From assembly GCA_946411935.1 (NCBI GenBank), contig CAMKFS010000001.1:1-56015 (forward strand): a DNA stretch of 56,015 nt. Reading direction: 5' to 3'. Source of the DNA: an uncultured Candidatus Saccharibacteria bacterium (GTDB taxonomy: Bacteria > Patescibacteriota > Saccharimonadia > Saccharimonadales > Saccharimonadaceae). The notes beneath the pieces are model-generated. The model ran no database searches, was not told the origin of the DNA, and saw only the letters and a list, made by a program, of their open reading frames with translations. Numbering within the stretch: the first letter of the stretch is position 1; each line of letters starts with the position of its first letter. Below, piece after piece: positions 1 to 56,015 of this stretch. The translations under genes were made by a program, and so were the position numbers.

Positions 1-439
1 CGTAAAGAATCGTATCTTTGCCTTTCTTAACTTTGTTTGGATCACCCTGAGAGGTTGCATAGTTAATACCGCCGAGGATAATCATAACAACCGCAATCAT
101 ACCAATTACGAAGATAATCGTATTGATAATAACACTAATAACTGAGTTCAAATCATCGACTTCACACTTATCTGGATTCGAAACAATCGTTGCTGCCTGC
201 TGACAGTCTGCCGAAGTCTTACCATAAATTTTATTCTGTTTCGCATTCGTGCCAGTTCCCGTAGTGTAAGTAGTACAATACACCGGATATTTATCATCGG
301 CACCGATGTTCAGATTTGGATACTTTTTACCGCTACCCATACAATCCGAGAAGTTAGCCGCAAAAGTAGAGCCGGCAAAGACCGCTACTGCAAAGATTGC
401 GAGCACGCTACCTTTTAATACTTTACTAAATTTTTTCAT
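1..439 (-). CDS. VirB2/TrbC-like pilin paralog 1 (C-terminal end runs off the window)
   Basis: Absent from the ORF track because it has no stop in the window. ATG at 439-437 follows AAGGAGAAAAA. Hand translation: MKKFSKVLKGSVLAIFAVAVFAGS (signal peptide) ... MIILGGINYATSQGDPNKVKKGKDTILY, the same module as the four neighbouring paralogs. Confidence 0.6.
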   Translation of the reverse strand, partial: MKKFSKVLKGSVLAIFAVAVFAGSTFAANFSDCMGSGKKYPNLNIGADDKYPVYCTTYTTGTGTNAKQNKIYGKTSADCQQAATIVSNPDKCEVDDLNSVISVIINTIIFVIGMIAVVMIILGGINYATSQGDPNKVKKGKDTILY

Positions 440-510
440 TTTTTCTCCTTATTAAAGAAATCGTTAATAATATAATAACATATTTTTACGCTTAGCAACA
501 AGCAAAACCC

Positions 511-801
511 CTAGGCGCCTAGCGCTTTTAGTACAAAATTCACAATCACAAACGCCAACAGTGTAATAATCAAACCAATCACGCCATAAAGAATTGTATC
601 TTTTGCTTTCTTTACCTTGTTCGCATCACCCTGAGACATCATATAATTAATGCCGCCAATTATAATGATAATTACAGCAACAATACCGACGCCGTAAATA
701 ATCATATTGATTACTGCGCTCACATCCGATTCTAGCGATTCGCCCTCATTAGCCTTATTAACTTGATCCTTTATGCTATCCGCTACTATTCGCAAATCCA
801 T
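511..801 (-). CDS. VirB2/TrbC-like pilin paralog 2
   Basis: 96 aa. Two hydrophobic helices flank GGINYMMSQGDANKVKKAKDTILYGVIGLIITLLAFVIVNFV. AGGAG lies 5 nt upstream of the ATG. Confidence 0.6.
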   Translation of the reverse strand: MDLRIVADSIKDQVNKANEGESLESDVSAVINMIIYGVGIVAVIIIIIGGINYMMSQGDANKVKKAKDTILYGVIGLIITLLAFVIVNFVLKALGA

Positions 802-809
802 GCCTACTC

Positions 810-1202
810 CTATTTAATATTACTTAAGACAAAGTTCACAATCGCAAAGGCAAGAAGAACTATAACTAGACCAATCACCGCATATAGTATCGCACCCTTC
901 GCACGCTGTATTTTGCCGGGGTCACCCTGGGAGGTCATATATAATACGCCGCCAATAATAATTACGATTACAGCAATAATCGCAATCCATGTAAAAACTA
1001 TGTTCAAGATATTGCCAACACGATTCTGAGCTTCTGCTTCATTATTTTTGCCGTTGCCACAAATCAGCTCATAATTCGGATCATCTTTACCGCCTGACCA
1101 GTTATCGCAAGCTCCTTTATCGTCAGCATAGACAAGAGCCGGCGACGCACAGATGAGTAGAGAAGTAACCGCCGCTAAGATTATTCCAAATACTTTTTTC
1201 AT
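810..1202 (-). CDS. VirB2/TrbC-like pilin paralog 3
   Basis: 130 aa. Signal peptide MKKVFGIILAAVTSLLICASPALVYA and a Cys pair, then GGVLYMTSQGDPGKIQRAKGAILYAVIGLVIVLLAFAIVNFV. GGAGGAAAAA precedes the ATG. Confidence 0.6.
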   Translation of the reverse strand: MKKVFGIILAAVTSLLICASPALVYADDKGACDNWSGGKDDPNYELICGNGKNNEAEAQNRVGNILNIVFTWIAIIAVIVIIIGGVLYMTSQGDPGKIQRAKGAILYAVIGLVIVLLAFAIVNFVLSNIK

Positions 1203-1210
1203 TTTTCCTC

Positions 1211-1870
1211 CTATATTCCACTCACTACAGTATTAACGATCGCCGTTGCAAACAGCACGACTAAAAGACCAATTATTGAGTAGAGAATCGTAGTTTTCGC
1301 TTTTGCGATACCTTGCGGATTGCCGGTGCTCGTAACATATTGAATGCCGCCATAAACCACCATAATAACTGCAATAACGCCAGACCAGAGGAAAACCTTA
1401 TTAAAGATTTCTATAAAGAACTTATCCCCATGCGCCTTTGCGCCAGATACAATGTCGGCAATCACGCCACTAATAATTGAAGCCGACATCACAATAATAA
1501 GACCAATGACCGAATTAAAAATCGTCCTCTTACCTTTCGCAACTTTCGTCGGATCACCTTGGCCGAGCATATATTGAATACCGCCCCACATCACAAAGAG
1601 AATTGCTAGATAGCCTAAAATGCCGAGCACCATACTAACGATGTTTAAAGCCACCGTCCAGGCAAAACGCTTCACTTCGTCTTCATTGCCAGTATCCGGT
1701 GTTTGGACCTTACAGTCGCTATCAACTAAACCATCATACCAGGCTTTTAGTCCCATAAAGTGCGTCTCGCAGGTATAATCCGCCGCCGATACACTTTGAG
1801 TTGGCAGTGCAGCTATCGCCAATGTGCTCATTGCTACAATTGCCGTCAATATTTTAGCAATCTTTTTCAT
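1211..1870 (-). CDS. Tandem double VirB2/TrbC-like pilin (two hairpin modules in one protein)
   Basis: 219 aa with a signal peptide. The module occurs twice: WGGIQYMLGQGDPTKVAKGKRTIFNSVIGLIIVM and YGGIQYVTSTGNPQGIAKAKTTILYSIIGLLVVLFATAIVNTV. Confidence 0.6.
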   Translation of the reverse strand: MKKIAKILTAIVAMSTLAIAALPTQSVSAADYTCETHFMGLKAWYDGLVDSDCKVQTPDTGNEDEVKRFAWTVALNIVSMVLGILGYLAILFVMWGGIQYMLGQGDPTKVAKGKRTIFNSVIGLIIVMSASIISGVIADIVSGAKAHGDKFFIEIFNKVFLWSGVIAVIMVVYGGIQYVTSTGNPQGIAKAKTTILYSIIGLLVVLFATAIVNTVVSGI

Positions 1871-2670
1871 TCTTCATCCTCCATTGCGATCGTACGAATA
1901 ACCGTCGTTGTGCCGGACTCAAACTCAATCTTACCACTTTCAATGTCGCTAGAGCTCTTTGGTATAAACAGGTTCGCCAAGGCATATATTAATACCCAAG
2001 CAATAATACCAATCACAATTTCCATCATCCTTCGCTTTGCCGTAGCAACCTGATTCTCATTGTCGCGCGCCGTCATCCACATAACGCCACAGTAAATAAT
2101 CCCAATCGTACCCGCAACAATCACACCACCAGTCAAAACCGCAATTACTAGGCTCACGATTTCTTGAATACCAGACCCATCTTTACTAGAACACCAAGAA
2201 TTAGGAAGTAGAGAAGTACATGCGCCCTCGTCTACCTGTTCAATTTCAGTCGGAGGCGCATCGGCATACTCTCCACCATCCGACGAACTATCAGAGTCGG
2301 TCTTGCTATCAGAATCTTTTTTAGAGTCGTCACTATCGGAATCATCATCCGAAGAAGCTCCATCGATCCTAACCTTTACTTTTTTTGCAAAAGATGTTTT
2401 CCAGTTACTACAAGCCGTTGCATCAGTACCACCCACACAAGAAAGATATTTCTTAATTTGAGCTAAACAGCCATTCGAATCAACGTTACAAACGGATTTT
2501 AAAGAGTCATAACCTTCATCTTTTTTAATTTTTTCTGCACATTTGTCGGAAGTTATCTTTCCTTGATCGCATTGCGTCGATACGGCAAGCGCATTCTTAT
2601 CCGCTATCCCGACAACTGCACCAATAGCGCACACCGCCACCGCTATAAATATAAGTATTTTCTTTTTCAT
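1867..2670 (-). CDS. Pilin-like secreted/membrane protein with Cys-rich and Asp/Ser-rich N-terminal region
   Basis: 267 aa. Signal peptide, about 10 Cys, an SSDDDSDSDDSKKDSDSKTDSDSSSD tract, and a divergent C-terminal module CGVMWMTARDNENQVATAKRRMMEIVIGIIAWVLIYALANLF. Overlaps the next gene by 4 bp. Confidence 0.5.
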   Translation of the reverse strand: MKKKILIFIAVAVCAIGAVVGIADKNALAVSTQCDQGKITSDKCAEKIKKDEGYDSLKSVCNVDSNGCLAQIKKYLSCVGGTDATACSNWKTSFAKKVKVRIDGASSDDDSDSDDSKKDSDSKTDSDSSSDGGEYADAPPTEIEQVDEGACTSLLPNSWCSSKDGSGIQEIVSLVIAVLTGGVIVAGTIGIIYCGVMWMTARDNENQVATAKRRMMEIVIGIIAWVLIYALANLFIPKSSSDIESGKIEFESGTTTVIRTIAMEDEE

Positions 2671-2808
2671 ATCTCTTTTATTAACCTAAAACCATAAATT
2701 ATACCTTAATTATACGATAAAAATCGCCAAAAATACCATAAAAACTACCCCCGAGACCGCCAAAAGGGCAAAAAGACTCGAAAAATGCACATTTTCCCTA
2801 TATAATAC

Positions 2809-2837
2809 TTGACTAAAATGCTTATGTGTGCTATAAT
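2809..2837 (+). promoter_or_regulatory. Sigma-70-type promoter, TTGACT-17 bp-TATAAT
   Basis: TTGACT at 2809-2814 and TATAAT at 2832-2837 with exact 17-bp spacing. The ATG at 2847 is 9 nt after the -10 and has no SD, implying a leaderless mRNA. Confidence 0.55.
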
Positions 2838-2846
2838 AGTCTCGTT

Positions 2847-5831
2847 ATGGGCAAGTGTATTAAAAGCATCGCTCTATCTGTTATAACGGCCGTATTTGGC
2901 GTATTAGCACTATCCGGTCCGGTTTTTGCAACCCCGAATACCGCTAATGATAATAATAATGATTCGTCCGTCGTAACTGATCCAACCGATGCAGTCCCAG
3001 AAGACCAAAACGAAACTACCGAAAACGATTCAGAAAATAGCAGTGAAAACACAGAAGAGAATTCAGAAGATTCCGAAACTACTGCTAGTTGTTATGATCA
3101 GGTAGGTAGTCTTGGCTGGATTATTTGTCCGGGCGCCGGTTTATTCGGTAACATCATTGATGGCGCCTATAATATTTTGTCGAACGTAATTGATACCAAC
3201 CCTCTTCCAACAAACGAAGATTCTCCAATTTATATTACCTGGAATTATTTCAAAAACATCACCAACAGCGTCTTCATCGTCTTCTTCTTAATTATCATCC
3301 TATCTCAGTTAACCGGCTTCGGTATCAATAACTATGGCATCAAGAAAGCTCTCCCGCGCATCGTCATTGCCGCAATTCTTGCAAACCTTAGCTATATTAT
3401 CTGTATCCTAGCAGTCGACGTCAGCAATATCCTCGGTACCGGAATCTACGGCATCTTTACTTCTATTCAAAATACCGCAATTGAAAGTGGCGCTATCTCT
3501 AGCGCGGCCACCTCTTCGTCTGTTTCCGCAATTGTCGCTTCATTAATCGGTGTAGGCGCCGCAGGTGCAACCGTCGCCGCTGCCGCACTCACTTTTGGTA
3601 GCGTCGAGGGTATTATTTGGATGCTTCTACCTATCCTTCTTTCTGGCGCCATCGCCGTTATTTCGGCCCTTGTTACAATGGCCGCCCGTCAGGCGCTCAT
3701 CTTTATCTTAGTTATCATTGCACCACTCGCAATCATCGCATACATGCTTCCAAACACCGAAAAATATGCTAAAAAGTGGTTTGCGACACTTTTCCAGATG
3801 CTCGTCTTCTATCCGTCATTTGCCGTCCTTTATGGCGCTTCTCAGCTAGCTGGCCTTGTCATTATTACTTCCGCTACCCATTGGTGGACAGCGCTTCTCG
3901 GTATGGCAATCAAACTTCTTCCACTCTTCCTTTCGATTCCACTTATGCGCATGTCCGGCACTGTCCTTGGTAAGATCGACGGCCTCGTCCATCGCGCAAC
4001 TCACTCCGGTCAAAGCGCCTTCAATGGTCTCATGGGCGGAATGGCTGCCAATGCAAAGAGCAAACAGCTTTCAGGTGTCGGCCGCTTCAGAAACATGCCA
4101 TCCGCACGTCTTGCAAGATATCTCGATCGCAAACGCGCTCAACGTGAATTCGACATAAAAGAGCAGGAAGGCATGCGCAATCAACGCAACAATCTCTACG
4201 CGATGGATAGCTGGAAGAACCGCAATGGTAAATACAACCGACGCGGCATGCAGCATTATCAAAACATCCAGGAGAGCCTTGCTTTAGAGAATAGACGCAT
4301 CAACATCGAGAACGACTTCGACGAAGGCTTTACTGCCAATGATAAACGCGTCCACAAGAATGACCGCGCAAGGGTCAATCGCATTAATCGCGGTTTTGAT
4401 AAAGCTATCGTCGAAAACGAAGCCGTCAATGCTCGCAAGCAAGCCATTAACCTTGCAAATATGGAACATCGCGCTGAGTTAATCCATAAAAACGTCGAAG
4501 ACAAAACATCTGCTATTCATAAGCAAGTTCTTAATACGTTTAACATTGATGCCGCAGAGCTTAACGCAGTAAACGCAAAGCAAGCTGCTTGGGAAAATGC
4601 TACTAAGAAGCAGGAGATCCTCAACAAGCAAGCCGCCGGCGAAACTCTCTCGAACTCCGAAAAAGATTACCTCAAAACTGCTGGTTCTACTCTCACGGCA
4701 GCCGAAAAAGCCGCTATCGCTACTGGCGGTCTCACTGCCACCGAATACGCGCTTTATGATTCTGGTCAAAAGGCAATTAACTCCACGCTTCGTAGCGCTA
4801 TCTCTGCAAAGCGTAAAGTTGACCGCGAAACTCGCAGCAACTATGTCGAACTTTATGACGATTACGAAGCTGGTCCTCGTATTAAAGAGCAGCTCATCCG
4901 CGCCTTTAAGACGAAAGACTACAACTCAATGTCTGCCGCTCTCGAGATTATGTACAAGCGTGGCGATAAGGACGATATTGGTGACGTTCTTGCTAAGTTC
5001 TCTAGCGAAGTCGCCGACGATAAAGATATCCGCTTCCAGAAAGAGCTTAATGATATCTGTCTCACTATGAAGAGTGAGGATATCGACGTCGCACAGTGGG
5101 CAAAGGCTAATATGATGCGCCGCGGCATGAATGGTAAGGGCTTTAAAGTTCAATCATTCATTGATTACGAATCCTGGATGAGGGGCGACACGCTCGCTGG
5201 CGATGCAGTAGAGGGCGAAGATGATTACGGCAAAGTGCGCAAGACTTGCCGCATTGAGCTCGCTAACGCAATGAGTAGCTGGGATCCAATTGCTACCGCC
5301 GACCGTACCATGTGGAATCAAATGCTTGATGCGCAGAAAAACGGCATTCTTACAAAGAATAAAAACGGCGACGAGACTGTTACTGTATATCCAATCAAGT
5401 ATCTCCGCTCTGCAGTCTGTTCTGGTCGTATGGATGGTGAGCGCCTCGAATCATTCAATAAGTGGTTTACTGGTGGCTTTAAACGTGGCGGTACAAACGA
5501 AGATAATGCCTTCTTCTGGGCACACGAAGATGAGTACGTCGAGAATGTCGAGAAGTTCCTTGGCGAAATGTCAGCAAATCAGCTCGGCACACTTAAGACT
5601 GCAACCCTTGAAGCATTTAATAATGTCCTCCTCGAGCACTATGGTGAAAAAGATGAAGATGTCATTATCATAGGCGAAGGCGAGAAAAAGAAGGTCATTA
5701 GTAAATATCTACGCGATGCTCTTGAAACACAGATTACTCAGTTCAATACTGAGAAATCGATGGCAGGCCAGCGTACTGCTATGAACCCAGCCGTTCGCGA
5801 AATGCTTGGCATTAAAGACATCATTAAATAA
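2847..5831 (+). CDS. VirB6/TrbL-like polytopic membrane protein with long cytoplasmic C-terminal domain
   Basis: 994 aa from ATG 2847; the track's GTG at 2826 lies inside the promoter. Signal/anchor, an acidic N/D/E/S-rich tract, 6-7 predicted TM helices (aa ~150-400), then ~570 aa of charged, helix-rich sequence. Position is next to PrgI-like and VirB4 genes. Confidence 0.5.
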   Translation: MGKCIKSIALSVITAVFGVLALSGPVFATPNTANDNNNDSSVVTDPTDAVPEDQNETTENDSENSSENTEENSEDSETTASCYDQVGSLGWIICPGAGLFGNIIDGAYNILSNVIDTNPLPTNEDSPIYITWNYFKNITNSVFIVFFLIIILSQLTGFGINNYGIKKALPRIVIAAILANLSYIICILAVDVSNILGTGIYGIFTSIQNTAIESGAISSAATSSSVSAIVASLIGVGAAGATVAAAALTFGSVEGIIWMLLPILLSGAIAVISALVTMAARQALIFILVIIAPLAIIAYMLPNTEKYAKKWFATLFQMLVFYPSFAVLYGASQLAGLVIITSATHWWTALLGMAIKLLPLFLSIPLMRMSGTVLGKIDGLVHRATHSGQSAFNGLMGGMAANAKSKQLSGVGRFRNMPSARLARYLDRKRAQREFDIKEQEGMRNQRNNLYAMDSWKNRNGKYNRRGMQHYQNIQESLALENRRINIENDFDEGFTANDKRVHKNDRARVNRINRGFDKAIVENEAVNARKQAINLANMEHRAELIHKNVEDKTSAIHKQVLNTFNIDAAELNAVNAKQAAWENATKKQEILNKQAAGETLSNSEKDYLKTAGSTLTAAEKAAIATGGLTATEYALYDSGQKAINSTLRSAISAKRKVDRETRSNYVELYDDYEAGPRIKEQLIRAFKTKDYNSMSAALEIMYKRGDKDDIGDVLAKFSSEVADDKDIRFQKELNDICLTMKSEDIDVAQWAKANMMRRGMNGKGFKVQSFIDYESWMRGDTLAGDAVEGEDDYGKVRKTCRIELANAMSSWDPIATADRTMWNQMLDAQKNGILTKNKNGDETVTVYPIKYLRSAVCSGRMDGERLESFNKWFTGGFKRGGTNEDNAFFWAHEDEYVENVEKFLGEMSANQLGTLKTATLEAFNNVLLEHYGEKDEDVIIIGEGEKKKVISKYLRDALETQITQFNTEKSMAGQRTAMNPAVREMLGIKDIIK

Positions 5832-5848
5832 AACACAAAAACTCCCTG

Positions 5849-5877
5849 AAAAGAGCCGGACTTTCCGGCTCTTTTTC
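5849..5877 (+). terminator. Intrinsic terminator
   Basis: AAAAGAGCCGG / CCGGCTCTTTT stem with a 5-nt loop, running into a T tract, 18 nt after the stop at 5831. Confidence 0.65.
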
Positions 5878-5888
5878 TATTGTGATTA

Positions 5889-5897
5889 TGCTAAAAT
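5889..5897 (+). promoter_or_regulatory. Extended -10 promoter, TGcTAAAAT
   Basis: TGC at 5889-5891 and TAAAAT at 5892-5897. The ATG at 5904 is 6 nt downstream with no SD. Confidence 0.45.
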
Positions 5898-5903
5898 ATA
5901 AGT

Positions 5904-6950
5904 ATGGCTCAGTATAAGGTCCCACAAGATATTGAAGCTGATGATAAGCTCATCGGCCCTTTTAGCTTCCGCCAGTTTGTTTACTTAATTGTCGCTGCGG
6001 GCCTTGGTTTTGTTGCCTTTCTATTTTTTCAGATTTTTCCACTACTAGTTATTATTCCAATCCCATTCATCATCTTCTTAATCGTCCTTGCACTCCCTCT
6101 TAAAAAAGATCAGCCAATGGAGACTTATCTCTCGGCAATTGTAGACTTTTATCTCAAGCCTCAAAAACGCGTCTGGATGCCAGGGCAGGTCGAAAATACT
6201 ATTACAATCACGGCTCCAAAAAAGACTGAAGACAACCGCACAAAAAATCTTAGTCAAGAAGAAGCCGGCCGCCGCCTTTCATTCCTCGCCGATATTGTCG
6301 ATACTGAAGGTTACGCAATTAAAGACTCCAATCTTCGCGACGATATTGCTAGCGAAGCGGCCGCCACACAGGATATTTTCGAAACTAGCCAAACCTTTAA
6401 TATTGATCAGAATCTTGCTAGAAGCACCGAGAATCATCGCGCGCAGGTCGTCAATCAAATGCATACTGCTATTAATTCCGCACCTGCCGCTCCGCAAGCC
6501 GCCGAGCAAACTCCTCAACCGCCAGTTATTTCACCAGCTATCCCGGTCGCAGCTCCAACTCCTACTCCACCGCCGGCGCCAGACATCGAACATAGCGCCG
6601 CCACAATTCTGCCGGACATGAATCAGATTCAAAGTCTTTATTCGCAAGATAATCCTGCCGCAAATGCACTTGATGTCGCCCTAGAGTCAACCGATCCGGC
6701 TAATCCGAAAACAGAAGAAGCTAAACCGGAAACGGAGCCGCAGCCAGAACCAATTCCGCAACCAGAAGTGACATCACAACCAGAACCGGCCCCGCAGCCA
6801 GAGCCAGCACCTCAGCCAGAACCGGACGAAGCGTTAAAGAATCTAGCAAACAATTCCGATTTCTCAATCGAGACTATTGCAAAACAAGCAAAGCGTCTCG
6901 AAGAGAAAAAAGCAAAAGAAGATGGAGAAGTATATATTTCATTACATTAA
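5904..6950 (+). CDS. PrgI/VirB3-like T4SS membrane protein with long Pro-rich C-terminal extension
   Basis: The N-terminus YKVPQDIEADDKLIGPFSFRQFVYLIVAAGLGFVAFLFF plus a second TM matches the PrgI-family pattern as I recall it. The C-terminal ~170 aa are Pro/Glu/Gln-rich (PQPEPAPQPEPAPQPEP). Confidence 0.55.
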   Translation: MAQYKVPQDIEADDKLIGPFSFRQFVYLIVAAGLGFVAFLFFQIFPLLVIIPIPFIIFLIVLALPLKKDQPMETYLSAIVDFYLKPQKRVWMPGQVENTITITAPKKTEDNRTKNLSQEEAGRRLSFLADIVDTEGYAIKDSNLRDDIASEAAATQDIFETSQTFNIDQNLARSTENHRAQVVNQMHTAINSAPAAPQAAEQTPQPPVISPAIPVAAPTPTPPPAPDIEHSAATILPDMNQIQSLYSQDNPAANALDVALESTDPANPKTEEAKPETEPQPEPIPQPEVTSQPEPAPQPEPAPQPEPDEALKNLANNSDFSIETIAKQAKRLEEKKAKEDGEVYISLH

Positions 6951-6959
6951 GGAGTCAAC

Positions 6960-8000
6960 GTGCAACCAAATCAACCAAATCAACCATTAATGCCACCAAG
7001 CGCCGCCCCGCAACCGGCTCCACAGCCGATGCAGCCAGCGCCAACAACGGCAACACCTCAGCCTGCTGCGCCAACCGTTCAGGCTATGTCAACTGCTCAG
7101 CCTATGCCAGCCGCAACCCAGCCAGCTCAAGCAGCTATGCCAACCCCACAAATACAAACAATGCAAGCCCCTCAACAGGCCCCGCAAATGATGCCGTCAG
7201 CTGCTCAGCAGCCACAGCCGGTTCAAGCTGGTGCACGTCCAGCCCAAGCCGCTCAGCCGCAAGCAATGCAGAGCACTTCAACCAATTTGCGCGGCAACAA
7301 CCCAAACTCCGCACAATCAGCCCTCCTTATCTCCGAGCTTCGCGATTCCATGGTTATCATGAAAGACGGCTCTTTCCGTGCTGTAGTTGCTTGTAAGTCT
7401 ATTAACTTCGACCTCATGTCCGAAAGCGAACGTGAAGCCGTCGAGTTTGCTTACCAAAACTTCCTCAACTCCTTAACCTTCACTGTTCAAATCCTAATTC
7501 GCTCCCAGCGCGTCGATATTGCACCATATATCGATCGTTTGCTTGATCTTCGCCGCAAGAATGACAATATGCTTCTCGGCGTTTTGATGGACGATTATAT
7601 CGCCTTCATCGACGAGCTCTCCAAGGAAGCAAACATTATGGATAAGTCGTTCTTTGTCGTTATCCCTTACTATACGACAAAAGAAGCCGAGAAAGCCCTC
7701 GAGCAATCCAAGAACTTCTTCAAAACCTTCACAAAAGACAAAACTCCGCCGGTTACTCGCATCGATCGTGCCACCTACGACAAGGCTGTCACCGAGATGA
7801 ACAACCGCACTGAAGCCGTCATTTCTGGATTATTCCAAATCGGCATCCAATCCGTCCGCCTCAATACAAAGGAACTCGGTCAACTCTACTATAACTTTAA
7901 TAATCCAGACACTGCCGTCCGCGAACCACTCGGAGACTTTAATAAACTCGCACACCTCTACGTAAAGAAGGGAACACGCGATTCAGGGGAGGAGCAATAA
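6960..8000 (+). CDS. Pro/Gln-rich protein whose C-terminal ~220 aa resemble the N-terminal domain of monoderm VirB4 ATPases
   Basis: GTG start with AAGGAG 5 nt upstream. The first ~115 aa are P/Q/A-rich. MKDGSFRAVVACKSINFDLMSESEREAVEFAYQNFLNSLTFTVQILIRSQ then resembles the VirB4 (Tn916 ORF16/CD1110-type) N-domain. The stop is 1 nt before the VirB4 ATPase ORF. Confidence 0.4.
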   Translation: MQPNQPNQPLMPPSAAPQPAPQPMQPAPTTATPQPAAPTVQAMSTAQPMPAATQPAQAAMPTPQIQTMQAPQQAPQMMPSAAQQPQPVQAGARPAQAAQPQAMQSTSTNLRGNNPNSAQSALLISELRDSMVIMKDGSFRAVVACKSINFDLMSESEREAVEFAYQNFLNSLTFTVQILIRSQRVDIAPYIDRLLDLRRKNDNMLLGVLMDDYIAFIDELSKEANIMDKSFFVVIPYYTTKEAEKALEQSKNFFKTFTKDKTPPVTRIDRATYDKAVTEMNNRTEAVISGLFQIGIQSVRLNTKELGQLYYNFNNPDTAVREPLGDFNKLAHLYVKKGTRDSGEEQ

Positions 8001-8001
8001 T

Positions 8002-9792
8002 ATGGCAAAGAAACAGAAACAACTCAGCGCCGCAGATATCGCTGCGCAAGCTCAGCTTCAAGAAGAAGTTGAAATTCAGCGCGCGTTTGAAACCGGTATT
8101 ACTACGCTTCGCGATCTTATCTCGCCTTCAAGCCTCGAATTTCAGACCGACCATTTCCGCATTGGCACAAAATATGGACGCACAATCTATATCTATGGCT
8201 ACCCACGTGAACTCTATACTGGTTGGCTTAGCTCGATCATCAACATGGATGAAGTTCTGGATGTATCAATGTATATTTATCCAGCCGATTCTGCTGTCAT
8301 TATGAAAAACCTCACTAAAAAGGTTACTCAGCTCGAAGCGTCCATGGATATTAATAGCGAAAAAGGCAAAGTCCGTGACCCTGAGCTTGAAGCTGCCATC
8401 TCCGATGCTGAGGAACTCCGCGATCAGCTTCAGGTCGGCGCCGAACGCTTCTTCCGTTATGCGCTCTATATTACTATCTACGCAGATTCGCTCGATGAGC
8501 TTCAGTTTGTCCAGCACAAAATCGAAAATATCTTCGGTCAGCAAATGGTCTACACCAAGGTCGCCAGTTCGCAGCAAGAGCAGGGCATGAATAGTACGAT
8601 GCCGCAGTGTAGCGATCAGCTCCAAATCCGCCGCAACATGAATACAGGCGCTATCTCGACGAGCTTTCCATTCACTTCCGCAGACCTTACGCAGGAAAAA
8701 GGCATTCTTTACGGCATCAACATGCACAACAACGGCCTTGTAATTTTCGATCGCTTCTCCCTAGAAAATGCTAACATGGTCGTCTTCGCAAAATCTGGTG
8801 CAGGTAAATCCTATACTGTTAAGCTCGAAGCGCTTCGTTCAATGATGGTCGGAACCGAGGTCCTCATTATCGACCCAGAAAACGAGTATCAGAAACTTGC
8901 TGATGCCGTTGGCGGCTCCTATATTCGCCTTAGCCTCAACTCCGACGTCCGCATTAATCCATTCGACCTTCCAAAAGTTGTCGATGCCGAAGATGCCAAT
9001 GACGCACTCCGCGCTAATCTCGTTACGCTACATGGCCTCTTCCGCCTCATGCTTGGCGGTGGCGTTCTCAGCCCAAATGAAGAAGCGGATCTTGACCAAG
9101 CACTTATTGATACTTATGCTCGTGTTGGTATTACGAGCGATCCACTCACTCATACTGCACCTCCTCCAACCATCATTAATCTTTATGATACTCTCGAGCA
9201 TATGGGCGGTACTGGTCACAGTCTCGCACAGCGCCTCCGTAAATATACGACTGGTACATTCGCAGGTATCTTCTCTCAACAATCGAATATCGAAATTAAT
9301 AACCAGATGGTCGTCTTTAATATTCGCGACCTCGAGGACGAATTGCGCCCAGTTGCAATGTATATCGTCTTGAACCATATTTGGAATATTACTCGCGCCG
9401 ATCAACGCAAACGTATGCTCATCGTTGATGAGGCCTGGCAGCTAATGAAATACGAAGATTCAGCAAGCTTCCTCTTTAGCCTCGCAAAACGCGCCCGTAA
9501 ATATTATCTCGGCCTTACAACAATTACACAGGATGTTGAAGATTTCATGTCATCAAAGATGGGTCGCGCAATTGTTTCAAACTCATCCATGCAGCTACTT
9601 CTTAAACAATCCGCCTCTGCGGTCGACGTCTTGTCTGACGTTTTCAAACTTACAAACGAAGAGCGCAAACGTCTTTCAAGCTTCCCAGTCGGTCAAGGTC
9701 TCTTCTTTGCTGGCCAAAACCACGTCCATATTTCTATTGTCGCCAGCAATACTGAAGACGCCCTTATTACCACTAATCCAGGTGGCCAATAA
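8002..9792 (+). CDS. virB4: VirB4-family T4SS ATPase (ATPase portion)
   Basis: 596 aa. Walker A is FAKSGAGKSYT and Walker B is MLIVDEAWQL. The upstream segment LISPSSLEFQTDHFRIGTKYGRTIYIYGYPRELYTGWLS is typical of Gram-positive VirB4/PrgJ-type proteins. GGGGAGGAG SD. Confidence 0.8.
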   Translation: MAKKQKQLSAADIAAQAQLQEEVEIQRAFETGITTLRDLISPSSLEFQTDHFRIGTKYGRTIYIYGYPRELYTGWLSSIINMDEVLDVSMYIYPADSAVIMKNLTKKVTQLEASMDINSEKGKVRDPELEAAISDAEELRDQLQVGAERFFRYALYITIYADSLDELQFVQHKIENIFGQQMVYTKVASSQQEQGMNSTMPQCSDQLQIRRNMNTGAISTSFPFTSADLTQEKGILYGINMHNNGLVIFDRFSLENANMVVFAKSGAGKSYTVKLEALRSMMVGTEVLIIDPENEYQKLADAVGGSYIRLSLNSDVRINPFDLPKVVDAEDANDALRANLVTLHGLFRLMLGGGVLSPNEEADLDQALIDTYARVGITSDPLTHTAPPPTIINLYDTLEHMGGTGHSLAQRLRKYTTGTFAGIFSQQSNIEINNQMVVFNIRDLEDELRPVAMYIVLNHIWNITRADQRKRMLIVDEAWQLMKYEDSASFLFSLAKRARKYYLGLTTITQDVEDFMSSKMGRAIVSNSSMQLLLKQSASAVDVLSDVFKLTNEERKRLSSFPVGQGLFFAGQNHVHISIVASNTEDALITTNPGGQ

Positions 9793-9807
9793 TCAAAGCC
9801 CTTATCG

Positions 9808-9836
9808 TCGACATTTACGCCTAATTATTATATAAT
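9808..9836 (+). promoter_or_regulatory. Promoter, TCGACA-17 bp-TATAAT
   Basis: TCGACA at 9808-9813 and TATAAT at 9831-9836. The ATG at 9846 is 9 nt downstream with no SD. Confidence 0.45.
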
Positions 9837-9845
9837 TATGGTGAT

Positions 9846-12635
9846 ATGTCAGCCGACGAAACAGGTCAAAAATATCGGCAAGCACACGATCCATATAATG
9901 ATATGGAAGAGGCGGTTATTCGCCCAGCAAACATTGCTCGCCAAGAGCTTTCTGATGCCGAAGAAAATGCCGTAAAGCAGCCAAGTGCTAGCTCTAATTC
10001 TGATCGCTCATCTTCGTCTGACAACTCCAGAAATTATCAACGCCCATCCGACCGCGCCATCAATGCGCTGAATACTTTCGAGAAGAATCAGCTTAGCCAC
10101 ACTTTCCGCAATTCTGTTCGAGGCAACAACCGCAAATCATCTTCAAAAGTAACTACCAAAAACCAAAAAGGAGGATTTCTAAAACGACGTCTCGCCCCAA
10201 TTAGCTTAATTGCTTCGCTTCTTATTGGTGGCGGCGCCTTTTTCTACTTCACTCAATCATTTCTAGGCCCTCATCTTTCTAGCCTTTATACGAGTGCAAC
10301 CGACATCCAATTCACTTCATACAATTCACGCAATCAGCGCATCTTTAAATACATGCTCGACGGCGGCGATCAGGTAAAAATTAGTAAATTCTCCAAAAAA
10401 TACACAACTTTTTCTCCATATCTACAAAACCGACTCAAGAAAAACGGCATTGAGGTAGGCAAGATTGATGCTGATGGAAATTTTAAGTCAGGCTCGTTAG
10501 TTTCCACTTCAAAAACCGTCCTCAAATATAATGACGAAATAATCGACGCAAACTCTTTCCAAAACAAATTCGCTAGCGATGCTAATTTTCGCGACGCCTA
10601 TTATAAGGCAAAACGCGGGCGCATCGCCGGATTCTTTGATGATTCCGCCGACTATTTTTACAAAAAGAAGGGCGCCACTCGTGATATTTTTGATAAATAT
10701 CAATCTACCGGCGACGCCGAAGCAGACAAACAAAATTTCCAAGATATTGTTTCCGATCGCGTAACTGGCACCGAAGCCGACATTAACACTGTTAGTCATA
10801 CCAAAGACGAAGACGGGAACGATTCTGCCGCAAAAAATGGCGATGACGTTCAAACGAAAAACATCGTCGGCGACACCCCAGAAGCAAAAGCCCGCACAAT
10901 GGTTAATAATATTGCAGGTAAAGTTTCTAATGCGGGCGTCCCAATCTGCTCCGCGCTCCGCATCGCAAACATGGCAGCTGTCACCGTATCAGCCTATCAA
11001 ATCTTTCAATCAATTTCTTATTTCTTAAGTCTCATGGAACCAATCAGCAAAATGATGGCCGGAGAAGGGGATACTTCCGCCGTTAACGAAACACTTAACT
11101 TCCTTACTACCGAAACAAACAATGATGTTCAATACGTTGATTCTAGCGGCTCATCAACCACGAAAAGCGTTTATGGCTCACCCCTTCAATCGAGTGGCGC
11201 AAAATTAGTGCTTGGCGATACTCCATCATCATCCGAAGAAGTCGCTCCATATTCAATTAAAAACATCACTCGCGCCGCAACTACCATCGCAGTCAGTACT
11301 GGCGCAACCAACACAGTCTGCGACGGCGTAATGGCTGCTTCAGCTGTTATGTCACTCGCCTCGAACGCGGTTCCTGGTGGCACCCTCGCAAAATTTGTTG
11401 TTAGCGCCGTCGCTCAAACCGTTGGCGGTATTGCGCTTACCGGAATTGTTGCCGCAGTCGTTAATACCATCATTCCATATGTTGCAAAAATGTTTGCCAA
11501 TAATCTCTTCGAAAACTACACTGGTATTCCTGCCGGCGAGCAGTTTACTCAAGGCGCCGCAAGCTCCAACTTTAAACTTGCCACCCAATCAAGCGCTTAC
11601 ATGCCCGCTTCCGAAGATTACATAAAAGAACAGAATCGCCAAACCACCGTCGCTCTTGCCCAAGAAGCCGAAGTAGACCGCAGCAACCACGGCCCATTTG
11701 ATGCCTCCAATCGCCACACTTTCCTCGGTTCGCTTTTAACTAAATTCGCATTCCTTTCTCATTCAAACGGAATACTGAGTCAGGTATCAAACTTCGCAAC
11801 CACTTTAACCAACTCTCTAAATATCTTCAATCCAGCCGCCTCCGCCTATGACGAAGAAATATCCTATACTTCAAATTACAGCGATTGTACTAATGCGCTT
11901 TCCGATACAGTCTGCGAAATGTATGACCAAGAAATTGTAGCTATGGATTATTCAACTATCGACTTAAGTCCAGATGATCCAACCTATGTTTCTGTCATTG
12001 AGCCAAATCTTGACGACAACGGCGACATCAGAGAAGATTCAGAACTAGCAAAATTCATTAATGTTTGTACGGAGCGTGAGTCTCCATGGGGCGTAGTAGA
12101 TGCTGGCATCATGAACGCTCTTCAAACCGATCTCGGAATCGTCGGGAATAATCTCCCAATCATTAACGATGCAATCGATATTATTAACGCCGCAGAGGAT
12201 ATCGCAAACAGGCCTTGGGGAACTGGTGAAAACTGTAAAATGTCGAAAGAAAACCCTCGTTGGGATACAGAATTCAAATACTATCAACGCTACATTGAAG
12301 ACATGCGCATTATTAGTGGCATGGATGACGAAGAAGATTCTAATCCGGTCCTCGCTTATAAAAATAACTATTATGATAAACACCCACTTGATAACTCTTT
12401 CACTGGCACGCTTGCACGTATTTCTGGCCAATCTAAGGACGATATCGCATTCTTAATGGAATACGTCAATTATTCTACAAAAATCGCAAACTACAACCCA
12501 TCCACTCGCTTATCATTTATAGGACAATCTGAGGCAAAACATATTTCCTTCACCGAAGAAACAATGCCAGAAGCCATCGCATTCGTTGCTAAACAGCCAG
12601 AATTATTTATCGATCGAAGGAACTATACTGTATGA
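9846..12635 (+). CDS. Large membrane protein of unknown function, paralog A (paralog B at 36393-39626)
   Basis: 929 aa. Polar, Ser-rich N-terminus, a TM helix at aa ~118-140, Ala/Gly/Val-rich hydrophobic segments at aa ~480-560, and a conserved C-terminal ~330 aa shared with the 1077-aa ORF. Confidence 0.6.
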   Translation: MSADETGQKYRQAHDPYNDMEEAVIRPANIARQELSDAEENAVKQPSASSNSDRSSSSDNSRNYQRPSDRAINALNTFEKNQLSHTFRNSVRGNNRKSSSKVTTKNQKGGFLKRRLAPISLIASLLIGGGAFFYFTQSFLGPHLSSLYTSATDIQFTSYNSRNQRIFKYMLDGGDQVKISKFSKKYTTFSPYLQNRLKKNGIEVGKIDADGNFKSGSLVSTSKTVLKYNDEIIDANSFQNKFASDANFRDAYYKAKRGRIAGFFDDSADYFYKKKGATRDIFDKYQSTGDAEADKQNFQDIVSDRVTGTEADINTVSHTKDEDGNDSAAKNGDDVQTKNIVGDTPEAKARTMVNNIAGKVSNAGVPICSALRIANMAAVTVSAYQIFQSISYFLSLMEPISKMMAGEGDTSAVNETLNFLTTETNNDVQYVDSSGSSTTKSVYGSPLQSSGAKLVLGDTPSSSEEVAPYSIKNITRAATTIAVSTGATNTVCDGVMAASAVMSLASNAVPGGTLAKFVVSAVAQTVGGIALTGIVAAVVNTIIPYVAKMFANNLFENYTGIPAGEQFTQGAASSNFKLATQSSAYMPASEDYIKEQNRQTTVALAQEAEVDRSNHGPFDASNRHTFLGSLLTKFAFLSHSNGILSQVSNFATTLTNSLNIFNPAASAYDEEISYTSNYSDCTNALSDTVCEMYDQEIVAMDYSTIDLSPDDPTYVSVIEPNLDDNGDIREDSELAKFINVCTERESPWGVVDAGIMNALQTDLGIVGNNLPIINDAIDIINAAEDIANRPWGTGENCKMSKENPRWDTEFKYYQRYIEDMRIISGMDDEEDSNPVLAYKNNYYDKHPLDNSFTGTLARISGQSKDDIAFLMEYVNYSTKIANYNPSTRLSFIGQSEAKHISFTEETMPEAIAFVAKQPELFIDRRNYTV

Positions 12636-14410
12636 AAAAAATAATTATCAGCTTCTTTGCCGCTCTCATGTTTTGTCAGCCGGTTTTTGCCACAATTCCA
12701 AGCGATAATATTCTCGATTATTTCGACAAAAACGGTATTTACTATTACAACCCCGACGGCAGCAACGATCTCTGCAATTCGTCAGCCACTACCTTGGCCG
12801 GCTCCGATGTTCCTGAAAAAATTTGGAATTTCTACATTAGTGAAGGCTTTACTGATGCCCAAGTGGCCGGCATTCTCGGAAATGGCATGGCAGAAACCGG
12901 AAACGAACCAACCCGCGCAAGCAACTCTACTTATTGGGGTCTCTTCCAATGGAGCTATGGTCGCAAAGAAAAACTCTTCGCAAAATTCCGCGAAGCCGGA
13001 CTCGAGAAATACACCTCTTCTGAATATTGGGGCGTTGGCGGCTATAAGAAAATTCCAGAAGCCGACCTCGATAATCTCCTTAGAATTGAGTTAGAAGATA
13101 CCCTTACTGATAATTTATTTGATTGGCAAGGTGAATTAAAGAAACAAAACCAACCTGAAGCTGCTGCAGAAGTATTTCTAACACTATTTGAACGCGCCGT
13201 CGGCGGCTCTGATACGATCATTTATTACGCACCATTTGTCGGTGTAAAATACCAAGCCGCAAGCAAGCGCCGCGAATACGCACGCGAGTATTACGACAAA
13301 TACTCTGGAAAAGGAACCGTTTCTAGCGGTAGTACAAATGCTGCCGAAAATGGTAAAAATTTGAGCATTATTGGCGACTCTATTACTTATGGATCCACAA
13401 TCCAAATTCTCGAAAAATTCTCAGATTTATCCTCTGACAATATTAATGCTAAAAATGGTCGCTCTTGGAAAGAGGGAATTGAAATTGCTAAATCCACAAA
13501 CCTAAAAGATAATGTAATTTTTGCGCTTGGAACTAACTCCCGGGATTTAACTGATGCTCAAATTAGTGATGCTATAAACGCAATTGGCACAAACAAGAAA
13601 ATCGTTTTCGTTACTAATTACAGCAAATCAAATAGCGAAACCTACGATAGTAATAATGAAAAATTCCTCAGCTTTGCAAAGAAAAACTCAAATATTATCG
13701 TAGCGGACTGGAAAAATACTGTTAATAAAAATCCAGACACTTATATGGCCGACGACGTCCATCCAAACGATGCCGGTAAAACTCTTTTTGCCGAAACTCT
13801 CTATGACGCAATTAATAGTAATACTAACGAAAATGGCTGTAGTGTAAGCGGAGAATTCACTTCGCTCGTCAAAGCCTACGCTTGGCCAGAATACCACAAA
13901 GCCCCATTTACTAATCGTATGCCTGATTACGCCGAAGCAGTTACAACTTCAATTAGCGAAGGCCGATACGTTGGCGGTTCCATTAATGGCGTCCCAGGTA
14001 TTGACTGCGGCGGCTTCGTTACGATTCTCGCTCAAAATTCCGGACTTGCCTCCGATTATAACGACACAAAAGGTAACACTGATACTCAAGAAAGCTGGGT
14101 AAAAAGCCATAACTGGACACTTCTAAACTCATCAACATCAACGCCAGTTGACACCAGCATTCTCCAAGCTGGCGATGTCGCTTTCACTAACGGACACACC
14201 TTTATTTATGTCGGAGAAATTGAAGGCTTTGATTCGAATATCGCATCCGCATCCTACGGCAACAGTTCCGCTCGCGCACCTATGGCAGGACACGAAAGTT
14301 TAATTTCCGGTAATGGTACTACCGTTCGCTGGTATCGTAAACCAGATTTTTCAACTAATAACGGTACTTCATATAAAACAAATTTAGAGAATAAAGTCTA
14401 TGGCAAATAA
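12632..14410 (+). CDS. Secreted three-domain cell-wall hydrolase: lysozyme-like + SGNH esterase + NlpC/P60- or CHAP-like peptidase
   Basis: Signal peptide. AGILGNGMAETGNEP...WGLFQWS is a phage-tail-lysozyme-type motif. SGNH blocks are IIGDSITYGS, FALGTNS and DDVHPNDAG. The C-terminus has GIDCGGFV (Cys) and GDVAFTNGHTFIYVG (His). The start overlaps the upstream stop (ATGA). Confidence 0.7.
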   Translation: MKKIIISFFAALMFCQPVFATIPSDNILDYFDKNGIYYYNPDGSNDLCNSSATTLAGSDVPEKIWNFYISEGFTDAQVAGILGNGMAETGNEPTRASNSTYWGLFQWSYGRKEKLFAKFREAGLEKYTSSEYWGVGGYKKIPEADLDNLLRIELEDTLTDNLFDWQGELKKQNQPEAAAEVFLTLFERAVGGSDTIIYYAPFVGVKYQAASKRREYAREYYDKYSGKGTVSSGSTNAAENGKNLSIIGDSITYGSTIQILEKFSDLSSDNINAKNGRSWKEGIEIAKSTNLKDNVIFALGTNSRDLTDAQISDAINAIGTNKKIVFVTNYSKSNSETYDSNNEKFLSFAKKNSNIIVADWKNTVNKNPDTYMADDVHPNDAGKTLFAETLYDAINSNTNENGCSVSGEFTSLVKAYAWPEYHKAPFTNRMPDYAEAVTTSISEGRYVGGSINGVPGIDCGGFVTILAQNSGLASDYNDTKGNTDTQESWVKSHNWTLLNSSTSTPVDTSILQAGDVAFTNGHTFIYVGEIEGFDSNIASASYGNSSARAPMAGHESLISGNGTTVRWYRKPDFSTNNGTSYKTNLENKVYGK

Positions 14411-15311
14411 GAAAAAGAGTTTTCCAAAAAATTTAAAAATTAGAATTGCTCTAGTAGCCAGTCTTCTCGCAATTATTATCATCTATTCAGTCGCCACACT
14501 AATTTATCGAGCAGGGAAAACCAGAGTATTTATCCAGATAGCTCCAAATGACGCCGTCATAACATTAAACGACACTCGTGTTGGTAATAAAAGCGAGTGT
14601 TGGCTCACTCCGGGGAATTATCACCTCGTCGCCACGAGTAACGAACATCTTGCGGTTTACGAACGAGATTTTGAAGTTAAAAACGAATCATTAAAAATTT
14701 ATGCCACTCTTAGTGCTATTGATGATGAAGGAAAAGATTTCATCGAAAAACATCGCCAAGAATACGCTGTAGTTGAAGGCTTAATTGGCGACCAGTTAAA
14801 TAGCGAGGGCGAAAAGGAACGCGAAGCAAACCCTATTCTTAATCATCTTCCAATTAATAACTCGCTTTATTCGATTAGCTATGAATATGACAATAATAAT
14901 CAATTAATAATCAATATAAAGTCCGAACTAAAATATCTCGATGTTGCTGTAGAAAAATTAAAAACCTTCAAAGATGTAAGTATTAGCTCTCTAAACATCG
15001 TTTTCCACAGTAAAAATACTTTTGAACAATTTAATGACAACGATAATTCAGACATAATCCAATTCATTAAAACCGCCTACAATTTACCTAATAATTACAA
15101 AATAAATGAAATTAAACAGTTAAATGACTATTATTACACGACGGTATATATTGATGACTATAATAATAACCTCCAATATGCTCACTACCGAATTATTCTG
15201 AAACAAAAAGGCGAGAGCTGGGAAGTGATCTCAAGCCCTCAACCAATCCTCACTACTTTTAATACACCAAACGTCGCTAAAGATATTCTCGATATTATAA
15301 ATTCATATTAG
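14400..15311 (+). CDS. Membrane-anchored protein with PEGA-like domain
   Basis: 303 aa. N-terminal TM helix IALVASLLAIIIIYSVATLIY, then VFIQIAPNDAVITLNDTRVGNKSECWLTPGNYHLVATSNEHLAVYERDFEV (PEGA-like pattern). Very AT-rich and Asn-rich. Overlaps the upstream gene by 11 bp. Confidence 0.4.
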   Translation: MANKKKSFPKNLKIRIALVASLLAIIIIYSVATLIYRAGKTRVFIQIAPNDAVITLNDTRVGNKSECWLTPGNYHLVATSNEHLAVYERDFEVKNESLKIYATLSAIDDEGKDFIEKHRQEYAVVEGLIGDQLNSEGEKEREANPILNHLPINNSLYSISYEYDNNNQLIINIKSELKYLDVAVEKLKTFKDVSISSLNIVFHSKNTFEQFNDNDNSDIIQFIKTAYNLPNNYKINEIKQLNDYYYTTVYIDDYNNNLQYAHYRIILKQKGESWEVISSPQPILTTFNTPNVAKDILDIINSY

Positions 15312-16320
15312 CCGTCATATTAGTAGGGATATTCGTACTTGTTATGATCATCTGATAATTGCGGAAATTTTTCACGAGATGTTTTTGGCGCATTTCATCC
15401 AACTCAGAAAAAATATCATCAAGCAAAACTACTGGCGCTTTTCCAGTTTCACTCTCTAGAATTTCCGCCTCAATAAACTTCAGTGCGAGAATTATACTTC
15501 GCATCTCACCGCGCGACGCCGAACCATCCGCATCATTTCCATTAAAACAGAATTTATAATCATCCCGATGCGCGCCAAAAGTCGTATAACCAAGAATTCT
15601 ATCCCGCTCAAAATTTCTATTTAATTCAGCTAAATATTTGTTTTCATCAACTTTTTCACCAGTATATTCGATTCTACATTCATCGTTATTTTTTGCAATT
15701 TCTCGATAATTATTCGACATTTTCTGGTTAATCTTATCGATTATATCTATTCTTATCTTCTTTAATTCTGATCCGTATTGAGCGCATAATACATCCCACG
15801 AAAACAAATCATCCCGCGATAATTCTTCCTGTTTTAATAAATCATTTCTTTGCTTAATTGCTTTATTATAACGACTAAGAGCAACCGAATAATTATTATT
15901 AATCTGTTTAAACAATTCATCAAAATAATCCCTTCTCCTCGACGGAGAAGATTCAATTAAATAAATATTATTTGGCTCAAATAATACCACCGGATAACGA
16001 TCTTTTTTAGGTAGTCGAATTGATTTTTTACCGTCTATTTCAAAACTCTTTTTATCGTTCTTAGCATCATACCTAATAATCACTTTTTTTGCGTCATATA
16101 AGTCAATTTCCGCCCTATAAAAATCACTTTCATGCAACACAATATCACGATCAACCGCTCGAAAGCTTTTTCCGCGCAAGGCTAAATAAATCGCCTCTAA
16201 TACTGAAGTTTTTCCGCTGCCGTTTTCGCCAATTATTAGTGTCGTCGGGCGATTACAATCAAGCTCAAAAACATCATGACAACGATAATTATTTAACTTA
16301 ATTTTTTGAATAATATTCAT
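15295..16320 (-). CDS. recF: DNA replication/repair protein RecF
   Basis: Walker A GENGSGKTSVLEAI, signature GEMRSIILALKF and Walker B VVLLDDIFSELD. Synteny is dnaA-dnaN-recF. Confidence 0.85.
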   Translation of the reverse strand: MNIIQKIKLNNYRCHDVFELDCNRPTTLIIGENGSGKTSVLEAIYLALRGKSFRAVDRDIVLHESDFYRAEIDLYDAKKVIIRYDAKNDKKSFEIDGKKSIRLPKKDRYPVVLFEPNNIYLIESSPSRRRDYFDELFKQINNNYSVALSRYNKAIKQRNDLLKQEELSRDDLFSWDVLCAQYGSELKKIRIDIIDKINQKMSNNYREIAKNNDECRIEYTGEKVDENKYLAELNRNFERDRILGYTTFGAHRDDYKFCFNGNDADGSASRGEMRSIILALKFIEAEILESETGKAPVVLLDDIFSELDEMRQKHLVKNFRNYQMIITSTNIPTNMTANMNL

Positions 16321-17423
16321 TAGCTCTTGAGCGGCATAATAATATGCGTATAATCATCATTTTTAATATTCTTAATTACAACCGGCGACAGTTTTCCAGA
16401 GAAGCAAAACTCCACCTCATCCTCAGTCGTCGCATTCAGAGCATCAAGTAAATATCGCGAATTTAACGTAACTTTACTATCTTCTTTAACTTCCGCTTCC
16501 ATTGCAGCCGAGTTTTCTCCTAGTTCACTCGCTACTGCCGAGATACTAAAGCTTCCTTCATCTTTCTTCGCTTCACACACCACCGAACCATTCGACTCAC
16601 GCGCAAACAATGCCGCAACTTTTGTCATTCTAATAAGTTCAGCCTTATTCAACTTTACATTCGTCTTATCATTTTTTGGAATCAATTGTCTATAATCAGG
16701 GAAGCTTGCATCAATTAGTTTAGAAGTAACTTCAATTTCTCCCATTCTAAATTGAATTTGAGAATCAATAATCATTACTTCTATTTCTTCTATACTATCT
16801 GAAATCGAACTCAAAACTTCACGTAACGCAGCAGTCGGAATAATTGCTTTAATTTCACTTTTTACATTATCCACAAACTTTTTATCCGCTAAACGATAAC
16901 CATCAGTTGCAGCGATATATAGTGAATTTTCAAAAGTATTAAAGAATACACCGGTAAGGGCAGGGCGAGTCGTATCATTACTTGCTGCAATAATTACCTG
17001 ATTAACTGATTCTTTAAAAATTTCAGTAGGAATCTTGAATGCTACCGCATTATTTTCATCAATTGTTGGAAGTTCTGGAAAATCATCAGCCAAAATACCA
17101 TTAATAATAGATTTATATTTTCCAGCCGAAATAGTTAATTTTTCACCATCCACTTTCAAACTAACTGTTTCTTTTGGAAGATTAGAGATAAAATCTGCTA
17201 ATAATCTTGCTGGAACAGTAATAGTTCCTTCTTTTATTACTTTCGCATTAACAAATTCTACTGTAGCTAATTCTAAATTTGTCGCAGTTAAAACTAATTG
17301 TTTACCTTCTGCTCTTAATAGAACATTACTTAGAATTGGTAAGCCCGCTTTTGTACTTGCTGCTACACGACTCACTATACTTAGTGCTTTTGCGAGTCTT
17401 TCTTGTAAAACCTCAACTTCCAT
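16320..17423 (-). CDS. dnaN: DNA polymerase III beta sliding clamp
   Basis: 367 aa with a typical DnaN N-terminus (LAKALSIVSRVAASTKAGLPILSNVLL...LVLTATNLELA). Lies downstream of dnaA. Confidence 0.9.
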   Translation of the reverse strand: MEVEVLQERLAKALSIVSRVAASTKAGLPILSNVLLRAEGKQLVLTATNLELATVEFVNAKVIKEGTITVPARLLADFISNLPKETVSLKVDGEKLTISAGKYKSIINGILADDFPELPTIDENNAVAFKIPTEIFKESVNQVIIAASNDTTRPALTGVFFNTFENSLYIAATDGYRLADKKFVDNVKSEIKAIIPTAALREVLSSISDSIEEIEVMIIDSQIQFRMGEIEVTSKLIDASFPDYRQLIPKNDKTNVKLNKAELIRMTKVAALFARESNGSVVCEAKKDEGSFSISAVASELGENSAAMEAEVKEDSKVTLNSRYLLDALNATTEDEVEFCFSGKLSPVVIKNIKNDDYTHIIMPLKS

Positions 17424-17676
17424 TTTTCCTCCTTTTTAGAAATTCCTTATATAAATAGTAATAGTAGTAGATCTATGTGGAAAACGTGTAAAACTTTCAT
17501 TTAATAGATAAAAAAATGAATTAATGTATGTTAAAAATAGTTGCGAAAAACTACTCAAAACTCGCTTAAAATTAACATGGCTGTAGAACTTATTCACAGT
17601 TTTATTTTTATCCACATTCAATATTAACGATTTTTGCCCACACTTTTTTACATTATTATTAACAATTTTTCCACAA
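17424..17676. promoter_or_regulatory. oriC segment (dnaA-dnaN intergenic) with DnaA boxes
   Basis: TTATCCACA at 17608-17616 (perfect), TTATTCACA at 17590-17598, TTTTCCACA at 17667-17675, TGTGGAAAA at 17476-17484 (reverse). AT-rich stretch at ~17500-17590. Confidence 0.65.
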
Positions 17677-19053
17677 CTAAGCATAAATCTTACCCTTTAA
17701 TTCGGAAACTTGTTCACGGAGAGCGAAATCCTCTTTTAATCTCTTATCTACCATATTTATACCGTGGATAACTGTTGAGTGATCTTTGCTTAATTCTCTT
17801 CCAATCTTTGTAGTGCTAAGACCTAACTCTTTATTCATAAGATACATCGCTACTTGGCGCGCATTTTTGATATCTTTTATGCGGCTTTTTCCGAGAATAT
17901 CTTTTGAATTTAGATTATAATATTTAGCTACTTTATCTATTACGTGCTTTAGGGAAATATGACGAGTGCTACTTTGGGCAATAGGTGTCATCTGATCTAT
18001 AACTTCACTAGTAGAAACATGATTCATTTCGGCTAGGAGAAGAATACGGTTTAAGGCGCCTTCTAGATCGCGAATATTAGTATTGAAGTTTTCTGCAAGA
18101 TATTCAACGGTAGTGTTATCGATTTCTCCACCAAGTATTTCGGTTTTTGCTTTAAGAATTGCGCAACGTGTCTCGAAGTCTGGCAATTGAATATCGATTG
18201 CAACACCCATCGTTAAGCGACTAGCTAGACGAGTATCCATTTCTTTAATTTCATTTGGTAAGCGATCGGAGGCAACAATTACCTGCTTACCGTTTTCATA
18301 GAGCTCATTAAAAGTATGGAAAAATTCGCTCTGAGAAGCATCTTTTCCTTGGATGAATTGAAAATCATCCACAATTAATACATCGAGCTTGCGATATTTA
18401 TCTTGGAATCCATCTTTCTTTGTGCGCATTGCAGTAACAAAGTCGTGATAAAATTCCTCGACTGTTACATAAAGAATCTTAAACTCTGGGTGCAATTCCT
18501 GTAATTTATTACCGATTGCTTGAATAAGGTGAGTTTTACCAAAACCAGATCCACCATAAAGAAAGAATGGGTTATAACGCATGCCTGGCATCTCGATAAT
18601 AGAGTGAGCGGCGCTGACTGCTAAATCATTATTACTACCAACGACGTAATTGTCTAGAGTATAGCGAGGATTAAGCTTATTTTTATTCGCTGAAAAAACA
18701 GGCGTAGGCATACCTCGATCAATGAAAGGCTGAGCAGTGGAGGTAGTTGATGTGGCATTATTGCTGCCAGGTAGAATTTCCACTGGCCTACGTACTACAG
18801 AATTAGACTGATTGTCGGCGACGATAATCTTATAATCCTCACAATCATAGCCTGCTGCTTTTAATGCGGCGAGCACCTTGCTCCGATACTTTTTATCCAC
18901 AGTAGACTGAGCAAAAGTGTTCTTTACTGAAAAAGTTACAATTCCATCTTTTTCGGAGACGAACTTTGTATCGACGAAATAAGTATTGAAGGCCATATCA
19001 GTGACATTGCTTTTAATTTCATCTAAAACAGTTTGCCACTTATTTAACATCAC
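17677..19053 (-). CDS. dnaA: Chromosomal replication initiator DnaA
   Basis: AAA+ Walker A GGSGFGKTHL, Walker B LIVDDFQF and a C-terminal DnaA-box-binding domain (ARQVAMYL...DHSTVIH). AGGAGG SD. The start is GTG at 19053 or ATG at 19050. Confidence 0.95.
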   Translation of the reverse strand: MMLNKWQTVLDEIKSNVTDMAFNTYFVDTKFVSEKDGIVTFSVKNTFAQSTVDKKYRSKVLAALKAAGYDCEDYKIIVADNQSNSVVRRPVEILPGSNNATSTTSTAQPFIDRGMPTPVFSANKNKLNPRYTLDNYVVGSNNDLAVSAAHSIIEMPGMRYNPFFLYGGSGFGKTHLIQAIGNKLQELHPEFKILYVTVEEFYHDFVTAMRTKKDGFQDKYRKLDVLIVDDFQFIQGKDASQSEFFHTFNELYENGKQVIVASDRLPNEIKEMDTRLASRLTMGVAIDIQLPDFETRCAILKAKTEILGGEIDNTTVEYLAENFNTNIRDLEGALNRILLLAEMNHVSTSEVIDQMTPIAQSSTRHISLKHVIDKVAKYYNLNSKDILGKSRIKDIKNARQVAMYLMNKELGLSTTKIGRELSKDHSTVIHGINMVDKRLKEDFALREQVSELKGKIYA

Positions 19054-19289
19054 TTCTGACCTCCTTTCTAGGCTTTATTATACAAAGTTTTCCACAATTT
19101 TGGCAGTCTAATACAAATTTTAAAATATTTTCTAATAGTTGAAATGCGATAACAGAGTAGATTTTTCCACAACTAAAAAGTCGATAGGGAAGCGGCCTGT
19201 GGAAAAATAGTTGAAAAATCCACTAAAAAATAGTAAAATAGACATAATTCTTTATATAAAACAATAATTAGAAAGTCAGGATTATATTT
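19054..19289. promoter_or_regulatory. oriC segment / dnaA-rpmH divergent promoter region with DnaA boxes
   Basis: TTTTCCACA at 19088-19096 and 19163-19171, and TGTGGAAAA at 19198-19206 (reverse). The dnaA extended -10 TGTATAAT lies on the minus strand. Confidence 0.65.
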
Positions 19290-19427
19290 ATGCCAAAGCG
19301 TACTTATCAGCCACACAAGCGCCAACGCAAAGTTGAGCACGGTTTTCGCAAACGCAACGCTACGGTCAGCGGCCGCAAGGTTCTCGCTCGTCGTCGCATT
19401 AAGGGTCGCGCACGCCTTAGCGCTTAA
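19290..19427 (+). CDS. rpmH: 50S ribosomal protein L34
   Basis: Absent from the ORF track (45 aa). Hand translation: [45 protein letters not shown]. Lies directly upstream of rnpA. Confidence 0.9.
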
Positions 19428-19431
19428 TTAG

Positions 19432-19773
19432 ATGCTATCGAAGAAGTATCGTTTTCATTCACGTGGTGGGGTGCGATACACCTATCAGCACGGTAAAACA
19501 ATCAGGGATTCAAAAATATCCCTGGTTTTTGCAGTTAATAATCGCAACCATCAACGCTATGCGATTGTTGTAAGTAAGAAAATTTTAAAATCCGCTGTTG
19601 GTAGGAACCGTATCCGCCGCCGCGTCTATGAGGCAATTCGAGCTGAGCTTCCAAATATCCAGAAGCCAGTGGATTGTATTTTTATTATTAATACGAAAGA
19701 AATCGCCCAAATCGACTTCAAGGAGCTTCGCACTATAATCCACGATTTACTTATCGAGGCAAAAATAATATAA
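19432..19773 (+). CDS. rnpA: RNase P protein component
   Basis: 113 aa and basic, with an AVGRNRIRRRVYEAIR motif. Synteny is rpmH-rnpA-yidC. Confidence 0.85.
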   Translation: MLSKKYRFHSRGGVRYTYQHGKTIRDSKISLVFAVNNRNHQRYAIVVSKKILKSAVGRNRIRRRVYEAIRAELPNIQKPVDCIFIINTKEIAQIDFKELRTIIHDLLIEAKII

Positions 19774-19801
19774 TACATCTTATTAGGAGTGTGTAAAAAA
19801 T

Positions 19802-20875
19802 ATGTTTGATCTTATAGATATGCTTATTGTGCGCCCGATCGTAAATATCTTTTTTGCGATTTACTCTGTAGTTGGCGACTTTGGTATAGCAATTATTCTA
19901 TTTGTTATTATCGTTAAAATTCTAATGTGGCCTATGATGAAACGTCAGCTTCATCAGACGCGCATTATGAAGGAAATTCAACCGGAACTTGCCGAGATTA
20001 AAAAGCGCTGCAAGGGTAATCGTCAGCTCGAATCTCTCCAGATGATGGACTTATATAAGCGCAAGAATGTGAAGCCATTCCGTTCGATGCTTAGTATTTT
20101 AATTCAGCTCCCACTCTTTATTAGCCTCTTTACCGCTATTAATGTTGTTGCCCGCCCACGCGAGAATTATAACGTCGACCACTCTGCTTACTCTTTCGTA
20201 AAGCAAATTCCTCGCGTTAATGATCTTATTGGTACGCAGAATAAATATCTTGAAGAAGTTAAAAACTACAATGAGAAAAAAGACGAAGAGAAGGGTGATG
20301 CTCCAGTTTACGAATTTCAGCCTAAGCTAGTTGGATTAGTTGACTTATCTACTACCGCTGGCTTTACGTCTAAGAGTTCTATAGTAATTCTCGTATTAGC
20401 GCTTCTATCTGCTGCTACTCAATTTATTATGTCTCGTCAGCAAGATCCTTCTCGTCAAAAAGGGAAGAAGAAGCGTACTTTCCGCGATATTATGAAAGAC
20501 GCCGCCTCTGGTAAGGAAGCTGATCAGAGCGAAATTAATGCCGTTGCGCAGGGCCAAATGACCTGGATGATGCCATTAATGATGTTGATGATTATGATTA
20601 ATCTTCCGGGCGCCCTCGTGCTTTACTACTTCCTTAATAATCTTATTACTGTCGGTCTTCAAAAATATATTCTTAGCCGCGACTATACTGAAATGGAGGC
20701 TGCTGCCGATAAGCGTATCCTGAAAGAGCTCAAAGAAGCCCAGGAGGCTGTCATCGTAGAGGATAAAACTGAACCAAAGAAAGCTACGCATTACGCGTCT
20801 AATAAAAATAAAAAAGAAGACAAAAATGTCCACATTACACGCATCTCCGCTTCTAATAAAAAGAAAAGGAGATAA
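19802..20875 (+). CDS. yidC: Membrane protein insertase YidC
   Basis: Conserved core PMMKRQLHQTRIMKEIQPELAEIKKR...MMDLYKRKNVKPFRSMLSILIQLPLFISLF, plus a Lys-rich C-terminal tail. Confidence 0.85.
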   Translation: MFDLIDMLIVRPIVNIFFAIYSVVGDFGIAIILFVIIVKILMWPMMKRQLHQTRIMKEIQPELAEIKKRCKGNRQLESLQMMDLYKRKNVKPFRSMLSILIQLPLFISLFTAINVVARPRENYNVDHSAYSFVKQIPRVNDLIGTQNKYLEEVKNYNEKKDEEKGDAPVYEFQPKLVGLVDLSTTAGFTSKSSIVILVLALLSAATQFIMSRQQDPSRQKGKKKRTFRDIMKDAASGKEADQSEINAVAQGQMTWMMPLMMLMIMINLPGALVLYYFLNNLITVGLQKYILSRDYTEMEAAADKRILKELKEAQEAVIVEDKTEPKKATHYASNKNKKEDKNVHITRISASNKKKRR

Positions 20876-20878
20876 TAT

Positions 20879-21352
20879 ATGAATACAGACGAATCAATCC
20901 GCTTCGCGACGAAGTATCTTGAGGATTTGCTCTCATTCTTTGGTATTAACGTAGCAGTCTACTCGACAATCGAGGATGACGTTATTCAGCTTTCAATCCC
21001 ATCAACGAGCATGAATTCGCTCCTAATTGGCAAGAACGCAAATAATCTTCGCGCTCTCCAGCATGTCGTTATGATGACTTTGATTGCTCGTAATGCAGAA
21101 GTTACTCGTGTGAATATTGATATTGCTGATTACAAGCGTCAGCGCGCTGATAAGATTGAGCGCCAGGCAGAGCAGTGGGTCCAGGAAGTTCGCCGTACTG
21201 GTAAAGAAAAGGTGCTTGACCTAAACGCTGCTGATCGTCGTGTTGTTCATCGCTTCGCACAGGACTATTCAGACATCGAGACCTTTAGTAAGGGCGAAGG
21301 TCGTGAACGACGTCTCCATATTGTCCGTAAAGACCTTCCAGAAGACGAATAA
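20879..21352 (+). CDS. jag: Jag/KhpB-type RNA-binding protein (KH + R3H)
   Basis: 157 aa. The C-terminal LNAADRRVVHRFAQDY fits an R3H motif. Conserved position after yidC. Confidence 0.7.
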   Translation: MNTDESIRFATKYLEDLLSFFGINVAVYSTIEDDVIQLSIPSTSMNSLLIGKNANNLRALQHVVMMTLIARNAEVTRVNIDIADYKRQRADKIERQAEQWVQEVRRTGKEKVLDLNAADRRVVHRFAQDYSDIETFSKGEGRERRLHIVRKDLPEDE

Positions 21353-21365
21353 TTTCAACAAGAAT

Positions 21366-21389
21366 CCGGCTCTAAAAAGCCGGTTTTTT
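21366..21389 (+). terminator. Intrinsic terminator
   Basis: CCGGCT / AGCCGG stem, 6-nt loop, then TTTTTT at 21384-21389. Confidence 0.7.
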
Positions 21390-21418
21390 GTTGCCCGAAC
21401 ATAACGCCACCTCTGTAA

Positions 21419-21436
21419 AACCGAACATGTTCGGTT
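21419..21436. promoter_or_regulatory. 18-bp perfect palindrome AACCGAACATGTTCGGTT (possible operator)
   Basis: Read directly. It contains GAAC..GTTC half-sites like LexA/Cheo-type boxes, but with a 2-nt rather than 4-nt spacer. Confidence 0.3.
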
Positions 21437-21562
21437 GATTATCTGAAAAACCATGATAAAACTAATCCCCAGCCTGTGTAAAACTCCACCAGTTTTAAAC
21501 CATAAATATATAATCAAAAATATGAAAGTCAAATTATTCAATTAGTACTCTTGAGCCTAAAA

Positions 21563-21571
21563 TGTTAAAAT
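21563..21571 (+). promoter_or_regulatory. Extended -10 promoter, TGtTAAAAT
   Basis: TAAAAT at 21566-21571. The ATG at 21578 is 6 nt downstream with no SD. Confidence 0.45.
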
Positions 21572-21577
21572 ATAACA

Positions 21578-23371
21578 ATGAGTGCTAAATCTATAGATGG
21601 GCTTCAAAGAAGAACTGCAGTCAAAAAACCTTCTACCCCAAAGAAGATTGTTGTCCGCCGTGCTTCCTCTGCGCCAGTTAAGAAGAAACCGGCCGTCAAA
21701 AAAATTGCCGTTTCCTCTCCGAAACGCAAGCGCAGTCTAGAAGTCCCAGATAAGAAAAAAGACCTCAAGGATTTAATTGCAGAAAATGAAGCTCTTGAGG
21801 CGAAGACCGCCGAAAAAGAACTTAAAGACCATAAAGAAGAGGCTGTAAAAGAATTTCTAGAGGAAGTAAAGGATTCTGATCCTACCGATCTAGCTGAACT
21901 TCCGAAAAAGGAGAAAATGAAAGAAAAGCCTAAAAAAGAGAAAAAAGAGAAAAAGCCAAAAAAGAAGCATAAAGTCCTCCGCAGAGTGCTTTTGATTTTC
22001 TTCTTACTAATTCTTGCTGGTGGCGCTGCGGTATATCTTTATCTCAATGATTTTGTTGCTAAGGTTACTGATGGCGGAAATTTATTAGGCTTCCTCTTCT
22101 CAGACCCAGACACGCCACTTAAGAAGGACGCGCAAGGTCGTACTAATATTATTATCTTCGGAACAGAAGGTTTTAATATGGATGATCCGAACTACGATGG
22201 CGGTTTTCTTACTGACTCTATGATGCTTTTGAGTATTGACCAGGATTCTGGCGACGCGAAGGCTATTAGTCTACCGCGCGACTTGAAGGCTAACTTTACC
22301 TGTACAGGCACGGGGAAGTTTAACGAAATCTACTTCTGTGAATATTCGAAGAATGACGGTTCTGAAGCGAGCCGCAAGGAGCACGAGACTAGCGCTGCTA
22401 ATAAGCTCGGAGAGGCTTTCACGGAAGTGCTCGGCGTTGATGTTCATTATCATGTTCACGCTAACTGGGCGGCGGTGATTGGAATTGTTGATGCGATTGG
22501 CGGTATTGATGTTGTCTTTACGCACGAGGGGCAGACTTGGGATGGCGATGAAACAACAATCGAGACTACTAGCAAGAAAGGGCTGCGCGACGTAAACTCT
22601 CAGGGTAAGGTTTATATTGACTATCCGAACGGTGAAGTAATTCATCTTGATGGCACTAAAGCGCTTGGTGTTGCGCGTGTTCGTAATGCATATGGCGGTT
22701 ACGGTGCTTCTAACGGTAACTTTAATCGCGAAGTATTCCAACAACGTATTCTCGAGGCAATCGTGAAAAAAGCGAAGAGCAAAAATCTCACTAGTGACCT
22801 TGTTGCTGTGATGAAGATTAAGGACACTATTGGCGATAATCTCCGCACTGATTTTAAAGATAACGAAATTAAAACAGCCCTTAAGGTTGCCGGAAATGTA
22901 GATTTTACTAATCTCGAAACAATTTCACTCTATTCTACTGACGATAAGCCAGCCGCTCTTCTTCGGACTGGTATGGTTAATGGTATTTCCTACGTTATTC
23001 CAACTGCTGGTGTAGGCAATTATGCGAATATTAAGAGTTATATTAAGCGAAAGCTTAGCGCAGAGGCCTTTACCTCTGAAAACGCTCAAATTGTAGTTTT
23101 AAATGGCACTTCCGCGTATGGCATAGCTGCTAAGGAGAAAACAGAGCTCGAGGATGGCGGTTATATTGTTAGCTCGACCGCCAATGCTCCTGCCGATCAA
23201 TCGGGTTTTGACGGTGTTCGAATTTATCAGAAGAACACAAAGATGACTCAAACTGCCGAGGCGCTCAAGAAATTTTATAATACCGATATTAGTACAGAAG
23301 TACCGGATAGCCTCAAGAACCAGGCGGCTGACTTTATCGTTATTATTGGCAATGGCTTCTCGCATAAGTAA
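21578..23371 (+). CDS. LytR-CpsA-Psr (LCP) family cell-wall glycopolymer ligase
   Basis: Lys-rich cytoplasmic N-terminus and a TM helix. LCP core IIIFGTEGF...GGFLTDSMMLLSIDQDSGDAKAISLPRDL. C-terminal LytR_C-like segment IVVLNGTSAYGIAAKEKTELEDGGYIV. Confidence 0.8.
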   Translation: MSAKSIDGLQRRTAVKKPSTPKKIVVRRASSAPVKKKPAVKKIAVSSPKRKRSLEVPDKKKDLKDLIAENEALEAKTAEKELKDHKEEAVKEFLEEVKDSDPTDLAELPKKEKMKEKPKKEKKEKKPKKKHKVLRRVLLIFFLLILAGGAAVYLYLNDFVAKVTDGGNLLGFLFSDPDTPLKKDAQGRTNIIIFGTEGFNMDDPNYDGGFLTDSMMLLSIDQDSGDAKAISLPRDLKANFTCTGTGKFNEIYFCEYSKNDGSEASRKEHETSAANKLGEAFTEVLGVDVHYHVHANWAAVIGIVDAIGGIDVVFTHEGQTWDGDETTIETTSKKGLRDVNSQGKVYIDYPNGEVIHLDGTKALGVARVRNAYGGYGASNGNFNREVFQQRILEAIVKKAKSKNLTSDLVAVMKIKDTIGDNLRTDFKDNEIKTALKVAGNVDFTNLETISLYSTDDKPAALLRTGMVNGISYVIPTAGVGNYANIKSYIKRKLSAEAFTSENAQIVVLNGTSAYGIAAKEKTELEDGGYIVSSTANAPADQSGFDGVRIYQKNTKMTQTAEALKKFYNTDISTEVPDSLKNQAADFIVIIGNGFSHK

Positions 23372-23385
23372 ATATTTACTAGAGA

Positions 23386-23394
23386 TGGTATAAT
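23386..23394 (+). promoter_or_regulatory. Extended -10 promoter, TGgTATAAT
   Basis: TATAAT at 23389-23394. The ATG at 23404 is 9 nt downstream with no SD. Confidence 0.45.
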
Positions 23395-23403
23395 AATATC
23401 AAG

Positions 23404-23826
23404 ATGAAGCATTATTATACTGATGGTTCTGCCTCCCCGAATCCTGGCCCAGGCGGTTTCGCAGTGATTGATATTGATGCAAAACAGCCTGCAGCTCTTG
23501 GCCGCGAGGCTGATTCTACTAATATCCGCATGGAAGCAATGGCTCTAATTGCTGCTTATAAAATCGCCGAGTCGGGTGATCAAATTTCTACAGACTCTGA
23601 GTTTTGGGTGAACGTTGTTACGAAATGGGCTGCCGGTTGGAAGGCAAATGGCTGGACGAAGAAAAGCGGTCCAATTAAAAACCTCGAATTAGTCAAAGAG
23701 CTCTATGAATTATATCTATCGAAGCCAGACGTGAAGCTTTCGTGGACGCGTGGTCATGTTGGGACAGAAGGTAATGAACTCGCCGACGAGTGGGCAAATA
23801 AAGCGCGACAGGGCGCAGAAATATAG
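23404..23826 (+). CDS. rnhA: Ribonuclease HI
   Basis: The DEDD catalytic pattern is present: YTDGSA, MEAMAL, TDSEF, GNELADEWA. Confidence 0.85.
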   Translation: MKHYYTDGSASPNPGPGGFAVIDIDAKQPAALGREADSTNIRMEAMALIAAYKIAESGDQISTDSEFWVNVVTKWAAGWKANGWTKKSGPIKNLELVKELYELYLSKPDVKLSWTRGHVGTEGNELADEWANKARQGAEI

Positions 23827-23835
23827 GAGGTCAAT

Positions 23836-24408
23836 ATGAAAAAGACCATCATCAAAATGAAGCTCAGCTCCAGAGCGGATTTTATTGAAACTTTAAATGA
23901 AATAGAATTCAATTTTTCTCCGCCTTATTGGCAGCATGATCGCGTTTTTGTGCCGAAACGTTTTGCGAGGGATAAAGCGATGCCTCGCCTTAGCCTCCGC
24001 ACGATCGTAAAAGATCCTGAAAAGAAGGCTACCTACGCACTTGTTATGCGCCGCCACTTTGAGGATGATAAATTCGATCTCGTAAACGCTACGGTCGTCA
24101 AAGATTATTCTGAAACCGCCCACATTCTTTATCAGCTTGGTTACGAACTTCGCTATGAAGTGAGTCGCCGCCGCGAAGAGCTACGTATGGGCGAATCGGT
24201 AAGTGTTTATATCGATAAGATTGATGGTTTGCCGGGCTATTATGCTCGTATTGAATCGGATTTATCTGACAAAGATGATCCAGCCGAGGCTTATAATGAT
24301 ATTCTCGACACTTTTAAGGTGCTTCGCGTAAACGGTCGTCCGATTAATGAAACCTACGGCGAAATTCTCGAATCATCAAAAAGCAACCCAATAGAGAAGA
24401 TAAGCTAA
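23836..24408 (+). CDS. CYTH-like domain protein (tentative)
   Basis: 190 aa. The C-terminal VSVYIDKIDGLPGYYARIESD resembles the CYTH/CyaB pattern v.lD.v.glG.f.EiE. The N-terminal ExExK position reads IKMKL. GGAGG SD. Confidence 0.35.
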   Translation: MKKTIIKMKLSSRADFIETLNEIEFNFSPPYWQHDRVFVPKRFARDKAMPRLSLRTIVKDPEKKATYALVMRRHFEDDKFDLVNATVVKDYSETAHILYQLGYELRYEVSRRREELRMGESVSVYIDKIDGLPGYYARIESDLSDKDDPAEAYNDILDTFKVLRVNGRPINETYGEILESSKSNPIEKIS

Positions 24409-24411
24409 AAA

Positions 24412-24434
24412 ATAACCGCCTATCAGGCGGTTAT
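24412..24434. terminator. Hairpin between convergent genes (bidirectional terminator candidate)
   Basis: ATAACCGCCT / AGGCGGTTAT 10-bp stem with a 3-nt loop, flanked by A-rich and T-rich sequence. Confidence 0.5.
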
Positions 24435-24448
24435 TTAGTTGCAGATGT

Positions 24449-24871
24449 TTATTTTTCTGCCTTCTTAGCAGTAGTTTTCTTTGCGGTAGTAGCTTTTGCT
24501 GCAGGTTTTTTAGCAGCTGGCTTCTTTGCTGCGGTAGTCTTTTTAGCGGCAGTAGCTTTAGTAGCGGTCTTAGCAGCTGGCTTCTTTTCAGCTGTTTTTG
24601 GAGCAGCTTTCTTAGCGCCAGTATTCTTAACACCAGCGGCCTTTGCGAAGACTGCGAGTTTTGCCTTGCGGCGGCTTGCAGTATTCTTCTTTAGTAGGCC
24701 CTTCTTGACAGCTTTGTCGTATTCGGACTGAACTTTTTTCATATTTTCAGCAGTTGGCTTATTGTGAAACTCTTTAAGAGCAGCACGAATAGTCTTCTTA
24801 ATCTGCTGGTTGTTGCTGCGGCGCTTAACAGATTGACGAGCCGCCTTTTTTGCGGATTTGATAATCGGCAT
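24449..24871 (-). CDS. rpsT: 30S ribosomal protein S20 with Lys/Ala-rich C-terminal extension
   Basis: The N-terminal ~85 aa (MPIIKSAKKAARQSVKRRSNNQQIKKTIRAALKEF...) are S20. The last ~55 aa are AKK/PAAKK repeats. Confidence 0.85.
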   Translation of the reverse strand: MPIIKSAKKAARQSVKRRSNNQQIKKTIRAALKEFHNKPTAENMKKVQSEYDKAVKKGLLKKNTASRRKAKLAVFAKAAGVKNTGAKKAAPKTAEKKPAAKTATKATAAKKTTAAKKPAAKKPAAKATTAKKTTAKKAEK

Positions 24872-24954
24872 TTAATTCTTCCTTAAAATTATTATTTACA
24901 ATTCCCATTATTATAGTCTATTTTTAAGAAATTGTAAAGAGTCATAAGATAGAC

Positions 24955-24983
24955 TTGTAATTTTAACTAGCTTATGCTAAACT
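24955..24983 (+). promoter_or_regulatory. Promoter, TTGTAA-17 bp-TGcTAAACT
   Basis: TTGTAA at 24955-24960 and TAAACT at 24978-24983, preceded by TGC. A ~35-nt A-rich leader follows, with no obvious SD before the ATG at 25024. Confidence 0.4.
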
Positions 24984-25023
24984 ATAACCAAATTAGGTCA
25001 AAAATAAACAAAGAAAAACAAAA

Positions 25024-26865
25024 ATGCCAGATAATAAATCTCAGCCGAAACCGGCTGCTTCAAAGAACAATCCAAATATAATTACTCAAGTTGCCGATAG
25101 GGTAAAAGAAAGCGAGAATGTTTTAGTCGCTCTTTCGAAGAACCCTACCGTCGACGAGCTTTCCGCTGCTCTTGGTTTAACTTTTATTCTCGATAGACTT
25201 GGCAAACATGCGACTGCAATTTTCTCTGGCGATGTTCCGAATGCAATCGAATTCCTCGAACCAGAAAAAACTTTTGAGTCCAATACGAATAGTCTTCAGG
25301 ATTTCATAATTGCACTCAATAAAGAGAAGGCTGACCACCTCCGCTATAAAGTTGAAGGCGATTTTGTTAAAGTTTTTATTACTCCGTATAAGACTACGCT
25401 CGATGAAAAAGATCTTGAGTTTAGTCATGGCGATTTTAATGTTGACCTAATAATTGCAATTAATGTTCACGCAGAGAATGATTTGGACTCTGCGCTCGCG
25501 GAATATGGCAAAATCAAACACGATGCTAGCTCAATTAACATTTCCGCCGAGGCTCCTGGCAAATTCGCTGACTTAGAGTGGGGAAATCCTAATGCCTCCT
25601 CTGTCTCTGAAATGGTAGCCGACTTGGCAGATATTCTGAGCGATGATAATTCTGAGGAAAAACTTGTCGACAAATCTACTGCTACCGCTTTGCTTGCAGG
25701 TATTGTTGCGGCAACTAACCGCTTCTCGAATGAGCATACTAGCGCCGAGACGATGTCTGTCGCATCTGAACTAATGTCAGAAGGTGCCGATCAACAGCTC
25801 ATTTCCTCTAGTATTCCTGTCGATATCCTCACTAAGGGAACCGTCGATATGAACGACGAATTAGCTGAAGCTGAGGAAGAGCCAAAAGAAGAGCCAAAGA
25901 AGAGCGAGCAGTCAGTTAAAGAAAAAGATCCAACCGAATTAGACATTCATCGCGGGGAAGAGGAAGAAGAATCTGCAGAGGAGCAAGAATCCGAAGAAGA
26001 AAAGACGGCCGCAAAAAAACCAGATAATGTCCCAGATTTGCCTCAGCCAGAACCATCTCCAGTTGAACCAGAAGATGAAACTCCGACTGCGCAAGCCGAA
26101 GCTCAAGCAATCGAATCTACTGCTGTTCCGGCCCCAGCCGATGCTGAGCCAGTAGAAATTCCTACTCCAGAGCTTGAACCTCTCGCTGCTCCGATTATTC
26201 CAGAAAAACCGAAGCTTCCTGACATGGAGCCTAATATCCCATCTTCTTCTACGGTCAATAACGAAAAAACTCTCACTCCACCGAGCGAAGAGCCAGCTCC
26301 TGCTCAAGAATATCCGCCTGCTTCGGCTCCTGCTCAAGAATTACCTCCAGTTGAGGCCCCAGTATCTCCGGAGACCGAATTAAAAGGTCCAGAGAATGCG
26401 GTTCCTATTGTTCCAAATGACGTAGCAAACGCTCAGCTTCCTGAGCCGATTGCTCAGCCACCGGTCGCCGAGTTTCAGCCTGCGCCAACTACCGACCCGG
26501 CTCAACCGCCAGTCCCTCCAGCTAATGCAGAGTATGTAGCTCCGCCATTGCCAATGCCTGGCGACGGTGCGGTATTGCCTCCTCCACCAATCCCATTCGA
26601 TTTAGATGGCGCACCGCTTCCTCCAATTAGTCAGCCAGCACCTGTCGAGAATCCGGCAGCAACGGCCCAGGTGCCACTCGCCCCATCGGATCCTCAGGAT
26701 TTCGTTCAGGACGATGATCCGCAGCAGCTTCCAGCGGAACCAATTATGCCGGCAGTTCTTCAGGAACCGGATGAGCCTACGCTCGCGCCGAATCCTGGCA
26801 CTAACCAGGTAATGCAGGACCAAGTCTACGGCGATCCGGACGCATTTAAGATTCCGGGGATGTAG
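25024..26865 (+). CDS. Hypothetical protein: degenerate DHH-like N-terminal domain + long Pro/Glu-rich C-terminal half
   Basis: 613 aa. The N-terminal ~270 aa follow an NrnA/DHH layout (VLVALSKNPTVDELSAALGL..., DLIIAINVH, SINISAEAPG), but the DHH/DHHA catalytic residues are not conserved. The C-terminal ~330 aa are P/E/A-rich. Confidence 0.35.
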   Translation: MPDNKSQPKPAASKNNPNIITQVADRVKESENVLVALSKNPTVDELSAALGLTFILDRLGKHATAIFSGDVPNAIEFLEPEKTFESNTNSLQDFIIALNKEKADHLRYKVEGDFVKVFITPYKTTLDEKDLEFSHGDFNVDLIIAINVHAENDLDSALAEYGKIKHDASSINISAEAPGKFADLEWGNPNASSVSEMVADLADILSDDNSEEKLVDKSTATALLAGIVAATNRFSNEHTSAETMSVASELMSEGADQQLISSSIPVDILTKGTVDMNDELAEAEEEPKEEPKKSEQSVKEKDPTELDIHRGEEEEESAEEQESEEEKTAAKKPDNVPDLPQPEPSPVEPEDETPTAQAEAQAIESTAVPAPADAEPVEIPTPELEPLAAPIIPEKPKLPDMEPNIPSSSTVNNEKTLTPPSEEPAPAQEYPPASAPAQELPPVEAPVSPETELKGPENAVPIVPNDVANAQLPEPIAQPPVAEFQPAPTTDPAQPPVPPANAEYVAPPLPMPGDGAVLPPPPIPFDLDGAPLPPISQPAPVENPAATAQVPLAPSDPQDFVQDDDPQQLPAEPIMPAVLQEPDEPTLAPNPGTNQVMQDQVYGDPDAFKIPGM

Positions 26866-26871
26866 ATAAAA

Positions 26872-26899
26872 ATAGACGACTCTGCAAAGAGTCGTCTAT
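26872..26899. terminator. 12-bp hairpin with GCAA loop
   Basis: ATAGACGACTCT-GCAA-AGAGTCGTCTAT, between the CDS end (26865) and the tRNA-Pro 3' end. Confidence 0.5.
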
Positions 26900-26912
26900 T
26901 ACTTACTTAAAA

Positions 26913-26988
26913 TGGTCGGGGTTATCAGACTCGAACTGATGACCTCACGCTCCCAAAGCGCGCGCGCTACCAACTGCGCCAAACCCCG
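26913..26988 (-). tRNA. tRNA-Pro (anticodon TGG), CCA encoded
   Basis: Reverse complement: CGGGGTT TG GCGC AGTTGGTA GCGC G CGCGC TTTGGGA GCGTG AGGTC ATCAG TTCGAGT CTGAT AACCCCG A CCA. Folds as a full 76-nt cloverleaf. Confidence 0.9.
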
Positions 26989-27020
26989 GACTCATATTAT
27001 TATACTACAAAACCAAATAT

Positions 27021-27049
27021 TTCGCAAAGAGGGCTTTTCGGGGTATAAT
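27021..27049 (+). promoter_or_regulatory. Promoter, TTCGCA-17 bp-TATAAT
   Basis: TATAAT at 27044-27049. The ATG at 27057 is 7 nt downstream with no SD. Confidence 0.4.
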
Positions 27050-27056
27050 ATATCCT

Positions 27057-28067
27057 ATGAAGAAGATTTTAGCTACCGGCGGAACGGGCTATATTGGCTC
27101 ACATACCGTCATCGAACTTATTAATAAAGGTTATGAGGTCGAAATTCTCGATAACCTCTTTAATAGCAAGATTACTGTCTTAGACCAAATTGAAAAAATT
27201 ACCGGCAAGCGCCCGAAATTTTATGAAGCAGATCTTCTTGATGCTAAAAAAGTAGACGAAATCTTCAAAGAGGGCAACTATGATGCTGTAATCCATTTTG
27301 CTGGCCTGAAAGCCGTTGGCGAATCTGTCGAAAAACCTCTGTTATATTATCGCAACAATATCGAAGGAACACTTAACCTTCTCGATGCGATGACTAAATA
27401 TAAAGTTAATGAAATTATTTTCTCCTCCTCGGCGACTGTTTATGGGGTTCAAGATAATCCAGATTTCGTCGAAACGATGCAGACTGGCGGTGAAATTACC
27501 AACCCGTATGGCCGCACAAAGTTCTTTATTGAGGAAATTATTAAAGATTACGTAATTGCGCATCCAGATTTTGAGGCGACCCTTCTTCGCTATTTCAACC
27601 CAATCGGTGCTCACGAGTCCGGTTTAATCGGCGAAGACCCAAATGGCATTCCAAATAATCTCATGCCAATTATCATGCGTGTCGCTGAAGGCCGCATTAA
27701 ACAACTTCAGGTTTATGGCACTGATTATCCGACCGAAGATGGTACCTGCCGCCGCGACTACATTCATGTTGTTGATCTCGCAAAAGGCCACGTTGCGGCT
27801 CTTGAGCATATGAAAGCAGGCGTTAATATTTACAACCTTGGTACCGGCAAAGCGACTAGCGTTAAAGAAATGATCGTTGCCTTTGAAAAAGCAAGCGGCA
27901 AAACGCTTCCGCATGAATTTGCTCCGCGCCGCGCTGGCGATCTCGCTGAAATGTGGGCTAATCCAGCTAAGGCAGAGAAGGAATTGGGCTGGAAAGCAGA
28001 ATTAACTGTCGACGATGCAATGAGAGACACGATTAATTATCTAAAGCATGTAAAGGAGAACCAATAA
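27057..28067 (+). CDS. galE: UDP-glucose 4-epimerase
   Basis: Rossmann motif GGTGYIGSH, the YGRTK catalytic motif (YxxxK) and a 336-aa length typical of GalE. Confidence 0.9.
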   Translation: MKKILATGGTGYIGSHTVIELINKGYEVEILDNLFNSKITVLDQIEKITGKRPKFYEADLLDAKKVDEIFKEGNYDAVIHFAGLKAVGESVEKPLLYYRNNIEGTLNLLDAMTKYKVNEIIFSSSATVYGVQDNPDFVETMQTGGEITNPYGRTKFFIEEIIKDYVIAHPDFEATLLRYFNPIGAHESGLIGEDPNGIPNNLMPIIMRVAEGRIKQLQVYGTDYPTEDGTCRRDYIHVVDLAKGHVAALEHMKAGVNIYNLGTGKATSVKEMIVAFEKASGKTLPHEFAPRRAGDLAEMWANPAKAEKELGWKAELTVDDAMRDTINYLKHVKENQ

Positions 28068-28633
28068 TGGCAAAAACCAAATTTACATTTAAAAATTACT
28101 TAAAAGAGCTGAAAAAATCTTGGCTACTTTTGGCAATTTTTGTAATTCTTGGCGCAGCCGGCGGCGCATTTTACGCTTTCAGGAAACCGGTGCAGTATAC
28201 TGCAACCGCGAAAGTCCTTGTTAATAACGCAAGTGTCGATAATGCTGGCATGGCGTCGCCATATAGCTCAATTAGCGAACTTCTTTCAAGTAAGGATCTT
28301 ATCAAAGAAACTAATCCGGATCTTGGCGATATTTCTGAATATGAGGTTATCGAAGCTCCTCGTGGAGTGTTTCAAGTAACTGCTACTGATACAGATTCCG
28401 AACATGCGAAAGAGGTAGCAAACGCTGTAATTAATAGCACACAATATGTCATTAACTACGCATTTGATAATGCGGCAGATTATCGGGTTACGACGATTAA
28501 CGAGGCAGAAAGTACATCTGCAACAGTCTCTACTAAATCTCGTATAATTTCGATCGTCATTGCCGCAGCAGCAATGTTTGTACTAGCAGCCGTTGTCGTA
28601 TTTATTAAATTTGATTACTCCTCGGAGAAATAA
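28067..28633 (+). CDS. Wzz/YveK-like polysaccharide chain-length determinant
   Basis: 188 aa with TM helices at both ends. The N-terminal pattern FKNYLKELKKSWLLLAIFVILGAAGGAFYAFRKPVQYTATAKVLV resembles Wzz. Lies within a glycan cluster. Confidence 0.5.
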   Translation: MAKTKFTFKNYLKELKKSWLLLAIFVILGAAGGAFYAFRKPVQYTATAKVLVNNASVDNAGMASPYSSISELLSSKDLIKETNPDLGDISEYEVIEAPRGVFQVTATDTDSEHAKEVANAVINSTQYVINYAFDNAADYRVTTINEAESTSATVSTKSRIISIVIAAAAMFVLAAVVVFIKFDYSSEK

Positions 28634-29641
28634 ATGGCCAAGCAATCGCAAAAAATCCTTTCTATTTCCGTCGCCGCCTACAATTTAGGCGAAATGATCG
28701 AAGATAATCTGAAATCTTTTTGCGATAAGCGCTATATTGACGATATTGAAGTTCTCGTTGTCGATGATGGTTCCACTGATGATACGCCGAAACGCGTCGA
28801 GAAATATGTTAAAAAATATCCGAATTCCATTTACCTTATCAAGCAAAAGAATGCTGGCCCAGGCTCGACTGTTAATACCGGCATCGCAAACGCTACTGGT
28901 AAGTATTTTCGTATGGTTGACGGCGATGACTGGGTAAATAAAGATGATTTTGCGGTGCTTATTGAACATCTCAAAGAAGTTGATGTCGATGCGGTCTTTA
29001 CGAATTATATTCCTTACCACAATGTCAAAAAACAAGAACTCGGCGTCAATCGTATTACTGACATGCCTGTCGGCGAAGTCTTTAAGTTGAATGATTATCA
29101 TTATTCATATAATCCACCAATTCGAATGCATCATACTATCTTTCGTACCGACATCATGAAAAAGCATGTTAAGCTCGATAATGGTTTTTATACCGATTCG
29201 GAATATATGTTCTGGCCAACGCCATACATAAAGAACGTAATTTATTATGACCTCAATATTTATATGTATCGCGTTGCGATGGCGGGGCAAAGCACGAGCC
29301 CAGAGAAAATGCGCCGCAACCGTTCGAACCATCGTTTTATTTTAGACAAAAACCTCGCATTCTTTAAGAAGGTTTCGTCGAAATTAGAGCCAGGCGTCCG
29401 CAATTATCTTGCTCTTCAGATGGCTGGATTAGTGATAAATCACTTTGATATTATCGTTCTCATTAACGATAAAAATATGGCAAAAGACGTAAAAGCCCTC
29501 TTTAAAGAAATAGAAGATAATTATCCTGATATTTTTGAACATTTGTGTTCAGACAAAAAATACCGCATTACGGCCGGCGGCAAAGCCCCACTCGTAAAAG
29601 CTTTTTCAATTTATCTACGTCAACGCTATAAGCATCTATAA
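28634..29641 (+). CDS. Family 2 glycosyltransferase
   Basis: LSISVAAYNLGEMIEDNL...VLVVDDGSTDDT and DGDD motifs. Confidence 0.8.
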   Translation: MAKQSQKILSISVAAYNLGEMIEDNLKSFCDKRYIDDIEVLVVDDGSTDDTPKRVEKYVKKYPNSIYLIKQKNAGPGSTVNTGIANATGKYFRMVDGDDWVNKDDFAVLIEHLKEVDVDAVFTNYIPYHNVKKQELGVNRITDMPVGEVFKLNDYHYSYNPPIRMHHTIFRTDIMKKHVKLDNGFYTDSEYMFWPTPYIKNVIYYDLNIYMYRVAMAGQSTSPEKMRRNRSNHRFILDKNLAFFKKVSSKLEPGVRNYLALQMAGLVINHFDIIVLINDKNMAKDVKALFKEIEDNYPDIFEHLCSDKKYRITAGGKAPLVKAFSIYLRQRYKHL

Positions 29642-29643
29642 AA

Positions 29644-31095
29644 ATGACAGCAAAAAAGAGCATTAAGAAAAACTATCTATACAACTTGGCCTATCAGATT
29701 TTGACGGTCATTGTGCCATTTGTTACGATTCCGTATCTTTCTCGTGTACTCGGCGTTGAGAATATCGGCATTAATAGTTTTACACTTTCAATTGTTACTT
29801 ATTTTGTATTATTGGCAAACATCGGCGTCGGAAGTTTTGGCACGCGCGAGATTGCTCTTCATCAAGATGACCGCAAGAAATATTCCAAAATTTTCTGGGA
29901 TCTATACTCGTATCAGTTCCTAGTGGGTATTATTTCGATTCTGGCCTATAGCATCTACGTAATGTGTCTTGGCGGTTATCCATCTGTTCAGTGGATAATG
30001 ACATTAAATATTGTCGCCGCGTTATTTGATATTGTCTGGCTTTATCAGGGACTTGAAGACTACAAATATATTTCTGTTCGCAATATTATTATTAAAATCG
30101 TCGCCGTAGCGGCCACTTTTACCTTTGTTCGTACCTCGAACGATCTTTGGATTTACGTCTTAATAAACAGTGCTGCTACTTTGGTATCATCAAGCTTCCT
30201 GTGGTTCAAATTTCCAAAAATCGCCGACAGGCCAAGGTTTCGCGAAATCCGCATCTTCCGTTATTGGAAAGATACTTTCATTTATTTCTTGCCTCAGATT
30301 GCCGTCTCTGTCTATACGGTCTTAGACAAGACCATGCTAGGACTCATTACAGGTTCCGAGGCCGAGAACGGCTACTACGATCAAACTTACAAAATTATTC
30401 AAATTGGCCTGATTATTTTAATCTCGCTAAATACGGTCGTTGCGCCGCGTATGGCTTATCTTTTTGGGAAGGGTAAAAAGGATGAGATTAAGAAGCGTCT
30501 CAAGACATCATTCCACTTCATCTATCTAATTGCCTTTCCGCTCGTTTTTGGGCTGATTACACTGGGACCAGATTTTTCATCAATTTTCTTCGGTGAAGGT
30601 TACGAAAAAGTCCGCATCCTTTTGCCGCTCTTTGCTCCAATTATTGTTGTAATTAGTATTAGTAACTGTCTCAGCGGCCAATGTCTTATTCCGATTGGCA
30701 AGCAGAAACAAGCCGCGATTTTCTTGTGGGTTGGTGCATTGTCGAACTTCCTGCTCAACTTTATTACGATTAGCCTCTGGTCCAGCATCGGCGCTGCAAT
30801 TAGCTCAATTATTGCCGAGATCATCATTACGACATCATTCATTATTCTCGCAAAAGAATATATCAGTTGGAAAACAGTAATAGCTGTAATGAAAAATTAC
30901 TTCATTGCTGGAGTGATTATGCTTATCGCACTTCTTGCTATTAACCATTTCTGGACCGGCATCACGATTCCGATTATTGCCGCAAAAATCGCCATCGGCG
31001 GCTGTCTGTATTTCTTTATTCTTCGTTTTGTCTTACGCGATGAGTTTCTCATCGGCGAAGCGGGTAGGGTTATTCGTAAGTTTCTCCACCGCTAA
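29644..31095 (+). CDS. Wzx-type oligosaccharide flippase (MOP superfamily)
   Basis: 483 aa with ~12-14 TM helices. The N-terminus KKNYLYNLAYQILTVIVPFVTIPYLSRVLGVENIG is typical of polysaccharide flippases. Confidence 0.75.
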   Translation: MTAKKSIKKNYLYNLAYQILTVIVPFVTIPYLSRVLGVENIGINSFTLSIVTYFVLLANIGVGSFGTREIALHQDDRKKYSKIFWDLYSYQFLVGIISILAYSIYVMCLGGYPSVQWIMTLNIVAALFDIVWLYQGLEDYKYISVRNIIIKIVAVAATFTFVRTSNDLWIYVLINSAATLVSSSFLWFKFPKIADRPRFREIRIFRYWKDTFIYFLPQIAVSVYTVLDKTMLGLITGSEAENGYYDQTYKIIQIGLIILISLNTVVAPRMAYLFGKGKKDEIKKRLKTSFHFIYLIAFPLVFGLITLGPDFSSIFFGEGYEKVRILLPLFAPIIVVISISNCLSGQCLIPIGKQKQAAIFLWVGALSNFLLNFITISLWSSIGAAISSIIAEIIITTSFIILAKEYISWKTVIAVMKNYFIAGVIMLIALLAINHFWTGITIPIIAAKIAIGGCLYFFILRFVLRDEFLIGEAGRVIRKFLHR

Positions 31096-31127
31096 TCTGT
31101 TATAATAATAGAAACAAAGGAGTGTAA

Positions 31128-32219
31128 ATGTACGATTATGTTATCGTTGGTGCAGGCTTGTTTGGTGCAACAATTGCCTATCGCGCCAAGCAACAGGGCA
31201 AAAAAGTATTAGTAATCGATAAGCGCGACCATATCGCTGGAAATGTATATACCGAGAATGTCGATGGTATTAATGTGCATAAATATGGCGCACACATTTT
31301 TCATACCGACTACAAAGATGTTTGGGATTTTGTAAACTCACTTGTAGAATTTAATCGTTACACAAATTCTCCGGTTGCTCGTATTGGCAATGAAATCTAC
31401 AACATGCCGTTCAATATGAATACCTTTAGTAAGATTTGGCCGGACGTTTTTACGCCAGCCGAGGCGAAGGCTCGCATTGAAGAAGAGCGCAAAGAGATGG
31501 AGGGCAAGGAACCTCAAAATCTTGAAGAGCAAGCAATTTCGCTTGTCGGTCGTAGTATTTACGAGAAACTCATTAAGGGCTACACTGAGAAGCAGTGGCA
31601 TCGTGATTGCAAGGAGCTTCCAGCCGACATTATCAAGCGTCTTCCGGTTCGCTTCATTTACGATAACAACTATTTTAACGACCGCTATCAGGGCATTCCA
31701 ATTGGCGGCTATACTAAGCTCGTCGAAAAGATGCTCGAAGGCGTAGAGGTTCGTCTCGGCGAAAATTTCTTTGATAAGGCCGACGAGTATCGTAAGATGG
31801 CAAAGACTATTGTCTATACTGGCATGATCGATGAATATTTCGACTTCAAATTTGGCCATCTTGAATACCGCTCACTCCGCTTTGAAACCGAAACACTCGA
31901 CGAAGAAAATCACCAAGGATGCGCCGTCGTTAATTATACTGGCCACGAAGTTGATTATACGCGCGTGATCGAACACAAGCATTTTGAATCAACCGAATCG
32001 CCAAAGACTATCATTACCTACGAATATCCAGACGATTGGGATGATCCAAAAAAGGAAGCCTACTACGTTATTAATGACGACAAGAACAATGAGCTTGCTG
32101 AGAAATATCGCAAGCTTGCCGAGCAAGAAAAGGATGTCATCTTTGGCGGCCGTTTAGCTGAATATAAGTATTACGATATGGATGATGTTATTAAGAAGGC
32201 ACTAGAAACGGAAATCTAA
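31128..32219 (+). CDS. glf: UDP-galactopyranose mutase
   Basis: FAD motif YDYVIVGAGLFGA, HKYGAHIFHT and a C-terminal GRLAEYKYYDMD. AAGGAG SD. Confidence 0.9.
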   Translation: MYDYVIVGAGLFGATIAYRAKQQGKKVLVIDKRDHIAGNVYTENVDGINVHKYGAHIFHTDYKDVWDFVNSLVEFNRYTNSPVARIGNEIYNMPFNMNTFSKIWPDVFTPAEAKARIEEERKEMEGKEPQNLEEQAISLVGRSIYEKLIKGYTEKQWHRDCKELPADIIKRLPVRFIYDNNYFNDRYQGIPIGGYTKLVEKMLEGVEVRLGENFFDKADEYRKMAKTIVYTGMIDEYFDFKFGHLEYRSLRFETETLDEENHQGCAVVNYTGHEVDYTRVIEHKHFESTESPKTIITYEYPDDWDDPKKEAYYVINDDKNNELAEKYRKLAEQEKDVIFGGRLAEYKYYDMDDVIKKALETEI

Positions 32220-33316
32220 AACGCGACGCTGTATGGCAATACTTCGCTAAAGCCAAGTATTGCAAAATAGCCAATCAAATAAAATACTCCTAGCAAAAGA
32301 CAAATAATAATGCGGGAGTATTTTTTATCGGTTAATTGACCAATCAAATCGACAAATGCAACTACGATAAAAACCCAGAAGAAATTCGCCATACGGCCAA
32401 CATATCCGGAGTAAAAACCGACTGCCGAATAGACAGCACCAACCAGCATCAAGAAGCAAAGGAATTTGTCGCGGCGAAGTCCGGTACGTCTATAATTTAC
32501 CAAATATACAATTGTAAGAATCGTAGCTGCAAAAAACTTAACATTTATGATCGAGCCAGGTGTTTCCATAAAAGTTGCAATATGTTTATGGGAAACTAGG
32601 CCAACACTTGTTGCGAATTCTAGTATCGTCGGGAAAGCGCAAACGCAAGCTACGGCGCAGACTGACAATATGAGATAAAGGCTGCGATTACGAATGCCAT
32701 GAATCGCGAGCGGAAGCAACATTACTGGCAACAATAATACGGACGAATAATGCAGGATTGTCGAGAAGCCAGCGAGTAGCAAAACTAACAATAATTTTGG
32801 CTTTTCTTGATTGCGGCGCTTATCGTAGATATAACTCAATGCAAAAGCCTGAACGGCAACAGCGGCAATTTGGCGCATTATATTCATACTGTCCGGGAAT
32901 ACGATTAGCAATAAAAGAGTAAAGTATAGCCAGGCATTTTTATGGCTAATTGTCTTTGCGGTGAGATAGAAAAATATGACCGTAATTGCAGCAAAAAATA
33001 TATAAATAAATGATACGTCTAGATGTAGGAAATTTCCCAGACGCGATAGTAGTACGATGAACGGCTCCATCGATCCATCATTAATGCGCGACATTGAGGC
33101 ATCGAAACTTTCCGACTTGATATCGCTGTAAAATTGCCTATAGGTCAGAGAATCGGTTCCGGAAGAATAGCGGAATCCGGCGAGCAGGACTGGAAGCAAA
33201 AATGCGATTAGAATAGGCGTGAACTTTTTCTTTTTTTCGCCAACATAGACCAGAATTCCGGCTGTCAAAAACACGGCCAAATACAAAACTACGCTTGAAA
33301 AAACATCAAATTCCAT
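32216..33316 (-). CDS. EpsG-like polytopic membrane protein (putative glycan polymerase)
   Basis: 366 aa with ~10 TM helices, sited in a glycan cluster. Its stop codon overlaps the glf stop (shared CTAA). Confidence 0.5.
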   Translation of the reverse strand: MEFDVFSSVVLYLAVFLTAGILVYVGEKKKKFTPILIAFLLPVLLAGFRYSSGTDSLTYRQFYSDIKSESFDASMSRINDGSMEPFIVLLSRLGNFLHLDVSFIYIFFAAITVIFFYLTAKTISHKNAWLYFTLLLLIVFPDSMNIMRQIAAVAVQAFALSYIYDKRRNQEKPKLLLVLLLAGFSTILHYSSVLLLPVMLLPLAIHGIRNRSLYLILSVCAVACVCAFPTILEFATSVGLVSHKHIATFMETPGSIINVKFFAATILTIVYLVNYRRTGLRRDKFLCFLMLVGAVYSAVGFYSGYVGRMANFFWVFIVVAFVDLIGQLTDKKYSRIIICLLLGVFYLIGYFAILGFSEVLPYSVAF

Positions 33317-33323
33317 TGCATAT

Positions 33324-33332
33324 ATTTTAGCA
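33324..33332 (-). promoter_or_regulatory. Extended -10 promoter, TGcTAAAAT (minus strand)
   Basis: Reverse complement of 33324-33332. The ATG at 33316 is 7 nt downstream with no SD. Confidence 0.4.
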
Positions 33333-33349
33333 TATAACAGGGGAATATT

Positions 33350-35737
33350 TTAGTTCCGGAACCAAGTATATCGTCTCGACGTATTGTCGTAATAGAGCGT
33401 GCCGCCTTGATACTTTTGTGAAGAAATTGCACCGCTCGTTGTAGTGTTGCTGAGCGGGAAGCCCATCGCGCCCATTTCGAAATTCTGCTTTGCCCAGTAT
33501 TCGCGAAGCATACCGCGCGATTCATAGAATCCGTATTTGTCGTTTCCGACAATATAGCCGTTCTGGTACTGCTGGAATACAATGCCAGTACTCTTGTTTT
33601 CTGAAATATTGCTGACCGGAAAACCAAGTGGACCATTCTCGAAATTTAGTTTCTCCCAGACTTCGCGGATCTTGCCACTCGATTCATAGAATCCGTATTT
33701 GTCGTTTCCGACAATATAGCCGTTCTGGTACTGCTGGAAGACAATGCCAGAGTATTTATTTTCCAAGATATCGCTAATAGGAAAACCAAGCGGCCCTATC
33801 TCGAACTTTTGCTTTTCCCATACGGTACGGATTTTGCCACGTGATTCGTAAAAACCGTACTTATCATTTCCGACAATATAGCCGTTCTGGTATTGTTGGA
33901 AAATTATACCAGTGTTTTTATTCTCCGAAATATTGCTGACCGGAAAACCAAGCGGACCCATTTCGTATTTCTGTTTCTCCCAAACTTCGCGAATCTTACC
34001 TCTCGACTCGAAGTAGCCAAGTTTATCATTGCCGACAATAAATCCATTCTGGTACTGCTGGAAGACGATGCCGGTGCTCTTGTTTTCTGAAATGTTGCTA
34101 ATCGGGAAGCCGAGTGCGCCACTCTCGAAATTCTGTTTCGACCATACGTCGCGAATCTTACCCCTCGACTCGAAGTAGCCAAGTTCATCATTTCCGACAA
34201 TATAGCCGTTCTGGTATTGCTGGAAAATTATACCAGTGTTTTTATTCTCCGAAATATTGCTGACCGGAAAACCAAGCGGACCCATTTCGTATTTCTGTTT
34301 CTCCCAAACTTCGCGAATCTTACCTCTCGACTCGAAGTAGCCAAGTTTATCATTGCCGACAATAAATCCATTCTGGTACTGCTGGAAGACGATGCCGGTG
34401 CTCTTGTTTTCTGAAATGTTGCTAATCGGGAAGCCAAGTGTACCGCTCTCATAATTCTGCTTCGACCAAACTTCGCGAATCTTTCCGCGCGACTCGTAAT
34501 ATCCGTATTCATCATTGCCGACAATAAATCCATTCTGGTATTGCTGGAAAATTATACCAGTTTGCTTATTCTCGTAAATATCTCCAGTTGGGAAGCCAAG
34601 TGCGCCACTCTCGAAATTCTGTTTCGACCAAACTTCACGAATCTTCCCGCTTGACTCGAAATAGCCCGTACTCTCGCTACCGACGATATAGCCTTTTTCA
34701 TATTGACGGAAATATATACCCGTCGCCGCGTTTTTGCGTGTGCCAGTCAGCTGCTTGCCGAGATGCTCTTCGCCGCCAAGTGCTTCATATTTTGCTTCGA
34801 TCTTCTTTGATGCGGCTGGGGCATGCGTATCGCCAAACCATTCCTGGAAATACATATAAAAGTTACGGTTACCATACGAACCGCAAGCTCCCGCAGTGCC
34901 GGGATAGTTGCGCAGAGCATCATCTGTCGGCGTGTATGGAGTGTAGATATAAAGGGAAGTAGTTGCAACATTTTCTAGATAAACTGCCTTGCGACCGCAA
35001 GCTTGATTTGGTGAATATAATATATAGTTCGTTGCATATGGGCGATAGTTGTAGCTATAAATATGTTCGCGATAATATTTTAGCTGCCATGCCGCCATCT
35101 CGACCTGATTATAAAAGCCGAAATATTTCGTATCGCATGGCGCAGTATCAGGGCATGCGTAGCCCATTACAGTATTATATTCGTCGCGGAGCGGCCAGTT
35201 ATCACCCCAAACATAGCTTTCCTTTTTTAGTAGTACTAATAATACTTGAGGATTAACATCATATTTTTGCGCCGCATTATAAATAATCTGTGCCGCCGAA
35301 ATCATGCCAGGCTCTATGACGTTATTAGAATCATAAAGATTGCGATGTGTGCTTGGATTTTCATAATAATTCTGAACGCAAACATATGGCGGATTATGAT
35401 AGCGATTATTACCGGCAGCTCTCATTTGGCGAGCATATTCTGCACGCGAAGTGTTTGCCGGAACGGCACGACCATTAATATAGCGTCCGCTCCCAACCGC
35501 ACCCGTTCCCCACGTATCGCAAGCTGGCATATAACGGTTCATGTGTGCCTGAATGGCCGCAACGGACATTGTTGTCTTATCGTAGAAGATATCGTCGTCG
35601 ATTATATTACCGGCGTTAAAACTCATCGCCGATATTGCTTCGGATTCAGGAGTGTTCGCGATTGCGAAGCCGAAGAATACCGCCAAGAATGCGAGACTAG
35701 CCGCAATGCTACTGTATTTCAAAGCTCTGTGTTTCAC
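33350..35737 (-). CDS. Secreted cell-wall-associated protein: Cys-rich N-terminal domain + ~9 LGFP repeats
   Basis: Signal peptide. The ~300-aa N-domain contains ISAAQIIYNAAQKYDVNPQVLLVLLKKES (lysozyme-like flavour, uncertain). About nine 54-aa repeats follow, of the form GxxFQQYQNGYIVGNDKxGYFESRGKIREVWxKQxxExGPLGFPxSN. Confidence 0.75.
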   Translation of the reverse strand: MKHRALKYSSIAASLAFLAVFFGFAIANTPESEAISAMSFNAGNIIDDDIFYDKTTMSVAAIQAHMNRYMPACDTWGTGAVGSGRYINGRAVPANTSRAEYARQMRAAGNNRYHNPPYVCVQNYYENPSTHRNLYDSNNVIEPGMISAAQIIYNAAQKYDVNPQVLLVLLKKESYVWGDNWPLRDEYNTVMGYACPDTAPCDTKYFGFYNQVEMAAWQLKYYREHIYSYNYRPYATNYILYSPNQACGRKAVYLENVATTSLYIYTPYTPTDDALRNYPGTAGACGSYGNRNFYMYFQEWFGDTHAPAASKKIEAKYEALGGEEHLGKQLTGTRKNAATGIYFRQYEKGYIVGSESTGYFESSGKIREVWSKQNFESGALGFPTGDIYENKQTGIIFQQYQNGFIVGNDEYGYYESRGKIREVWSKQNYESGTLGFPISNISENKSTGIVFQQYQNGFIVGNDKLGYFESRGKIREVWEKQKYEMGPLGFPVSNISENKNTGIIFQQYQNGYIVGNDELGYFESRGKIRDVWSKQNFESGALGFPISNISENKSTGIVFQQYQNGFIVGNDKLGYFESRGKIREVWEKQKYEMGPLGFPVSNISENKNTGIIFQQYQNGYIVGNDKYGFYESRGKIRTVWEKQKFEIGPLGFPISDILENKYSGIVFQQYQNGYIVGNDKYGFYESSGKIREVWEKLNFENGPLGFPVSNISENKSTGIVFQQYQNGYIVGNDKYGFYESRGMLREYWAKQNFEMGAMGFPLSNTTTSGAISSQKYQGGTLYYDNTSRRYTWFRN
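33353..34810 (-). repeat. In-frame array of ~162-bp (54-aa) LGFP repeat units
   Basis: xLGFP or MGFP recurs 8 times at 54-aa spacing, plus a degenerate first unit. Confidence 0.8.
33863..34435. repeat. Near-perfect 324-bp-period tandem duplication (two-repeat unit)
   Basis: 33863-34111 matches 34187-34435 over 249 bp, with one mismatch seen (33896 T vs 34220 C). Track ORFs 33893-34090 and 34217-34414 translate identically. Confidence 0.85.
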
Positions 35738-36311
35738 TCTCGCCCTCCGATAAATTAGATTTATATTGTATTTTTACGCTCCAGGTTCCACTCGTAAATT
35801 TCGCTTTTTCAAGTTTGACTGCTTCGCAGGAGATATAACTTGCACCGGGGAGAATATTCGAGCTAGCTGTCACTGTTTTGTCGCCGTTCGTGAAGACGAA
35901 AGTACAATTTCCTTCCGGCTCATTAATATTTGGAACTGCGCCACCTGCTTCTATATAATTTCCGTCCTGACTTAGACCGACGAAGCTAACAACCGGCGCG
36001 GCAATGTTTAGCCCAGCATCATTTTTTTCGGTAACTGTTTTTGTGCGCTCGTCTGCGTCAAAACGATCCTTCGCATCATTGCTCGACTGAGCGACTTTTT
36101 CTTCATCCTTCAAATCTTCTTCAGTGCGTAAAATCTCAGAGGCCGTATTTGTATCGTGCACGCTATCATTCTCATCTTTTTCGCGCATGAGCTTCGCAAT
36201 CGTAAGCCCGCCTAATACAATTACTGCCACCAAAATCATAACGATTAATAGGTAGATAATAGTTTTACTTTTGTTTCGTGTTTGTTTTTTCGTTGTTTTT
36301 GCCATAGGCAT
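35709..36311 (-). CDS. Membrane-anchored hypothetical protein
   Basis: 200 aa from ATG 36311, with AGGAG 5 nt upstream. Sequence MPMAKTTKKQTRNKSK + TM helix IIYLLIVMILVAVIVLGGLTI + extracytoplasmic domain. The track's 271-aa version extends through the divergent promoter. Confidence 0.5.
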   Translation of the reverse strand: MPMAKTTKKQTRNKSKTIIYLLIVMILVAVIVLGGLTIAKLMREKDENDSVHDTNTASEILRTEEDLKDEEKVAQSSNDAKDRFDADERTKTVTEKNDAGLNIAAPVVSFVGLSQDGNYIEAGGAVPNINEPEGNCTFVFTNGDKTVTASSNILPGASYISCEAVKLEKAKFTSGTWSVKIQYKSNLSEGESETQSFEIQ

Positions 36312-36374
36312 TTCACTCCTACTTAAATTATACTCATATCTTAGCCTATTTTGCAAGATATAAAAGCATAAGTA

Positions 36375-36383
36375 TGTTATAAT
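36375..36383 (+). promoter_or_regulatory. Extended -10 promoter, TGtTATAAT
   Basis: TATAAT at 36378-36383. The ATG at 36393 is 9 nt downstream with no SD. This is the same geometry as the promoters of 2847 and 9846. Confidence 0.5.
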
Positions 36384-36392
36384 CAAACCAAT

Positions 36393-39300
36393 ATGGCTAG
36401 TGGTGGTAACGACGAGTATTTTCGACCGGATGGTGATTTTGATGATGCTGGTAATACCGGCGTTGAGTCTAACCCCGATGAGGCCTACAACAACTCTTAT
36501 TTTCAGCCCGATGAATTTAACCACCCACTGAGATTGAATGGTCGAGCGGTAAATGACGGCATGGATAATTTCCGCTCAAAAGCCGACTCCGTAAAGGATG
36601 CACTCAAAGGTGCAGAAAAATCCGCCAGCAAAAAGCCAAACATTAACGGCAAAGGTGGCGACAAGAATGCCTCACTTGGCGAAAAAGAGAAGAATGTCGA
36701 CTCCGACAAGGACGACGACAATAGCCAGGCTAGCAAATTTAAAAGTGCCGTCAAGGGCGCTAAGCAGCTCGAACAGGGTAACTATGTTAAGGCCGCCGGC
36801 AACCTTAAAAAAGCCGGCCCAGTTATGGCGATTATCGTGTTACTCGGGATGGCGGCATTTTCGAGCTTCACGGGCCAAATGGCAATGCCGTTTAGCTTCA
36901 TGACGCAAATTCGTGAAAACTTCGACTCGATTTCCGCTTCGCAGAGTATCCGCTCTAAGACATTCCTGAAGTTTCAGACCGGCAAACAAAAGAACATTAA
37001 GTGTATCAAGGCGCACTATTTTCGCGCAGACGAATTCAAGCCGAGCAAGCGCCTAACAAACCGGCTGAGCAAGCAGGGCATCACCTTCGAGGAAGATAGC
37101 GATGGCGTTCGCGTGATGCGCTACAAAAAGAACGCCGATGACCCAGGCCGCATTATTGTGGCCGATGACTCGCAAGCAACCGGCGATAAACTATCATTCC
37201 GGCAACTCTATGACAGCGATCCGGACTTCCGCCACAGCTATGATACCGGCTCCTCGATTTGGCGCACCGCCACGAGCGCTTGGTTCGACTCCTCGATGAA
37301 GCCATTTCTTGAAAAAATCGGCATCAAGAGCCGAAACGCCTTCCATGACTACAAGAGCAATACGGATGACGCTGAAACGAAGTTTAAGGAGACCGTTTCC
37401 GGCAACACCGACTCTGGCGACGGCGGGGAAATGAGCGGCAAAATTACTAGTACAGAAATTGAAGATGAGAATAAGACGACAAAAACATCTTCTGGAACGA
37501 CGGAAGAAACTAAGCGGGTTCGTTCTTCCGTAGAGTCATCTAGCACTATCTCTACGGCGGACGTAGATACTAAAACCGGCGATACTTCGGCGCTCAGGAC
37601 GAAGTTAAAGACCGTTGCCGGCAGTGCCGTTGACGGCTCGACCGCAATTGCGAATTTCTATTGTGCGGCTTCGGATGCGGTCGGTGCAATTACGGCGGTT
37701 GTTGCTGCTTATCAAACGCTCCAAGTTATCCAGCTGGCAAGTACAATGCTGGAGGGAATTCAGAAAGCTCAGACTGACGATGTAACTGAATCGCCAATCC
37801 ACGAGCTCAGCAACTCGCTTACAAAGAAGACCGAGAATACTTATACGGAATATGGCGGCGTCAAAGAAGCAGATGATTCAACTGATGCTGAGCCGACCTT
37901 CGTGGAGGACGAATCGACGAAGGTTGAAGTCACGCGTTCGCGCTCTGCAATGGAGGCAAATGCAGTCGGCGCACTCTATAGTGGCGAGCCAGTTGATTAT
38001 AATGACCCAAGCGTAAAGAGCTTCAATACAAATGAAATGACTGCCAATATGTGGAAAGCCTTTGATAATCCGGGCGTCTTGGGCGCAATTACCGGCAAAA
38101 TATCTAGCATAGCAAGCAATATGAGTGTTTCTGCTACGGCATTTCGTAACTGTACGATTGCGAAGCTCGCCGCCGCCGGTGTCTCGCTCCTAAAAAGCGC
38201 ATGGGATACGGCGACCACAATTGCGAGCTGCATAGCATCCATAACGAACTTCGGCGCCAGCTGCGTAGCTAGTGTCTTTAAAGAGTTAGCTGAAGAGGCT
38301 GTTAAAGCCGCGCTAAAAAGTATTGTTATCTCAGTCGTTGTAAGCTTTGTTATTTCTCATGTTACTAAAGTGCTAATTCGCACGGTTGTTACGGACGTGG
38401 CGGGGGAGGATCTTGGCAATGCCATAGTGGATGGCGCTAATGCCTACATGGGCAGAAATCATCAATATTCCGGTGGCGCTGTTGCAAATAAGGAGAGCCT
38501 CGTAAGCTATTATATTGAGCGGGATAAGGTTCTTGCTGACGAAGCAAGATACGAGCGGGAATCGCGTAGCCCATTTGATGTTACGTCTAAATACACGTTC
38601 TTTGGCAGTCTTGCGACGCAGATGATACCATTAGCCTCAAAGATGACGTCTATTACAAGCGGTCTTGAGGGGGTTGGGGCGGTAATTAACAATGCCTTCT
38701 CATCGCTAATACCGTCATCGTCTGCGGTTTCGGCTGGCATTCGCGCTCAGGCGGATAGCGATCGTACGGCAAAATTAAACCCTAACCTCTACGATATTGG
38801 CGGTGTCGGCGACGCATTTGGTAACCCATATATTATTACTGATACGAAGACGCTCGGTAATCATCCAGCAGATATCGTAAATGATGTTGATTCATTTACG
38901 GCGAACGTGGCGGATGATGACAAGAAAAATCTCCTCGACGTTTCCGAGGAGGACGGGGATAATGTTCCGAAGATTGGTGAAGAAAGTAATTTGGCAAAAT
39001 ATATAAAATTCTGCGGACAAAGGCAGTCGCCATTCGGTATGGGCGACCAGAATGTTGCTAACAGCGTAGATAAAGTTGGCTCTTTTGGCGGGACTGTTGG
39101 CCAAGGGATACTGAATGGAACCCCAGTGTTCGGAGATATTGCGGATATCATGTCGAACGAGACTAAGCTTGAGAATATGGGCTGGATTAGCGGTAAATCT
39201 TGTGTAATCGGCAATGAAGTAACCGATACTGACGATAAGAGTCCTGGATGGGATGAGACGAAGAAATATCAACGCTTCATCGAAGATCAACGTCTCGCGG

Positions 39301-39626
39301 AAGCTGAAGGCATTATAGAAAAATCAGCAGTTTCGGAATTCCTAGCCGATTATTATGAGAAGAATCCGATTGACTACTCTTACGAAGGTATGCTTGCGCG
39401 TTATTCCGGTCTCACAAAAGAGAATGTAATTGCTACGCTCGATATGATGGATGTAATGAATTTTGTTGCAAACTATAAGCCAGCCGATTTATATCCATAT
39501 CCACAGAAGAATAACCAGGAAGAAGAAATAAAGCTTGAAAACGAATATGATATTCAGACTGTCGATATGCTAGCAATGAAGAATATTATCTACGATACGA
39601 ATCGCTACAGAAACTTCGCAGCATGA
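36393..39626 (+). CDS. Large membrane protein of unknown function, paralog B (paralog A at 9846-12635)
   Basis: 1077 aa. Acidic/polar N-terminus, TM helix PVMAIIVLLGMAAFSSF, hydrophobic segments at aa ~590-670, and a C-terminal region collinear with the 929-aa protein. Confidence 0.6.
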   Translation: MASGGNDEYFRPDGDFDDAGNTGVESNPDEAYNNSYFQPDEFNHPLRLNGRAVNDGMDNFRSKADSVKDALKGAEKSASKKPNINGKGGDKNASLGEKEKNVDSDKDDDNSQASKFKSAVKGAKQLEQGNYVKAAGNLKKAGPVMAIIVLLGMAAFSSFTGQMAMPFSFMTQIRENFDSISASQSIRSKTFLKFQTGKQKNIKCIKAHYFRADEFKPSKRLTNRLSKQGITFEEDSDGVRVMRYKKNADDPGRIIVADDSQATGDKLSFRQLYDSDPDFRHSYDTGSSIWRTATSAWFDSSMKPFLEKIGIKSRNAFHDYKSNTDDAETKFKETVSGNTDSGDGGEMSGKITSTEIEDENKTTKTSSGTTEETKRVRSSVESSSTISTADVDTKTGDTSALRTKLKTVAGSAVDGSTAIANFYCAASDAVGAITAVVAAYQTLQVIQLASTMLEGIQKAQTDDVTESPIHELSNSLTKKTENTYTEYGGVKEADDSTDAEPTFVEDESTKVEVTRSRSAMEANAVGALYSGEPVDYNDPSVKSFNTNEMTANMWKAFDNPGVLGAITGKISSIASNMSVSATAFRNCTIAKLAAAGVSLLKSAWDTATTIASCIASITNFGASCVASVFKELAEEAVKAALKSIVISVVVSFVISHVTKVLIRTVVTDVAGEDLGNAIVDGANAYMGRNHQYSGGAVANKESLVSYYIERDKVLADEARYERESRSPFDVTSKYTFFGSLATQMIPLASKMTSITSGLEGVGAVINNAFSSLIPSSSAVSAGIRAQADSDRTAKLNPNLYDIGGVGDAFGNPYIITDTKTLGNHPADIVNDVDSFTANVADDDKKNLLDVSEEDGDNVPKIGEESNLAKYIKFCGQRQSPFGMGDQNVANSVDKVGSFGGTVGQGILNGTPVFGDIADIMSNETKLENMGWISGKSCVIGNEVTDTDDKSPGWDETKKYQRFIEDQRLAEAEGIIEKSAVSEFLADYYEKNPIDYSYEGMLARYSGLTKENVIATLDMMDVMNFVANYKPADLYPYPQKNNQEEEIKLENEYDIQTVDMLAMKNIIYDTNRYRNFAA

Positions 39627-39631
39627 AAAAA

Positions 39632-39654
39632 GGCCACAGAATATGTGGCCTTTT
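39632..39654 (+). terminator. Intrinsic terminator
   Basis: GGCCACA-GAATA-TGTGGCC followed by TTTT. Confidence 0.7.
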
Positions 39655-39687
39655 CTGGTAGACGAGTTTTGCTATTCTAATGTCGTT

Positions 39688-40548
39688 TTATGGTAAATCG
39701 TAACTAGTCCACCATCCGTTCTCTTCTCCTGGATGTGTTTTTGACGAATCCAGGCAATACATAGGATTACCCTTATCTGGATTGTTGCTAACGAATGTCA
39801 GCAAATATGCAATCATAATAGCATCGTCCTTTGAAAGAGCGGTGCTTGTGCCGTCATAGATATACTGACTTTCTGAATAGTGCATGCCGAAGTTTAACTC
39901 TATATTGCTTTTTTCCGTATGCGCCGGTCCAGCCTCGAAGTAATTTTTATCAGGTTCTGAAGGAGGCGAGAACCATAATTCGCAGGATTTTATCTGGCAT
40001 ATATAAGAGTTTTCCCAAGCATCAGCAAAATTACACTCTTCTTCGTATGGGGATTCGAGCTCGAAGTATGTGTAGTAATCGCCGCAATCATAATAATAAT
40101 AAGTATTATCATCTCGCTCATATGCTACCCAGTTGTTTTCCTCAGCTATTTTCCATGCTGTGAAAAACTGAACTCCGTCTACAGTTACGATATAGTCATC
40201 AATATCGAACGGCAAAGCAACTTCTATACCATCATAGATAGTATAGCTGTAGCTACCATTGTTAACTGCTGGTGTCTCAGCCTCGGTTGTCTCTTCAGTA
40301 GTCTCAGCCTCAGTAGTTGCGTCTGGAAGCACTGCTCCATCGTCAATTTTCTGATTTGCTTCGTCTACTGTAAGCTTTTCCTCAGCCTCAGTGCTGTACT
40401 CTTCGGTTGTAATCTTTGATTCGTGAGAATCGTTATCTGATCCACAACCTACAAGTGTTAACAGTGACATTAATAAACATAAACTTGCTACCTTCTTTAT
40501 TCCAGAGATAGCAAACATATTTGACTTCTTCATCATGGCGTCCACCAT
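39688..40548 (-). CDS. Putative lipoprotein
   Basis: Lipobox LLTLVGCGS after a hydrophobic signal, an acidic Thr/Glu-rich linker, and a Tyr/Cys-rich C-terminal domain. The exact start is ambiguous (MVDAMMKK). Confidence 0.55.
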   Translation of the reverse strand: MVDAMMKKSNMFAISGIKKVASLCLLMSLLTLVGCGSDNDSHESKITTEEYSTEAEEKLTVDEANQKIDDGAVLPDATTEAETTEETTEAETPAVNNGSYSYTIYDGIEVALPFDIDDYIVTVDGVQFFTAWKIAEENNWVAYERDDNTYYYYDCGDYYTYFELESPYEEECNFADAWENSYICQIKSCELWFSPPSEPDKNYFEAGPAHTEKSNIELNFGMHYSESQYIYDGTSTALSKDDAIMIAYLLTFVSNNPDKGNPMYCLDSSKTHPGEENGWWTSYDLP

Positions 40549-40694
40549 CCTTTCTTATTTTTTGAAATCAAACAAAAAACTTCGCTTTTCTCTAGAATTT
40601 TATAAATGAACTAGTAGCAAAGTTTCCACTTAGTTACTTGTTATAATTATAGCACACCTAGCGCAATATGTCAAGATAATGTATAGTAATAGAT

Positions 40695-41630
40695 ATGAAT
40701 TTTTGGTCTAAGTTTGAGCAAGGCTTCACCTGTCTCGCCCCTATGGAGGGCGTTACGGACATTGCTTTTCGCCAAGTTATCGCAAAAGCTGCGCGTCCGG
40801 ATATATTTTTTACGGAATTTACGAATGTTAATAGCTACTCTAGCGAGAAGGGTCGTCCGAATGCGCTCGAGCGTTTGCAATTCGAGCCCGCAGAGCGCCC
40901 AATTGTCGCTCAGATTTGGGGTAAAAATCCCGAAATGTTCGCCGAGACGGTTGCTGCTGTCCGCGATCTCGGTTACGAAGCGGTCGATATTAATATGGGT
41001 TGTCCAGATCGTCATGTTGTTGCTACTGGCGGTGGCTCTGGCCTTATTCGTACGCCTGACCTCGCGGTTGAGATTCTACGTGCTGCTCAAAGAGTCGAGG
41101 GTATTACCGTGTCTGTAAAGACTCGCCTCGGCTATACGCGCATGGACGAATGGCGCCCTTGGCTGAGCACGCTTCTCAATGAGCATCCAGCTGCCCTTAC
41201 GATTCATCTTCGCACCAAAAAGGAGATGTCTAAAGTTGACGCGCACTATGAGCTTGTCCCGGAAATCGTTGCTTTAAAAAATGAACTCTCGCCAGAAACA
41301 AAGCTAATTATCAATGGTGATATTAAGTCCGCTGCCGAGGCGAAGAAATTTGTCGAGCAGGGAGCTGATGGTATTATGATTGGTCGCGGCGTTTTCCAGA
41401 ATCCATTCTGTTTTGAAAAAGAGCCAAAAGAGCACACTAGGGAAGAGCTACTCGATCTTATGCGTTACCATCTCGACCTCTATGAAAAATACAATCTTCA
41501 GCCATATGATCCGCTCAAGCATTTCTACAAGATTTATATCAATAATTTCCCGGGCGCAAGCGATCTTCGCGCCGAATTAATGCAAACGAAAACCATCGCC
41601 GAAGCGCGTGCGATTATCGAGAAACTATGA
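40695..41630 (+). CDS. dus: tRNA-dihydrouridine synthase
   Basis: LAPMEGVTDIAFRQ, DINMGCP and a TIM-barrel-like pattern. TATAGT at 40682-40687 lies 7 nt before the ATG. Confidence 0.85.
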   Translation: MNFWSKFEQGFTCLAPMEGVTDIAFRQVIAKAARPDIFFTEFTNVNSYSSEKGRPNALERLQFEPAERPIVAQIWGKNPEMFAETVAAVRDLGYEAVDINMGCPDRHVVATGGGSGLIRTPDLAVEILRAAQRVEGITVSVKTRLGYTRMDEWRPWLSTLLNEHPAALTIHLRTKKEMSKVDAHYELVPEIVALKNELSPETKLIINGDIKSAAEAKKFVEQGADGIMIGRGVFQNPFCFEKEPKEHTREELLDLMRYHLDLYEKYNLQPYDPLKHFYKIYINNFPGASDLRAELMQTKTIAEARAIIEKL

Positions 41631-42376
41631 GCAAGACTATCGTTCTCATTCACGGCTTGCGCGGCGACCATCACGGCCTCTCTGCATTAGCTTTACAGCT
41701 ACAGCAAAAAGGATACGAAGTAATCAATACGGACCTCCCAGGCTCTGGTGAATGCGCTGAGTTGACGCAGAAAAATCTCGATGGCTACGCCGATTGGCTT
41801 CATGAGAACTTTGGCGATAAAGAGTACTATTTTGTAGCGCATTCGATGGGCTCTATTATTGTTTCGCACTATCTTTCGAAATATCCAAAAGACAAAGTTC
41901 AACGCCGCGTCGTTTTTATTTCTCCAATTTTTCGCACCAAAGCTGGCCAAAAAACCAGCGATATTTTATATGCACTCGCAAGCGGCGCGCTCCATGTTTT
42001 GCCGAAAAAACCGCGCTATAATTTCATGCGCAGCAATCCAGTTTCTTTCTGTATCTCGCACTATCTCACATCTGATAAGTCTAAGCAGAAAGAAATCGAT
42101 CAACTTCACTATAAATACTCGGGGCGTTTTGCCTCTGCTGACAGTCTCCTTGCGGATATGAAGATTTCTATGAAAGAGCAGACTATCTTGCCCGAGAACA
42201 AAGACGTTCTTTATATTATCGGCAGCAAAGACCGCCTCACGAATATCAAGCTCGCGCGCAATCGCGCTGCCGAGCAGAGCGCGCAATTCACCGAAATTGC
42301 GGATACTGGTCACCTTATAAATTATGAGCAGCCGGCTGCTCTTGCTGAAGCAATCGACGAATTTATTAAGAAATAA
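41627..42376 (+). CDS. Alpha/beta-fold hydrolase
   Basis: IVLIHGLRGDHHG, nucleophile elbow AHSMGS and a C-terminal DTGHL. ATGA overlap with dus. Confidence 0.7.
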   Translation: MSKTIVLIHGLRGDHHGLSALALQLQQKGYEVINTDLPGSGECAELTQKNLDGYADWLHENFGDKEYYFVAHSMGSIIVSHYLSKYPKDKVQRRVVFISPIFRTKAGQKTSDILYALASGALHVLPKKPRYNFMRSNPVSFCISHYLTSDKSKQKEIDQLHYKYSGRFASADSLLADMKISMKEQTILPENKDVLYIIGSKDRLTNIKLARNRAAEQSAQFTEIADTGHLINYEQPAALAEAIDEFIKK

Positions 42377-42380
42377 AAAA

Positions 42381-42403
42381 ACACCGCATCGTCTGTGCGG
42401 TGT
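42381..42403 (-). terminator. Intrinsic terminator for a minus-strand transcript
   Basis: The minus strand reads ACACCGCA-CAGACGA-UGCGGUGU followed by UUUUUUAUUU. On the plus strand there is no U tract. Confidence 0.55.
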
Positions 42404-42590
42404 GTCACCCTAAGAGAATAGGGCCGACCACATGGGTTCGTTTCTATTAAATTGTAAAAGGTGCAATCAGAATAAAGCTATTCCGGGCCGCCAAGCCATC
42501 GGTGTGATACACTCGACTGCTACACCGATTGCAGCCGAGGTTAAAGGGCGCCTCGTCCCGGAGGACACTGGTCAGCACCATCGACCGCAA
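42404..42590 (-). ncRNA. Candidate structured RNA or long 3' UTR (class unknown)
   Basis: A ~190-nt gap between the stop at 42591 and the terminator. My hand count for 42481-42580 is 62 G+C in 100 nt. Visible helices: AUCGGUGU/ACACCGAU, GUCC-UCCG-GGAC, CGAGG/CCUCG. The only ORF is 44 aa (42447-42581) and has no SD. Confidence 0.25.
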
Positions 42591-42926
42591 CTAGATGAGG
42601 GCAAGCCTCTTGCAGCCAATAATGCGACCGTCTGTGTCGCGAACGGGGTCAGCCGTAATGAGCAAGTCGCTTATGTCGCGTCCAACGGCTTTCGCCGCAT
42701 TTGCTGTGATGATGCTTACTATATACCACTGGCCTTCGGCAGGATCAGGCAGGTCTTCAGGTTCACCATACTTCATAGAGACGAGCTCTATTCCGTCGAT
42801 GTCGCCGATTACTTCTGCTGTCTGCTTTGCGCGCGCGATACCCTGGCTCGGGAGTGAACGAGTTACATTTCTAGCTTCGTCTACGATGTTAACTGTGTGT
42901 GGTGTAAGATTGATAATATTTTCCAT
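42591..42926 (-). CDS. Conserved-looking hypothetical protein (111 aa)
   Basis: Strong SD (GGAGGGG) 6 nt before the ATG. MENIINLTPHTVNIV...YIVSIITANAAKAVGRDISDLLITADPVRDTDGRIIGCKRL. GC-rich relative to its surroundings (58 G+C in 42601-42700 by hand count). Confidence 0.6.
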   Translation of the reverse strand: MENIINLTPHTVNIVDEARNVTRSLPSQGIARAKQTAEVIGDIDGIELVSMKYGEPEDLPDPAEGQWYIVSIITANAAKAVGRDISDLLITADPVRDTDGRIIGCKRLALI

Positions 42927-43180
42927 AATTTCCCCTCCTAAAATATAAATACACTAACTACATAGCAACATACTTGGCGGCTCAAGTTGACGATTTTAAA
43001 TCCCAGTAAAATCGCCCACTCGAACCGCCAAAAGACGTTCCGAGCTTCATAGACAAGGATTCTGATAATTTACGAGACAATCATTTTGAATGTCTGCAAG
43101 CATTATAGCCTAAAACATGCAAATTGTCAATAATGCACGACATGTAGAGCAGAATAACAGGGGTAGAATACTGTAAAAAA

Positions 43181-43222
43181 TTGTCAATCGCTATTGACAA
43201 AATGCAAATTATTTGCTAATAT
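43181..43222 (+). promoter_or_regulatory. Promoter TTGACA-17 bp-TGcTAATAT overlapped by two palindromes
   Basis: TTGTCAAT-cgct-ATTGACAA at 43181-43200 covers the -35 (43194-43199). GCAAAT-t-ATTTGC at 43204-43216 fills the spacer. The -10 is TAATAT at 43217-43222, and the ATG at 43232 is 9 nt downstream. Confidence 0.55.
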
Positions 43223-43231
43223 GGCGGTATT

Positions 43232-44026
43232 ATGTTGAATGAAAACGATATTCGTATTATTGAACGGGCCGGCCTAACTGAGCCACAAGCTAAGACTTAT
43301 CTCGCGCTTTTGCGAAACGGCACTCTGACGCCGACGAAGATTGCCGATATTACTGGCGAGACGCGTACAAATACCTACGCACTCCTTGATCGACTGGCCG
43401 AGCTGAACCTCGTTGAAAAAGCCGAAAAGGGCAAAACCGCCAGTTTTATGGCTCTGCCGCCGTCCAATCTCGATCTTCTCGCCGAGAAACGCCGCCGTGC
43501 TGCCATCAACGATGAGCAGAATATTAAAAACAACATTTCTGTTTTAACCGACATCTTTTATGCACATAGTTCTATCCCGGGCGCGAAGACTTATGTTGGC
43601 GAAGATGGCATTAAAGAGATTCTTAAAGATACTCTTCGTTCTGAACCGTCAAAGATTTATCTTATTCGCACAGCGGCAGATTCGGCGCAAGATGACTTTA
43701 TTAGTCGCTATCGTGAGGCGCGCAAAAAGAAAAACATCCATACTTATGCATTAACGCCAGATTATCCTTACGCTCGTCGTAATGCGGCCGAAAAAGATGA
43801 GCAGTTGCTCGTTCATCGTGTTATGATGCCGCGTGATGCTTACCAGGCTTCAGTCGAGATTGACATTTATGGCGACAAGGTGGCCTTTGTTGACTATGGT
43901 TCAGGAGGAACCTCGACAATTATTACTAGCCCTGCAATCGCCAGCGCAATGCGCGAGCTATTTGAAATGACATATCGTCACTGGTCGGAACATTACCCGC
44001 AGCCTTACCCGCCGGTTGAGTCATAG
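43232..44026 (+). CDS. TrmB-family transcriptional regulator
   Basis: N-terminal winged HTH GLTEPQAKTYLALLRNGTLTPTKIADITGETRTNTYALLDRLAELNLVEK, plus a ~170-aa C-terminal domain. Confidence 0.7.
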   Translation: MLNENDIRIIERAGLTEPQAKTYLALLRNGTLTPTKIADITGETRTNTYALLDRLAELNLVEKAEKGKTASFMALPPSNLDLLAEKRRRAAINDEQNIKNNISVLTDIFYAHSSIPGAKTYVGEDGIKEILKDTLRSEPSKIYLIRTAADSAQDDFISRYREARKKKNIHTYALTPDYPYARRNAAEKDEQLLVHRVMMPRDAYQASVEIDIYGDKVAFVDYGSGGTSTIITSPAIASAMRELFEMTYRHWSEHYPQPYPPVES

Positions 44027-44053
44027 AATAGAACGTAAACCGAACAAACATAG

Positions 44054-44059
44054 TATAAT
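44054..44059 (+). promoter_or_regulatory. -10 box TATAAT
   Basis: Located 7 nt before the ATG at 44067, with no SD. Confidence 0.35.
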
Positions 44060-44066
44060 AATAGTA

Positions 44067-45335
44067 ATGAAAATCGTCATTTCGACCGACATTTATTATC
44101 CAATGATAAACGGCGTGGCAGTTTTTTCGCGTAACCTCGCCGCCGGTCTCAAAAAACGCGGACACAAAGTAATGGTTCTTGCGCCAAGTATCGATGGCAA
44201 GTTCAAAGTTGAAAAAGACGAAGAATACGGCTTTACGGTCGTCCGTCTAAAATCTCGAAAAATTCACGTCTATCCGGATCAGATCAATAAAGTACCCGAG
44301 GCGAAGAAGCTCGCTGGCCTAAAACTACCAAAGGTTTATTACAAAAATGGCCTCAATGTTAGTTTGAATTGCTACAAAACAATCAAAAGAGTACTTGATG
44401 ATTTCCAGCCGGATATTATTCATGACCAGACTCCTGGACCAGTTGCGCTCGCCGTTTTTCGCTATGCGAAGAAAAACGATATTCCGCTCGTTTCGACCGA
44501 CCATGCCTATCCGGATAATCTTACCCAGCAACTCAAGCTTCCGCGTGCGGCCAAGAAGCCAATTAATTCCATGATGAATAAATACTTCGTAAGCTTTTTG
44601 AAACGTAGCGAATATGCCACAATGCCGACCGAGCAGGCTGTTGCCGATCTTATCCCGCAGAAGCGCAAACCTTTTAAGGTGCCAGTCGAGGCTTTGAGTA
44701 ATGGCATTGATCTTTCACGCTTCGCGAAGGGCAAAGCAAACCCAGAAATCTACGAAGAATATAATATTCCGAAAACTAAGCCGATTGTTTTATATGTCGG
44801 CCGTGTTGACCCAGAAAAATCTCTTGATATTCTGATGAGTGCATTTATTAAAGCGCACGATAGTATTCCTGACGCGCATCTTGTTGTTGTCGGCGATGGT
44901 ACTGCTCGTCCGAAACTTGAGGCGCAAATTGAAAAGGCCGGTCTTGGTAGTAATGCTCATTTTCTTGGACGTGTTATTGGCGATAACCTGCCGCAGCTTT
45001 ATCGTACTGGTACGGTTTTTGCTATCACAAGCAAGACCGAAACGCAGAGTATTGTTTTGATGGAAGCAATGGCGAGCGGCTTGCCGTGCGTCGCCGTGGA
45101 TGCTGGCGCGATTCACGAGCTAGTGAAGACTAATAAAAATGGCTATCTTTGCGAAGCGGATGATATTGATGCAGTTGCTAGTAGCCTAGTTAAAATTCTC
45201 GCCGACAAAGATCGTCGCGCGAGGATGTCCGACGAGAGCATTAAGCGTGCTGCTAAGCATGACATTAGCCACACTCTCACTCGCATGGAAGAAATTTACC
45301 AACAAGTGCTCGATAATCGAGCGAGGTCGATCTAA
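44067..45335 (+). CDS. Family 4 (GT-B) glycosyltransferase
   Basis: 422 aa from ATG 44067 (MKIVISTDIYYPMINGVAVFSRNLA...). Contains the EX7E region ETQSIVLMEAMASGLPCVA. The track start at 44016 overlaps the upstream gene and the -10 box. Confidence 0.8.
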   Translation: MKIVISTDIYYPMINGVAVFSRNLAAGLKKRGHKVMVLAPSIDGKFKVEKDEEYGFTVVRLKSRKIHVYPDQINKVPEAKKLAGLKLPKVYYKNGLNVSLNCYKTIKRVLDDFQPDIIHDQTPGPVALAVFRYAKKNDIPLVSTDHAYPDNLTQQLKLPRAAKKPINSMMNKYFVSFLKRSEYATMPTEQAVADLIPQKRKPFKVPVEALSNGIDLSRFAKGKANPEIYEEYNIPKTKPIVLYVGRVDPEKSLDILMSAFIKAHDSIPDAHLVVVGDGTARPKLEAQIEKAGLGSNAHFLGRVIGDNLPQLYRTGTVFAITSKTETQSIVLMEAMASGLPCVAVDAGAIHELVKTNKNGYLCEADDIDAVASSLVKILADKDRRARMSDESIKRAAKHDISHTLTRMEEIYQQVLDNRARSI

Positions 45336-46096
45336 TGTCTATTCCGAAAACTATCCACTATGTCTGGGTCGGTTCTAAGCCAATTCCAAAACGCGACCAA
45401 GTATTTATTGAAGGCTGGAAGAGAATGAATCCAGATTTCAAAATAAAGCGTTGGTCGGAAAAAGACATTGATTTAAAGAAATATCCGCTCGTCAAAAAAG
45501 CTCTCGACGAACATCGCTGGGCGCTCGCTGCCGATATAATCCGCATGTACGCAGTTTATGAAGAAGGTGGCTTCTATTTTGATACCGATGTTGAGCTTCG
45601 CAAATCGCTCGCCCCGCTTACGAAATATAAAGCCGTTGCCGGCTGGGAATCAAATTTTTGGTTCACGACTGCCGCCTTCGGGGCGGAGAAGCATTCGCCG
45701 TGGATTGGCAAAATTCTAAAACGCTACGAAATCGCCGATCCGAAACAGCACATTGTGACCAATACTTTTTTGAAGACTGTTCATAGCCCGTCTGTCTATG
45801 CGAAAGATTTTTGGCCACTCAAACTTGATGGCGAGACACGCGTGTATAATGACGAATTTGCGGTTTTTTCGCGCGAATATTTTAGCCCAAAGCACTATAT
45901 GACCGGCGAAGACGAGAGTACCGAAAATACAATTGCCTACCATCATTACGCTTCAACTTGGCATACTCGTATTGAGGCTTTCAAGAATTTTGCTAGTCGG
46001 GCAGGCTATAAAGTTCTCGGACCAAAAAGTTTTGCTAGGCTAGAACGTCGCTTTAATCGCCGACTTGAAAAACAGATTCGTAAGGAGCTTCCATGA
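45335..46096 (+). CDS. DXD-motif glycosyltransferase (GT32-like)
   Basis: IHYVWVGSKPIP...ALAADIIRMYAVYEEGGFYFDTDVE, the sugar-binding DXD region pattern. Confidence 0.65.
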   Translation: MSIPKTIHYVWVGSKPIPKRDQVFIEGWKRMNPDFKIKRWSEKDIDLKKYPLVKKALDEHRWALAADIIRMYAVYEEGGFYFDTDVELRKSLAPLTKYKAVAGWESNFWFTTAAFGAEKHSPWIGKILKRYEIADPKQHIVTNTFLKTVHSPSVYAKDFWPLKLDGETRVYNDEFAVFSREYFSPKHYMTGEDESTENTIAYHHYASTWHTRIEAFKNFASRAGYKVLGPKSFARLERRFNRRLEKQIRKELP

Positions 46097-46452
46097 GTAC
46101 TCCGACTAAAAAACAACAAAAAATCCTCAAATTTATTCAAGATTTCACGATCGAGCACGATTATTCGCCATCGTATCGCGAAATTCAGCGCGCTCTTGGA
46201 CTCAGTTCCGTTTCGGCAGTTGCTGAGCATATTTCAAATTGCGAAAAGGCAGGCTATTTGAAAAAGATTCCGAATGCCGCGCGTTCTATTGAAATCATTC
46301 CACTCGAAAACCATGAAGAAACGCAGAAGCTATTCAAGAAACATATTTCTGAACTTGAGTCGAAACTTATCGATAATCCAGATGATCAGAGTGTCAAAGA
46401 TGATCTCGCTACGCTCAAGGCGGCCGCGAAGCTGCTGAAACTCGTAATTTAA
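46093..46452 (+). CDS. LexA-type winged-HTH protein lacking the S24 peptidase domain
   Basis: KKQQKILKFIQDFTIEHDYSPSYREIQRALGLSSVSAVAEHISNCEKAGYLKKIPNAARSIEI aligns with the LexA N-terminal domain pattern. The remaining ~45 aa are helical and charged, with no Ser/Lys dyad region. Confidence 0.6.
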   Translation: MSTPTKKQQKILKFIQDFTIEHDYSPSYREIQRALGLSSVSAVAEHISNCEKAGYLKKIPNAARSIEIIPLENHEETQKLFKKHISELESKLIDNPDDQSVKDDLATLKAAAKLLKLVI

Positions 46453-46460
46453 GCTAAAAA

Positions 46461-46469
46461 TGGTATAAT
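46461..46469 (+). promoter_or_regulatory. Extended -10 promoter, TGgTATAAT
   Basis: TATAAT at 46464-46469. The ATG at 46478 is 8 nt downstream with no SD. Confidence 0.45.
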
Positions 46470-46477
46470 AATCGAAG

Positions 46478-47908
46478 ATGAGAAAAGAACCCGGCTATAT
46501 ATATCGCATCTGTTTAATATTTGGTGATGCCTTAGCGATTATTTTTTCTTTTTCTTTTGCATATTATTTTCGTACGCACATTGACTCCCGCCCGTACTTC
46601 TTTACTTCGGAGCTGATGGATTTTATTATTACGAATCTAATTCTTCTTCCAATTTGGTTGATTATTTTACTTTGTCTCGGAGTTTATAAACGCGGCGTCT
46701 TGAGCCGTCCGATGTCAGTTGTTTTAAGACTCTTTCTCGCGAGCATTCTTGGCATCATGGCAATCATTACTTATGATTTCTTCGTGAATAATACTACGGT
46801 CGCTTCGAGCTCGCTTTTCCCAGTGCGCGGAATCGCGGTTTTGACGGCCGTCTTTTGCTTTGTTGCTTTAGTTATTGAGCGGGCAATTATTTCCGGTGTT
46901 CGCCGATTCTTCTTCCGCCGTAGTGTCGGTCTAATTCGCACGATAGTTGTCGGTGACAGCCCAAACACAACTCAGCTTTTGATGGGCATCTGGCCAGAAA
47001 CTGGCTTTAAGGTCGTTGGCGTTGTCGCCCGTGACAAATATGTTCCGGAAGAATGGAAAAAGCGCCAGTATGATTCGCTTGATACGGCGGTCAAAAATCT
47101 TCGCCCCGACGCAATCATTCATGCCGGCGGCAAAAATATCGAAGAAGTCAACCGTATCGCCGTCAATCATCATGCCCTCTATTACTATTCACCAGCAAAC
47201 GATTCGATAATTACGCTAAGCGGCAAAGTCGAATGGATTGCTGCGACTCCAATTGTACTTATTCGCACAACGCCACTCCATGGCGGCGCCAAAGCCGTGA
47301 AGCGTCTCATTGATATTATTTTGAGTTTAATTTTTATTATTCTCACATCGCCGTTCATGCTTGTCGTCTTTATTATGCAGAAAATTGCTGAGCCAAAAGC
47401 CCCCGCAATTTATAAGGATATTCGTCTTACTCGTTTCGATAAAGAATTTGGTCTTTATAAATTCCGTAGCATGAAGCAAGAATTCAGCGGCATGACTCCG
47501 GAGCAGGCCTTCGAAAAAATGGGTAAACCAGAATTATCGAAGAAGTATCGCGAGCAGGGCGACTTCTTGGAAAATGACCCGCGTTACACAAAACTTGGCA
47601 CTTTTTTGCGCAAGACTTCACTTGATGAATTGCCGCAATTCTTTAATATTTTGAAAGGAGACATTTCGCTCATTGGCCCGCGCGCCCTTCAGCCGGCTGA
47701 GCTCAAGACTTATGGCGATCGCAGTTTAATCCTTTCAGTTAAATCTGGTCTCACTGGTCTTGCCCAGGTTTCTGGCCGTCGCGATATTTCATTCAATGAA
47801 CGTCGCGCTCTCGATGTCTACTATGTCCAAAACTGGTCACTCGCTCTAGATATTTCAATTTTTGTCCGTACTATCATTGCCGTCTTCAAGCACGTCGGCG
47901 CAAAATAA
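46478..47908 (+). CDS. Polyprenyl-phosphate glycosyl-1-phosphate transferase (WbaP/CpsE-type priming enzyme)
   Basis: N-terminal TM block, then KRLIDIILSLIFIILTSPFMLVV...FRSM...DELPQFFNILKGDISLIGPRA...GLTGLAQV. Confidence 0.85.
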   Translation: MRKEPGYIYRICLIFGDALAIIFSFSFAYYFRTHIDSRPYFFTSELMDFIITNLILLPIWLIILLCLGVYKRGVLSRPMSVVLRLFLASILGIMAIITYDFFVNNTTVASSSLFPVRGIAVLTAVFCFVALVIERAIISGVRRFFFRRSVGLIRTIVVGDSPNTTQLLMGIWPETGFKVVGVVARDKYVPEEWKKRQYDSLDTAVKNLRPDAIIHAGGKNIEEVNRIAVNHHALYYYSPANDSIITLSGKVEWIAATPIVLIRTTPLHGGAKAVKRLIDIILSLIFIILTSPFMLVVFIMQKIAEPKAPAIYKDIRLTRFDKEFGLYKFRSMKQEFSGMTPEQAFEKMGKPELSKKYREQGDFLENDPRYTKLGTFLRKTSLDELPQFFNILKGDISLIGPRALQPAELKTYGDRSLILSVKSGLTGLAQVSGRRDISFNERRALDVYYVQNWSLALDISIFVRTIIAVFKHVGAK

Positions 47909-48016
47909 CCCCTAGACATTCCTGCGAAAAGGTTTTATAATAATCAAATGGACCACATAGCCTCATAGTGGTCTAAATTTATTGTCGAAGGACATTAAAC
48001 TAGAGGAGCACCTATT

Positions 48017-48523
48017 ATGTTAAAAACAGACTATCTAATCATTGGCTTGGATGAAATGTCGCTCGAGCTTACCATCAAAGGAACTGCCCATTTTATGAAT
48101 AATATTACTTCCGGTTGGTATAGCCTCGAGGAAATCTCGCTTAATCCCGGCGGCAAAGCTACTTTGAAGTTTGCGCCAAAGAAGGAAGTGTCATTACTAT
48201 TCCCAGCGCTAAAAGAATGTACAATCACAATCTCTGCGAACGAGGCTTTTTCACTTGTTGAAAGAGAATTGTATAGTACTGACGAGAAGACAACGGCGAA
48301 ATATGTTCTTCTGAATTGTCGTCTCAATGATGCGGGGATGCCGTATTTCCACTATGATATCTTGCAAAAGACGATGCCGGCTCAGAAAGACGGAGAAAAT
48401 TTCCATATCAATGTCGAAAAAGAAAAACTCATCAGTGAAGGTTATAAAATATTAAAGACAATTGATGATAAAACTCGTTCGAGCCAATGCGTAGTTCTTG
48501 AAGGCCACAGAAAGACAGCTTAG
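48017..48523 (+). CDS. Hypothetical protein
   Basis: 168 aa with a GGAG SD 9 nt upstream. No motif recognised. Confidence 0.5.
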   Translation: MLKTDYLIIGLDEMSLELTIKGTAHFMNNITSGWYSLEEISLNPGGKATLKFAPKKEVSLLFPALKECTITISANEAFSLVERELYSTDEKTTAKYVLLNCRLNDAGMPYFHYDILQKTMPAQKDGENFHINVEKEKLISEGYKILKTIDDKTRSSQCVVLEGHRKTA

Positions 48524-48544
48524 TCGAGGCATTATAGTCTGTGG

Positions 48545-48576
48545 AGCCACGGGTTTTTATTAATCCGTGGCTTTTT
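48545..48576 (+). terminator. Intrinsic terminator
   Basis: AGCCACGG / CCGTGGCT stem, 12-nt loop, then TTTT. Confidence 0.65.
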
Positions 48577-48594
48577 CTTGTTAATATAATATAT

Positions 48595-49704
48595 ATGAAA
48601 GCACGCAGCCGAAAAATCATTCGAGTATCAATTCTTGGAATTGTTGTTAATCTTGCTCTAGCAGGCTTTAAGATATTCGTCGGTCTCTTATCTAATTCGA
48701 TTGCGATTATTCTTGATGCCGTAAATAACTTCAGCGACTCGCTCTCCAGTATCGTTACGATTGTTGGAACACGCTTTGCGAGCAAGGCTCCAGATAAGCA
48801 CCATCCGATGGGGCATGGCCGTTCGGAATATTTGAGTACCGTCATAATCGCAATGATTATTATCTATATTGGCCTTACGGCAATGATTGAATCGGTTAAA
48901 AAGATTATTGATCCGCCATCCGTAAATTATACGACTCAGACCGTAATTGTTGTTTCGGTCGCAATCGTCGCTAAAATCCTTCTTGGGCTCTACGTCCGCC
49001 ACCGCGGCAAAAAGCTCCAGTCTGGTTCACTTATCGGCTCCGGCCTCGATGCGCTTTATGACGCAATTATCTCTGTCGCTACACTAACTGCTATTATTAT
49101 TTATTATGCGACTGGCTGGGAAATTGAAGCTTATCTCGCTGCGGCGATTTCGCTCTTCATTCTATATTCTGGCATTAAGCTGGTTCGTGGCGCATTTAGC
49201 ATTATTATTGGCGAACGCCCTAGTTCGGATTTGACGCGCCGTATTAAAAATAGCATTGCACAATTCGACGGCGTAAATGGCGCCTTTGATCTTGTTATGC
49301 ACGATTACGGTAACGGCTCGACGGTTGCTTCGGTTAATATTGAAATTGATCATGAAATGCGTGCTTCAGATATTGATGATTTAACGCGCAGTATCCAAAA
49401 AGCAATCTATCGCAAATATCGCATCATCCTTAGTTCAATCGGCATATACGCCATCGATTTAAGCGATCCAGAAGTAGAGAAGCTCTGGCAGAAAGTTAGT
49501 GGAATTTGCGACCATTACGACAAGATTATCGAATTGCATGGTTTTCATGTTGATCTTCATGATCATGAAATTTCCTTTGATATTGTTGTAGATTTTACAA
49601 CACCTAATCGCCGGAATTACTATCAAAAATTCTGCCGTGAAGTTGAGGCAAAAATTCCGAACTACCAAATATCCGTCACGCTTGATTCGGACATTAGCGA
49701 TTAA
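48595..49704 (+). CDS. Cation diffusion facilitator (CDF) family metal efflux transporter
   Basis: 369 aa from ATG 48595. Contains LALAGFKIFVGLLSNSIAIILDAVNNFSDSLSS...HPMGHGRSEYLS. The track's GTG at 48541 lies inside the terminator hairpin. Confidence 0.8.
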   Translation: MKARSRKIIRVSILGIVVNLALAGFKIFVGLLSNSIAIILDAVNNFSDSLSSIVTIVGTRFASKAPDKHHPMGHGRSEYLSTVIIAMIIIYIGLTAMIESVKKIIDPPSVNYTTQTVIVVSVAIVAKILLGLYVRHRGKKLQSGSLIGSGLDALYDAIISVATLTAIIIYYATGWEIEAYLAAAISLFILYSGIKLVRGAFSIIIGERPSSDLTRRIKNSIAQFDGVNGAFDLVMHDYGNGSTVASVNIEIDHEMRASDIDDLTRSIQKAIYRKYRIILSSIGIYAIDLSDPEVEKLWQKVSGICDHYDKIIELHGFHVDLHDHEISFDIVVDFTTPNRRNYYQKFCREVEAKIPNYQISVTLDSDISD

Positions 49705-49710
49705 AAAATA

Positions 49711-49729
49711 CCGCCCTAATGAAGGGCGG
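49711..49729. terminator. Bidirectional terminator between convergent genes
   Basis: CCGCCC-TAATGAA-GGGCGG, flanked by an A-run and TTTTTT. Confidence 0.7.
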
Positions 49730-49734
49730 ATTTT

Positions 49735-50319
49735 TTATAGATGGTTACTTAGTAGCTGATTTACTTTTTCTACGATTGCTTGCTGCGTGGTTTTTTCCAA
49801 GTTTTTGATTGTTTTATACGTCAATATATCAGCTAATATACCAGCTGAATGATCGCGGTATGATAACATTTTGCATACAGTAAGCATCAACCCGAACATT
49901 GAAGTGCTACAACTTTGTATATCCTGAAAGCAATCAGCGCCGGCATACATATAGATATATCCACTCTCTAGCTTAATGCTAATCATATATAAATATATGG
50001 TTGTTTCGCCGATTCCTACAGCGTTGCTTTCTGTTTGTGGTACAGGATAATCGAATACCTTTGCATAGAAATCATCAAAATATCTTGTCGCATAATTGTA
50101 GCAGAGTTTTTCGAATTCTGATTCTGGATCGACTTTATTTTTGCAATAAATCACCTGCGCAGTTTCATTGTCGGATTCTTCTGTGCATTGAATAGAAAGT
50201 AAAGTGTTTTCGGCTTCGAAAAATTCTTTAAAAAGCAAATTGTCTATCGCATCGCATATTGTATCAATCTCTGCATCGTCAAAAAGTTTTTTGCCCCATC
50301 TGTTTATGATCATATCCAT
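49735..50319 (-). CDS. Hypothetical cytoplasmic acidic protein
   Basis: 194 aa. SD AAGGGGGTG. 7 Cys and no signal peptide. No motif recognised. Confidence 0.5.
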   Translation of the reverse strand: MDMIINRWGKKLFDDAEIDTICDAIDNLLFKEFFEAENTLLSIQCTEESDNETAQVIYCKNKVDPESEFEKLCYNYATRYFDDFYAKVFDYPVPQTESNAVGIGETTIYLYMISIKLESGYIYMYAGADCFQDIQSCSTSMFGLMLTVCKMLSYRDHSAGILADILTYKTIKNLEKTTQQAIVEKVNQLLSNHL

Positions 50320-50365
50320 AGAAACACCCCCTTTTATGGAATACTGCTTATATTATAGCACAAAA

Positions 50366-50959
50366 CTACAATCTGTCAATATGCGGCTCGGTAATCATCA
50401 AGAGTCCGAAGAAAGCAAATATATATGCTGATTCAAACCAAAAGATTAGATCCATAAAGTATGGCACTCGCAGCACATCCGAGATGCAGAAGTAAATTGA
50501 AAATGCGGTAAATAATAACGTAAAAATCGCGGTAGTTTTACGCTGAGCTTTCATCATTGATAAAAGACCAATTAAGGCCATCGCGACAAACATGACACCG
50601 GCGAAGAAGCGGTGGATGTCGGCTGGCATACTTTCGTCTGGAAGATGTGGACTAATCGATAGAGCCATAAATGCGATTACGAAGATATACATCAGCTTTC
50701 GCCAGAGCCAGCCGCGTTCTCTTGCGCACGCTAGCAAATAATTTACAATCAGTACGACAATTGCTAAATTACAGGCGCAAAAGATTAGTGAGCTCCACCA
50801 GTTTAGGCCGACATAACGACTAATTGTGAGTGAGGCATCGCCGGCGCGACCGTCGAAAAACCAGTACCAACCGATCAGTCCAACATACTCAACAATAAAA
50901 ATAACGAACGAAATAAGAAGTAATTTGTTTGGTTTTTTCTGAGCTTTAGTTTGTTTCAT
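50366..50959 (-). CDS. Hypothetical polytopic membrane protein
   Basis: 197 aa from ATG 50959 (MKQTKAQKKPNKLLLISFVIFIV...) with ~6 TM helices. The track's 311-aa version runs antisense through uppS. Confidence 0.5.
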   Translation of the reverse strand: MKQTKAQKKPNKLLLISFVIFIVEYVGLIGWYWFFDGRAGDASLTISRYVGLNWWSSLIFCACNLAIVVLIVNYLLACARERGWLWRKLMYIFVIAFMALSISPHLPDESMPADIHRFFAGVMFVAMALIGLLSMMKAQRKTTAIFTLLFTAFSIYFCISDVLRVPYFMDLIFWFESAYIFAFFGLLMITEPHIDRL

Positions 50960-51008
50960 TCCAGAGGCACTCCCGATTAGTTTCGTTGAGATAAGATTAT
51001 ATATATTA

Positions 51009-51014
51009 TATAAT
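51009..51014 (+). promoter_or_regulatory. -10 box TATAAT
   Basis: Located 8 nt before the ATG at 51023, with no SD. Confidence 0.4.
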
Positions 51015-51022
51015 GTTTTGTA

Positions 51023-51757
51023 ATGAATCCAAAAACACTCGAATTGAATGGCCAAATCGTAAAAATACCACGCCATGTTGCTATTATTGTTGATGGCAAT
51101 GGACGCTGGGCAAAAGAACGTGGACTCACGCGCATGCAAGGGCATGACGCTGGTTTCAAAAATCTTAAAGCACTCGCCAATCATATTTTCGATCGCGGCA
51201 TTGAATATATTAGTTTTTACGTGTTCTCCACGGAGAACTTTAAGCGCAGCAAAGAAGAAGTTGGACATCTTATGGACATCTTTGTCCTGCTTTGCCGCCA
51301 TGAACTAAAAACTTTCATGAAGAATAATATCAGGGTAATTTTTAGCGGTGGCGACGAACCGCTCCCGCAAAAAGTGATTGAAGCGCGTGATTGGATTGCC
51401 GAGCAAACCAAGAACAATACTGCTGGCACAATTAATTTCTGCCTTAATTATGGCGGACGTGCCGAAATTGTAAATGCCGTAAAAAAGATTGCGAGAGATA
51501 AGACTCCAGAAGAGATCGAAGAATTAACCGAGCAAGAGTTTTCAAAATATCTTTACCAAGATTTGCCAGATGTCGATTTAATGATTCGTACGAGTGGCGA
51601 ACTCCGCCTTAGTAATTTTCTTCTTTGGCAAAATTCCTATGCAGAATTTTATTTTCCGAAGACGAAATTCCCGGATTTTCATGAAGATGATTTCGATCAA
51701 GCGCTAGTCGAGTATACGAGCCGCGACCGTCGCTTTGGTGGGATTAAAAATAACTAG
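51023..51757 (+). CDS. uppS: Undecaprenyl-diphosphate synthase (cis-prenyltransferase)
   Basis: HVAIIVDGNGRWAKERGL and RTSGELRLSNFLLWQNSYAEFYF. Confidence 0.9.
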   Translation: MNPKTLELNGQIVKIPRHVAIIVDGNGRWAKERGLTRMQGHDAGFKNLKALANHIFDRGIEYISFYVFSTENFKRSKEEVGHLMDIFVLLCRHELKTFMKNNIRVIFSGGDEPLPQKVIEARDWIAEQTKNNTAGTINFCLNYGGRAEIVNAVKKIARDKTPEEIEELTEQEFSKYLYQDLPDVDLMIRTSGELRLSNFLLWQNSYAEFYFPKTKFPDFHEDDFDQALVEYTSRDRRFGGIKNN

Positions 51758-51846
51758 TATATAAGAGCTATCTATTCATTAAACTTATTCGACTCATTCC
51801 GGCAGTGGAGAGGATTTGTCAAATTATAAAAACAAAACAAAAAAAA

Positions 51847-51921
51847 TGGCTCCCCCGGCCAGACTCGAACTGGCAACCTCGAAGTTAACAGCTTCTTGCT
51901 CCACCATTGAGCTACAGGGGA
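51847..51921 (-). tRNA. tRNA-Asn (anticodon GTT), CCA encoded
   Basis: Reverse complement: TCCCCTG TA GCTC AATGGTG GAGC A AGAAG CTGTTAA CTTCG AGGTT GCCAG TTCGAGT CTGGC CGGGGGA G CCA (75 nt). Confidence 0.9.
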
Positions 51922-52046
51922 TTGCACCTATTATTCTATCAAAAAGCCTTCTTGCCTGTCAAGAGAAAAGCATTATGTTAAACTGCTTGCGCTTTTAGCG
52001 GAAAAATGTTAGCATAAGCACAAATAAAACAAGAGAGGGTAACGCA

Positions 52047-53849
52047 GTGAAAATAAAAATAATTACAATAGCTGCAATTGTTGGTGCAGCGGTGGTAATA
52101 CCGCTAGTAGCCTTTAATCAAAATTCCGGCGCACAAGCCTCAGCCTATATGGATTATAGTTCTGTCACGCCAGTTATTAACGAAGAGTATGCTTCGTCTC
52201 GCATATATTATACGAGTGATACTCAGATGATTGTCAAACAGGACGGTAGTGACAATACGCATACTGGCAATTTCAGTAACAGCTACAAGGTTCAGCCGGG
52301 TAAACAGTTCGTCATGTTAATCACTAATTCATCTGCGACTGACAATGCCGGTAATCCAGTAGACGTAATTTGGAAAATTAACAATGTAAAATACTGGTCC
52401 GAAATAAGAGATGAGCTCGGTGAGCGAGTCGACGACGCGGAGGAATTCTTCGCTATTACTGAACGATCATCGACATGTGGCTCTAGCGAAACAATACCAG
52501 TTACGCCAGATCACGATCCATGCGAGGGAGGAGATGGTAGTCATACTCTCGGCGCTGGCGACCCAATTATGTTTTGGCTAAATTCACACTTTGCGAGCGG
52601 CGATTTTACGGTTCAATATATCAAAAAAGGCACATTCAATGATAGCAGTCTTTCCGGTGTACCGGCTGGTTTAACGCGCCTGACTTATCTTGCTTATGAT
52701 ATTGATGTTCCTAATGCTAGCCACTACACTACGCCTGATTATTTTGGCGGTAATGAGGGCGTTCGTGTTACTCCTTCTAGCGCCAGCAAAACTACTTTCT
52801 ATTACAACAAAGACCACAAAAGCGAAGCATTTCCGGATATGTATGAAGCAGAGAATGGTCTCGCCATTAGCGGCATGGGTGATGGCGGATACTCGGCGGC
52901 TTTTAATGGTATTCATTGGGCAACTTCATATTACGCAATGGTTACGGATATGGCGAACTCTAGCTATACCTTCACTTATGCGGCAACTTCCGCTGGCACC
53001 TCCTACTTCTTTGGCTCGCCGTCAGCATATGATACGCCCGCTCCAGCAAAATATGTCGAAGAGATTGGCAGAACCAATAATCGCGCTACGACTGGCAGTA
53101 AGTTCAACTATGTCATCACCCAGCGTATCCTAAACACATTTAGTACTGCGAATGATGTCTTGACTTTTGCTTCACTCCACTCCAGCTACCCATCTATTAA
53201 TGAAAATCGCAATTATGTAAGCTTTGTTGTACGAGATAATATCGACGCCAACCTTATTCTTCCGAGCGCTACTGAAGTGAAAGTATACAAGGGAAGCACT
53301 AATGTAACGGATAAGTTTGAAGTTTCAATTGATAATCGCAAAATTAGCGTCAGCGTAAAACCTAGCTACCTCCAAACGGCAGATTTTTATGATTCGGTTT
53401 ATAGGATTGTTATTCCTGTTACTACAAAGAACATAATAACTACGAAACAAATTCAAAACAATGCTACTAGTGAATACAAATATACGAATGTTAATGTGGC
53501 TGCAAAAACTTCAGGTTATGCGATTACGGACATCTATCATAAGCTAACCGTTCGTCATATCGATAAAGAGACCGGTAAAGAAATATCTGATACGGTCGTT
53601 TTGGAGCAGGATCACGGCTCTCAATATACAACATCCATGGCTTCGGACCTACCGACTGGCTATCAGCTGATTTCCATGCCAGACAATGCTACTGGTACTA
53701 TATATTCTGATGTGACTGTAGTTTATTACTACAACATCCCAAAGAATCCAAGTACGCTTGATCGCGACCTCGTTCCATTTGCGATTATATTTGGCGGCAC
53801 GGCACTCGTCTCGGCAGGAATCTTCTATCTCGCATCGAAACGCCGCTAA
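52047..53849 (+). CDS. Surface protein with MucBP-like domain and C-terminal anchor (putative adhesin)
   Basis: GTG start and signal peptide. LTVRHIDKETGKEISDTVVLEQDHGSQYTTSMASDLPTGYQLISMPDNATGTIYSDVTVVYYY fits MucBP. The C-terminus is IPKNPSTLD + hydrophobic helix + KRR. Confidence 0.6.
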   Translation: MKIKIITIAAIVGAAVVIPLVAFNQNSGAQASAYMDYSSVTPVINEEYASSRIYYTSDTQMIVKQDGSDNTHTGNFSNSYKVQPGKQFVMLITNSSATDNAGNPVDVIWKINNVKYWSEIRDELGERVDDAEEFFAITERSSTCGSSETIPVTPDHDPCEGGDGSHTLGAGDPIMFWLNSHFASGDFTVQYIKKGTFNDSSLSGVPAGLTRLTYLAYDIDVPNASHYTTPDYFGGNEGVRVTPSSASKTTFYYNKDHKSEAFPDMYEAENGLAISGMGDGGYSAAFNGIHWATSYYAMVTDMANSSYTFTYAATSAGTSYFFGSPSAYDTPAPAKYVEEIGRTNNRATTGSKFNYVITQRILNTFSTANDVLTFASLHSSYPSINENRNYVSFVVRDNIDANLILPSATEVKVYKGSTNVTDKFEVSIDNRKISVSVKPSYLQTADFYDSVYRIVIPVTTKNIITTKQIQNNATSEYKYTNVNVAAKTSGYAITDIYHKLTVRHIDKETGKEISDTVVLEQDHGSQYTTSMASDLPTGYQLISMPDNATGTIYSDVTVVYYYNIPKNPSTLDRDLVPFAIIFGGTALVSAGIFYLASKRR

Positions 53850-53899
53850 ACAATCGCTCGATTCTTTGCTAGAATAGAACTATTAAACACGGAGGAAAT

Positions 53900-55720
53900 A
53901 TGTGCGGAATTGTTGGATATGTGGGTGGAAAAAAGGCGCAGGACATTTTAGTTGGTGGGCTCAGGAGGCTTGAATATCGCGGTTATGATTCGGCTGGGAT
54001 TGCGACCCTGGATGATAAAAATGAAGCGCATATTACTCGCTCGGTTGGGAAAATAGCTGAATTGTCAAAGGCGCTCGAATCGGAGCCGCAAACCGGTCAT
54101 CTTGGCATTGGTCATACTCGTTGGGCGACCCATGGTGGCGTCACTGAGACTAATGCACACCCGCATCATGCCGGCAATATTTATATGGTTCACAACGGCA
54201 TCATCGAGAACTACAAAGAGCTCAAGGCTGAACTAAAGGATTATAAATTCGCGTCCGATACTGATACTGAGGTTCTCGCTGCGCTTATCGATAGTAACTA
54301 CAAGGATGGTATCTCGTTGAAAGATGCTGTCGCTAAATCCCTGAAGCGTATTCGTGGTACCTATGGTATAGCTGTATTTTCTCCTAAAGAACCCGGCACG
54401 CTCGTAGTCGCACGTCTTGGCTCGCCGCTTATTATTGGCTTAGGGCAGGGCGAAACGCTCATTGCGTCGGATGCTTCCGCGCTACTCGGCTATACGCGCG
54501 AGGCAATTTACCTCAATGATGGCGAACTTGCGGTTTGTACTGATAAGGGCGCAGAGGTTTTTACGCTAAGCCTAAAACATCTTGATAGTAAGCCAGAAAC
54601 TATTGAAGGCGACCTTGCACAAATTCAGAAAGGCGGCTACGACCATTTCTTGCTCAAGGAAATTATGGAGCAAGCTACGACTTTGCATAATACTTTGAGT
54701 GGCCGTATTGATCCAAAAGCTGGCAAGATGCATCTTGGTGGCCCGAACCTCACCGAGAAAGAAATGCGCGACATTCATCATGTCGTGATTGTTGGCTGTG
54801 GTACTGCTTATTATGCCGGACTTCTTGCATCGTACTATATGGAACAACTCGTTCCAGACCTTACGACTGAGGTTGTAATTGCTAGCGAATATCGCTATCG
54901 TTCATTCCATCTTCCAAAAGATTCAGTTGCTCTCGTCGTTTCGCAATCTGGTGAAACTGCCGATACGCTTGCGTGTTTGCGTGAGATTAAAAAGCGCGGT
55001 ATCAAAACCCTCGGTATCGTAAATGTCGTCGGCTCTACAATCGCGCGCGAAGTTGATGGTGGGACTTATGTTCATGCTGGTCCAGAAATTTCCGTTGCTA
55101 GCACGAAGGCTTTCACGGCACAGGTTGTAGCGATGCTTATGTTTGCCGGTATGATTGCGGAATACCATGGTGGCGATCCAAAACTCATTGCTGAATTTAC
55201 GCGCGAACTAGAAATTCTCCCAGCAGAAATTGAAAAGACCCTGAATGACAATCGCGAAACAATGGAGAAACTTGCGAAAAAGTACTCTAAATTCGATCAT
55301 GCGCTTTATCTTGGTCGCGATACTGCATTCCCGATTGCACTTGAAGGCGCCCTCAAGCTCAAAGAAATTTCCTATATTCACGCTGAAGGTTATGCGAGCG
55401 GCGAACTCAAACACGGTCCGATTGCTCTCATTGATGACCGCTTCTTTGAAGTATTTACAATCCTTGATAACTGGCTATTTGACAAATCTTGTGGCGGCCT
55501 CCATGAAGTTCGCGCCCGCGGCGGCAAGACGATTGTTTTGACGAATTCTAAGGCTGACATCGAAGCCGACGATATTGTTCGCATTGATAGCCCAATCAAA
55601 CTTCTCATGCCAATTCTGCTTAACACTCTTCAGCAGCTCTTCGCCTACTATGTTGCTGTCGACCGCGGCAATGATGTTGACCAGCCTCGCAATCTCGCAA
55701 AATCTGTAACAGTAGAATAG
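53900..55720 (+). CDS. glmS: Glutamine--fructose-6-phosphate aminotransferase
   Basis: The N-terminal MCGIVGYVG (Ntn Cys), two SIS domains and a C-terminal LAKSVTVE. GGAGGA SD. Confidence 0.95.
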   Translation: MCGIVGYVGGKKAQDILVGGLRRLEYRGYDSAGIATLDDKNEAHITRSVGKIAELSKALESEPQTGHLGIGHTRWATHGGVTETNAHPHHAGNIYMVHNGIIENYKELKAELKDYKFASDTDTEVLAALIDSNYKDGISLKDAVAKSLKRIRGTYGIAVFSPKEPGTLVVARLGSPLIIGLGQGETLIASDASALLGYTREAIYLNDGELAVCTDKGAEVFTLSLKHLDSKPETIEGDLAQIQKGGYDHFLLKEIMEQATTLHNTLSGRIDPKAGKMHLGGPNLTEKEMRDIHHVVIVGCGTAYYAGLLASYYMEQLVPDLTTEVVIASEYRYRSFHLPKDSVALVVSQSGETADTLACLREIKKRGIKTLGIVNVVGSTIAREVDGGTYVHAGPEISVASTKAFTAQVVAMLMFAGMIAEYHGGDPKLIAEFTRELEILPAEIEKTLNDNRETMEKLAKKYSKFDHALYLGRDTAFPIALEGALKLKEISYIHAEGYASGELKHGPIALIDDRFFEVFTILDNWLFDKSCGGLHEVRARGGKTIVLTNSKADIEADDIVRIDSPIKLLMPILLNTLQQLFAYYVAVDRGNDVDQPRNLAKSVTVE

Positions 55721-55723
55721 GAA

Positions 55724-56015
55724 ATGACTGAGCCCGCCCGCAATCAAAAAACCCAAAAAAGCAAACGACGCAGCGAGCGGCGCTCGAAGCATGATTATCC
55801 GCGCATCTCTCTAAAATCGATTCTTTATGTGACGAAAATTTATCGCAAGGCCGTCGGCCTACGTAGTTTCTTTTTTGCATTTTATCGAATATACAGCTCG
55901 GTTATTCCGACTATTACGGCAATCTTGTCCGGTGCCGCCGTAACGAGCATCGTCGGTGCGATTTCGACACGAGATTTTGTTCCTTTTATAATCATTGCGG
56001 CAGTTTTGCTTGGGA
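55724..56015 (+). CDS. Partial CDS, probably the N-terminal TM domain of an ABC exporter (runs off the window)
   Basis: Absent from the track because it has no stop. ATG at 55724; MTEPARNQKTQKSKRRSERRSKHDYPRISLKSILYVTKIYRKAVGLRSFFFAFYRIYSSVIPTITAILSG... is open to the window end. Confidence 0.4.
   Translation, partial: MTEPARNQKTQKSKRRSERRSKHDYPRISLKSILYVTKIYRKAVGLRSFFFAFYRIYSSVIPTITAILSGAAVTSIVGAISTRDFVPFIIIAAVLLG

Follow-up and report, generated by a model that had tools for sequence, protein, structure and literature searches.

Pilin genes and a divergent seven-gene block

At positions 1-15311 of the 56,015-nt Saccharibacteria stretch that we analysed (the window), VirB2-like pilin genes arrayed on the minus strand diverge from seven plus-strand genes. 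The first four of these encode a VirB6-like protein, PrgI/VirB3, a TrsD-like VirB4 N-domain and the VirB4 ATPase, in that order; genes for a 929-aa membrane protein, a wall hydrolase of three domains and a PEGA-like anchored protein come after them (Table 1). An earlier note on this DNA, made from its letters alone, had placed the same seven genes, and all seven open reading frames proved to be where it had put them, with profile matches bearing out its PrgI/VirB3-like, VirB4 N-domain-like and VirB4 ATPase assignments.

Table 1. Features of the locus and of its right-hand boundary
Feature	Position	Strand	Basis or remark
VirB2-like pilin, 170 aa, 5' part	1-440	-	start codon at 440; gene runs past window start
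T4SS pilin, 96 aa, two-helix hairpin, no obvious signal peptide	511-801	-	PF18895 8.5e-10
T4SS pilin, 130 aa, with signal peptide	810-1202	-	PF18895 5e-13; TrbC 6e-7
219-aa protein, two tandem pilin domains	1211-1870	-	PF18895 1.4e-23 in two stretches
Pilin-like protein, 267 aa	1867-2670	-	TrbC 3.8e-5; PF18895 2.3e-3
Promoter-like site TTGACT-17-TGcTATAAT	2809-2837	+	9 nt before VirB6-like start codon
Extended VirB6-like polytopic membrane protein, 994 aa	2847-5831	+	weak TrbL/VirB6 match, E 0.09; hydropathy
PrgI/VirB3-like, 348 aa, repetitive Pro-rich C-terminal tail	5904-6950	+	PF12666 2.4e-14, above cutoff
TrsD-like, 346 aa, detached VirB4 N-terminal domain	6960-8000	+	NF041427 TrsD 6e-9; PF26593 TraC-like precomputed
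VirB4 ATPase, 596 aa	8002-9792	+	P-loop_TraG 1.9e-28; Walker A GAGKS, Walker B IVDEAW
Promoter-like site TCGACA-17-TATAAT	9808-9836	+	9 nt before 929-aa gene
Membrane protein, 929 aa	9846-12635	+	no Pfam/NCBIfam family match
Secreted wall hydrolase, 592 aa, three domains	12632-14410	+	Phage_lysozyme2 1.9e-19; weak GDSL/SGNH; weak NlpC/P60
Bitopic protein, 303 aa, PEGA-like	14400-15311	+	no Pfam match; AF2 pLDDT 91.9
recF; dnaN; dnaA (boundary, outside the machine)	15295-16320; 16320-17423; 17677-19053	-	Pfam

The complete gene for the truncated 170-aa pilin was called on an identical contig (L001, 10764-11276), where it carries PF18895, and left of the window lie two further pilins (128 and 138 aa) followed by Hsp20. 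The array holds at least seven divergent VirB2-like pilin genes with pairwise identities of 19-69%, and pilins are among the fastest-evolving components. The 130-aa pilin (50.8 bits) and the 219-aa protein (41.8 bits), whose halves are 41% identical, pass the cutoff of 40 for NF045849, a Mycoplasma ICE pilin-like family; the 267-aa protein matches that family at 1.1e-6, under the cutoff. The latter combines a signal peptide, a Cys-rich region, an acidic Ser/Asp-rich linker and a C-terminal pilin hairpin, and is lineage-restricted (10 of 79 relatives). VirB2-like pilins, described in the earlier note as a diderm feature, are indeed present, but the strict label is too strong because two of them pass the cutoff of a family from Mycoplasma ICEs, which are monoderm MPF-FATA.

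The first plus-strand product has a signal/anchor helix, an acidic exported stretch, ~6-8 transmembrane helices (about 140-375) and a cytoplasmic tail of ~620 aa. Invariant residues are found only in the transmembrane domain, the tail being hypervariable, and the sole family recurring among its orthologues is TrbL (7 of 27, best E 1.5e-4). We tentatively class it as VirB6-like from sub-threshold sequence matches, topology and position; topology and the weak TrbL match favour the VirB6/TrbL-like call made previously, with the tail slightly longer than the ~570 aa then given. The PrgI-like gene contains an 18-bp tandem repeat at 6738-6825. The TrsD-like domain, preceded by ~110 aa of P/Q/A-rich low complexity, aligns to TIGR00929 positions 18-179 and NF045975 positions 103-254. 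The VirB4 ATPase reaches 388.9 bits on NF045971 (CD1110-family VirB4, cutoff 325) across profile positions 172-732 of 752, has as its best PDB match the Firmicute VirB4 4AG5 (2e-46), and is without the usual N-terminal ~170 residues, the part of VirB4 profiles that the TrsD-like protein matches. Just 1 nt separates the trsD-like stop from the virB4 ATG, and the trsD-like 3' end contains a GGAGG resembling a Shine-Dalgarno sequence. Since the two proteins match consecutive, non-overlapping parts of the VirB4 profile and their genes are 1 nt apart, VirB4 is split here. The core of the machine is this split VirB4 (TrsD-like N-domain protein plus ATPase) with PrgI/VirB3, the extended VirB6-like protein and the divergent pilins; at the locus no VirB8-like component was securely identified and no VirB7/9/10 outer-membrane core component was detected.

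The three remaining proteins form a wall module separable from the core. For the 929-aa protein the AF2 model had a pLDDT of 56.9 and a Foldseek search gave no structural match; its family, which bears no Pfam, NCBIfam or source name, counts 1,295 cluster representatives (E<=1e-3), and in certain relatives CHAP, SGNH or phosphoesterase domains are inserted. The three-domain architecture proposed for the hydrolase was recovered, the weak GDSL/SGNH and NlpC/P60 matches recurring throughout a family among whose members catalytic domains are shuffled; for the SGNH part there is a weak match to PDB 6vjp, whose deposited name is 'Acetyltransferase'. The PEGA-like character of the 303-aa protein was upheld by its AF2 model, comprising a transmembrane anchor, a PEGA-like beta-sandwich, a helical hairpin and two small alpha/beta domains, and by PF08308 (PEGA) in two homologues. 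In Foldseek the sandwich matched 3e8v and folds like it, and the C-terminal domain gave weak matches to NTF2-like/cystatin-like structures. The two promoter-like sites, one of them within the 176-bp divergent intergenic region (2671-2846), are the two best consensus matches (11/12) in 19.5 kb, where such sites are overall no more numerous than in shuffles. The position of the second site suggests that the wall module may be a separate transcription unit.

Genomic setting and conservation among relatives

The 303-aa gene and recF are convergent and overlap at 15295-15311, in line with the earlier description of a locus abutting recF-dnaN-dnaA. DnaA-box clusters lie at 17476-17675 and 19088-19206, and a search for these boxes gave 25 matches where 11.7 were expected, with 12 of the 25 falling in the interval 16.8-19.2 kb. 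Hsp20 and groESL lie in the 9.2 kb to the left of the window. As the earlier note had found for its own view, the window contains no relaxase, coupling ATPase (T4CP), VirB11 or integrase domain in its sizeable ORFs. Neither do the 9.2 kb to the left, where mobility genes might have lain just out of view (65 kb in total, from a genome estimated at <1 Mb), and direct repeats flanking the locus are at most 13 bp long.

Synteny across relatives, which the earlier note had proposed to check, was found throughout: the pilins-VirB6-PrgI-TrsD-VirB4 core is syntenic in 80/80 species-level relatives, taken as the best 80 of 588 matching genomic loci. The taxon label is Saccharibacteria, Nanosyncoccaceae or Saccharimonadales for nearly all of these, while a few have another label or none; the earlier note's supposition of an epibiotic Saccharibacterium is right. 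Downstream, the 70 informative relatives show recF/dnaN in 37 and dnaJ-rny in 31, so origin proximity is not universal. VirB4 identity across the 80 species is 80-99%; its median of 82.6% compares with 57% for DnaN and 47% for DnaA, and VirB4 is the higher in 33/33 paired loci; relative to the nearest species dN is 0.004 for VirB4 and 0.047 for DnaN, with dS saturated. Because housekeeping genes stand on both sides of the locus (Hsp20/groESL; recF-dnaN-dnaA/oriC), mobility genes and att-like repeats are absent, and the core keeps its synteny in 80 relatives, we agree with the earlier note that a non-conjugative apparatus fixed in the chromosome is a better reading than an ICE.

Interpretation and alternatives

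The locus is very probably a non-mobile, chromosomal T4SS of the ultrasmall, epibiotic Saccharibacteria, in an uncultivated ruminant-gut member that is Nanosyncoccaceae-like, and it derives from monoderm MPF-FATA conjugation machinery. In such a machine, TrsD and VirB4 would dock on PrgI and on the VirB6-like channel in the membrane, and the wall module would open the epibiont's own wall, perhaps the host's too. Sec-inserted pilins would be pulled from the membrane by VirB4 and polymerised into a pilus or conduit reaching the host cell. The apparatus would run without a dedicated coupling protein, and candidate cargo includes exported effectors or imported host molecules. Against this stands the fact that a pilus has so far been visualised in no Patescibacterium.

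Part of the evidence could also be taken to indicate a domesticated or active ICE with DNA transfer as its function and its relaxase, coupling protein and integrase elsewhere in the genome: VirB4 scores above the curated cutoff for a conjugative-transposon VirB4 family, the recognisable parts all have conjugative homologues, and in many Patescibacteria VirD4-like genes are reported far from virB4. We consider this extremely improbable given 65 kb free of mobility genes and att-like repeats and a position fixed among housekeeping genes in 80 species; published work adds that relaxases were found in only 103 Patescibacteria genomes and that the T4CP homologue of S. epibionticum is non-essential while its T4SS is essential. 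Very unlikely, too, is a DNA-uptake machine resembling Helicobacter ComB or archaeal Ced that would provide host nucleotides or genes. VirB4 matches CedB (2e-13) and CedD (2.6e-7) weakly, far under cutoff, and ComB-type systems are not known to have a coupling protein or relaxase either, which counts in favour of uptake, as does the published inability of Saccharibacteria to make nucleotides. However, PMC12857230, citing Wang 2023, states that S. epibionticum competence needs comEC and type IV pili and that comEC deletion ends transformation with viability unaffected; what makes the T4SS essential is therefore not ComEC-linked DNA import.

The number, divergence and rapid evolution of the pilins, together with a lineage-specific pilin bearing an adhesin-like Cys-rich/SD-rich extension and the lack of a coupling protein in the window, would suit a surface filament devoted solely to adhesion or host recognition, translocating nothing, whose paralogous pilins would allow flexibility in host range or antigenicity. 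We regard this as unlikely: adhesion in Saccharibacteria is already ascribed to type IV pili in the literature, and an extended VirB6-like channel with a large cytoplasmic tail, combined with extreme VirB4 constraint, suits an active translocon at least equally.

The chromosomal T4SS interpretation is supported but not new, as Patescibacteria literature of 2020-2025 covers every element of it (PMC7427843, PMC10633639, PMC12102498, PMC12857230). New here are the VirB4 constraint figures, far above those of DnaN and DnaA; the fast evolution of a wall module with its own promoter-like site; the two chromosomal contexts (recF-dnaA or dnaJ-rny), with the 929-aa family seen only in the recF-dnaA context; the conservation of Hsp20 next to the pilins; and the match of pilins to the Mycoplasma ICE family. 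The constraint data, context split, 929-aa co-occurrence and Hsp20 synteny were not found in PMC12102498 or PMC7427843.

Comparison with known systems

PrgI and TrsD homologues are shared with monoderm MPF-FATA systems (pCF10 Prg, pGO1 Trs, C. difficile CTn2 CD1110, ICEBs1 CwlT), as are a VirB4 of the CD1110 family, the absence of an outer-membrane core and the CwlT/PrgK logic of muramidase plus endopeptidase in the hydrolase. Unlike these conjugative systems, the present locus has no relaxase, T4CP, oriT or integrase, and adds a VirB2-like pilin array, a fixed chromosomal site, a split VirB4 and an extended VirB6-like protein. Mycoplasma ICEs, likewise minimal monoderm systems, share the pilin-like family (Mbov_0395), and VirB4 scores 277.8 bits on their VirB4 model (Mbov_0397), though its cutoff is 590. 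They differ in being mobile, in encoding a T4CP (CDS5) and in lacking a wall module; according to the FEMS review their CDS15 is VirB3-like rather than a pilin. The effector translocators Bordetella Ptl and Brucella VirB likewise do without a T4CP, and their substrates can be Sec-exported first, but they are diderm systems with a VirB7/9/10 core.

The closest counterpart is the T4SS of Candidatus Southlakia epibionticum ML1 (SEML1_0004/0006-0019), collinear over SEML1_0003-0020 when orthology is judged by gene order, sizes and domain annotation. Both run dnaA-dnaN-recF, anchored beta-sandwich protein(s), multi-domain lysozyme/peptidase, ~1,000-aa membrane protein, VirB4, ~300-aa TrsD-like protein, PrgI, ~1,000-aa VirB6-like protein with a helical-repeat tail, pilin array and Hsp20, in equal orientation relative to the origin and without coupling protein or relaxase. 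By position, the VirB6-like protein corresponds to SEML1_0011/0013 and the 929-aa protein to SEML1_0007, which differs in its annotated C-terminal DD-peptidase domain. Southlakia has two VirB6-like genes split by a TAT-signal NTF2-like (TraM/VirB8-like) gene, whereas here there is one and no such gene, the 267-aa extended pilin occupying that side. In Southlakia a pair of small anchored proteins (0004, 0005) also stands against the single 303-aa protein, and there is a second lysozyme-like domain where the hydrolase here has SGNH. Essentiality is known for Southlakia only: its locus was essential in Tn-seq for growth on the actinobacterial host (Wang 2023, PMC10633639), a co-culture experiment of the kind the earlier note had proposed and a result that agrees with its host-interface reading.

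Among Patescibacteria at large, for which TM7x gave the first record of such a T4SS (McLean et al. 2020, PMC7427843), a survey (Quinonero-Coronel et al. 2025, PMC12102498) described the missing relaxase, pilin arrays and dnaA proximity. The clade's systems share an MPF-FATA-affine VirB4, TrsD adjoining VirB4, PrgI, VirB6 homologues, VirB2 arrays of 2-11 genes and a location near dnaA/dnaN/rnpA, and the present locus, with no categorical difference from them, leads to conclusions that agree with the survey.

Gene content and a split VirB4

ORF calling and family scans agreed with the gene map of the earlier note. A pilin array on the minus strand is separated by a 176-bp spacer from seven diverging plus-strand genes. 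The pilin array comprises five genes within the window and two just outside it, with pairwise identities of 19-69%.

Features of the T4SS-like locus and of other elements discussed in the text
Feature	Position	Strand	Evidence
Pilin gene, 5' part, cut at window edge	1-440	-	
Pilin gene (96 aa)	511-801	-	PF18895 T4SS_pilin and TrbC/VirB2
Pilin gene	810-1202	-	PF18895 T4SS_pilin and TrbC/VirB2
Pilin gene, two pilin domains in one ORF	1211-1870	-	PF18895 T4SS_pilin and TrbC/VirB2
Extended pilin-like gene	1867-2670	-	weaker pilin match
VirB6-like polytopic protein	2847-5831	+	sub-threshold TrbL match, E 0.09
PrgI/VirB3-like protein	5904-6950	+	PF12666, 2.4e-14, 54.1 bits (cutoff 27)
18-bp tandem repeat in PrgI tail (PQPEPA, 4.9 copies)	6738-6825		sole tandem repeat found
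TrsD-like protein, 346 aa	6960-8000	+	TrsD model and N-terminal VirB4 profile parts
P/Q/A-rich TrsD N-terminus, ~110 residues	6960-7290		
VirB4 ATPase	8002-9792	+	NF045971, 388.9 bits (cutoff 325)
929-aa membrane protein	9846-12635	+	no match in Pfam, NCBIfam or PDB profile search
Secreted hydrolase	12632-14410	+	Phage_lysozyme2, 1.9e-19; weak SGNH/GDSL and NlpC/P60
303-aa anchored protein	14400-15311	+	predicted model, pLDDT 91.9
82-aa ORF, dnaN-dnaA spacer	17436-17684	-	barely conserved
DnaA-box cluster, dnaN-dnaA spacer	17476-17675		
DnaA-box cluster, upstream of dnaA	19088-19206		
LytR_cpsA_psr protein	21578-23371	+	weak N-terminal PF14283 (CD1107-like), 7.9e-5, 23.0 bits (cutoff 26)
795-aa protein	33350-35737	-	seven LGFP repeats, 3.5e-60
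1077-aa protein	36393-39626	+	no Pfam match
600-aa protein	52047-53849	+	MucBP domain

Two pilins, at 50.8 and 41.8 bits, exceeded the curated cutoff of 40 for NF045849, the family of Mycoplasma ICEs to which the pilin-like conjugal transfer protein Mbov_0395 belongs, and a third matched below the cutoff. The pilins had been described as VirB2-like and as a diderm feature; the identification stands, but the restriction to diderms does not, because two of these hairpin proteins pass the cutoff of a Mycoplasma ICE family. Judged by these scores, the pilins may derive from a monoderm ancestor, which we offer as a lead and not a demonstration. A 2025 review terms the gene corresponding to the Mbov_0395 family in Mycoplasma VirB3-like (PMC12857230).

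A 95-kb metagenomic contig, L001, contains a stretch identical to the window (0 mismatches over 11.2 kb). The 96-aa pilin and a 128-aa pilin farther left on this contig (L001 11363-11749) have no obvious N-terminal signal peptide, which their paralogues do have; either their start codons are miscalled or these pilins follow a different insertion route.

When one genome per species was scanned, 588 loci with VirB4 relatives emerged, and the best 80, with VirB4 80-99% identical, were analysed. Across 27 orthologues of the VirB6-like protein, TrbL was the single recurrent family (7/27, best E 1.5e-4, all under the gathering score), and a profile of these orthologues searched against PDB sequences returned low-complexity noise and no match; topology and gene position fit the extended VirB6 type. 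The lengths of PrgI and TrsD vary widely among relatives.

The VirB4 ATPase aligns to positions 172-732 only of the 752 in NF045971, the CD1110-family conjugative VirB4, while the TrsD-like protein aligns to positions 18-179 of TIGR00929 and 103-254 of NF045975 and has no match among PDB sequences. Only 1 nt separates the two genes, a Shine-Dalgarno-like sequence lies within the TrsD 3' end, and the TrsD-like gene is directly upstream of virB4 in 80/80 relatives (best 80 of 588 loci). By sequence, VirB4 here is a conserved split protein consisting of the TrsD-like protein and the ATPase. Its closest solved structure by sequence is from a Firmicute (Thermoanaerobacter 4AG5, 2e-46, compared with 4e-5 for the diderm TrwK), and this match together with the NF045971 score indicates affinity with MPF-FATA systems. 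No VirB8-like bitopic NTF2-fold protein was matched by sequence in the locus, and no domain of the VirB7/VirB9/VirB10 core or of VirB11 was found in any locus protein.

Chromosomal setting and mobility genes

The 303-aa gene overlaps the 3' end of the convergent recF, which is followed by dnaN and dnaA. DnaA boxes are enriched (25 versus 11.7 expected) and form clusters in the dnaN-dnaA spacer and upstream of dnaA, which therefore places the end of the locus ~2 kb from oriC. The 82-aa ORF in the spacer, where five DnaA-box matches lie, is probably not a gene. To the left of the window, L001 carries two pilins, Hsp20, another pilin, a 670-aa surface protein, two small ORFs, groEL/groES and a gene for a Big_2 protein. 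Genes on the right side of the origin comprise rnpA, yidC, those for a LytR-family protein, RNase H and S20, and a long cell-envelope glycan cluster. Rfam returned only two tRNAs over the whole window.

The earlier note had favored a fixed, non-conjugative chromosomal apparatus over an ICE. In the scanned ORFs of at least 119 aa right of the locus, the locus genes and 9.2 kb upstream (precomputed Pfam), we found no relaxase and no VirD4/TcpA coupling protein, the sole TrwB-type match being noise within RecF (E 0.066). VirB11 and integrase or recombinase domains were likewise absent from the scanned ORFs of the window and the upstream 9.2 kb, and a search for flanking att-like repeats gave a longest direct repeat around the locus of 13 bp. 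With these genes missing nearby, repeats so short, housekeeping genes on its flanks and the core fixed in 80/80 relatives, we rejected an ICE and retained the fixed, non-conjugative reading.

Synteny across related genomes, which had been proposed as a check, agreed with that reading in both core order and place. The order of minus-strand pilins followed by plus-strand VirB6-like, PrgI, TrsD and VirB4 genes was kept in every long-enough locus among the best 80 of 588. Nearly all of these loci carry the label Saccharibacteria, Nanosyncoccaceae or Saccharimonadales, and most originate from the guts of ruminants or other animals; the nearest relative is a sheep-jejunum MAG. The 588 loci and these labels give indirect support for a VirB4 that would branch within the monophyletic Patescibacteria clade. 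Downstream of the core, 37 of the 80 loci have recF-dnaN(-dnaA), 31 have dnaJ-rny, 10 are too short and 2 have neither. Homologues of the 929-aa protein occur in 31/37 loci of the recF context but in 0/31 of the dnaJ-rny context, and the hydrolase and anchored-protein families are present in most loci, often as duplicated hydrolase-anchor cassettes. Three dnaJ-rny loci carry large serine recombinase genes downstream of rny (L030 15880-17541, L041 and L077), probably unrelated mobile-element insertions outside the T4SS.

Several further features of the neighborhood were recorded. An Hsp20 gene (L001 11835-12341, ~1.4-1.9 kb beyond window position 1) marks the distal end of the pilin array. The gene is placed likewise in 54 related loci, as well as in Candidatus Southlakia epibionticum ML1 (Southlakia), where it is SEML1_0020 and was scored essential (PMC10633639). 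The published papers do not count it within the T4SS, and it could be a conserved neighbor or a pilin holdase. Transcription of the whole plus-strand T4SS block (2847-15311) proceeds in the direction of oriC and meets the leftward replication fork head-on, an arrangement that is unusual for essential genes; its orientation relative to the origin matches that in Southlakia. The pilins and recF-dnaN are co-directional with the leftward fork, and across 1-18 kb the GC skew is negative. CD1107, which names the family weakly matched in the LytR_cpsA_psr protein, is close in number to CD1110, the tag naming the matched VirB4 family, and the two may come from one C. difficile element. LGFP repeats bind the wall and are typical of Actinobacteria, the group that supplies the known hosts of cultivated Saccharibacteria, and by its repeats the 795-aa protein is a candidate host-wall binder. 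The 1077-aa and 600-aa proteins are possible surface proteins.

Divergence of the motor and the wall module

Median identity to the 79 other species was 82.6% for VirB4, 66% for TrsD, 46.5% for PrgI, 37.7% for the VirB6-like protein and 35-55% for the pilins. Wall-module values were 33.6% for the 929-aa protein and 37% each for the hydrolase and the 303-aa protein, and the replication proteins DnaN, RecF and DnaA had 57%, 56% and 47%. Choosing loci by VirB4 similarity inflates the VirB4 identity, but the paired within-genome contrast holds regardless, with VirB4 above DnaN and DnaA in 33/33 loci having all of them. Against the nearest species, dN was 0.004 for VirB4, 0.047 for DnaN, 0.078 for RecF, 0.115 for the VirB6-like protein and 0.15-0.39 for the pilins; dS was saturated throughout (at least 1.0, undefined for two genes). 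VirB4 shares 99.5% identity with its counterpart in the nearest species although synonymous divergence is saturated, with a dN/dS of ~0.004 that is to be read in that light. Recent horizontal spread cannot account for the paired contrast, since divergence is far greater in the neighboring genes for PrgI and the VirB6-like protein. The constraint on VirB4 is consistent with a locus essential for epibiotic growth, as Tn-seq has shown for S. epibionticum only. For the pilins, pairwise NG86 comparison with the nearest species gave no usable evidence of dN/dS >1, dS being saturated.

The AlphaFold model of the 929-aa protein had a pLDDT of 56.9 and no Foldseek match in PDB at E<=1e-3. Of its 148 close homologues, none bears a functional name (the few with any name are called 'hypothetical protein') and a single one has a Pfam domain in precomputed annotation, CHAP. 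At E<=1e-3 its family extends to 1,295 representatives of clusters. Since CHAP, SGNH or calcineurin-like phosphoesterase domains are inserted in the C-terminal third of some relatives, sequence comparison suggests an extracytoplasmic scaffold tied to envelope remodelling. The catalytic domains of the hydrolase are shuffled across 40 members, with Phage_lysozyme2 in 25, GDSL in 12, CHAP in 8, NlpC/P60 in 8, glucosaminidase in 7, C39-like in 4, VanY in 2, and amidase_3 and M23 in 1 each.

The 303-aa model consists of a TM helix (10-37), a beta-sandwich (41-103), a helical hairpin and two small alpha/beta domains. Foldseek matched the sandwich to small sandwiches of the Ig-like/PEGA type, among them 3e8v, which Wang et al. 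give as template for the PEGA protein SEML1_0005 (PMC10633639), and two homologues contain PF08308 PEGA; the sandwich fold and these two homologues justify the description as a PEGA-like anchored protein. The C-terminal domain gave weak NTF2-like/cystatin-like matches (E 0.1-0.5 over 44-60 residues). The top two promoter-like matches in 19.5 kb each lie 9 nt upstream of a start codon, that of the VirB6-like gene and that of the 929-aa gene, in a scan that overall did not exceed shuffles (50 sites versus 43.9 +/- 6.5). They are consensus matches only; their placement agrees with one unit for the core and a separable one for the wall.

Proposed function and comparison with published systems

In the mechanism proposed here, VirB4 and TrsD would dock on PrgI and the VirB6-like channel, VirB4 would drive pilin polymerisation, and the hydrolase module would open the wall, the apparatus acting on the host without a T4CP. 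These observations could further describe a two-part machine, a reading we consider rather unlikely, in which a near-frozen motor would be joined to a fast-changing, modular, host-facing shell that sets host range. Paralogous pilins, the tail of VirB6, shuffled hydrolase and anchor cassettes and the 929-aa scaffold would make up the shell. Such a machine would be a conduit independent of a coupling protein, with molecules taken from or injected into the host through a VirB2-type pilus built on a monoderm envelope. Its pilins would have been inherited from an MPF-FATA monoderm ancestor and not borrowed from diderms, as the Mycoplasma ICE match hints. The T4SS is the leading current candidate for host exploitation by epibiotic Saccharibacteria, and by Patescibacteria more widely. 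Its frozen, variable and co-travelling parts provide comparative handles that could guide mutagenesis or structural work in cultivable species.

The system is already published, and the interpretation in the earlier note, while accurate, repeats the literature. McLean et al. 2020 reported that Saccharibacteria have a conserved T4SS region in which small secreted proteins form an array (PMC7427843). Tn-seq, which the earlier note proposed, has been done in Southlakia, where Wang et al. 2023 found SEML1_0006-0019 essential and noted a Gram-positive-like composition, a pilin array and no coupling or relaxase proteins (PMC10633639). The Patescibacteria survey of Quinonero-Coronel et al. 2025 found a VirB4 clade nested in MPF-FATA with TrsD, PrgI and VirB6, VirB2 arrays of 2-11 genes, proximity to dnaA/dnaN/rnpA, relaxases in 103 genomes only, and VirD4-like genes mostly far from virB4 (PMC12102498). 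A 2025 review treats the Patescibacteria systems as a new T4SS subgroup, speculates on a pilus conduit and calls this the first T4SS shown essential to the bacterium carrying it (PMC12857230); citing Wang 2023, it gives the essential role in S. epibionticum as independent of ComEC. What is new here are incremental comparative observations.

Compared with diderm translocators that lack a T4CP (Ptl, Brucella VirB), which have a VirB7/VirB9/VirB10 core and VirB11, neither was detected in this locus. Gene order in the tables of Wang et al. is collinear with the window from dnaA-dnaN-recF through Hsp20. Southlakia has two VirB6-like genes and two anchored proteins where this locus has one of each, and an intervening TAT/NTF2-like gene that is absent here, whereas here the hydrolase has an SGNH domain and the large membrane protein, the counterpart of SEML1_0007 by position, is without a DD-peptidase end. 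These differences are minor; the window holds no new kind of system, and extends a known architecture to ruminant-gut lineages.

Follow-up and report, generated by a model that had tools for sequence, protein, structure and literature searches.

The window analysed here, a stretch of 56,015 nt, is the chromosome origin region of a Candidatus Saccharibacteria bacterium and contains the known patescibacterial type IV secretion system (T4SS) cluster, which lies near recF-dnaN-dnaA (Table 1). The literature already describes the saccharibacterial cluster as essential to epibiotic growth (PMC10633639, PMC12102498). Its VirB6-like giant probably starts at the ATG at position 2847, and is a separate channel candidate within the locus. 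The ORF at 6960-8000 was considered as a piece of a split VirB4 and is instead TrsD-like (NCBIfam; PMC12102498), with a match to NF041427 (E = 6e-9) that lies under the curated cut-off. Recognisable VirB8-, coupling- and relaxase-type parts are absent from the saccharibacterial T4SS.

Table 1. Features of the T4SS cluster, of genes A and B and of their neighbours in the 56,015 nt window
Feature	Position	Strand	Basis
Three VirB2-like T4SS pilin genes, array	810..2670	-	Pfam PF18895 and PF04956, paralogy
VirB6-like polytopic giant, 1001 aa, counterpart of SEML1_0011	2826..5831	+	At least 6 strong TM segments, synteny, Table S2 of PMC10633639
PrgI/VirB3-like protein	5904..6950	+	Pfam PF12666, E = 2.4e-14
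TrsD-like protein, Pro/Gln/Ala-rich N-terminus, resembles VirB4 N-domain	6960..8000	+	NCBIfam NF041427, PMC12102498
VirB4-type ATPase, CD1110 family	8002..9792	+	NCBIfam NF045971, E = 4.6e-116; Pfam
Promoter-like TCGACA-17-TATAAT, ends 9 nt before ATG of A	9808..9836	+	Consensus match only
A-type gene, 929 aa, giant membrane protein of T4SS cluster, SEML1_0007 position	9846..12635	+	ORF, translation, gene order
A residues 114-142, sole strongly hydrophobic TM helix	10185..10271	+	Kyte-Doolittle, alignment
A residues 360-556, weakly hydrophobic Ala/Gly/Val-rich helices (360-394, 486-556)	10923..11513	+	Kyte-Doolittle, alignment, AF2
A residues 557-900, conserved, mostly helical C-terminal domain with four motifs	11514..12545	+	pLDDT 80-93
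Secreted wall hydrolase, Phage_lysozyme2 + GDSL-like + NlpC/P60-like	12632..14410	+	Pfam, signal peptide
303-aa single-pass membrane protein, last gene of A-hydrolase operon	14400..15311	+	tblastn matches in many A-type loci
Secreted protein divergent from B, ~300-aa N-domain + 8 LGFP wall-binding repeats	33350..35737	-	Pfam LGFP
~200-aa single-pass membrane protein between LGFP protein and B	35709..36311	-	Upstream of B-type in 17/52 loci
TATAAT box 9 nt before ATG of B, divergent intergenic region	36378..36383	+	Sequence match
B-type gene, 1077 aa, paralogue of A outside T4SS cluster	36393..39626	+	BLASTP vs A
Lipoprotein-like 286-aa protein, convergent with B	39688..40548	-	Lipobox LVGC

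A preliminary description of this DNA singled out the two giant ORFs that encode proteins A and B, and the ORF list and translations show that both are real. Comparison of A with B reveals two ancient paralogues of a family of ~1000-residue membrane proteins, so far found in Saccharibacteria only. In BLASTP the two are collinear over their full length, with a C-terminal HSP of 321 aa (124 bits, E = 8e-33, 29% identity) and an N-terminal HSP of ~480 aa (E = 2e-12). The four pairs of C-terminal motifs from which paralogy had been proposed all fall, in the same order, within the C-terminal HSP, and the proposal is thus upheld by a significant alignment. The architecture proposed as common to A and B is also borne out, as three hydrophobic segments (residues 114-142, 360-394 and 486-556 of A) lie at matching aligned positions. 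An alignment of 74 sequences contains 31 invariant columns common to A- and B-type proteins, and the N-terminal motifs LSxAExxA and FRNSVxG occur in both.

All homologues of A are hypothetical proteins, and all belong to Ca. Saccharibacteria. The 150 family representatives split cleanly into 89 B-type and 61 A-type sequences, with no intermediates among them; the B-type is a separate subfamily, as old as the A-type and widespread, and no local oddity. It is the faster-evolving of the two, with 44-46% identity to the window protein, against 57-69% for A in the same genomes. A duplication of the whole module in the window was considered and rejected, since the only paralogous pairs are A/B and the pilins. 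In other lineages a duplicated module is visible, comprising A/B, a hydrolase and c27, a family of ~250 aa.

The TM helix of A is preceded by a K/R-rich stretch and is kept in both subfamilies. The weaker helices at 360-394 and 486-556 flank a small beta-hairpin region, and invariant residues in this part of the protein are C368, E398, K402 and C492; the corresponding hydrophobic cluster of B contains several charged residues. In the C-terminal domain R612, P617, D619, C741, R744, D752, C797, W806 and D819 are invariant. Two loops of this domain, at approximately residues 725-735 and 822-828, are hot-spots at which some relatives carry hydrolase inserts (CHAP, GDSL or metallophosphoesterase); the inserts are internal, and most family members lack them. 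Insertion at these loops argues for an extracytoplasmic domain working alongside hydrolases, and the paired conserved cysteines fit such a location, so the C-terminal domain is probably extracytoplasmic; a topology with two or four TM segments would place it in the cytoplasm. Domain transfer from the hydrolase into insert-bearing A-type genes (a Rosetta stone arrangement) was also considered; there is no clear pattern, and the hydrolases concerned are not shorter.

Neither protein had been found to contain a known domain, and this still stands after Pfam, NCBIfam and PHROGs searches, which gave 0 credible matches for A or B (0 families in PHROGs) and, when extended to 16 relatives, matched inserted domains only. 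Profile and structure searches, as recommended in the preliminary description, yielded no relative in the PDB, BFVD or domain families. A profile of A/B has zero matches among all PDB sequences even at E <= 10. With an AF2 model of A (pLDDT 67 overall, 80-93 in the C-terminal domain, and of low confidence in parts), Foldseek returned nothing from the PDB or BFVD at E <= 0.001; the best BFVD match has E = 0.41, and the top match in the PDB, the alpha-pore-former SmhA, is not significant (E = 1.4). A tblastn search of A against 72,556 plasmids found no homologue. The picture of two dispersed giant membrane paralogues with no recognisable domain is accordingly confirmed.

The position of A between VirB4 and a wall hydrolase, pointed out earlier for the window, is close to universal: the A-type gene lies directly 3' of VirB4, with the hydrolase next, in 72 of the 73 loci with upstream flank, and this linkage holds for A-type proteins ranging in identity from 85% to 27%. 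In 61/63 loci the A-type gene runs into the gene that follows, with 1, 4 or 7 nt shared between stop codon and start. In the window, the TGA of A overlaps the hydrolase ATG at 12632-12635, and the start of the gene for the 303-aa membrane protein overlaps the end of the hydrolase gene. Both giant genes had been thought to look monocistronic; B, flanked by opposite-strand genes, may well be, but A is translationally coupled to the hydrolase. All sampled overlap partners with a Pfam match carry a peptidoglycan (PG) glycosidase domain, either Phage_lysozyme2 or Glucosaminidase, together with variable extras. In a rearranged locus, L048, adjacency to VirB4 is lost and the A-hydrolase overlap is kept. 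In its architecture (lysozyme + peptidase) the paired hydrolase is VirB1-like, as is typical of monoderm T4SSs (PMC12102498). The promoter-like sequence upstream of A resembles the consensus and might serve as an internal promoter for A, the hydrolase and orf303 as a unit. The promoter geometry described as common to A and B (TATAAT, 9 nt, ATG) is real in both cases, but it is not specific to the pair: it also precedes the ORFs at 2847, 23404, 46478 and 51023, indicating a leaderless-type arrangement that is general in this genome.

The surroundings of B-type genes are more varied, and in none of 71 loci does the gene adjoin VirB4. B-type genes recur next to envelope hydrolases, and are often found in polysaccharide or housekeeping neighbourhoods. 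The secreted LGFP protein divergent from B in the window has an N-domain that is probably lysozyme-like, judging from its AF2 model (pLDDT 93): the top Foldseek matches are nearly all PG glycosidases, each individually non-significant (best E = 0.055). A counterpart in locus L078 is 53% identical in the N-domain and has Ricin-B repeats in place of LGFP. Such lysozyme-like/lectin proteins adjoin the B-type gene in 12/52 loci, including the window, and a cutinase+VWA protein does so in four. The commonest neighbour, downstream in 25/63 loci, is the lipoprotein-like gene, whose product has no Pfam match in the window. In three loci (L087, L092 and L120) a VirB6-like giant is encoded directly upstream. 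Overlaps of 4 nt between the B-type gene and the gene downstream are seen with Phage_lysozyme2(+GDSL+CHAP) hydrolases in L110 and L134, with a CHAP protein in L100 and with an unannotated 455-aa ORF in L142; c27, which also follows the hydrolase in A-type loci, follows in L100, L110 and L146. A further setting, seen in 20 B-type loci, is plain housekeeping (aquaporin/pheST). In 20 loci ftsEX and a PcsB-like gene follow downstream at a distance of a few genes.

The closest described counterpart of A is SEML1_0007 of Candidatus Southlakia epibionticum ML1, part of the T4SS cluster SEML1_0006-0019 (Wang et al. 2023, PMC10633639). Like A, it lies next to recF-dnaN-dnaA, between VirB4 (SEML1_0008) and a lysozyme/cysteine-proteinase hydrolase of VirB1-like type (SEML1_0006), whose gene it overlaps by 7 nt; it is of comparable size (1113 aa vs 929 aa), and is annotated as hypothetical, residues 1-950 containing no domain. 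Unlike A, it ends in a Hedgehog/DD-peptidase (M15-like) domain at residues 951-1105. From position, length, coupling and synteny, rather than from a sequence alignment, we infer that A is the orthologue of SEML1_0007. The Tn-seq class of SEML1_0007 is GD/ES/ES, i.e. essential (PMC10633639), a classification that concerns this S. epibionticum gene alone. No paralogue of SEML1_0007 has been reported in S. epibionticum, and no B-type gene was found there at the pheS/aquaporin site, by way of the neighbours Dus and Ricin/LGFP, or among shared AFDB matches.

A second positional parallel is TraF/TrsF of pIP501, pGO1 and pSK41, which are conjugation systems of the monoderm MPF-FATA type. There, the order is VirB3-like protein, TrsD, VirB4, membrane protein, CHAP hydrolase and small membrane protein, and A occupies the TraF/TrsF slot, after TrsD and between VirB4 (TraE) and the hydrolase (TraG) in the pSK41 annotation. 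The function of TraF/TrsF is likewise unknown, and it is much shorter than A, at 426 aa vs about 1000. Homology of A/B to pSK41 TraF was considered and is not indicated by hhalign (probability 0.1%, from a single-sequence template of limited sensitivity).

A channel, a scaffold and a translocated substrate had been named as roles to be expected of a protein encoded between VirB4 and the wall hydrolase, and a scaffold is the most plausible of these. Our leading reading, held tentatively and at a little under even chances, is that A and B are each an extracytoplasmic platform, anchored in the membrane, that works together with the envelope-degrading enzymes of the epibiont T4SS. It draws on the VirB4 linkage and hydrolase coupling of A-type genes, on the corresponding features of SEML1_0007 (hydrolase overlap, Tn-seq class and M15-like domain), on the hydrolase inserts and paired cysteines of the C-terminal domain, on the overlaps and neighbours of B-type genes, and on the N-terminal motifs kept in both subfamilies. 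The polar N-terminus, with its two shared motifs, would stay in the cytoplasm and the single strong TM helix would anchor the protein, leaving the C-terminal domain outside the membrane to bind or position a secreted peptidoglycan hydrolase. The wall, the cell's own and possibly the host's, could then be opened only at the site where the T4SS and pilus are built. A would act inside the VirB4 cluster with its translationally coupled hydrolase, and B might do the same kind of job with the enzymes encoded alongside it, whether lysozyme-like/lectin proteins, Phage_lysozyme2 hydrolases or cutinases, in some lineages with a second VirB6-like protein also adjacent. At about 900 aa, the conserved core is bigger than a simple hydrolase tether would be expected to be, and it probably does more. 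Points that count against a platform are this size, the lack of inserts in most members, the 20 B-type loci in housekeeping settings, the absence of B-type genes near VirB4, and the individually non-significant Foldseek matches behind the muralytic assignment of the LGFP protein beside B.

Membrane partners that control wall hydrolases are exemplified by SpdC-SagB, FtsEX-PcsB/CwlO and, in pIP501, the VirB8-like TraM with TraG. The principle proposed for A and B is the same, with a membrane protein holding a secreted muralytic enzyme in place, although the sequences and folds are unrelated. VirB8-like proteins have been reported missing from Saccharibacteria, which leaves the hydrolase-positioning role open. 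The AF2 model of A has no PDB match at E <= 0.001 that would indicate the NTF2-like fold of VirB8, a search that a small domain in a low-confidence part of the model could escape.

It is unlikely that A and B are instead divergent T4SS channel subunits, analogues of VirB6 or extended VirB6, with Ala/Gly-rich helices lining or gating a pore and with B as an alternative subunit, comparable to the multiple VirB6 paralogues of Rickettsiales. Like VirB6/TrbL and extended VirB6 proteins (F TraG, Rickettsia RvhB6a-e), A and B are large T4SS membrane proteins of ~1000 aa with big hydrophilic domains, and the extended VirB6 proteins of Rickettsiales are present as several dispersed paralogues (PMC12857230). 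The conservation of the hydrophobic cluster, with its invariant Cys, Gly and Pro, and the three B-type genes directly downstream of VirB6-like giants point in the same direction. So does gene order in Tn916/ICEBs1-type elements, where a VirB6 analogue lies between the VirB4 and hydrolase genes. VirB6 proteins, however, are polytopic, with at least five strong TM helices. In A and B a single segment is strongly hydrophobic, and the Ala/Gly-rich helices are weak, some of them containing charged residues in B. No relationship was detected to the 1001-aa VirB6-like protein of the locus (BLASTP E > 2), to the TrbL/VirB6 profile PF04610 (no Pfam match in A, B or 16 relatives) or to any PDB structure by profile or Foldseek searches. 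A further point against the channel role is that the cluster has a classic polytopic VirB6-like protein of its own, with two such proteins in S. epibionticum (PMC10633639).

Two other roles are rather improbable, to a similar degree. The first is that of exported or host-directed effector or translocon carriers, likened to phage tape-measure proteins or polymorphic toxins, whose Ala/Gly helices would enter the host membrane and whose inserts would be warheads. The lineage-specific hydrolase modules (CHAP, M15-like, GDSL, metallophosphoesterase), the faster evolution of B, the frequent convergent lipoprotein gene, which could be immunity-like, and weakly hydrophobic helices of pore-former type are compatible with such a role. 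Tape-measure proteins are also ~1000 aa long, largely helical and furnished with Gly/Ala-rich hydrophobic segments and embedded lysozyme/peptidase modules, and the hydrolase next to A has a 'phage tail lysozyme' domain. A and B differ from them in being encoded, in the case of A, in a cellular T4SS operon and in having an N-terminal membrane anchor, the K/R-rich cytoplasmic flank of which is kept in both subfamilies. The inserts, moreover, are internal and mostly absent, no tape-measure or toxin match was found in PHROGs or BFVD, and the S. epibionticum gene is an essential one, not an accessory. Since the PDB and BFVD Foldseek searches are blank at E <= 0.001, the tape-measure and pore-former ideas are unsupported.

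The second would make A and B general envelope morphogenesis proteins that regulate autolysins, in the manner of FtsEX-PcsB or SpdC-SagB, the place beside the T4SS reflecting origin-proximal gene order and not function. B-type genes, which never adjoin VirB4 and often lie in polysaccharide or housekeeping settings, 20 of them with ftsEX and a PcsB-like gene downstream, would suit this role, as would locus L048 with its A-hydrolase pair separated from VirB4. Against this stand the retention of VirB4 linkage in A-type loci across the range of identity, the VirB1-like, monoderm T4SS architecture of the paired hydrolase (PMC12102498), and the VirB6-like paralogues in some B-type loci. Least probable is that A/B is the missing envelope-crossing, host-contacting subunit of an epibiont 'feeding' T4SS, a new kind of subunit in which wall, lipid and phosphoester hydrolases carried or recruited by an extracellular C-terminal domain would drill through the actinobacterial host envelope, the Ala/Gly-rich helices would form a conduit in the host membrane and B-type proteins would be host-range variants paired with various lectin-tagged enzymes.

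The role of the saccharibacterial T4SS in epibiotic growth has been described as completely unknown (PMC11665869), and the largest gene of the cluster that is still unassigned is that of the A/B family. A hydrolase platform might contribute to T4SS assembly or to breaching of the host envelope, and no new mechanism has yet been shown; the value of the family is mainly for CPR biology and T4SS specialists. The B-type subfamily, which is associated with other envelope-degrading enzymes and in places with VirB6-like paralogues, suggests that the canonical cluster does not encode the whole apparatus. The muralytic coupling, the lineage-specific inserts and the ancient second subfamily are handles on the opening of the wall at the host interface by ultrasmall bacteria.

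Two open reading frames in the window, A (positions 9846-12635, 929 aa) and B (36393-39626, 1077 aa), encode giant membrane proteins which the preliminary description had taken to be paralogs of common architecture. BLASTP of A against B gave a C-terminal HSP (124 bits, E = 8e-33, 29% identity over 321 aa), in which all four motif pairs noted previously lie in the same order, and a second, N-terminal HSP (E = 2e-12). Aligning 48 A-type with 26 B-type sequences left 31 columns invariant across both subfamilies, and the peaks of family-averaged hydrophobicity coincide at A residues 114-142, 360-394 and 486-556. A and B are therefore true paralogs over their entire length. Pfam, NCBIfam and PHROGs gave no domain match in either protein, in line with the preliminary description, in which no known domain was recognised.

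When 1.84 billion representatives were searched exhaustively with a profile, 1,690 family clusters (50% identity) passed E <= 0.001, of which 924 also passed E <= 1e-30. The best 150 representatives, scored with separate A and B profiles, divided into 61 of type A and 89 of type B, none being intermediate. The duplication is thus an old one, B representing a subfamily of its own. Both types occur on one contig in three other cases (P0009/P0137, P0011/P0147 and P0065/P0151). In the two pairs bearing NCBI locus tags the tag numbers differ by 105, read as approximately 21 genes, and in every two-type contig B is the more diverged (44-46% identity to the window protein versus 57-69% for A). Named homologs are all hypothetical proteins from Candidatus Saccharibacteria or Nanosyncoccaceae MAGs, mostly from the animal gut.

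The left part of the window is the origin-proximal type IV secretion system (T4SS) cluster already published for Patescibacteria (PMC12102498), which Tn-seq showed to be essential to epibiotic growth of Southlakia epibionticum ML1 (PMC10633639). In ML1, SEML1_0007, located between VirB4 (SEML1_0008) and a lysozyme (SEML1_0006), encodes a 'hypothetical' protein of 1113 aa (Tn-seq class GD/ES/ES), in which only an M15-like peptidase domain (residues 951-1105) is annotated (PMC10633639). A fills this slot, and its placement between VirB4 and the wall hydrolase is borne out by the gene order. From position, size and gene overlap, we infer that A is orthologous to SEML1_0007.

Features of the window around A and B
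Feature	Position	Strand	Remarks
VirB2-like pilin genes, three	810-2670	-	
VirB6-like polytopic giant	2826-5831	+	
PrgI/VirB3	5904-6950	+	
TrsD-like protein	6960-8000	+	
VirB4, CD1110 family	8002-9792	+	
A	9846-12635	+	Directly after VirB4 gene
Secreted hydrolase, Phage_lysozyme2 + GDSL + NlpC/P60	12632-14410	+	
303-aa membrane protein (orf303)			3' of hydrolase
recF, dnaN, dnaA			Beyond 303-aa gene, opposite strand; then rnpA, yidC
795-aa secreted protein with eight LGFP repeats	33350-35737	-	Upstream of B, divergent
~200-aa single-pass membrane protein	35709-36311	-	Upstream of B, divergent
Lipoprotein-like gene, lipobox LVGC	39688-40548	-	Downstream of B, convergent; then dus
TATAAT-to-ATG stretches	2832-2849, 9831-9848, 23389-23406, 36378-36395, 46464-46480, 51009-51025		

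The three pilin genes are diverged copies in tandem, in agreement with pilin arrays reported for Saccharimonadia; one product (218 aa) has two matched stretches, an apparent duplicated pilin domain. PrgI is 348 aa long, with the Pfam domain spanning residues 5-91 only, and the N-terminal ~110 aa of the TrsD-like protein are almost all Pro, Gln, Ala and Met. GC skew is strongly negative, about -0.2, from the T4SS cluster to dnaA (1-18000) and ~0 in 18000-56015, consistent with a replication origin near 18-19 kb. A LytR-CpsA-Psr protein (21578-23371, + strand) has a weak, sub-threshold N-terminal match to 'mobile element protein CD1107-like' (E = 7.9e-5; 23 bits, the cut-off being 26), a family otherwise known from conjugative transposons, where it lies near VirB4 of the CD1110 type.

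Genome and metagenome scans yielded 77 and 8 A-type loci, respectively, all A-type by score. The order VirB6-like, PrgI, TrsD, VirB4, A is kept wherever upstream sequence exists, across 85% to 27% identity to A, so that linkage to VirB4 is upheld with the sole exception of L048. In that locus (1-8000), minus-strand genes replace the four upstream genes, while the 4-nt overlap with the hydrolase and downstream recF-dnaN are retained; the cluster is therefore split in this genome. The A-type stop codon overlaps the start of the next gene by 1, 4 or 7 nt in 61 of 63 evaluable loci, as it does in the window (ATGA at 12632-12635), and A is thus not the monocistronic gene that it had seemed. In ML1 the overlap is 7 nt (PMC10633639). 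The link of A to the downstream hydrolase is tighter than that to the upstream genes. Of eight sampled partners, seven have a domain of a peptidoglycan glycosidase, either Phage_lysozyme2 or Glucosaminidase, to which GDSL, NlpC/P60, CHAP or 3D is variably added; the eighth has no Pfam match.

A well-formed promoter-like site (TCGACA-17-TATAAT) ends 9 nt upstream of the A start codon and could drive an A-hydrolase-orf303 sub-operon. The spacing of TATAAT, 9 nt and ATG is indeed common to A and B, but it is not specific, since the pattern also precedes long ORFs at 2847, 23404, 46478 and 51023. Leaderless-type starts of this sort seem to be used generally in the genome. TATAAT lies 8-10 nt before ATG in at least six long ORFs of the window, which suggests that mRNAs with no leader, or almost none, are common in this Saccharibacterium. 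The true VirB6-like start is likely to be ATG 2847 rather than GTG 2826.

B has opposite-strand genes on both sides. A mechanical ORF at 35709-36524 (- strand, 271 aa, GTG start) overlaps the start of B; its homologs are 195-200 aa long, and the true start is probably ATG near 36311, which would remove the overlap and leave a divergent promoter region of ~80 nt. Across 71 B-type loci, no VirB4, TrsD or PrgI gene was found within 10 kb. The lipoprotein family, which has no Pfam match and could conceivably have an inhibitor or immunity role, is the commonest neighbour (downstream in 25/63 loci); upstream are the membrane protein in 17/52 loci and the lectin-tagged protein (in the window, the LGFP protein) in 12/52. 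In 20 loci the setting is housekeeping, with aquaporin upstream and pheS downstream, followed where the flank allows by pheT, ftsEX and a PcsB-like gene. A cutinase + VWA protein lies immediately upstream in four loci. A VirB6-like giant, called from a weak TrbL match (E = 0.0026) and tblastn similarity to the window's VirB6-like protein, is directly upstream on the same strand in three loci and a few genes away in two more. L125 (10001-16000) contains two tandem B-type genes (921 and 959 aa). The B-type gene of L123 and L124 is enlarged (1187-1294 aa); downstream of it come two small ORFs, paralogs of each other, and a giant ~1900-aa ORF (cluster c50) that also lies near the B-type gene in L087.

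A hydrolase lies immediately 3' of B-type in at least five loci. By coordinates, the downstream gene overlaps B-type by 4 nt in L110, where it encodes Phage_lysozyme2, GDSL and CHAP, and in L134, L100 and L142. A ~250-aa family (c27) comes next in L100, L110 and L146, and also follows the hydrolase in A-type loci L137, L139, L153 and L160. Because these overlaps and c27 recur as in A-type loci, the ancestral unit looks like a giant membrane protein, an overlapping muralytic gene and a small protein. This unit appears to have been duplicated once, the A copy staying with VirB4 and the B copy drifting and exchanging partners.

Over its N-terminal ~300 residues the LGFP protein shares 53% identity with the corresponding part of a neighbour in L078 whose repeats are Ricin-B. 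Homologs of this secreted domain, 251 of which were detected, occur in Saccharibacteria and Actinobacteria (Microbacterium, Geodermatophilus), always fused to swappable tails (LGFP, Ricin-B, FG-GAP/VCBS, ChW or CW_binding_2). These tails are wall- or glycan-binding repeats, and Actinobacteria, which share the domain, are the host phylum of Saccharibacteria. The domain has no match in Pfam or PDB sequences. Its AF2 model is confident (pLDDT 93); Foldseek gave no significant match (best E = 0.055), and the first 50 matches, none significant, are almost all lysozyme-superfamily glycosidases (SagB, AtlE, LytB, g-type lysozymes, MltC/E/F, FlgJ, Tse3). K143-E144 is invariant in the family. The domain is likely to be muralytic, and may be a host-derived or host-targeting muramidase. 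Among the eight repeats (33350-34750) are near-identical protein copies, e.g. repeated 'FESRGKIREVWEKQKYEMGPLGFPVSNISENKNTGIIFQQYQNGYIVGND', which looks like recent expansion.

Longer relatives match A on either side of insertions. Near A residues 725-735, P0257 has a GDSL-type acylhydrolase, and P0163, P0066 and P0109 have unassigned modules of ~150-225 aa; near residues 822-828, P0080 and P0032 have CHAP and P0287 a metallophosphoesterase. Including the M15-like tail of ML1, one scaffold carries five kinds of hydrolase. CHAP and M15 domains act on peptidoglycan, and the C-domain (A residues 557-900) has two conserved cysteine pairs; a location outside the cytoplasm is therefore favoured. The AF2 model of A (74-sequence alignment; pLDDT 67, pTM 0.69) begins with a disordered, polar N-terminus and a TM helix, followed by an alpha/beta domain (about residues 140-310), one long helix (364-404) and a beta-hairpin region; then come poorly packed helices (489-551) and a well-predicted, largely helical C-domain. 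Foldseek (E <= 0.001) matched it to nothing in 350,542 PDB chains or BFVD, and a profile search of all PDB sequences gave zero matches even at E <= 10.

Plasmid pSK41 has the same order: VirB3-like, TrsD, VirB4, the 426-aa TraF/TrsF membrane protein, a CHAP hydrolase and TrsH. A is thus the positional counterpart of TraF/TrsF, whose function is likewise unassigned; hhalign detected no homology to TraF (probability 0.1%), and PLSDB contained no relatives of A. In pIP501, a VirB8-like protein contacts the hydrolase. VirB8-like proteins are reported absent from Saccharibacteria (PMC12102498), leaving room for a non-homologous replacement.

The best-supported reading, still tentative, is that the family forms a membrane-anchored extracytoplasmic platform working with envelope-degrading enzymes, for which we infer topology, contacts and localisation. 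As such, A would belong to the T4SS as a fixed subunit or an assembly factor, and B would work with different enzymes and, in some loci, with further T4SS-like components. The N-terminal motifs LSxAExxA and FRNSVxG, present in both A and B, hint that the two have a cytoplasmic partner in common, perhaps VirB4 or TrsD. A divergent channel subunit is an unlikely alternative; A and B are unrelated to the VirB6-like protein of the locus, in which at least six TM segments are strong. Less probable again, and about equally so, are an exported host-directed carrier or translocon and a general autolysin regulator.

The T4SS cluster, its essentiality and the gene in the slot of A have been published; no paper naming SEML1_0007 in its text was found in the literature searched, and for the region downstream of virB4 a 2025 survey gives no more than 'peptidase and lysozyme homologues' (PMC12102498). 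Within that literature, the definition of the family, its division into two ancient subfamilies, its almost universal coupling to a glycosidase gene, the insertions in loops and the B-type neighbourhoods appear to be new. The A/B family, a new variation within a known kind of system whose mechanism is so far a proposal, should clearly interest specialists in CPR biology and T4SSs.
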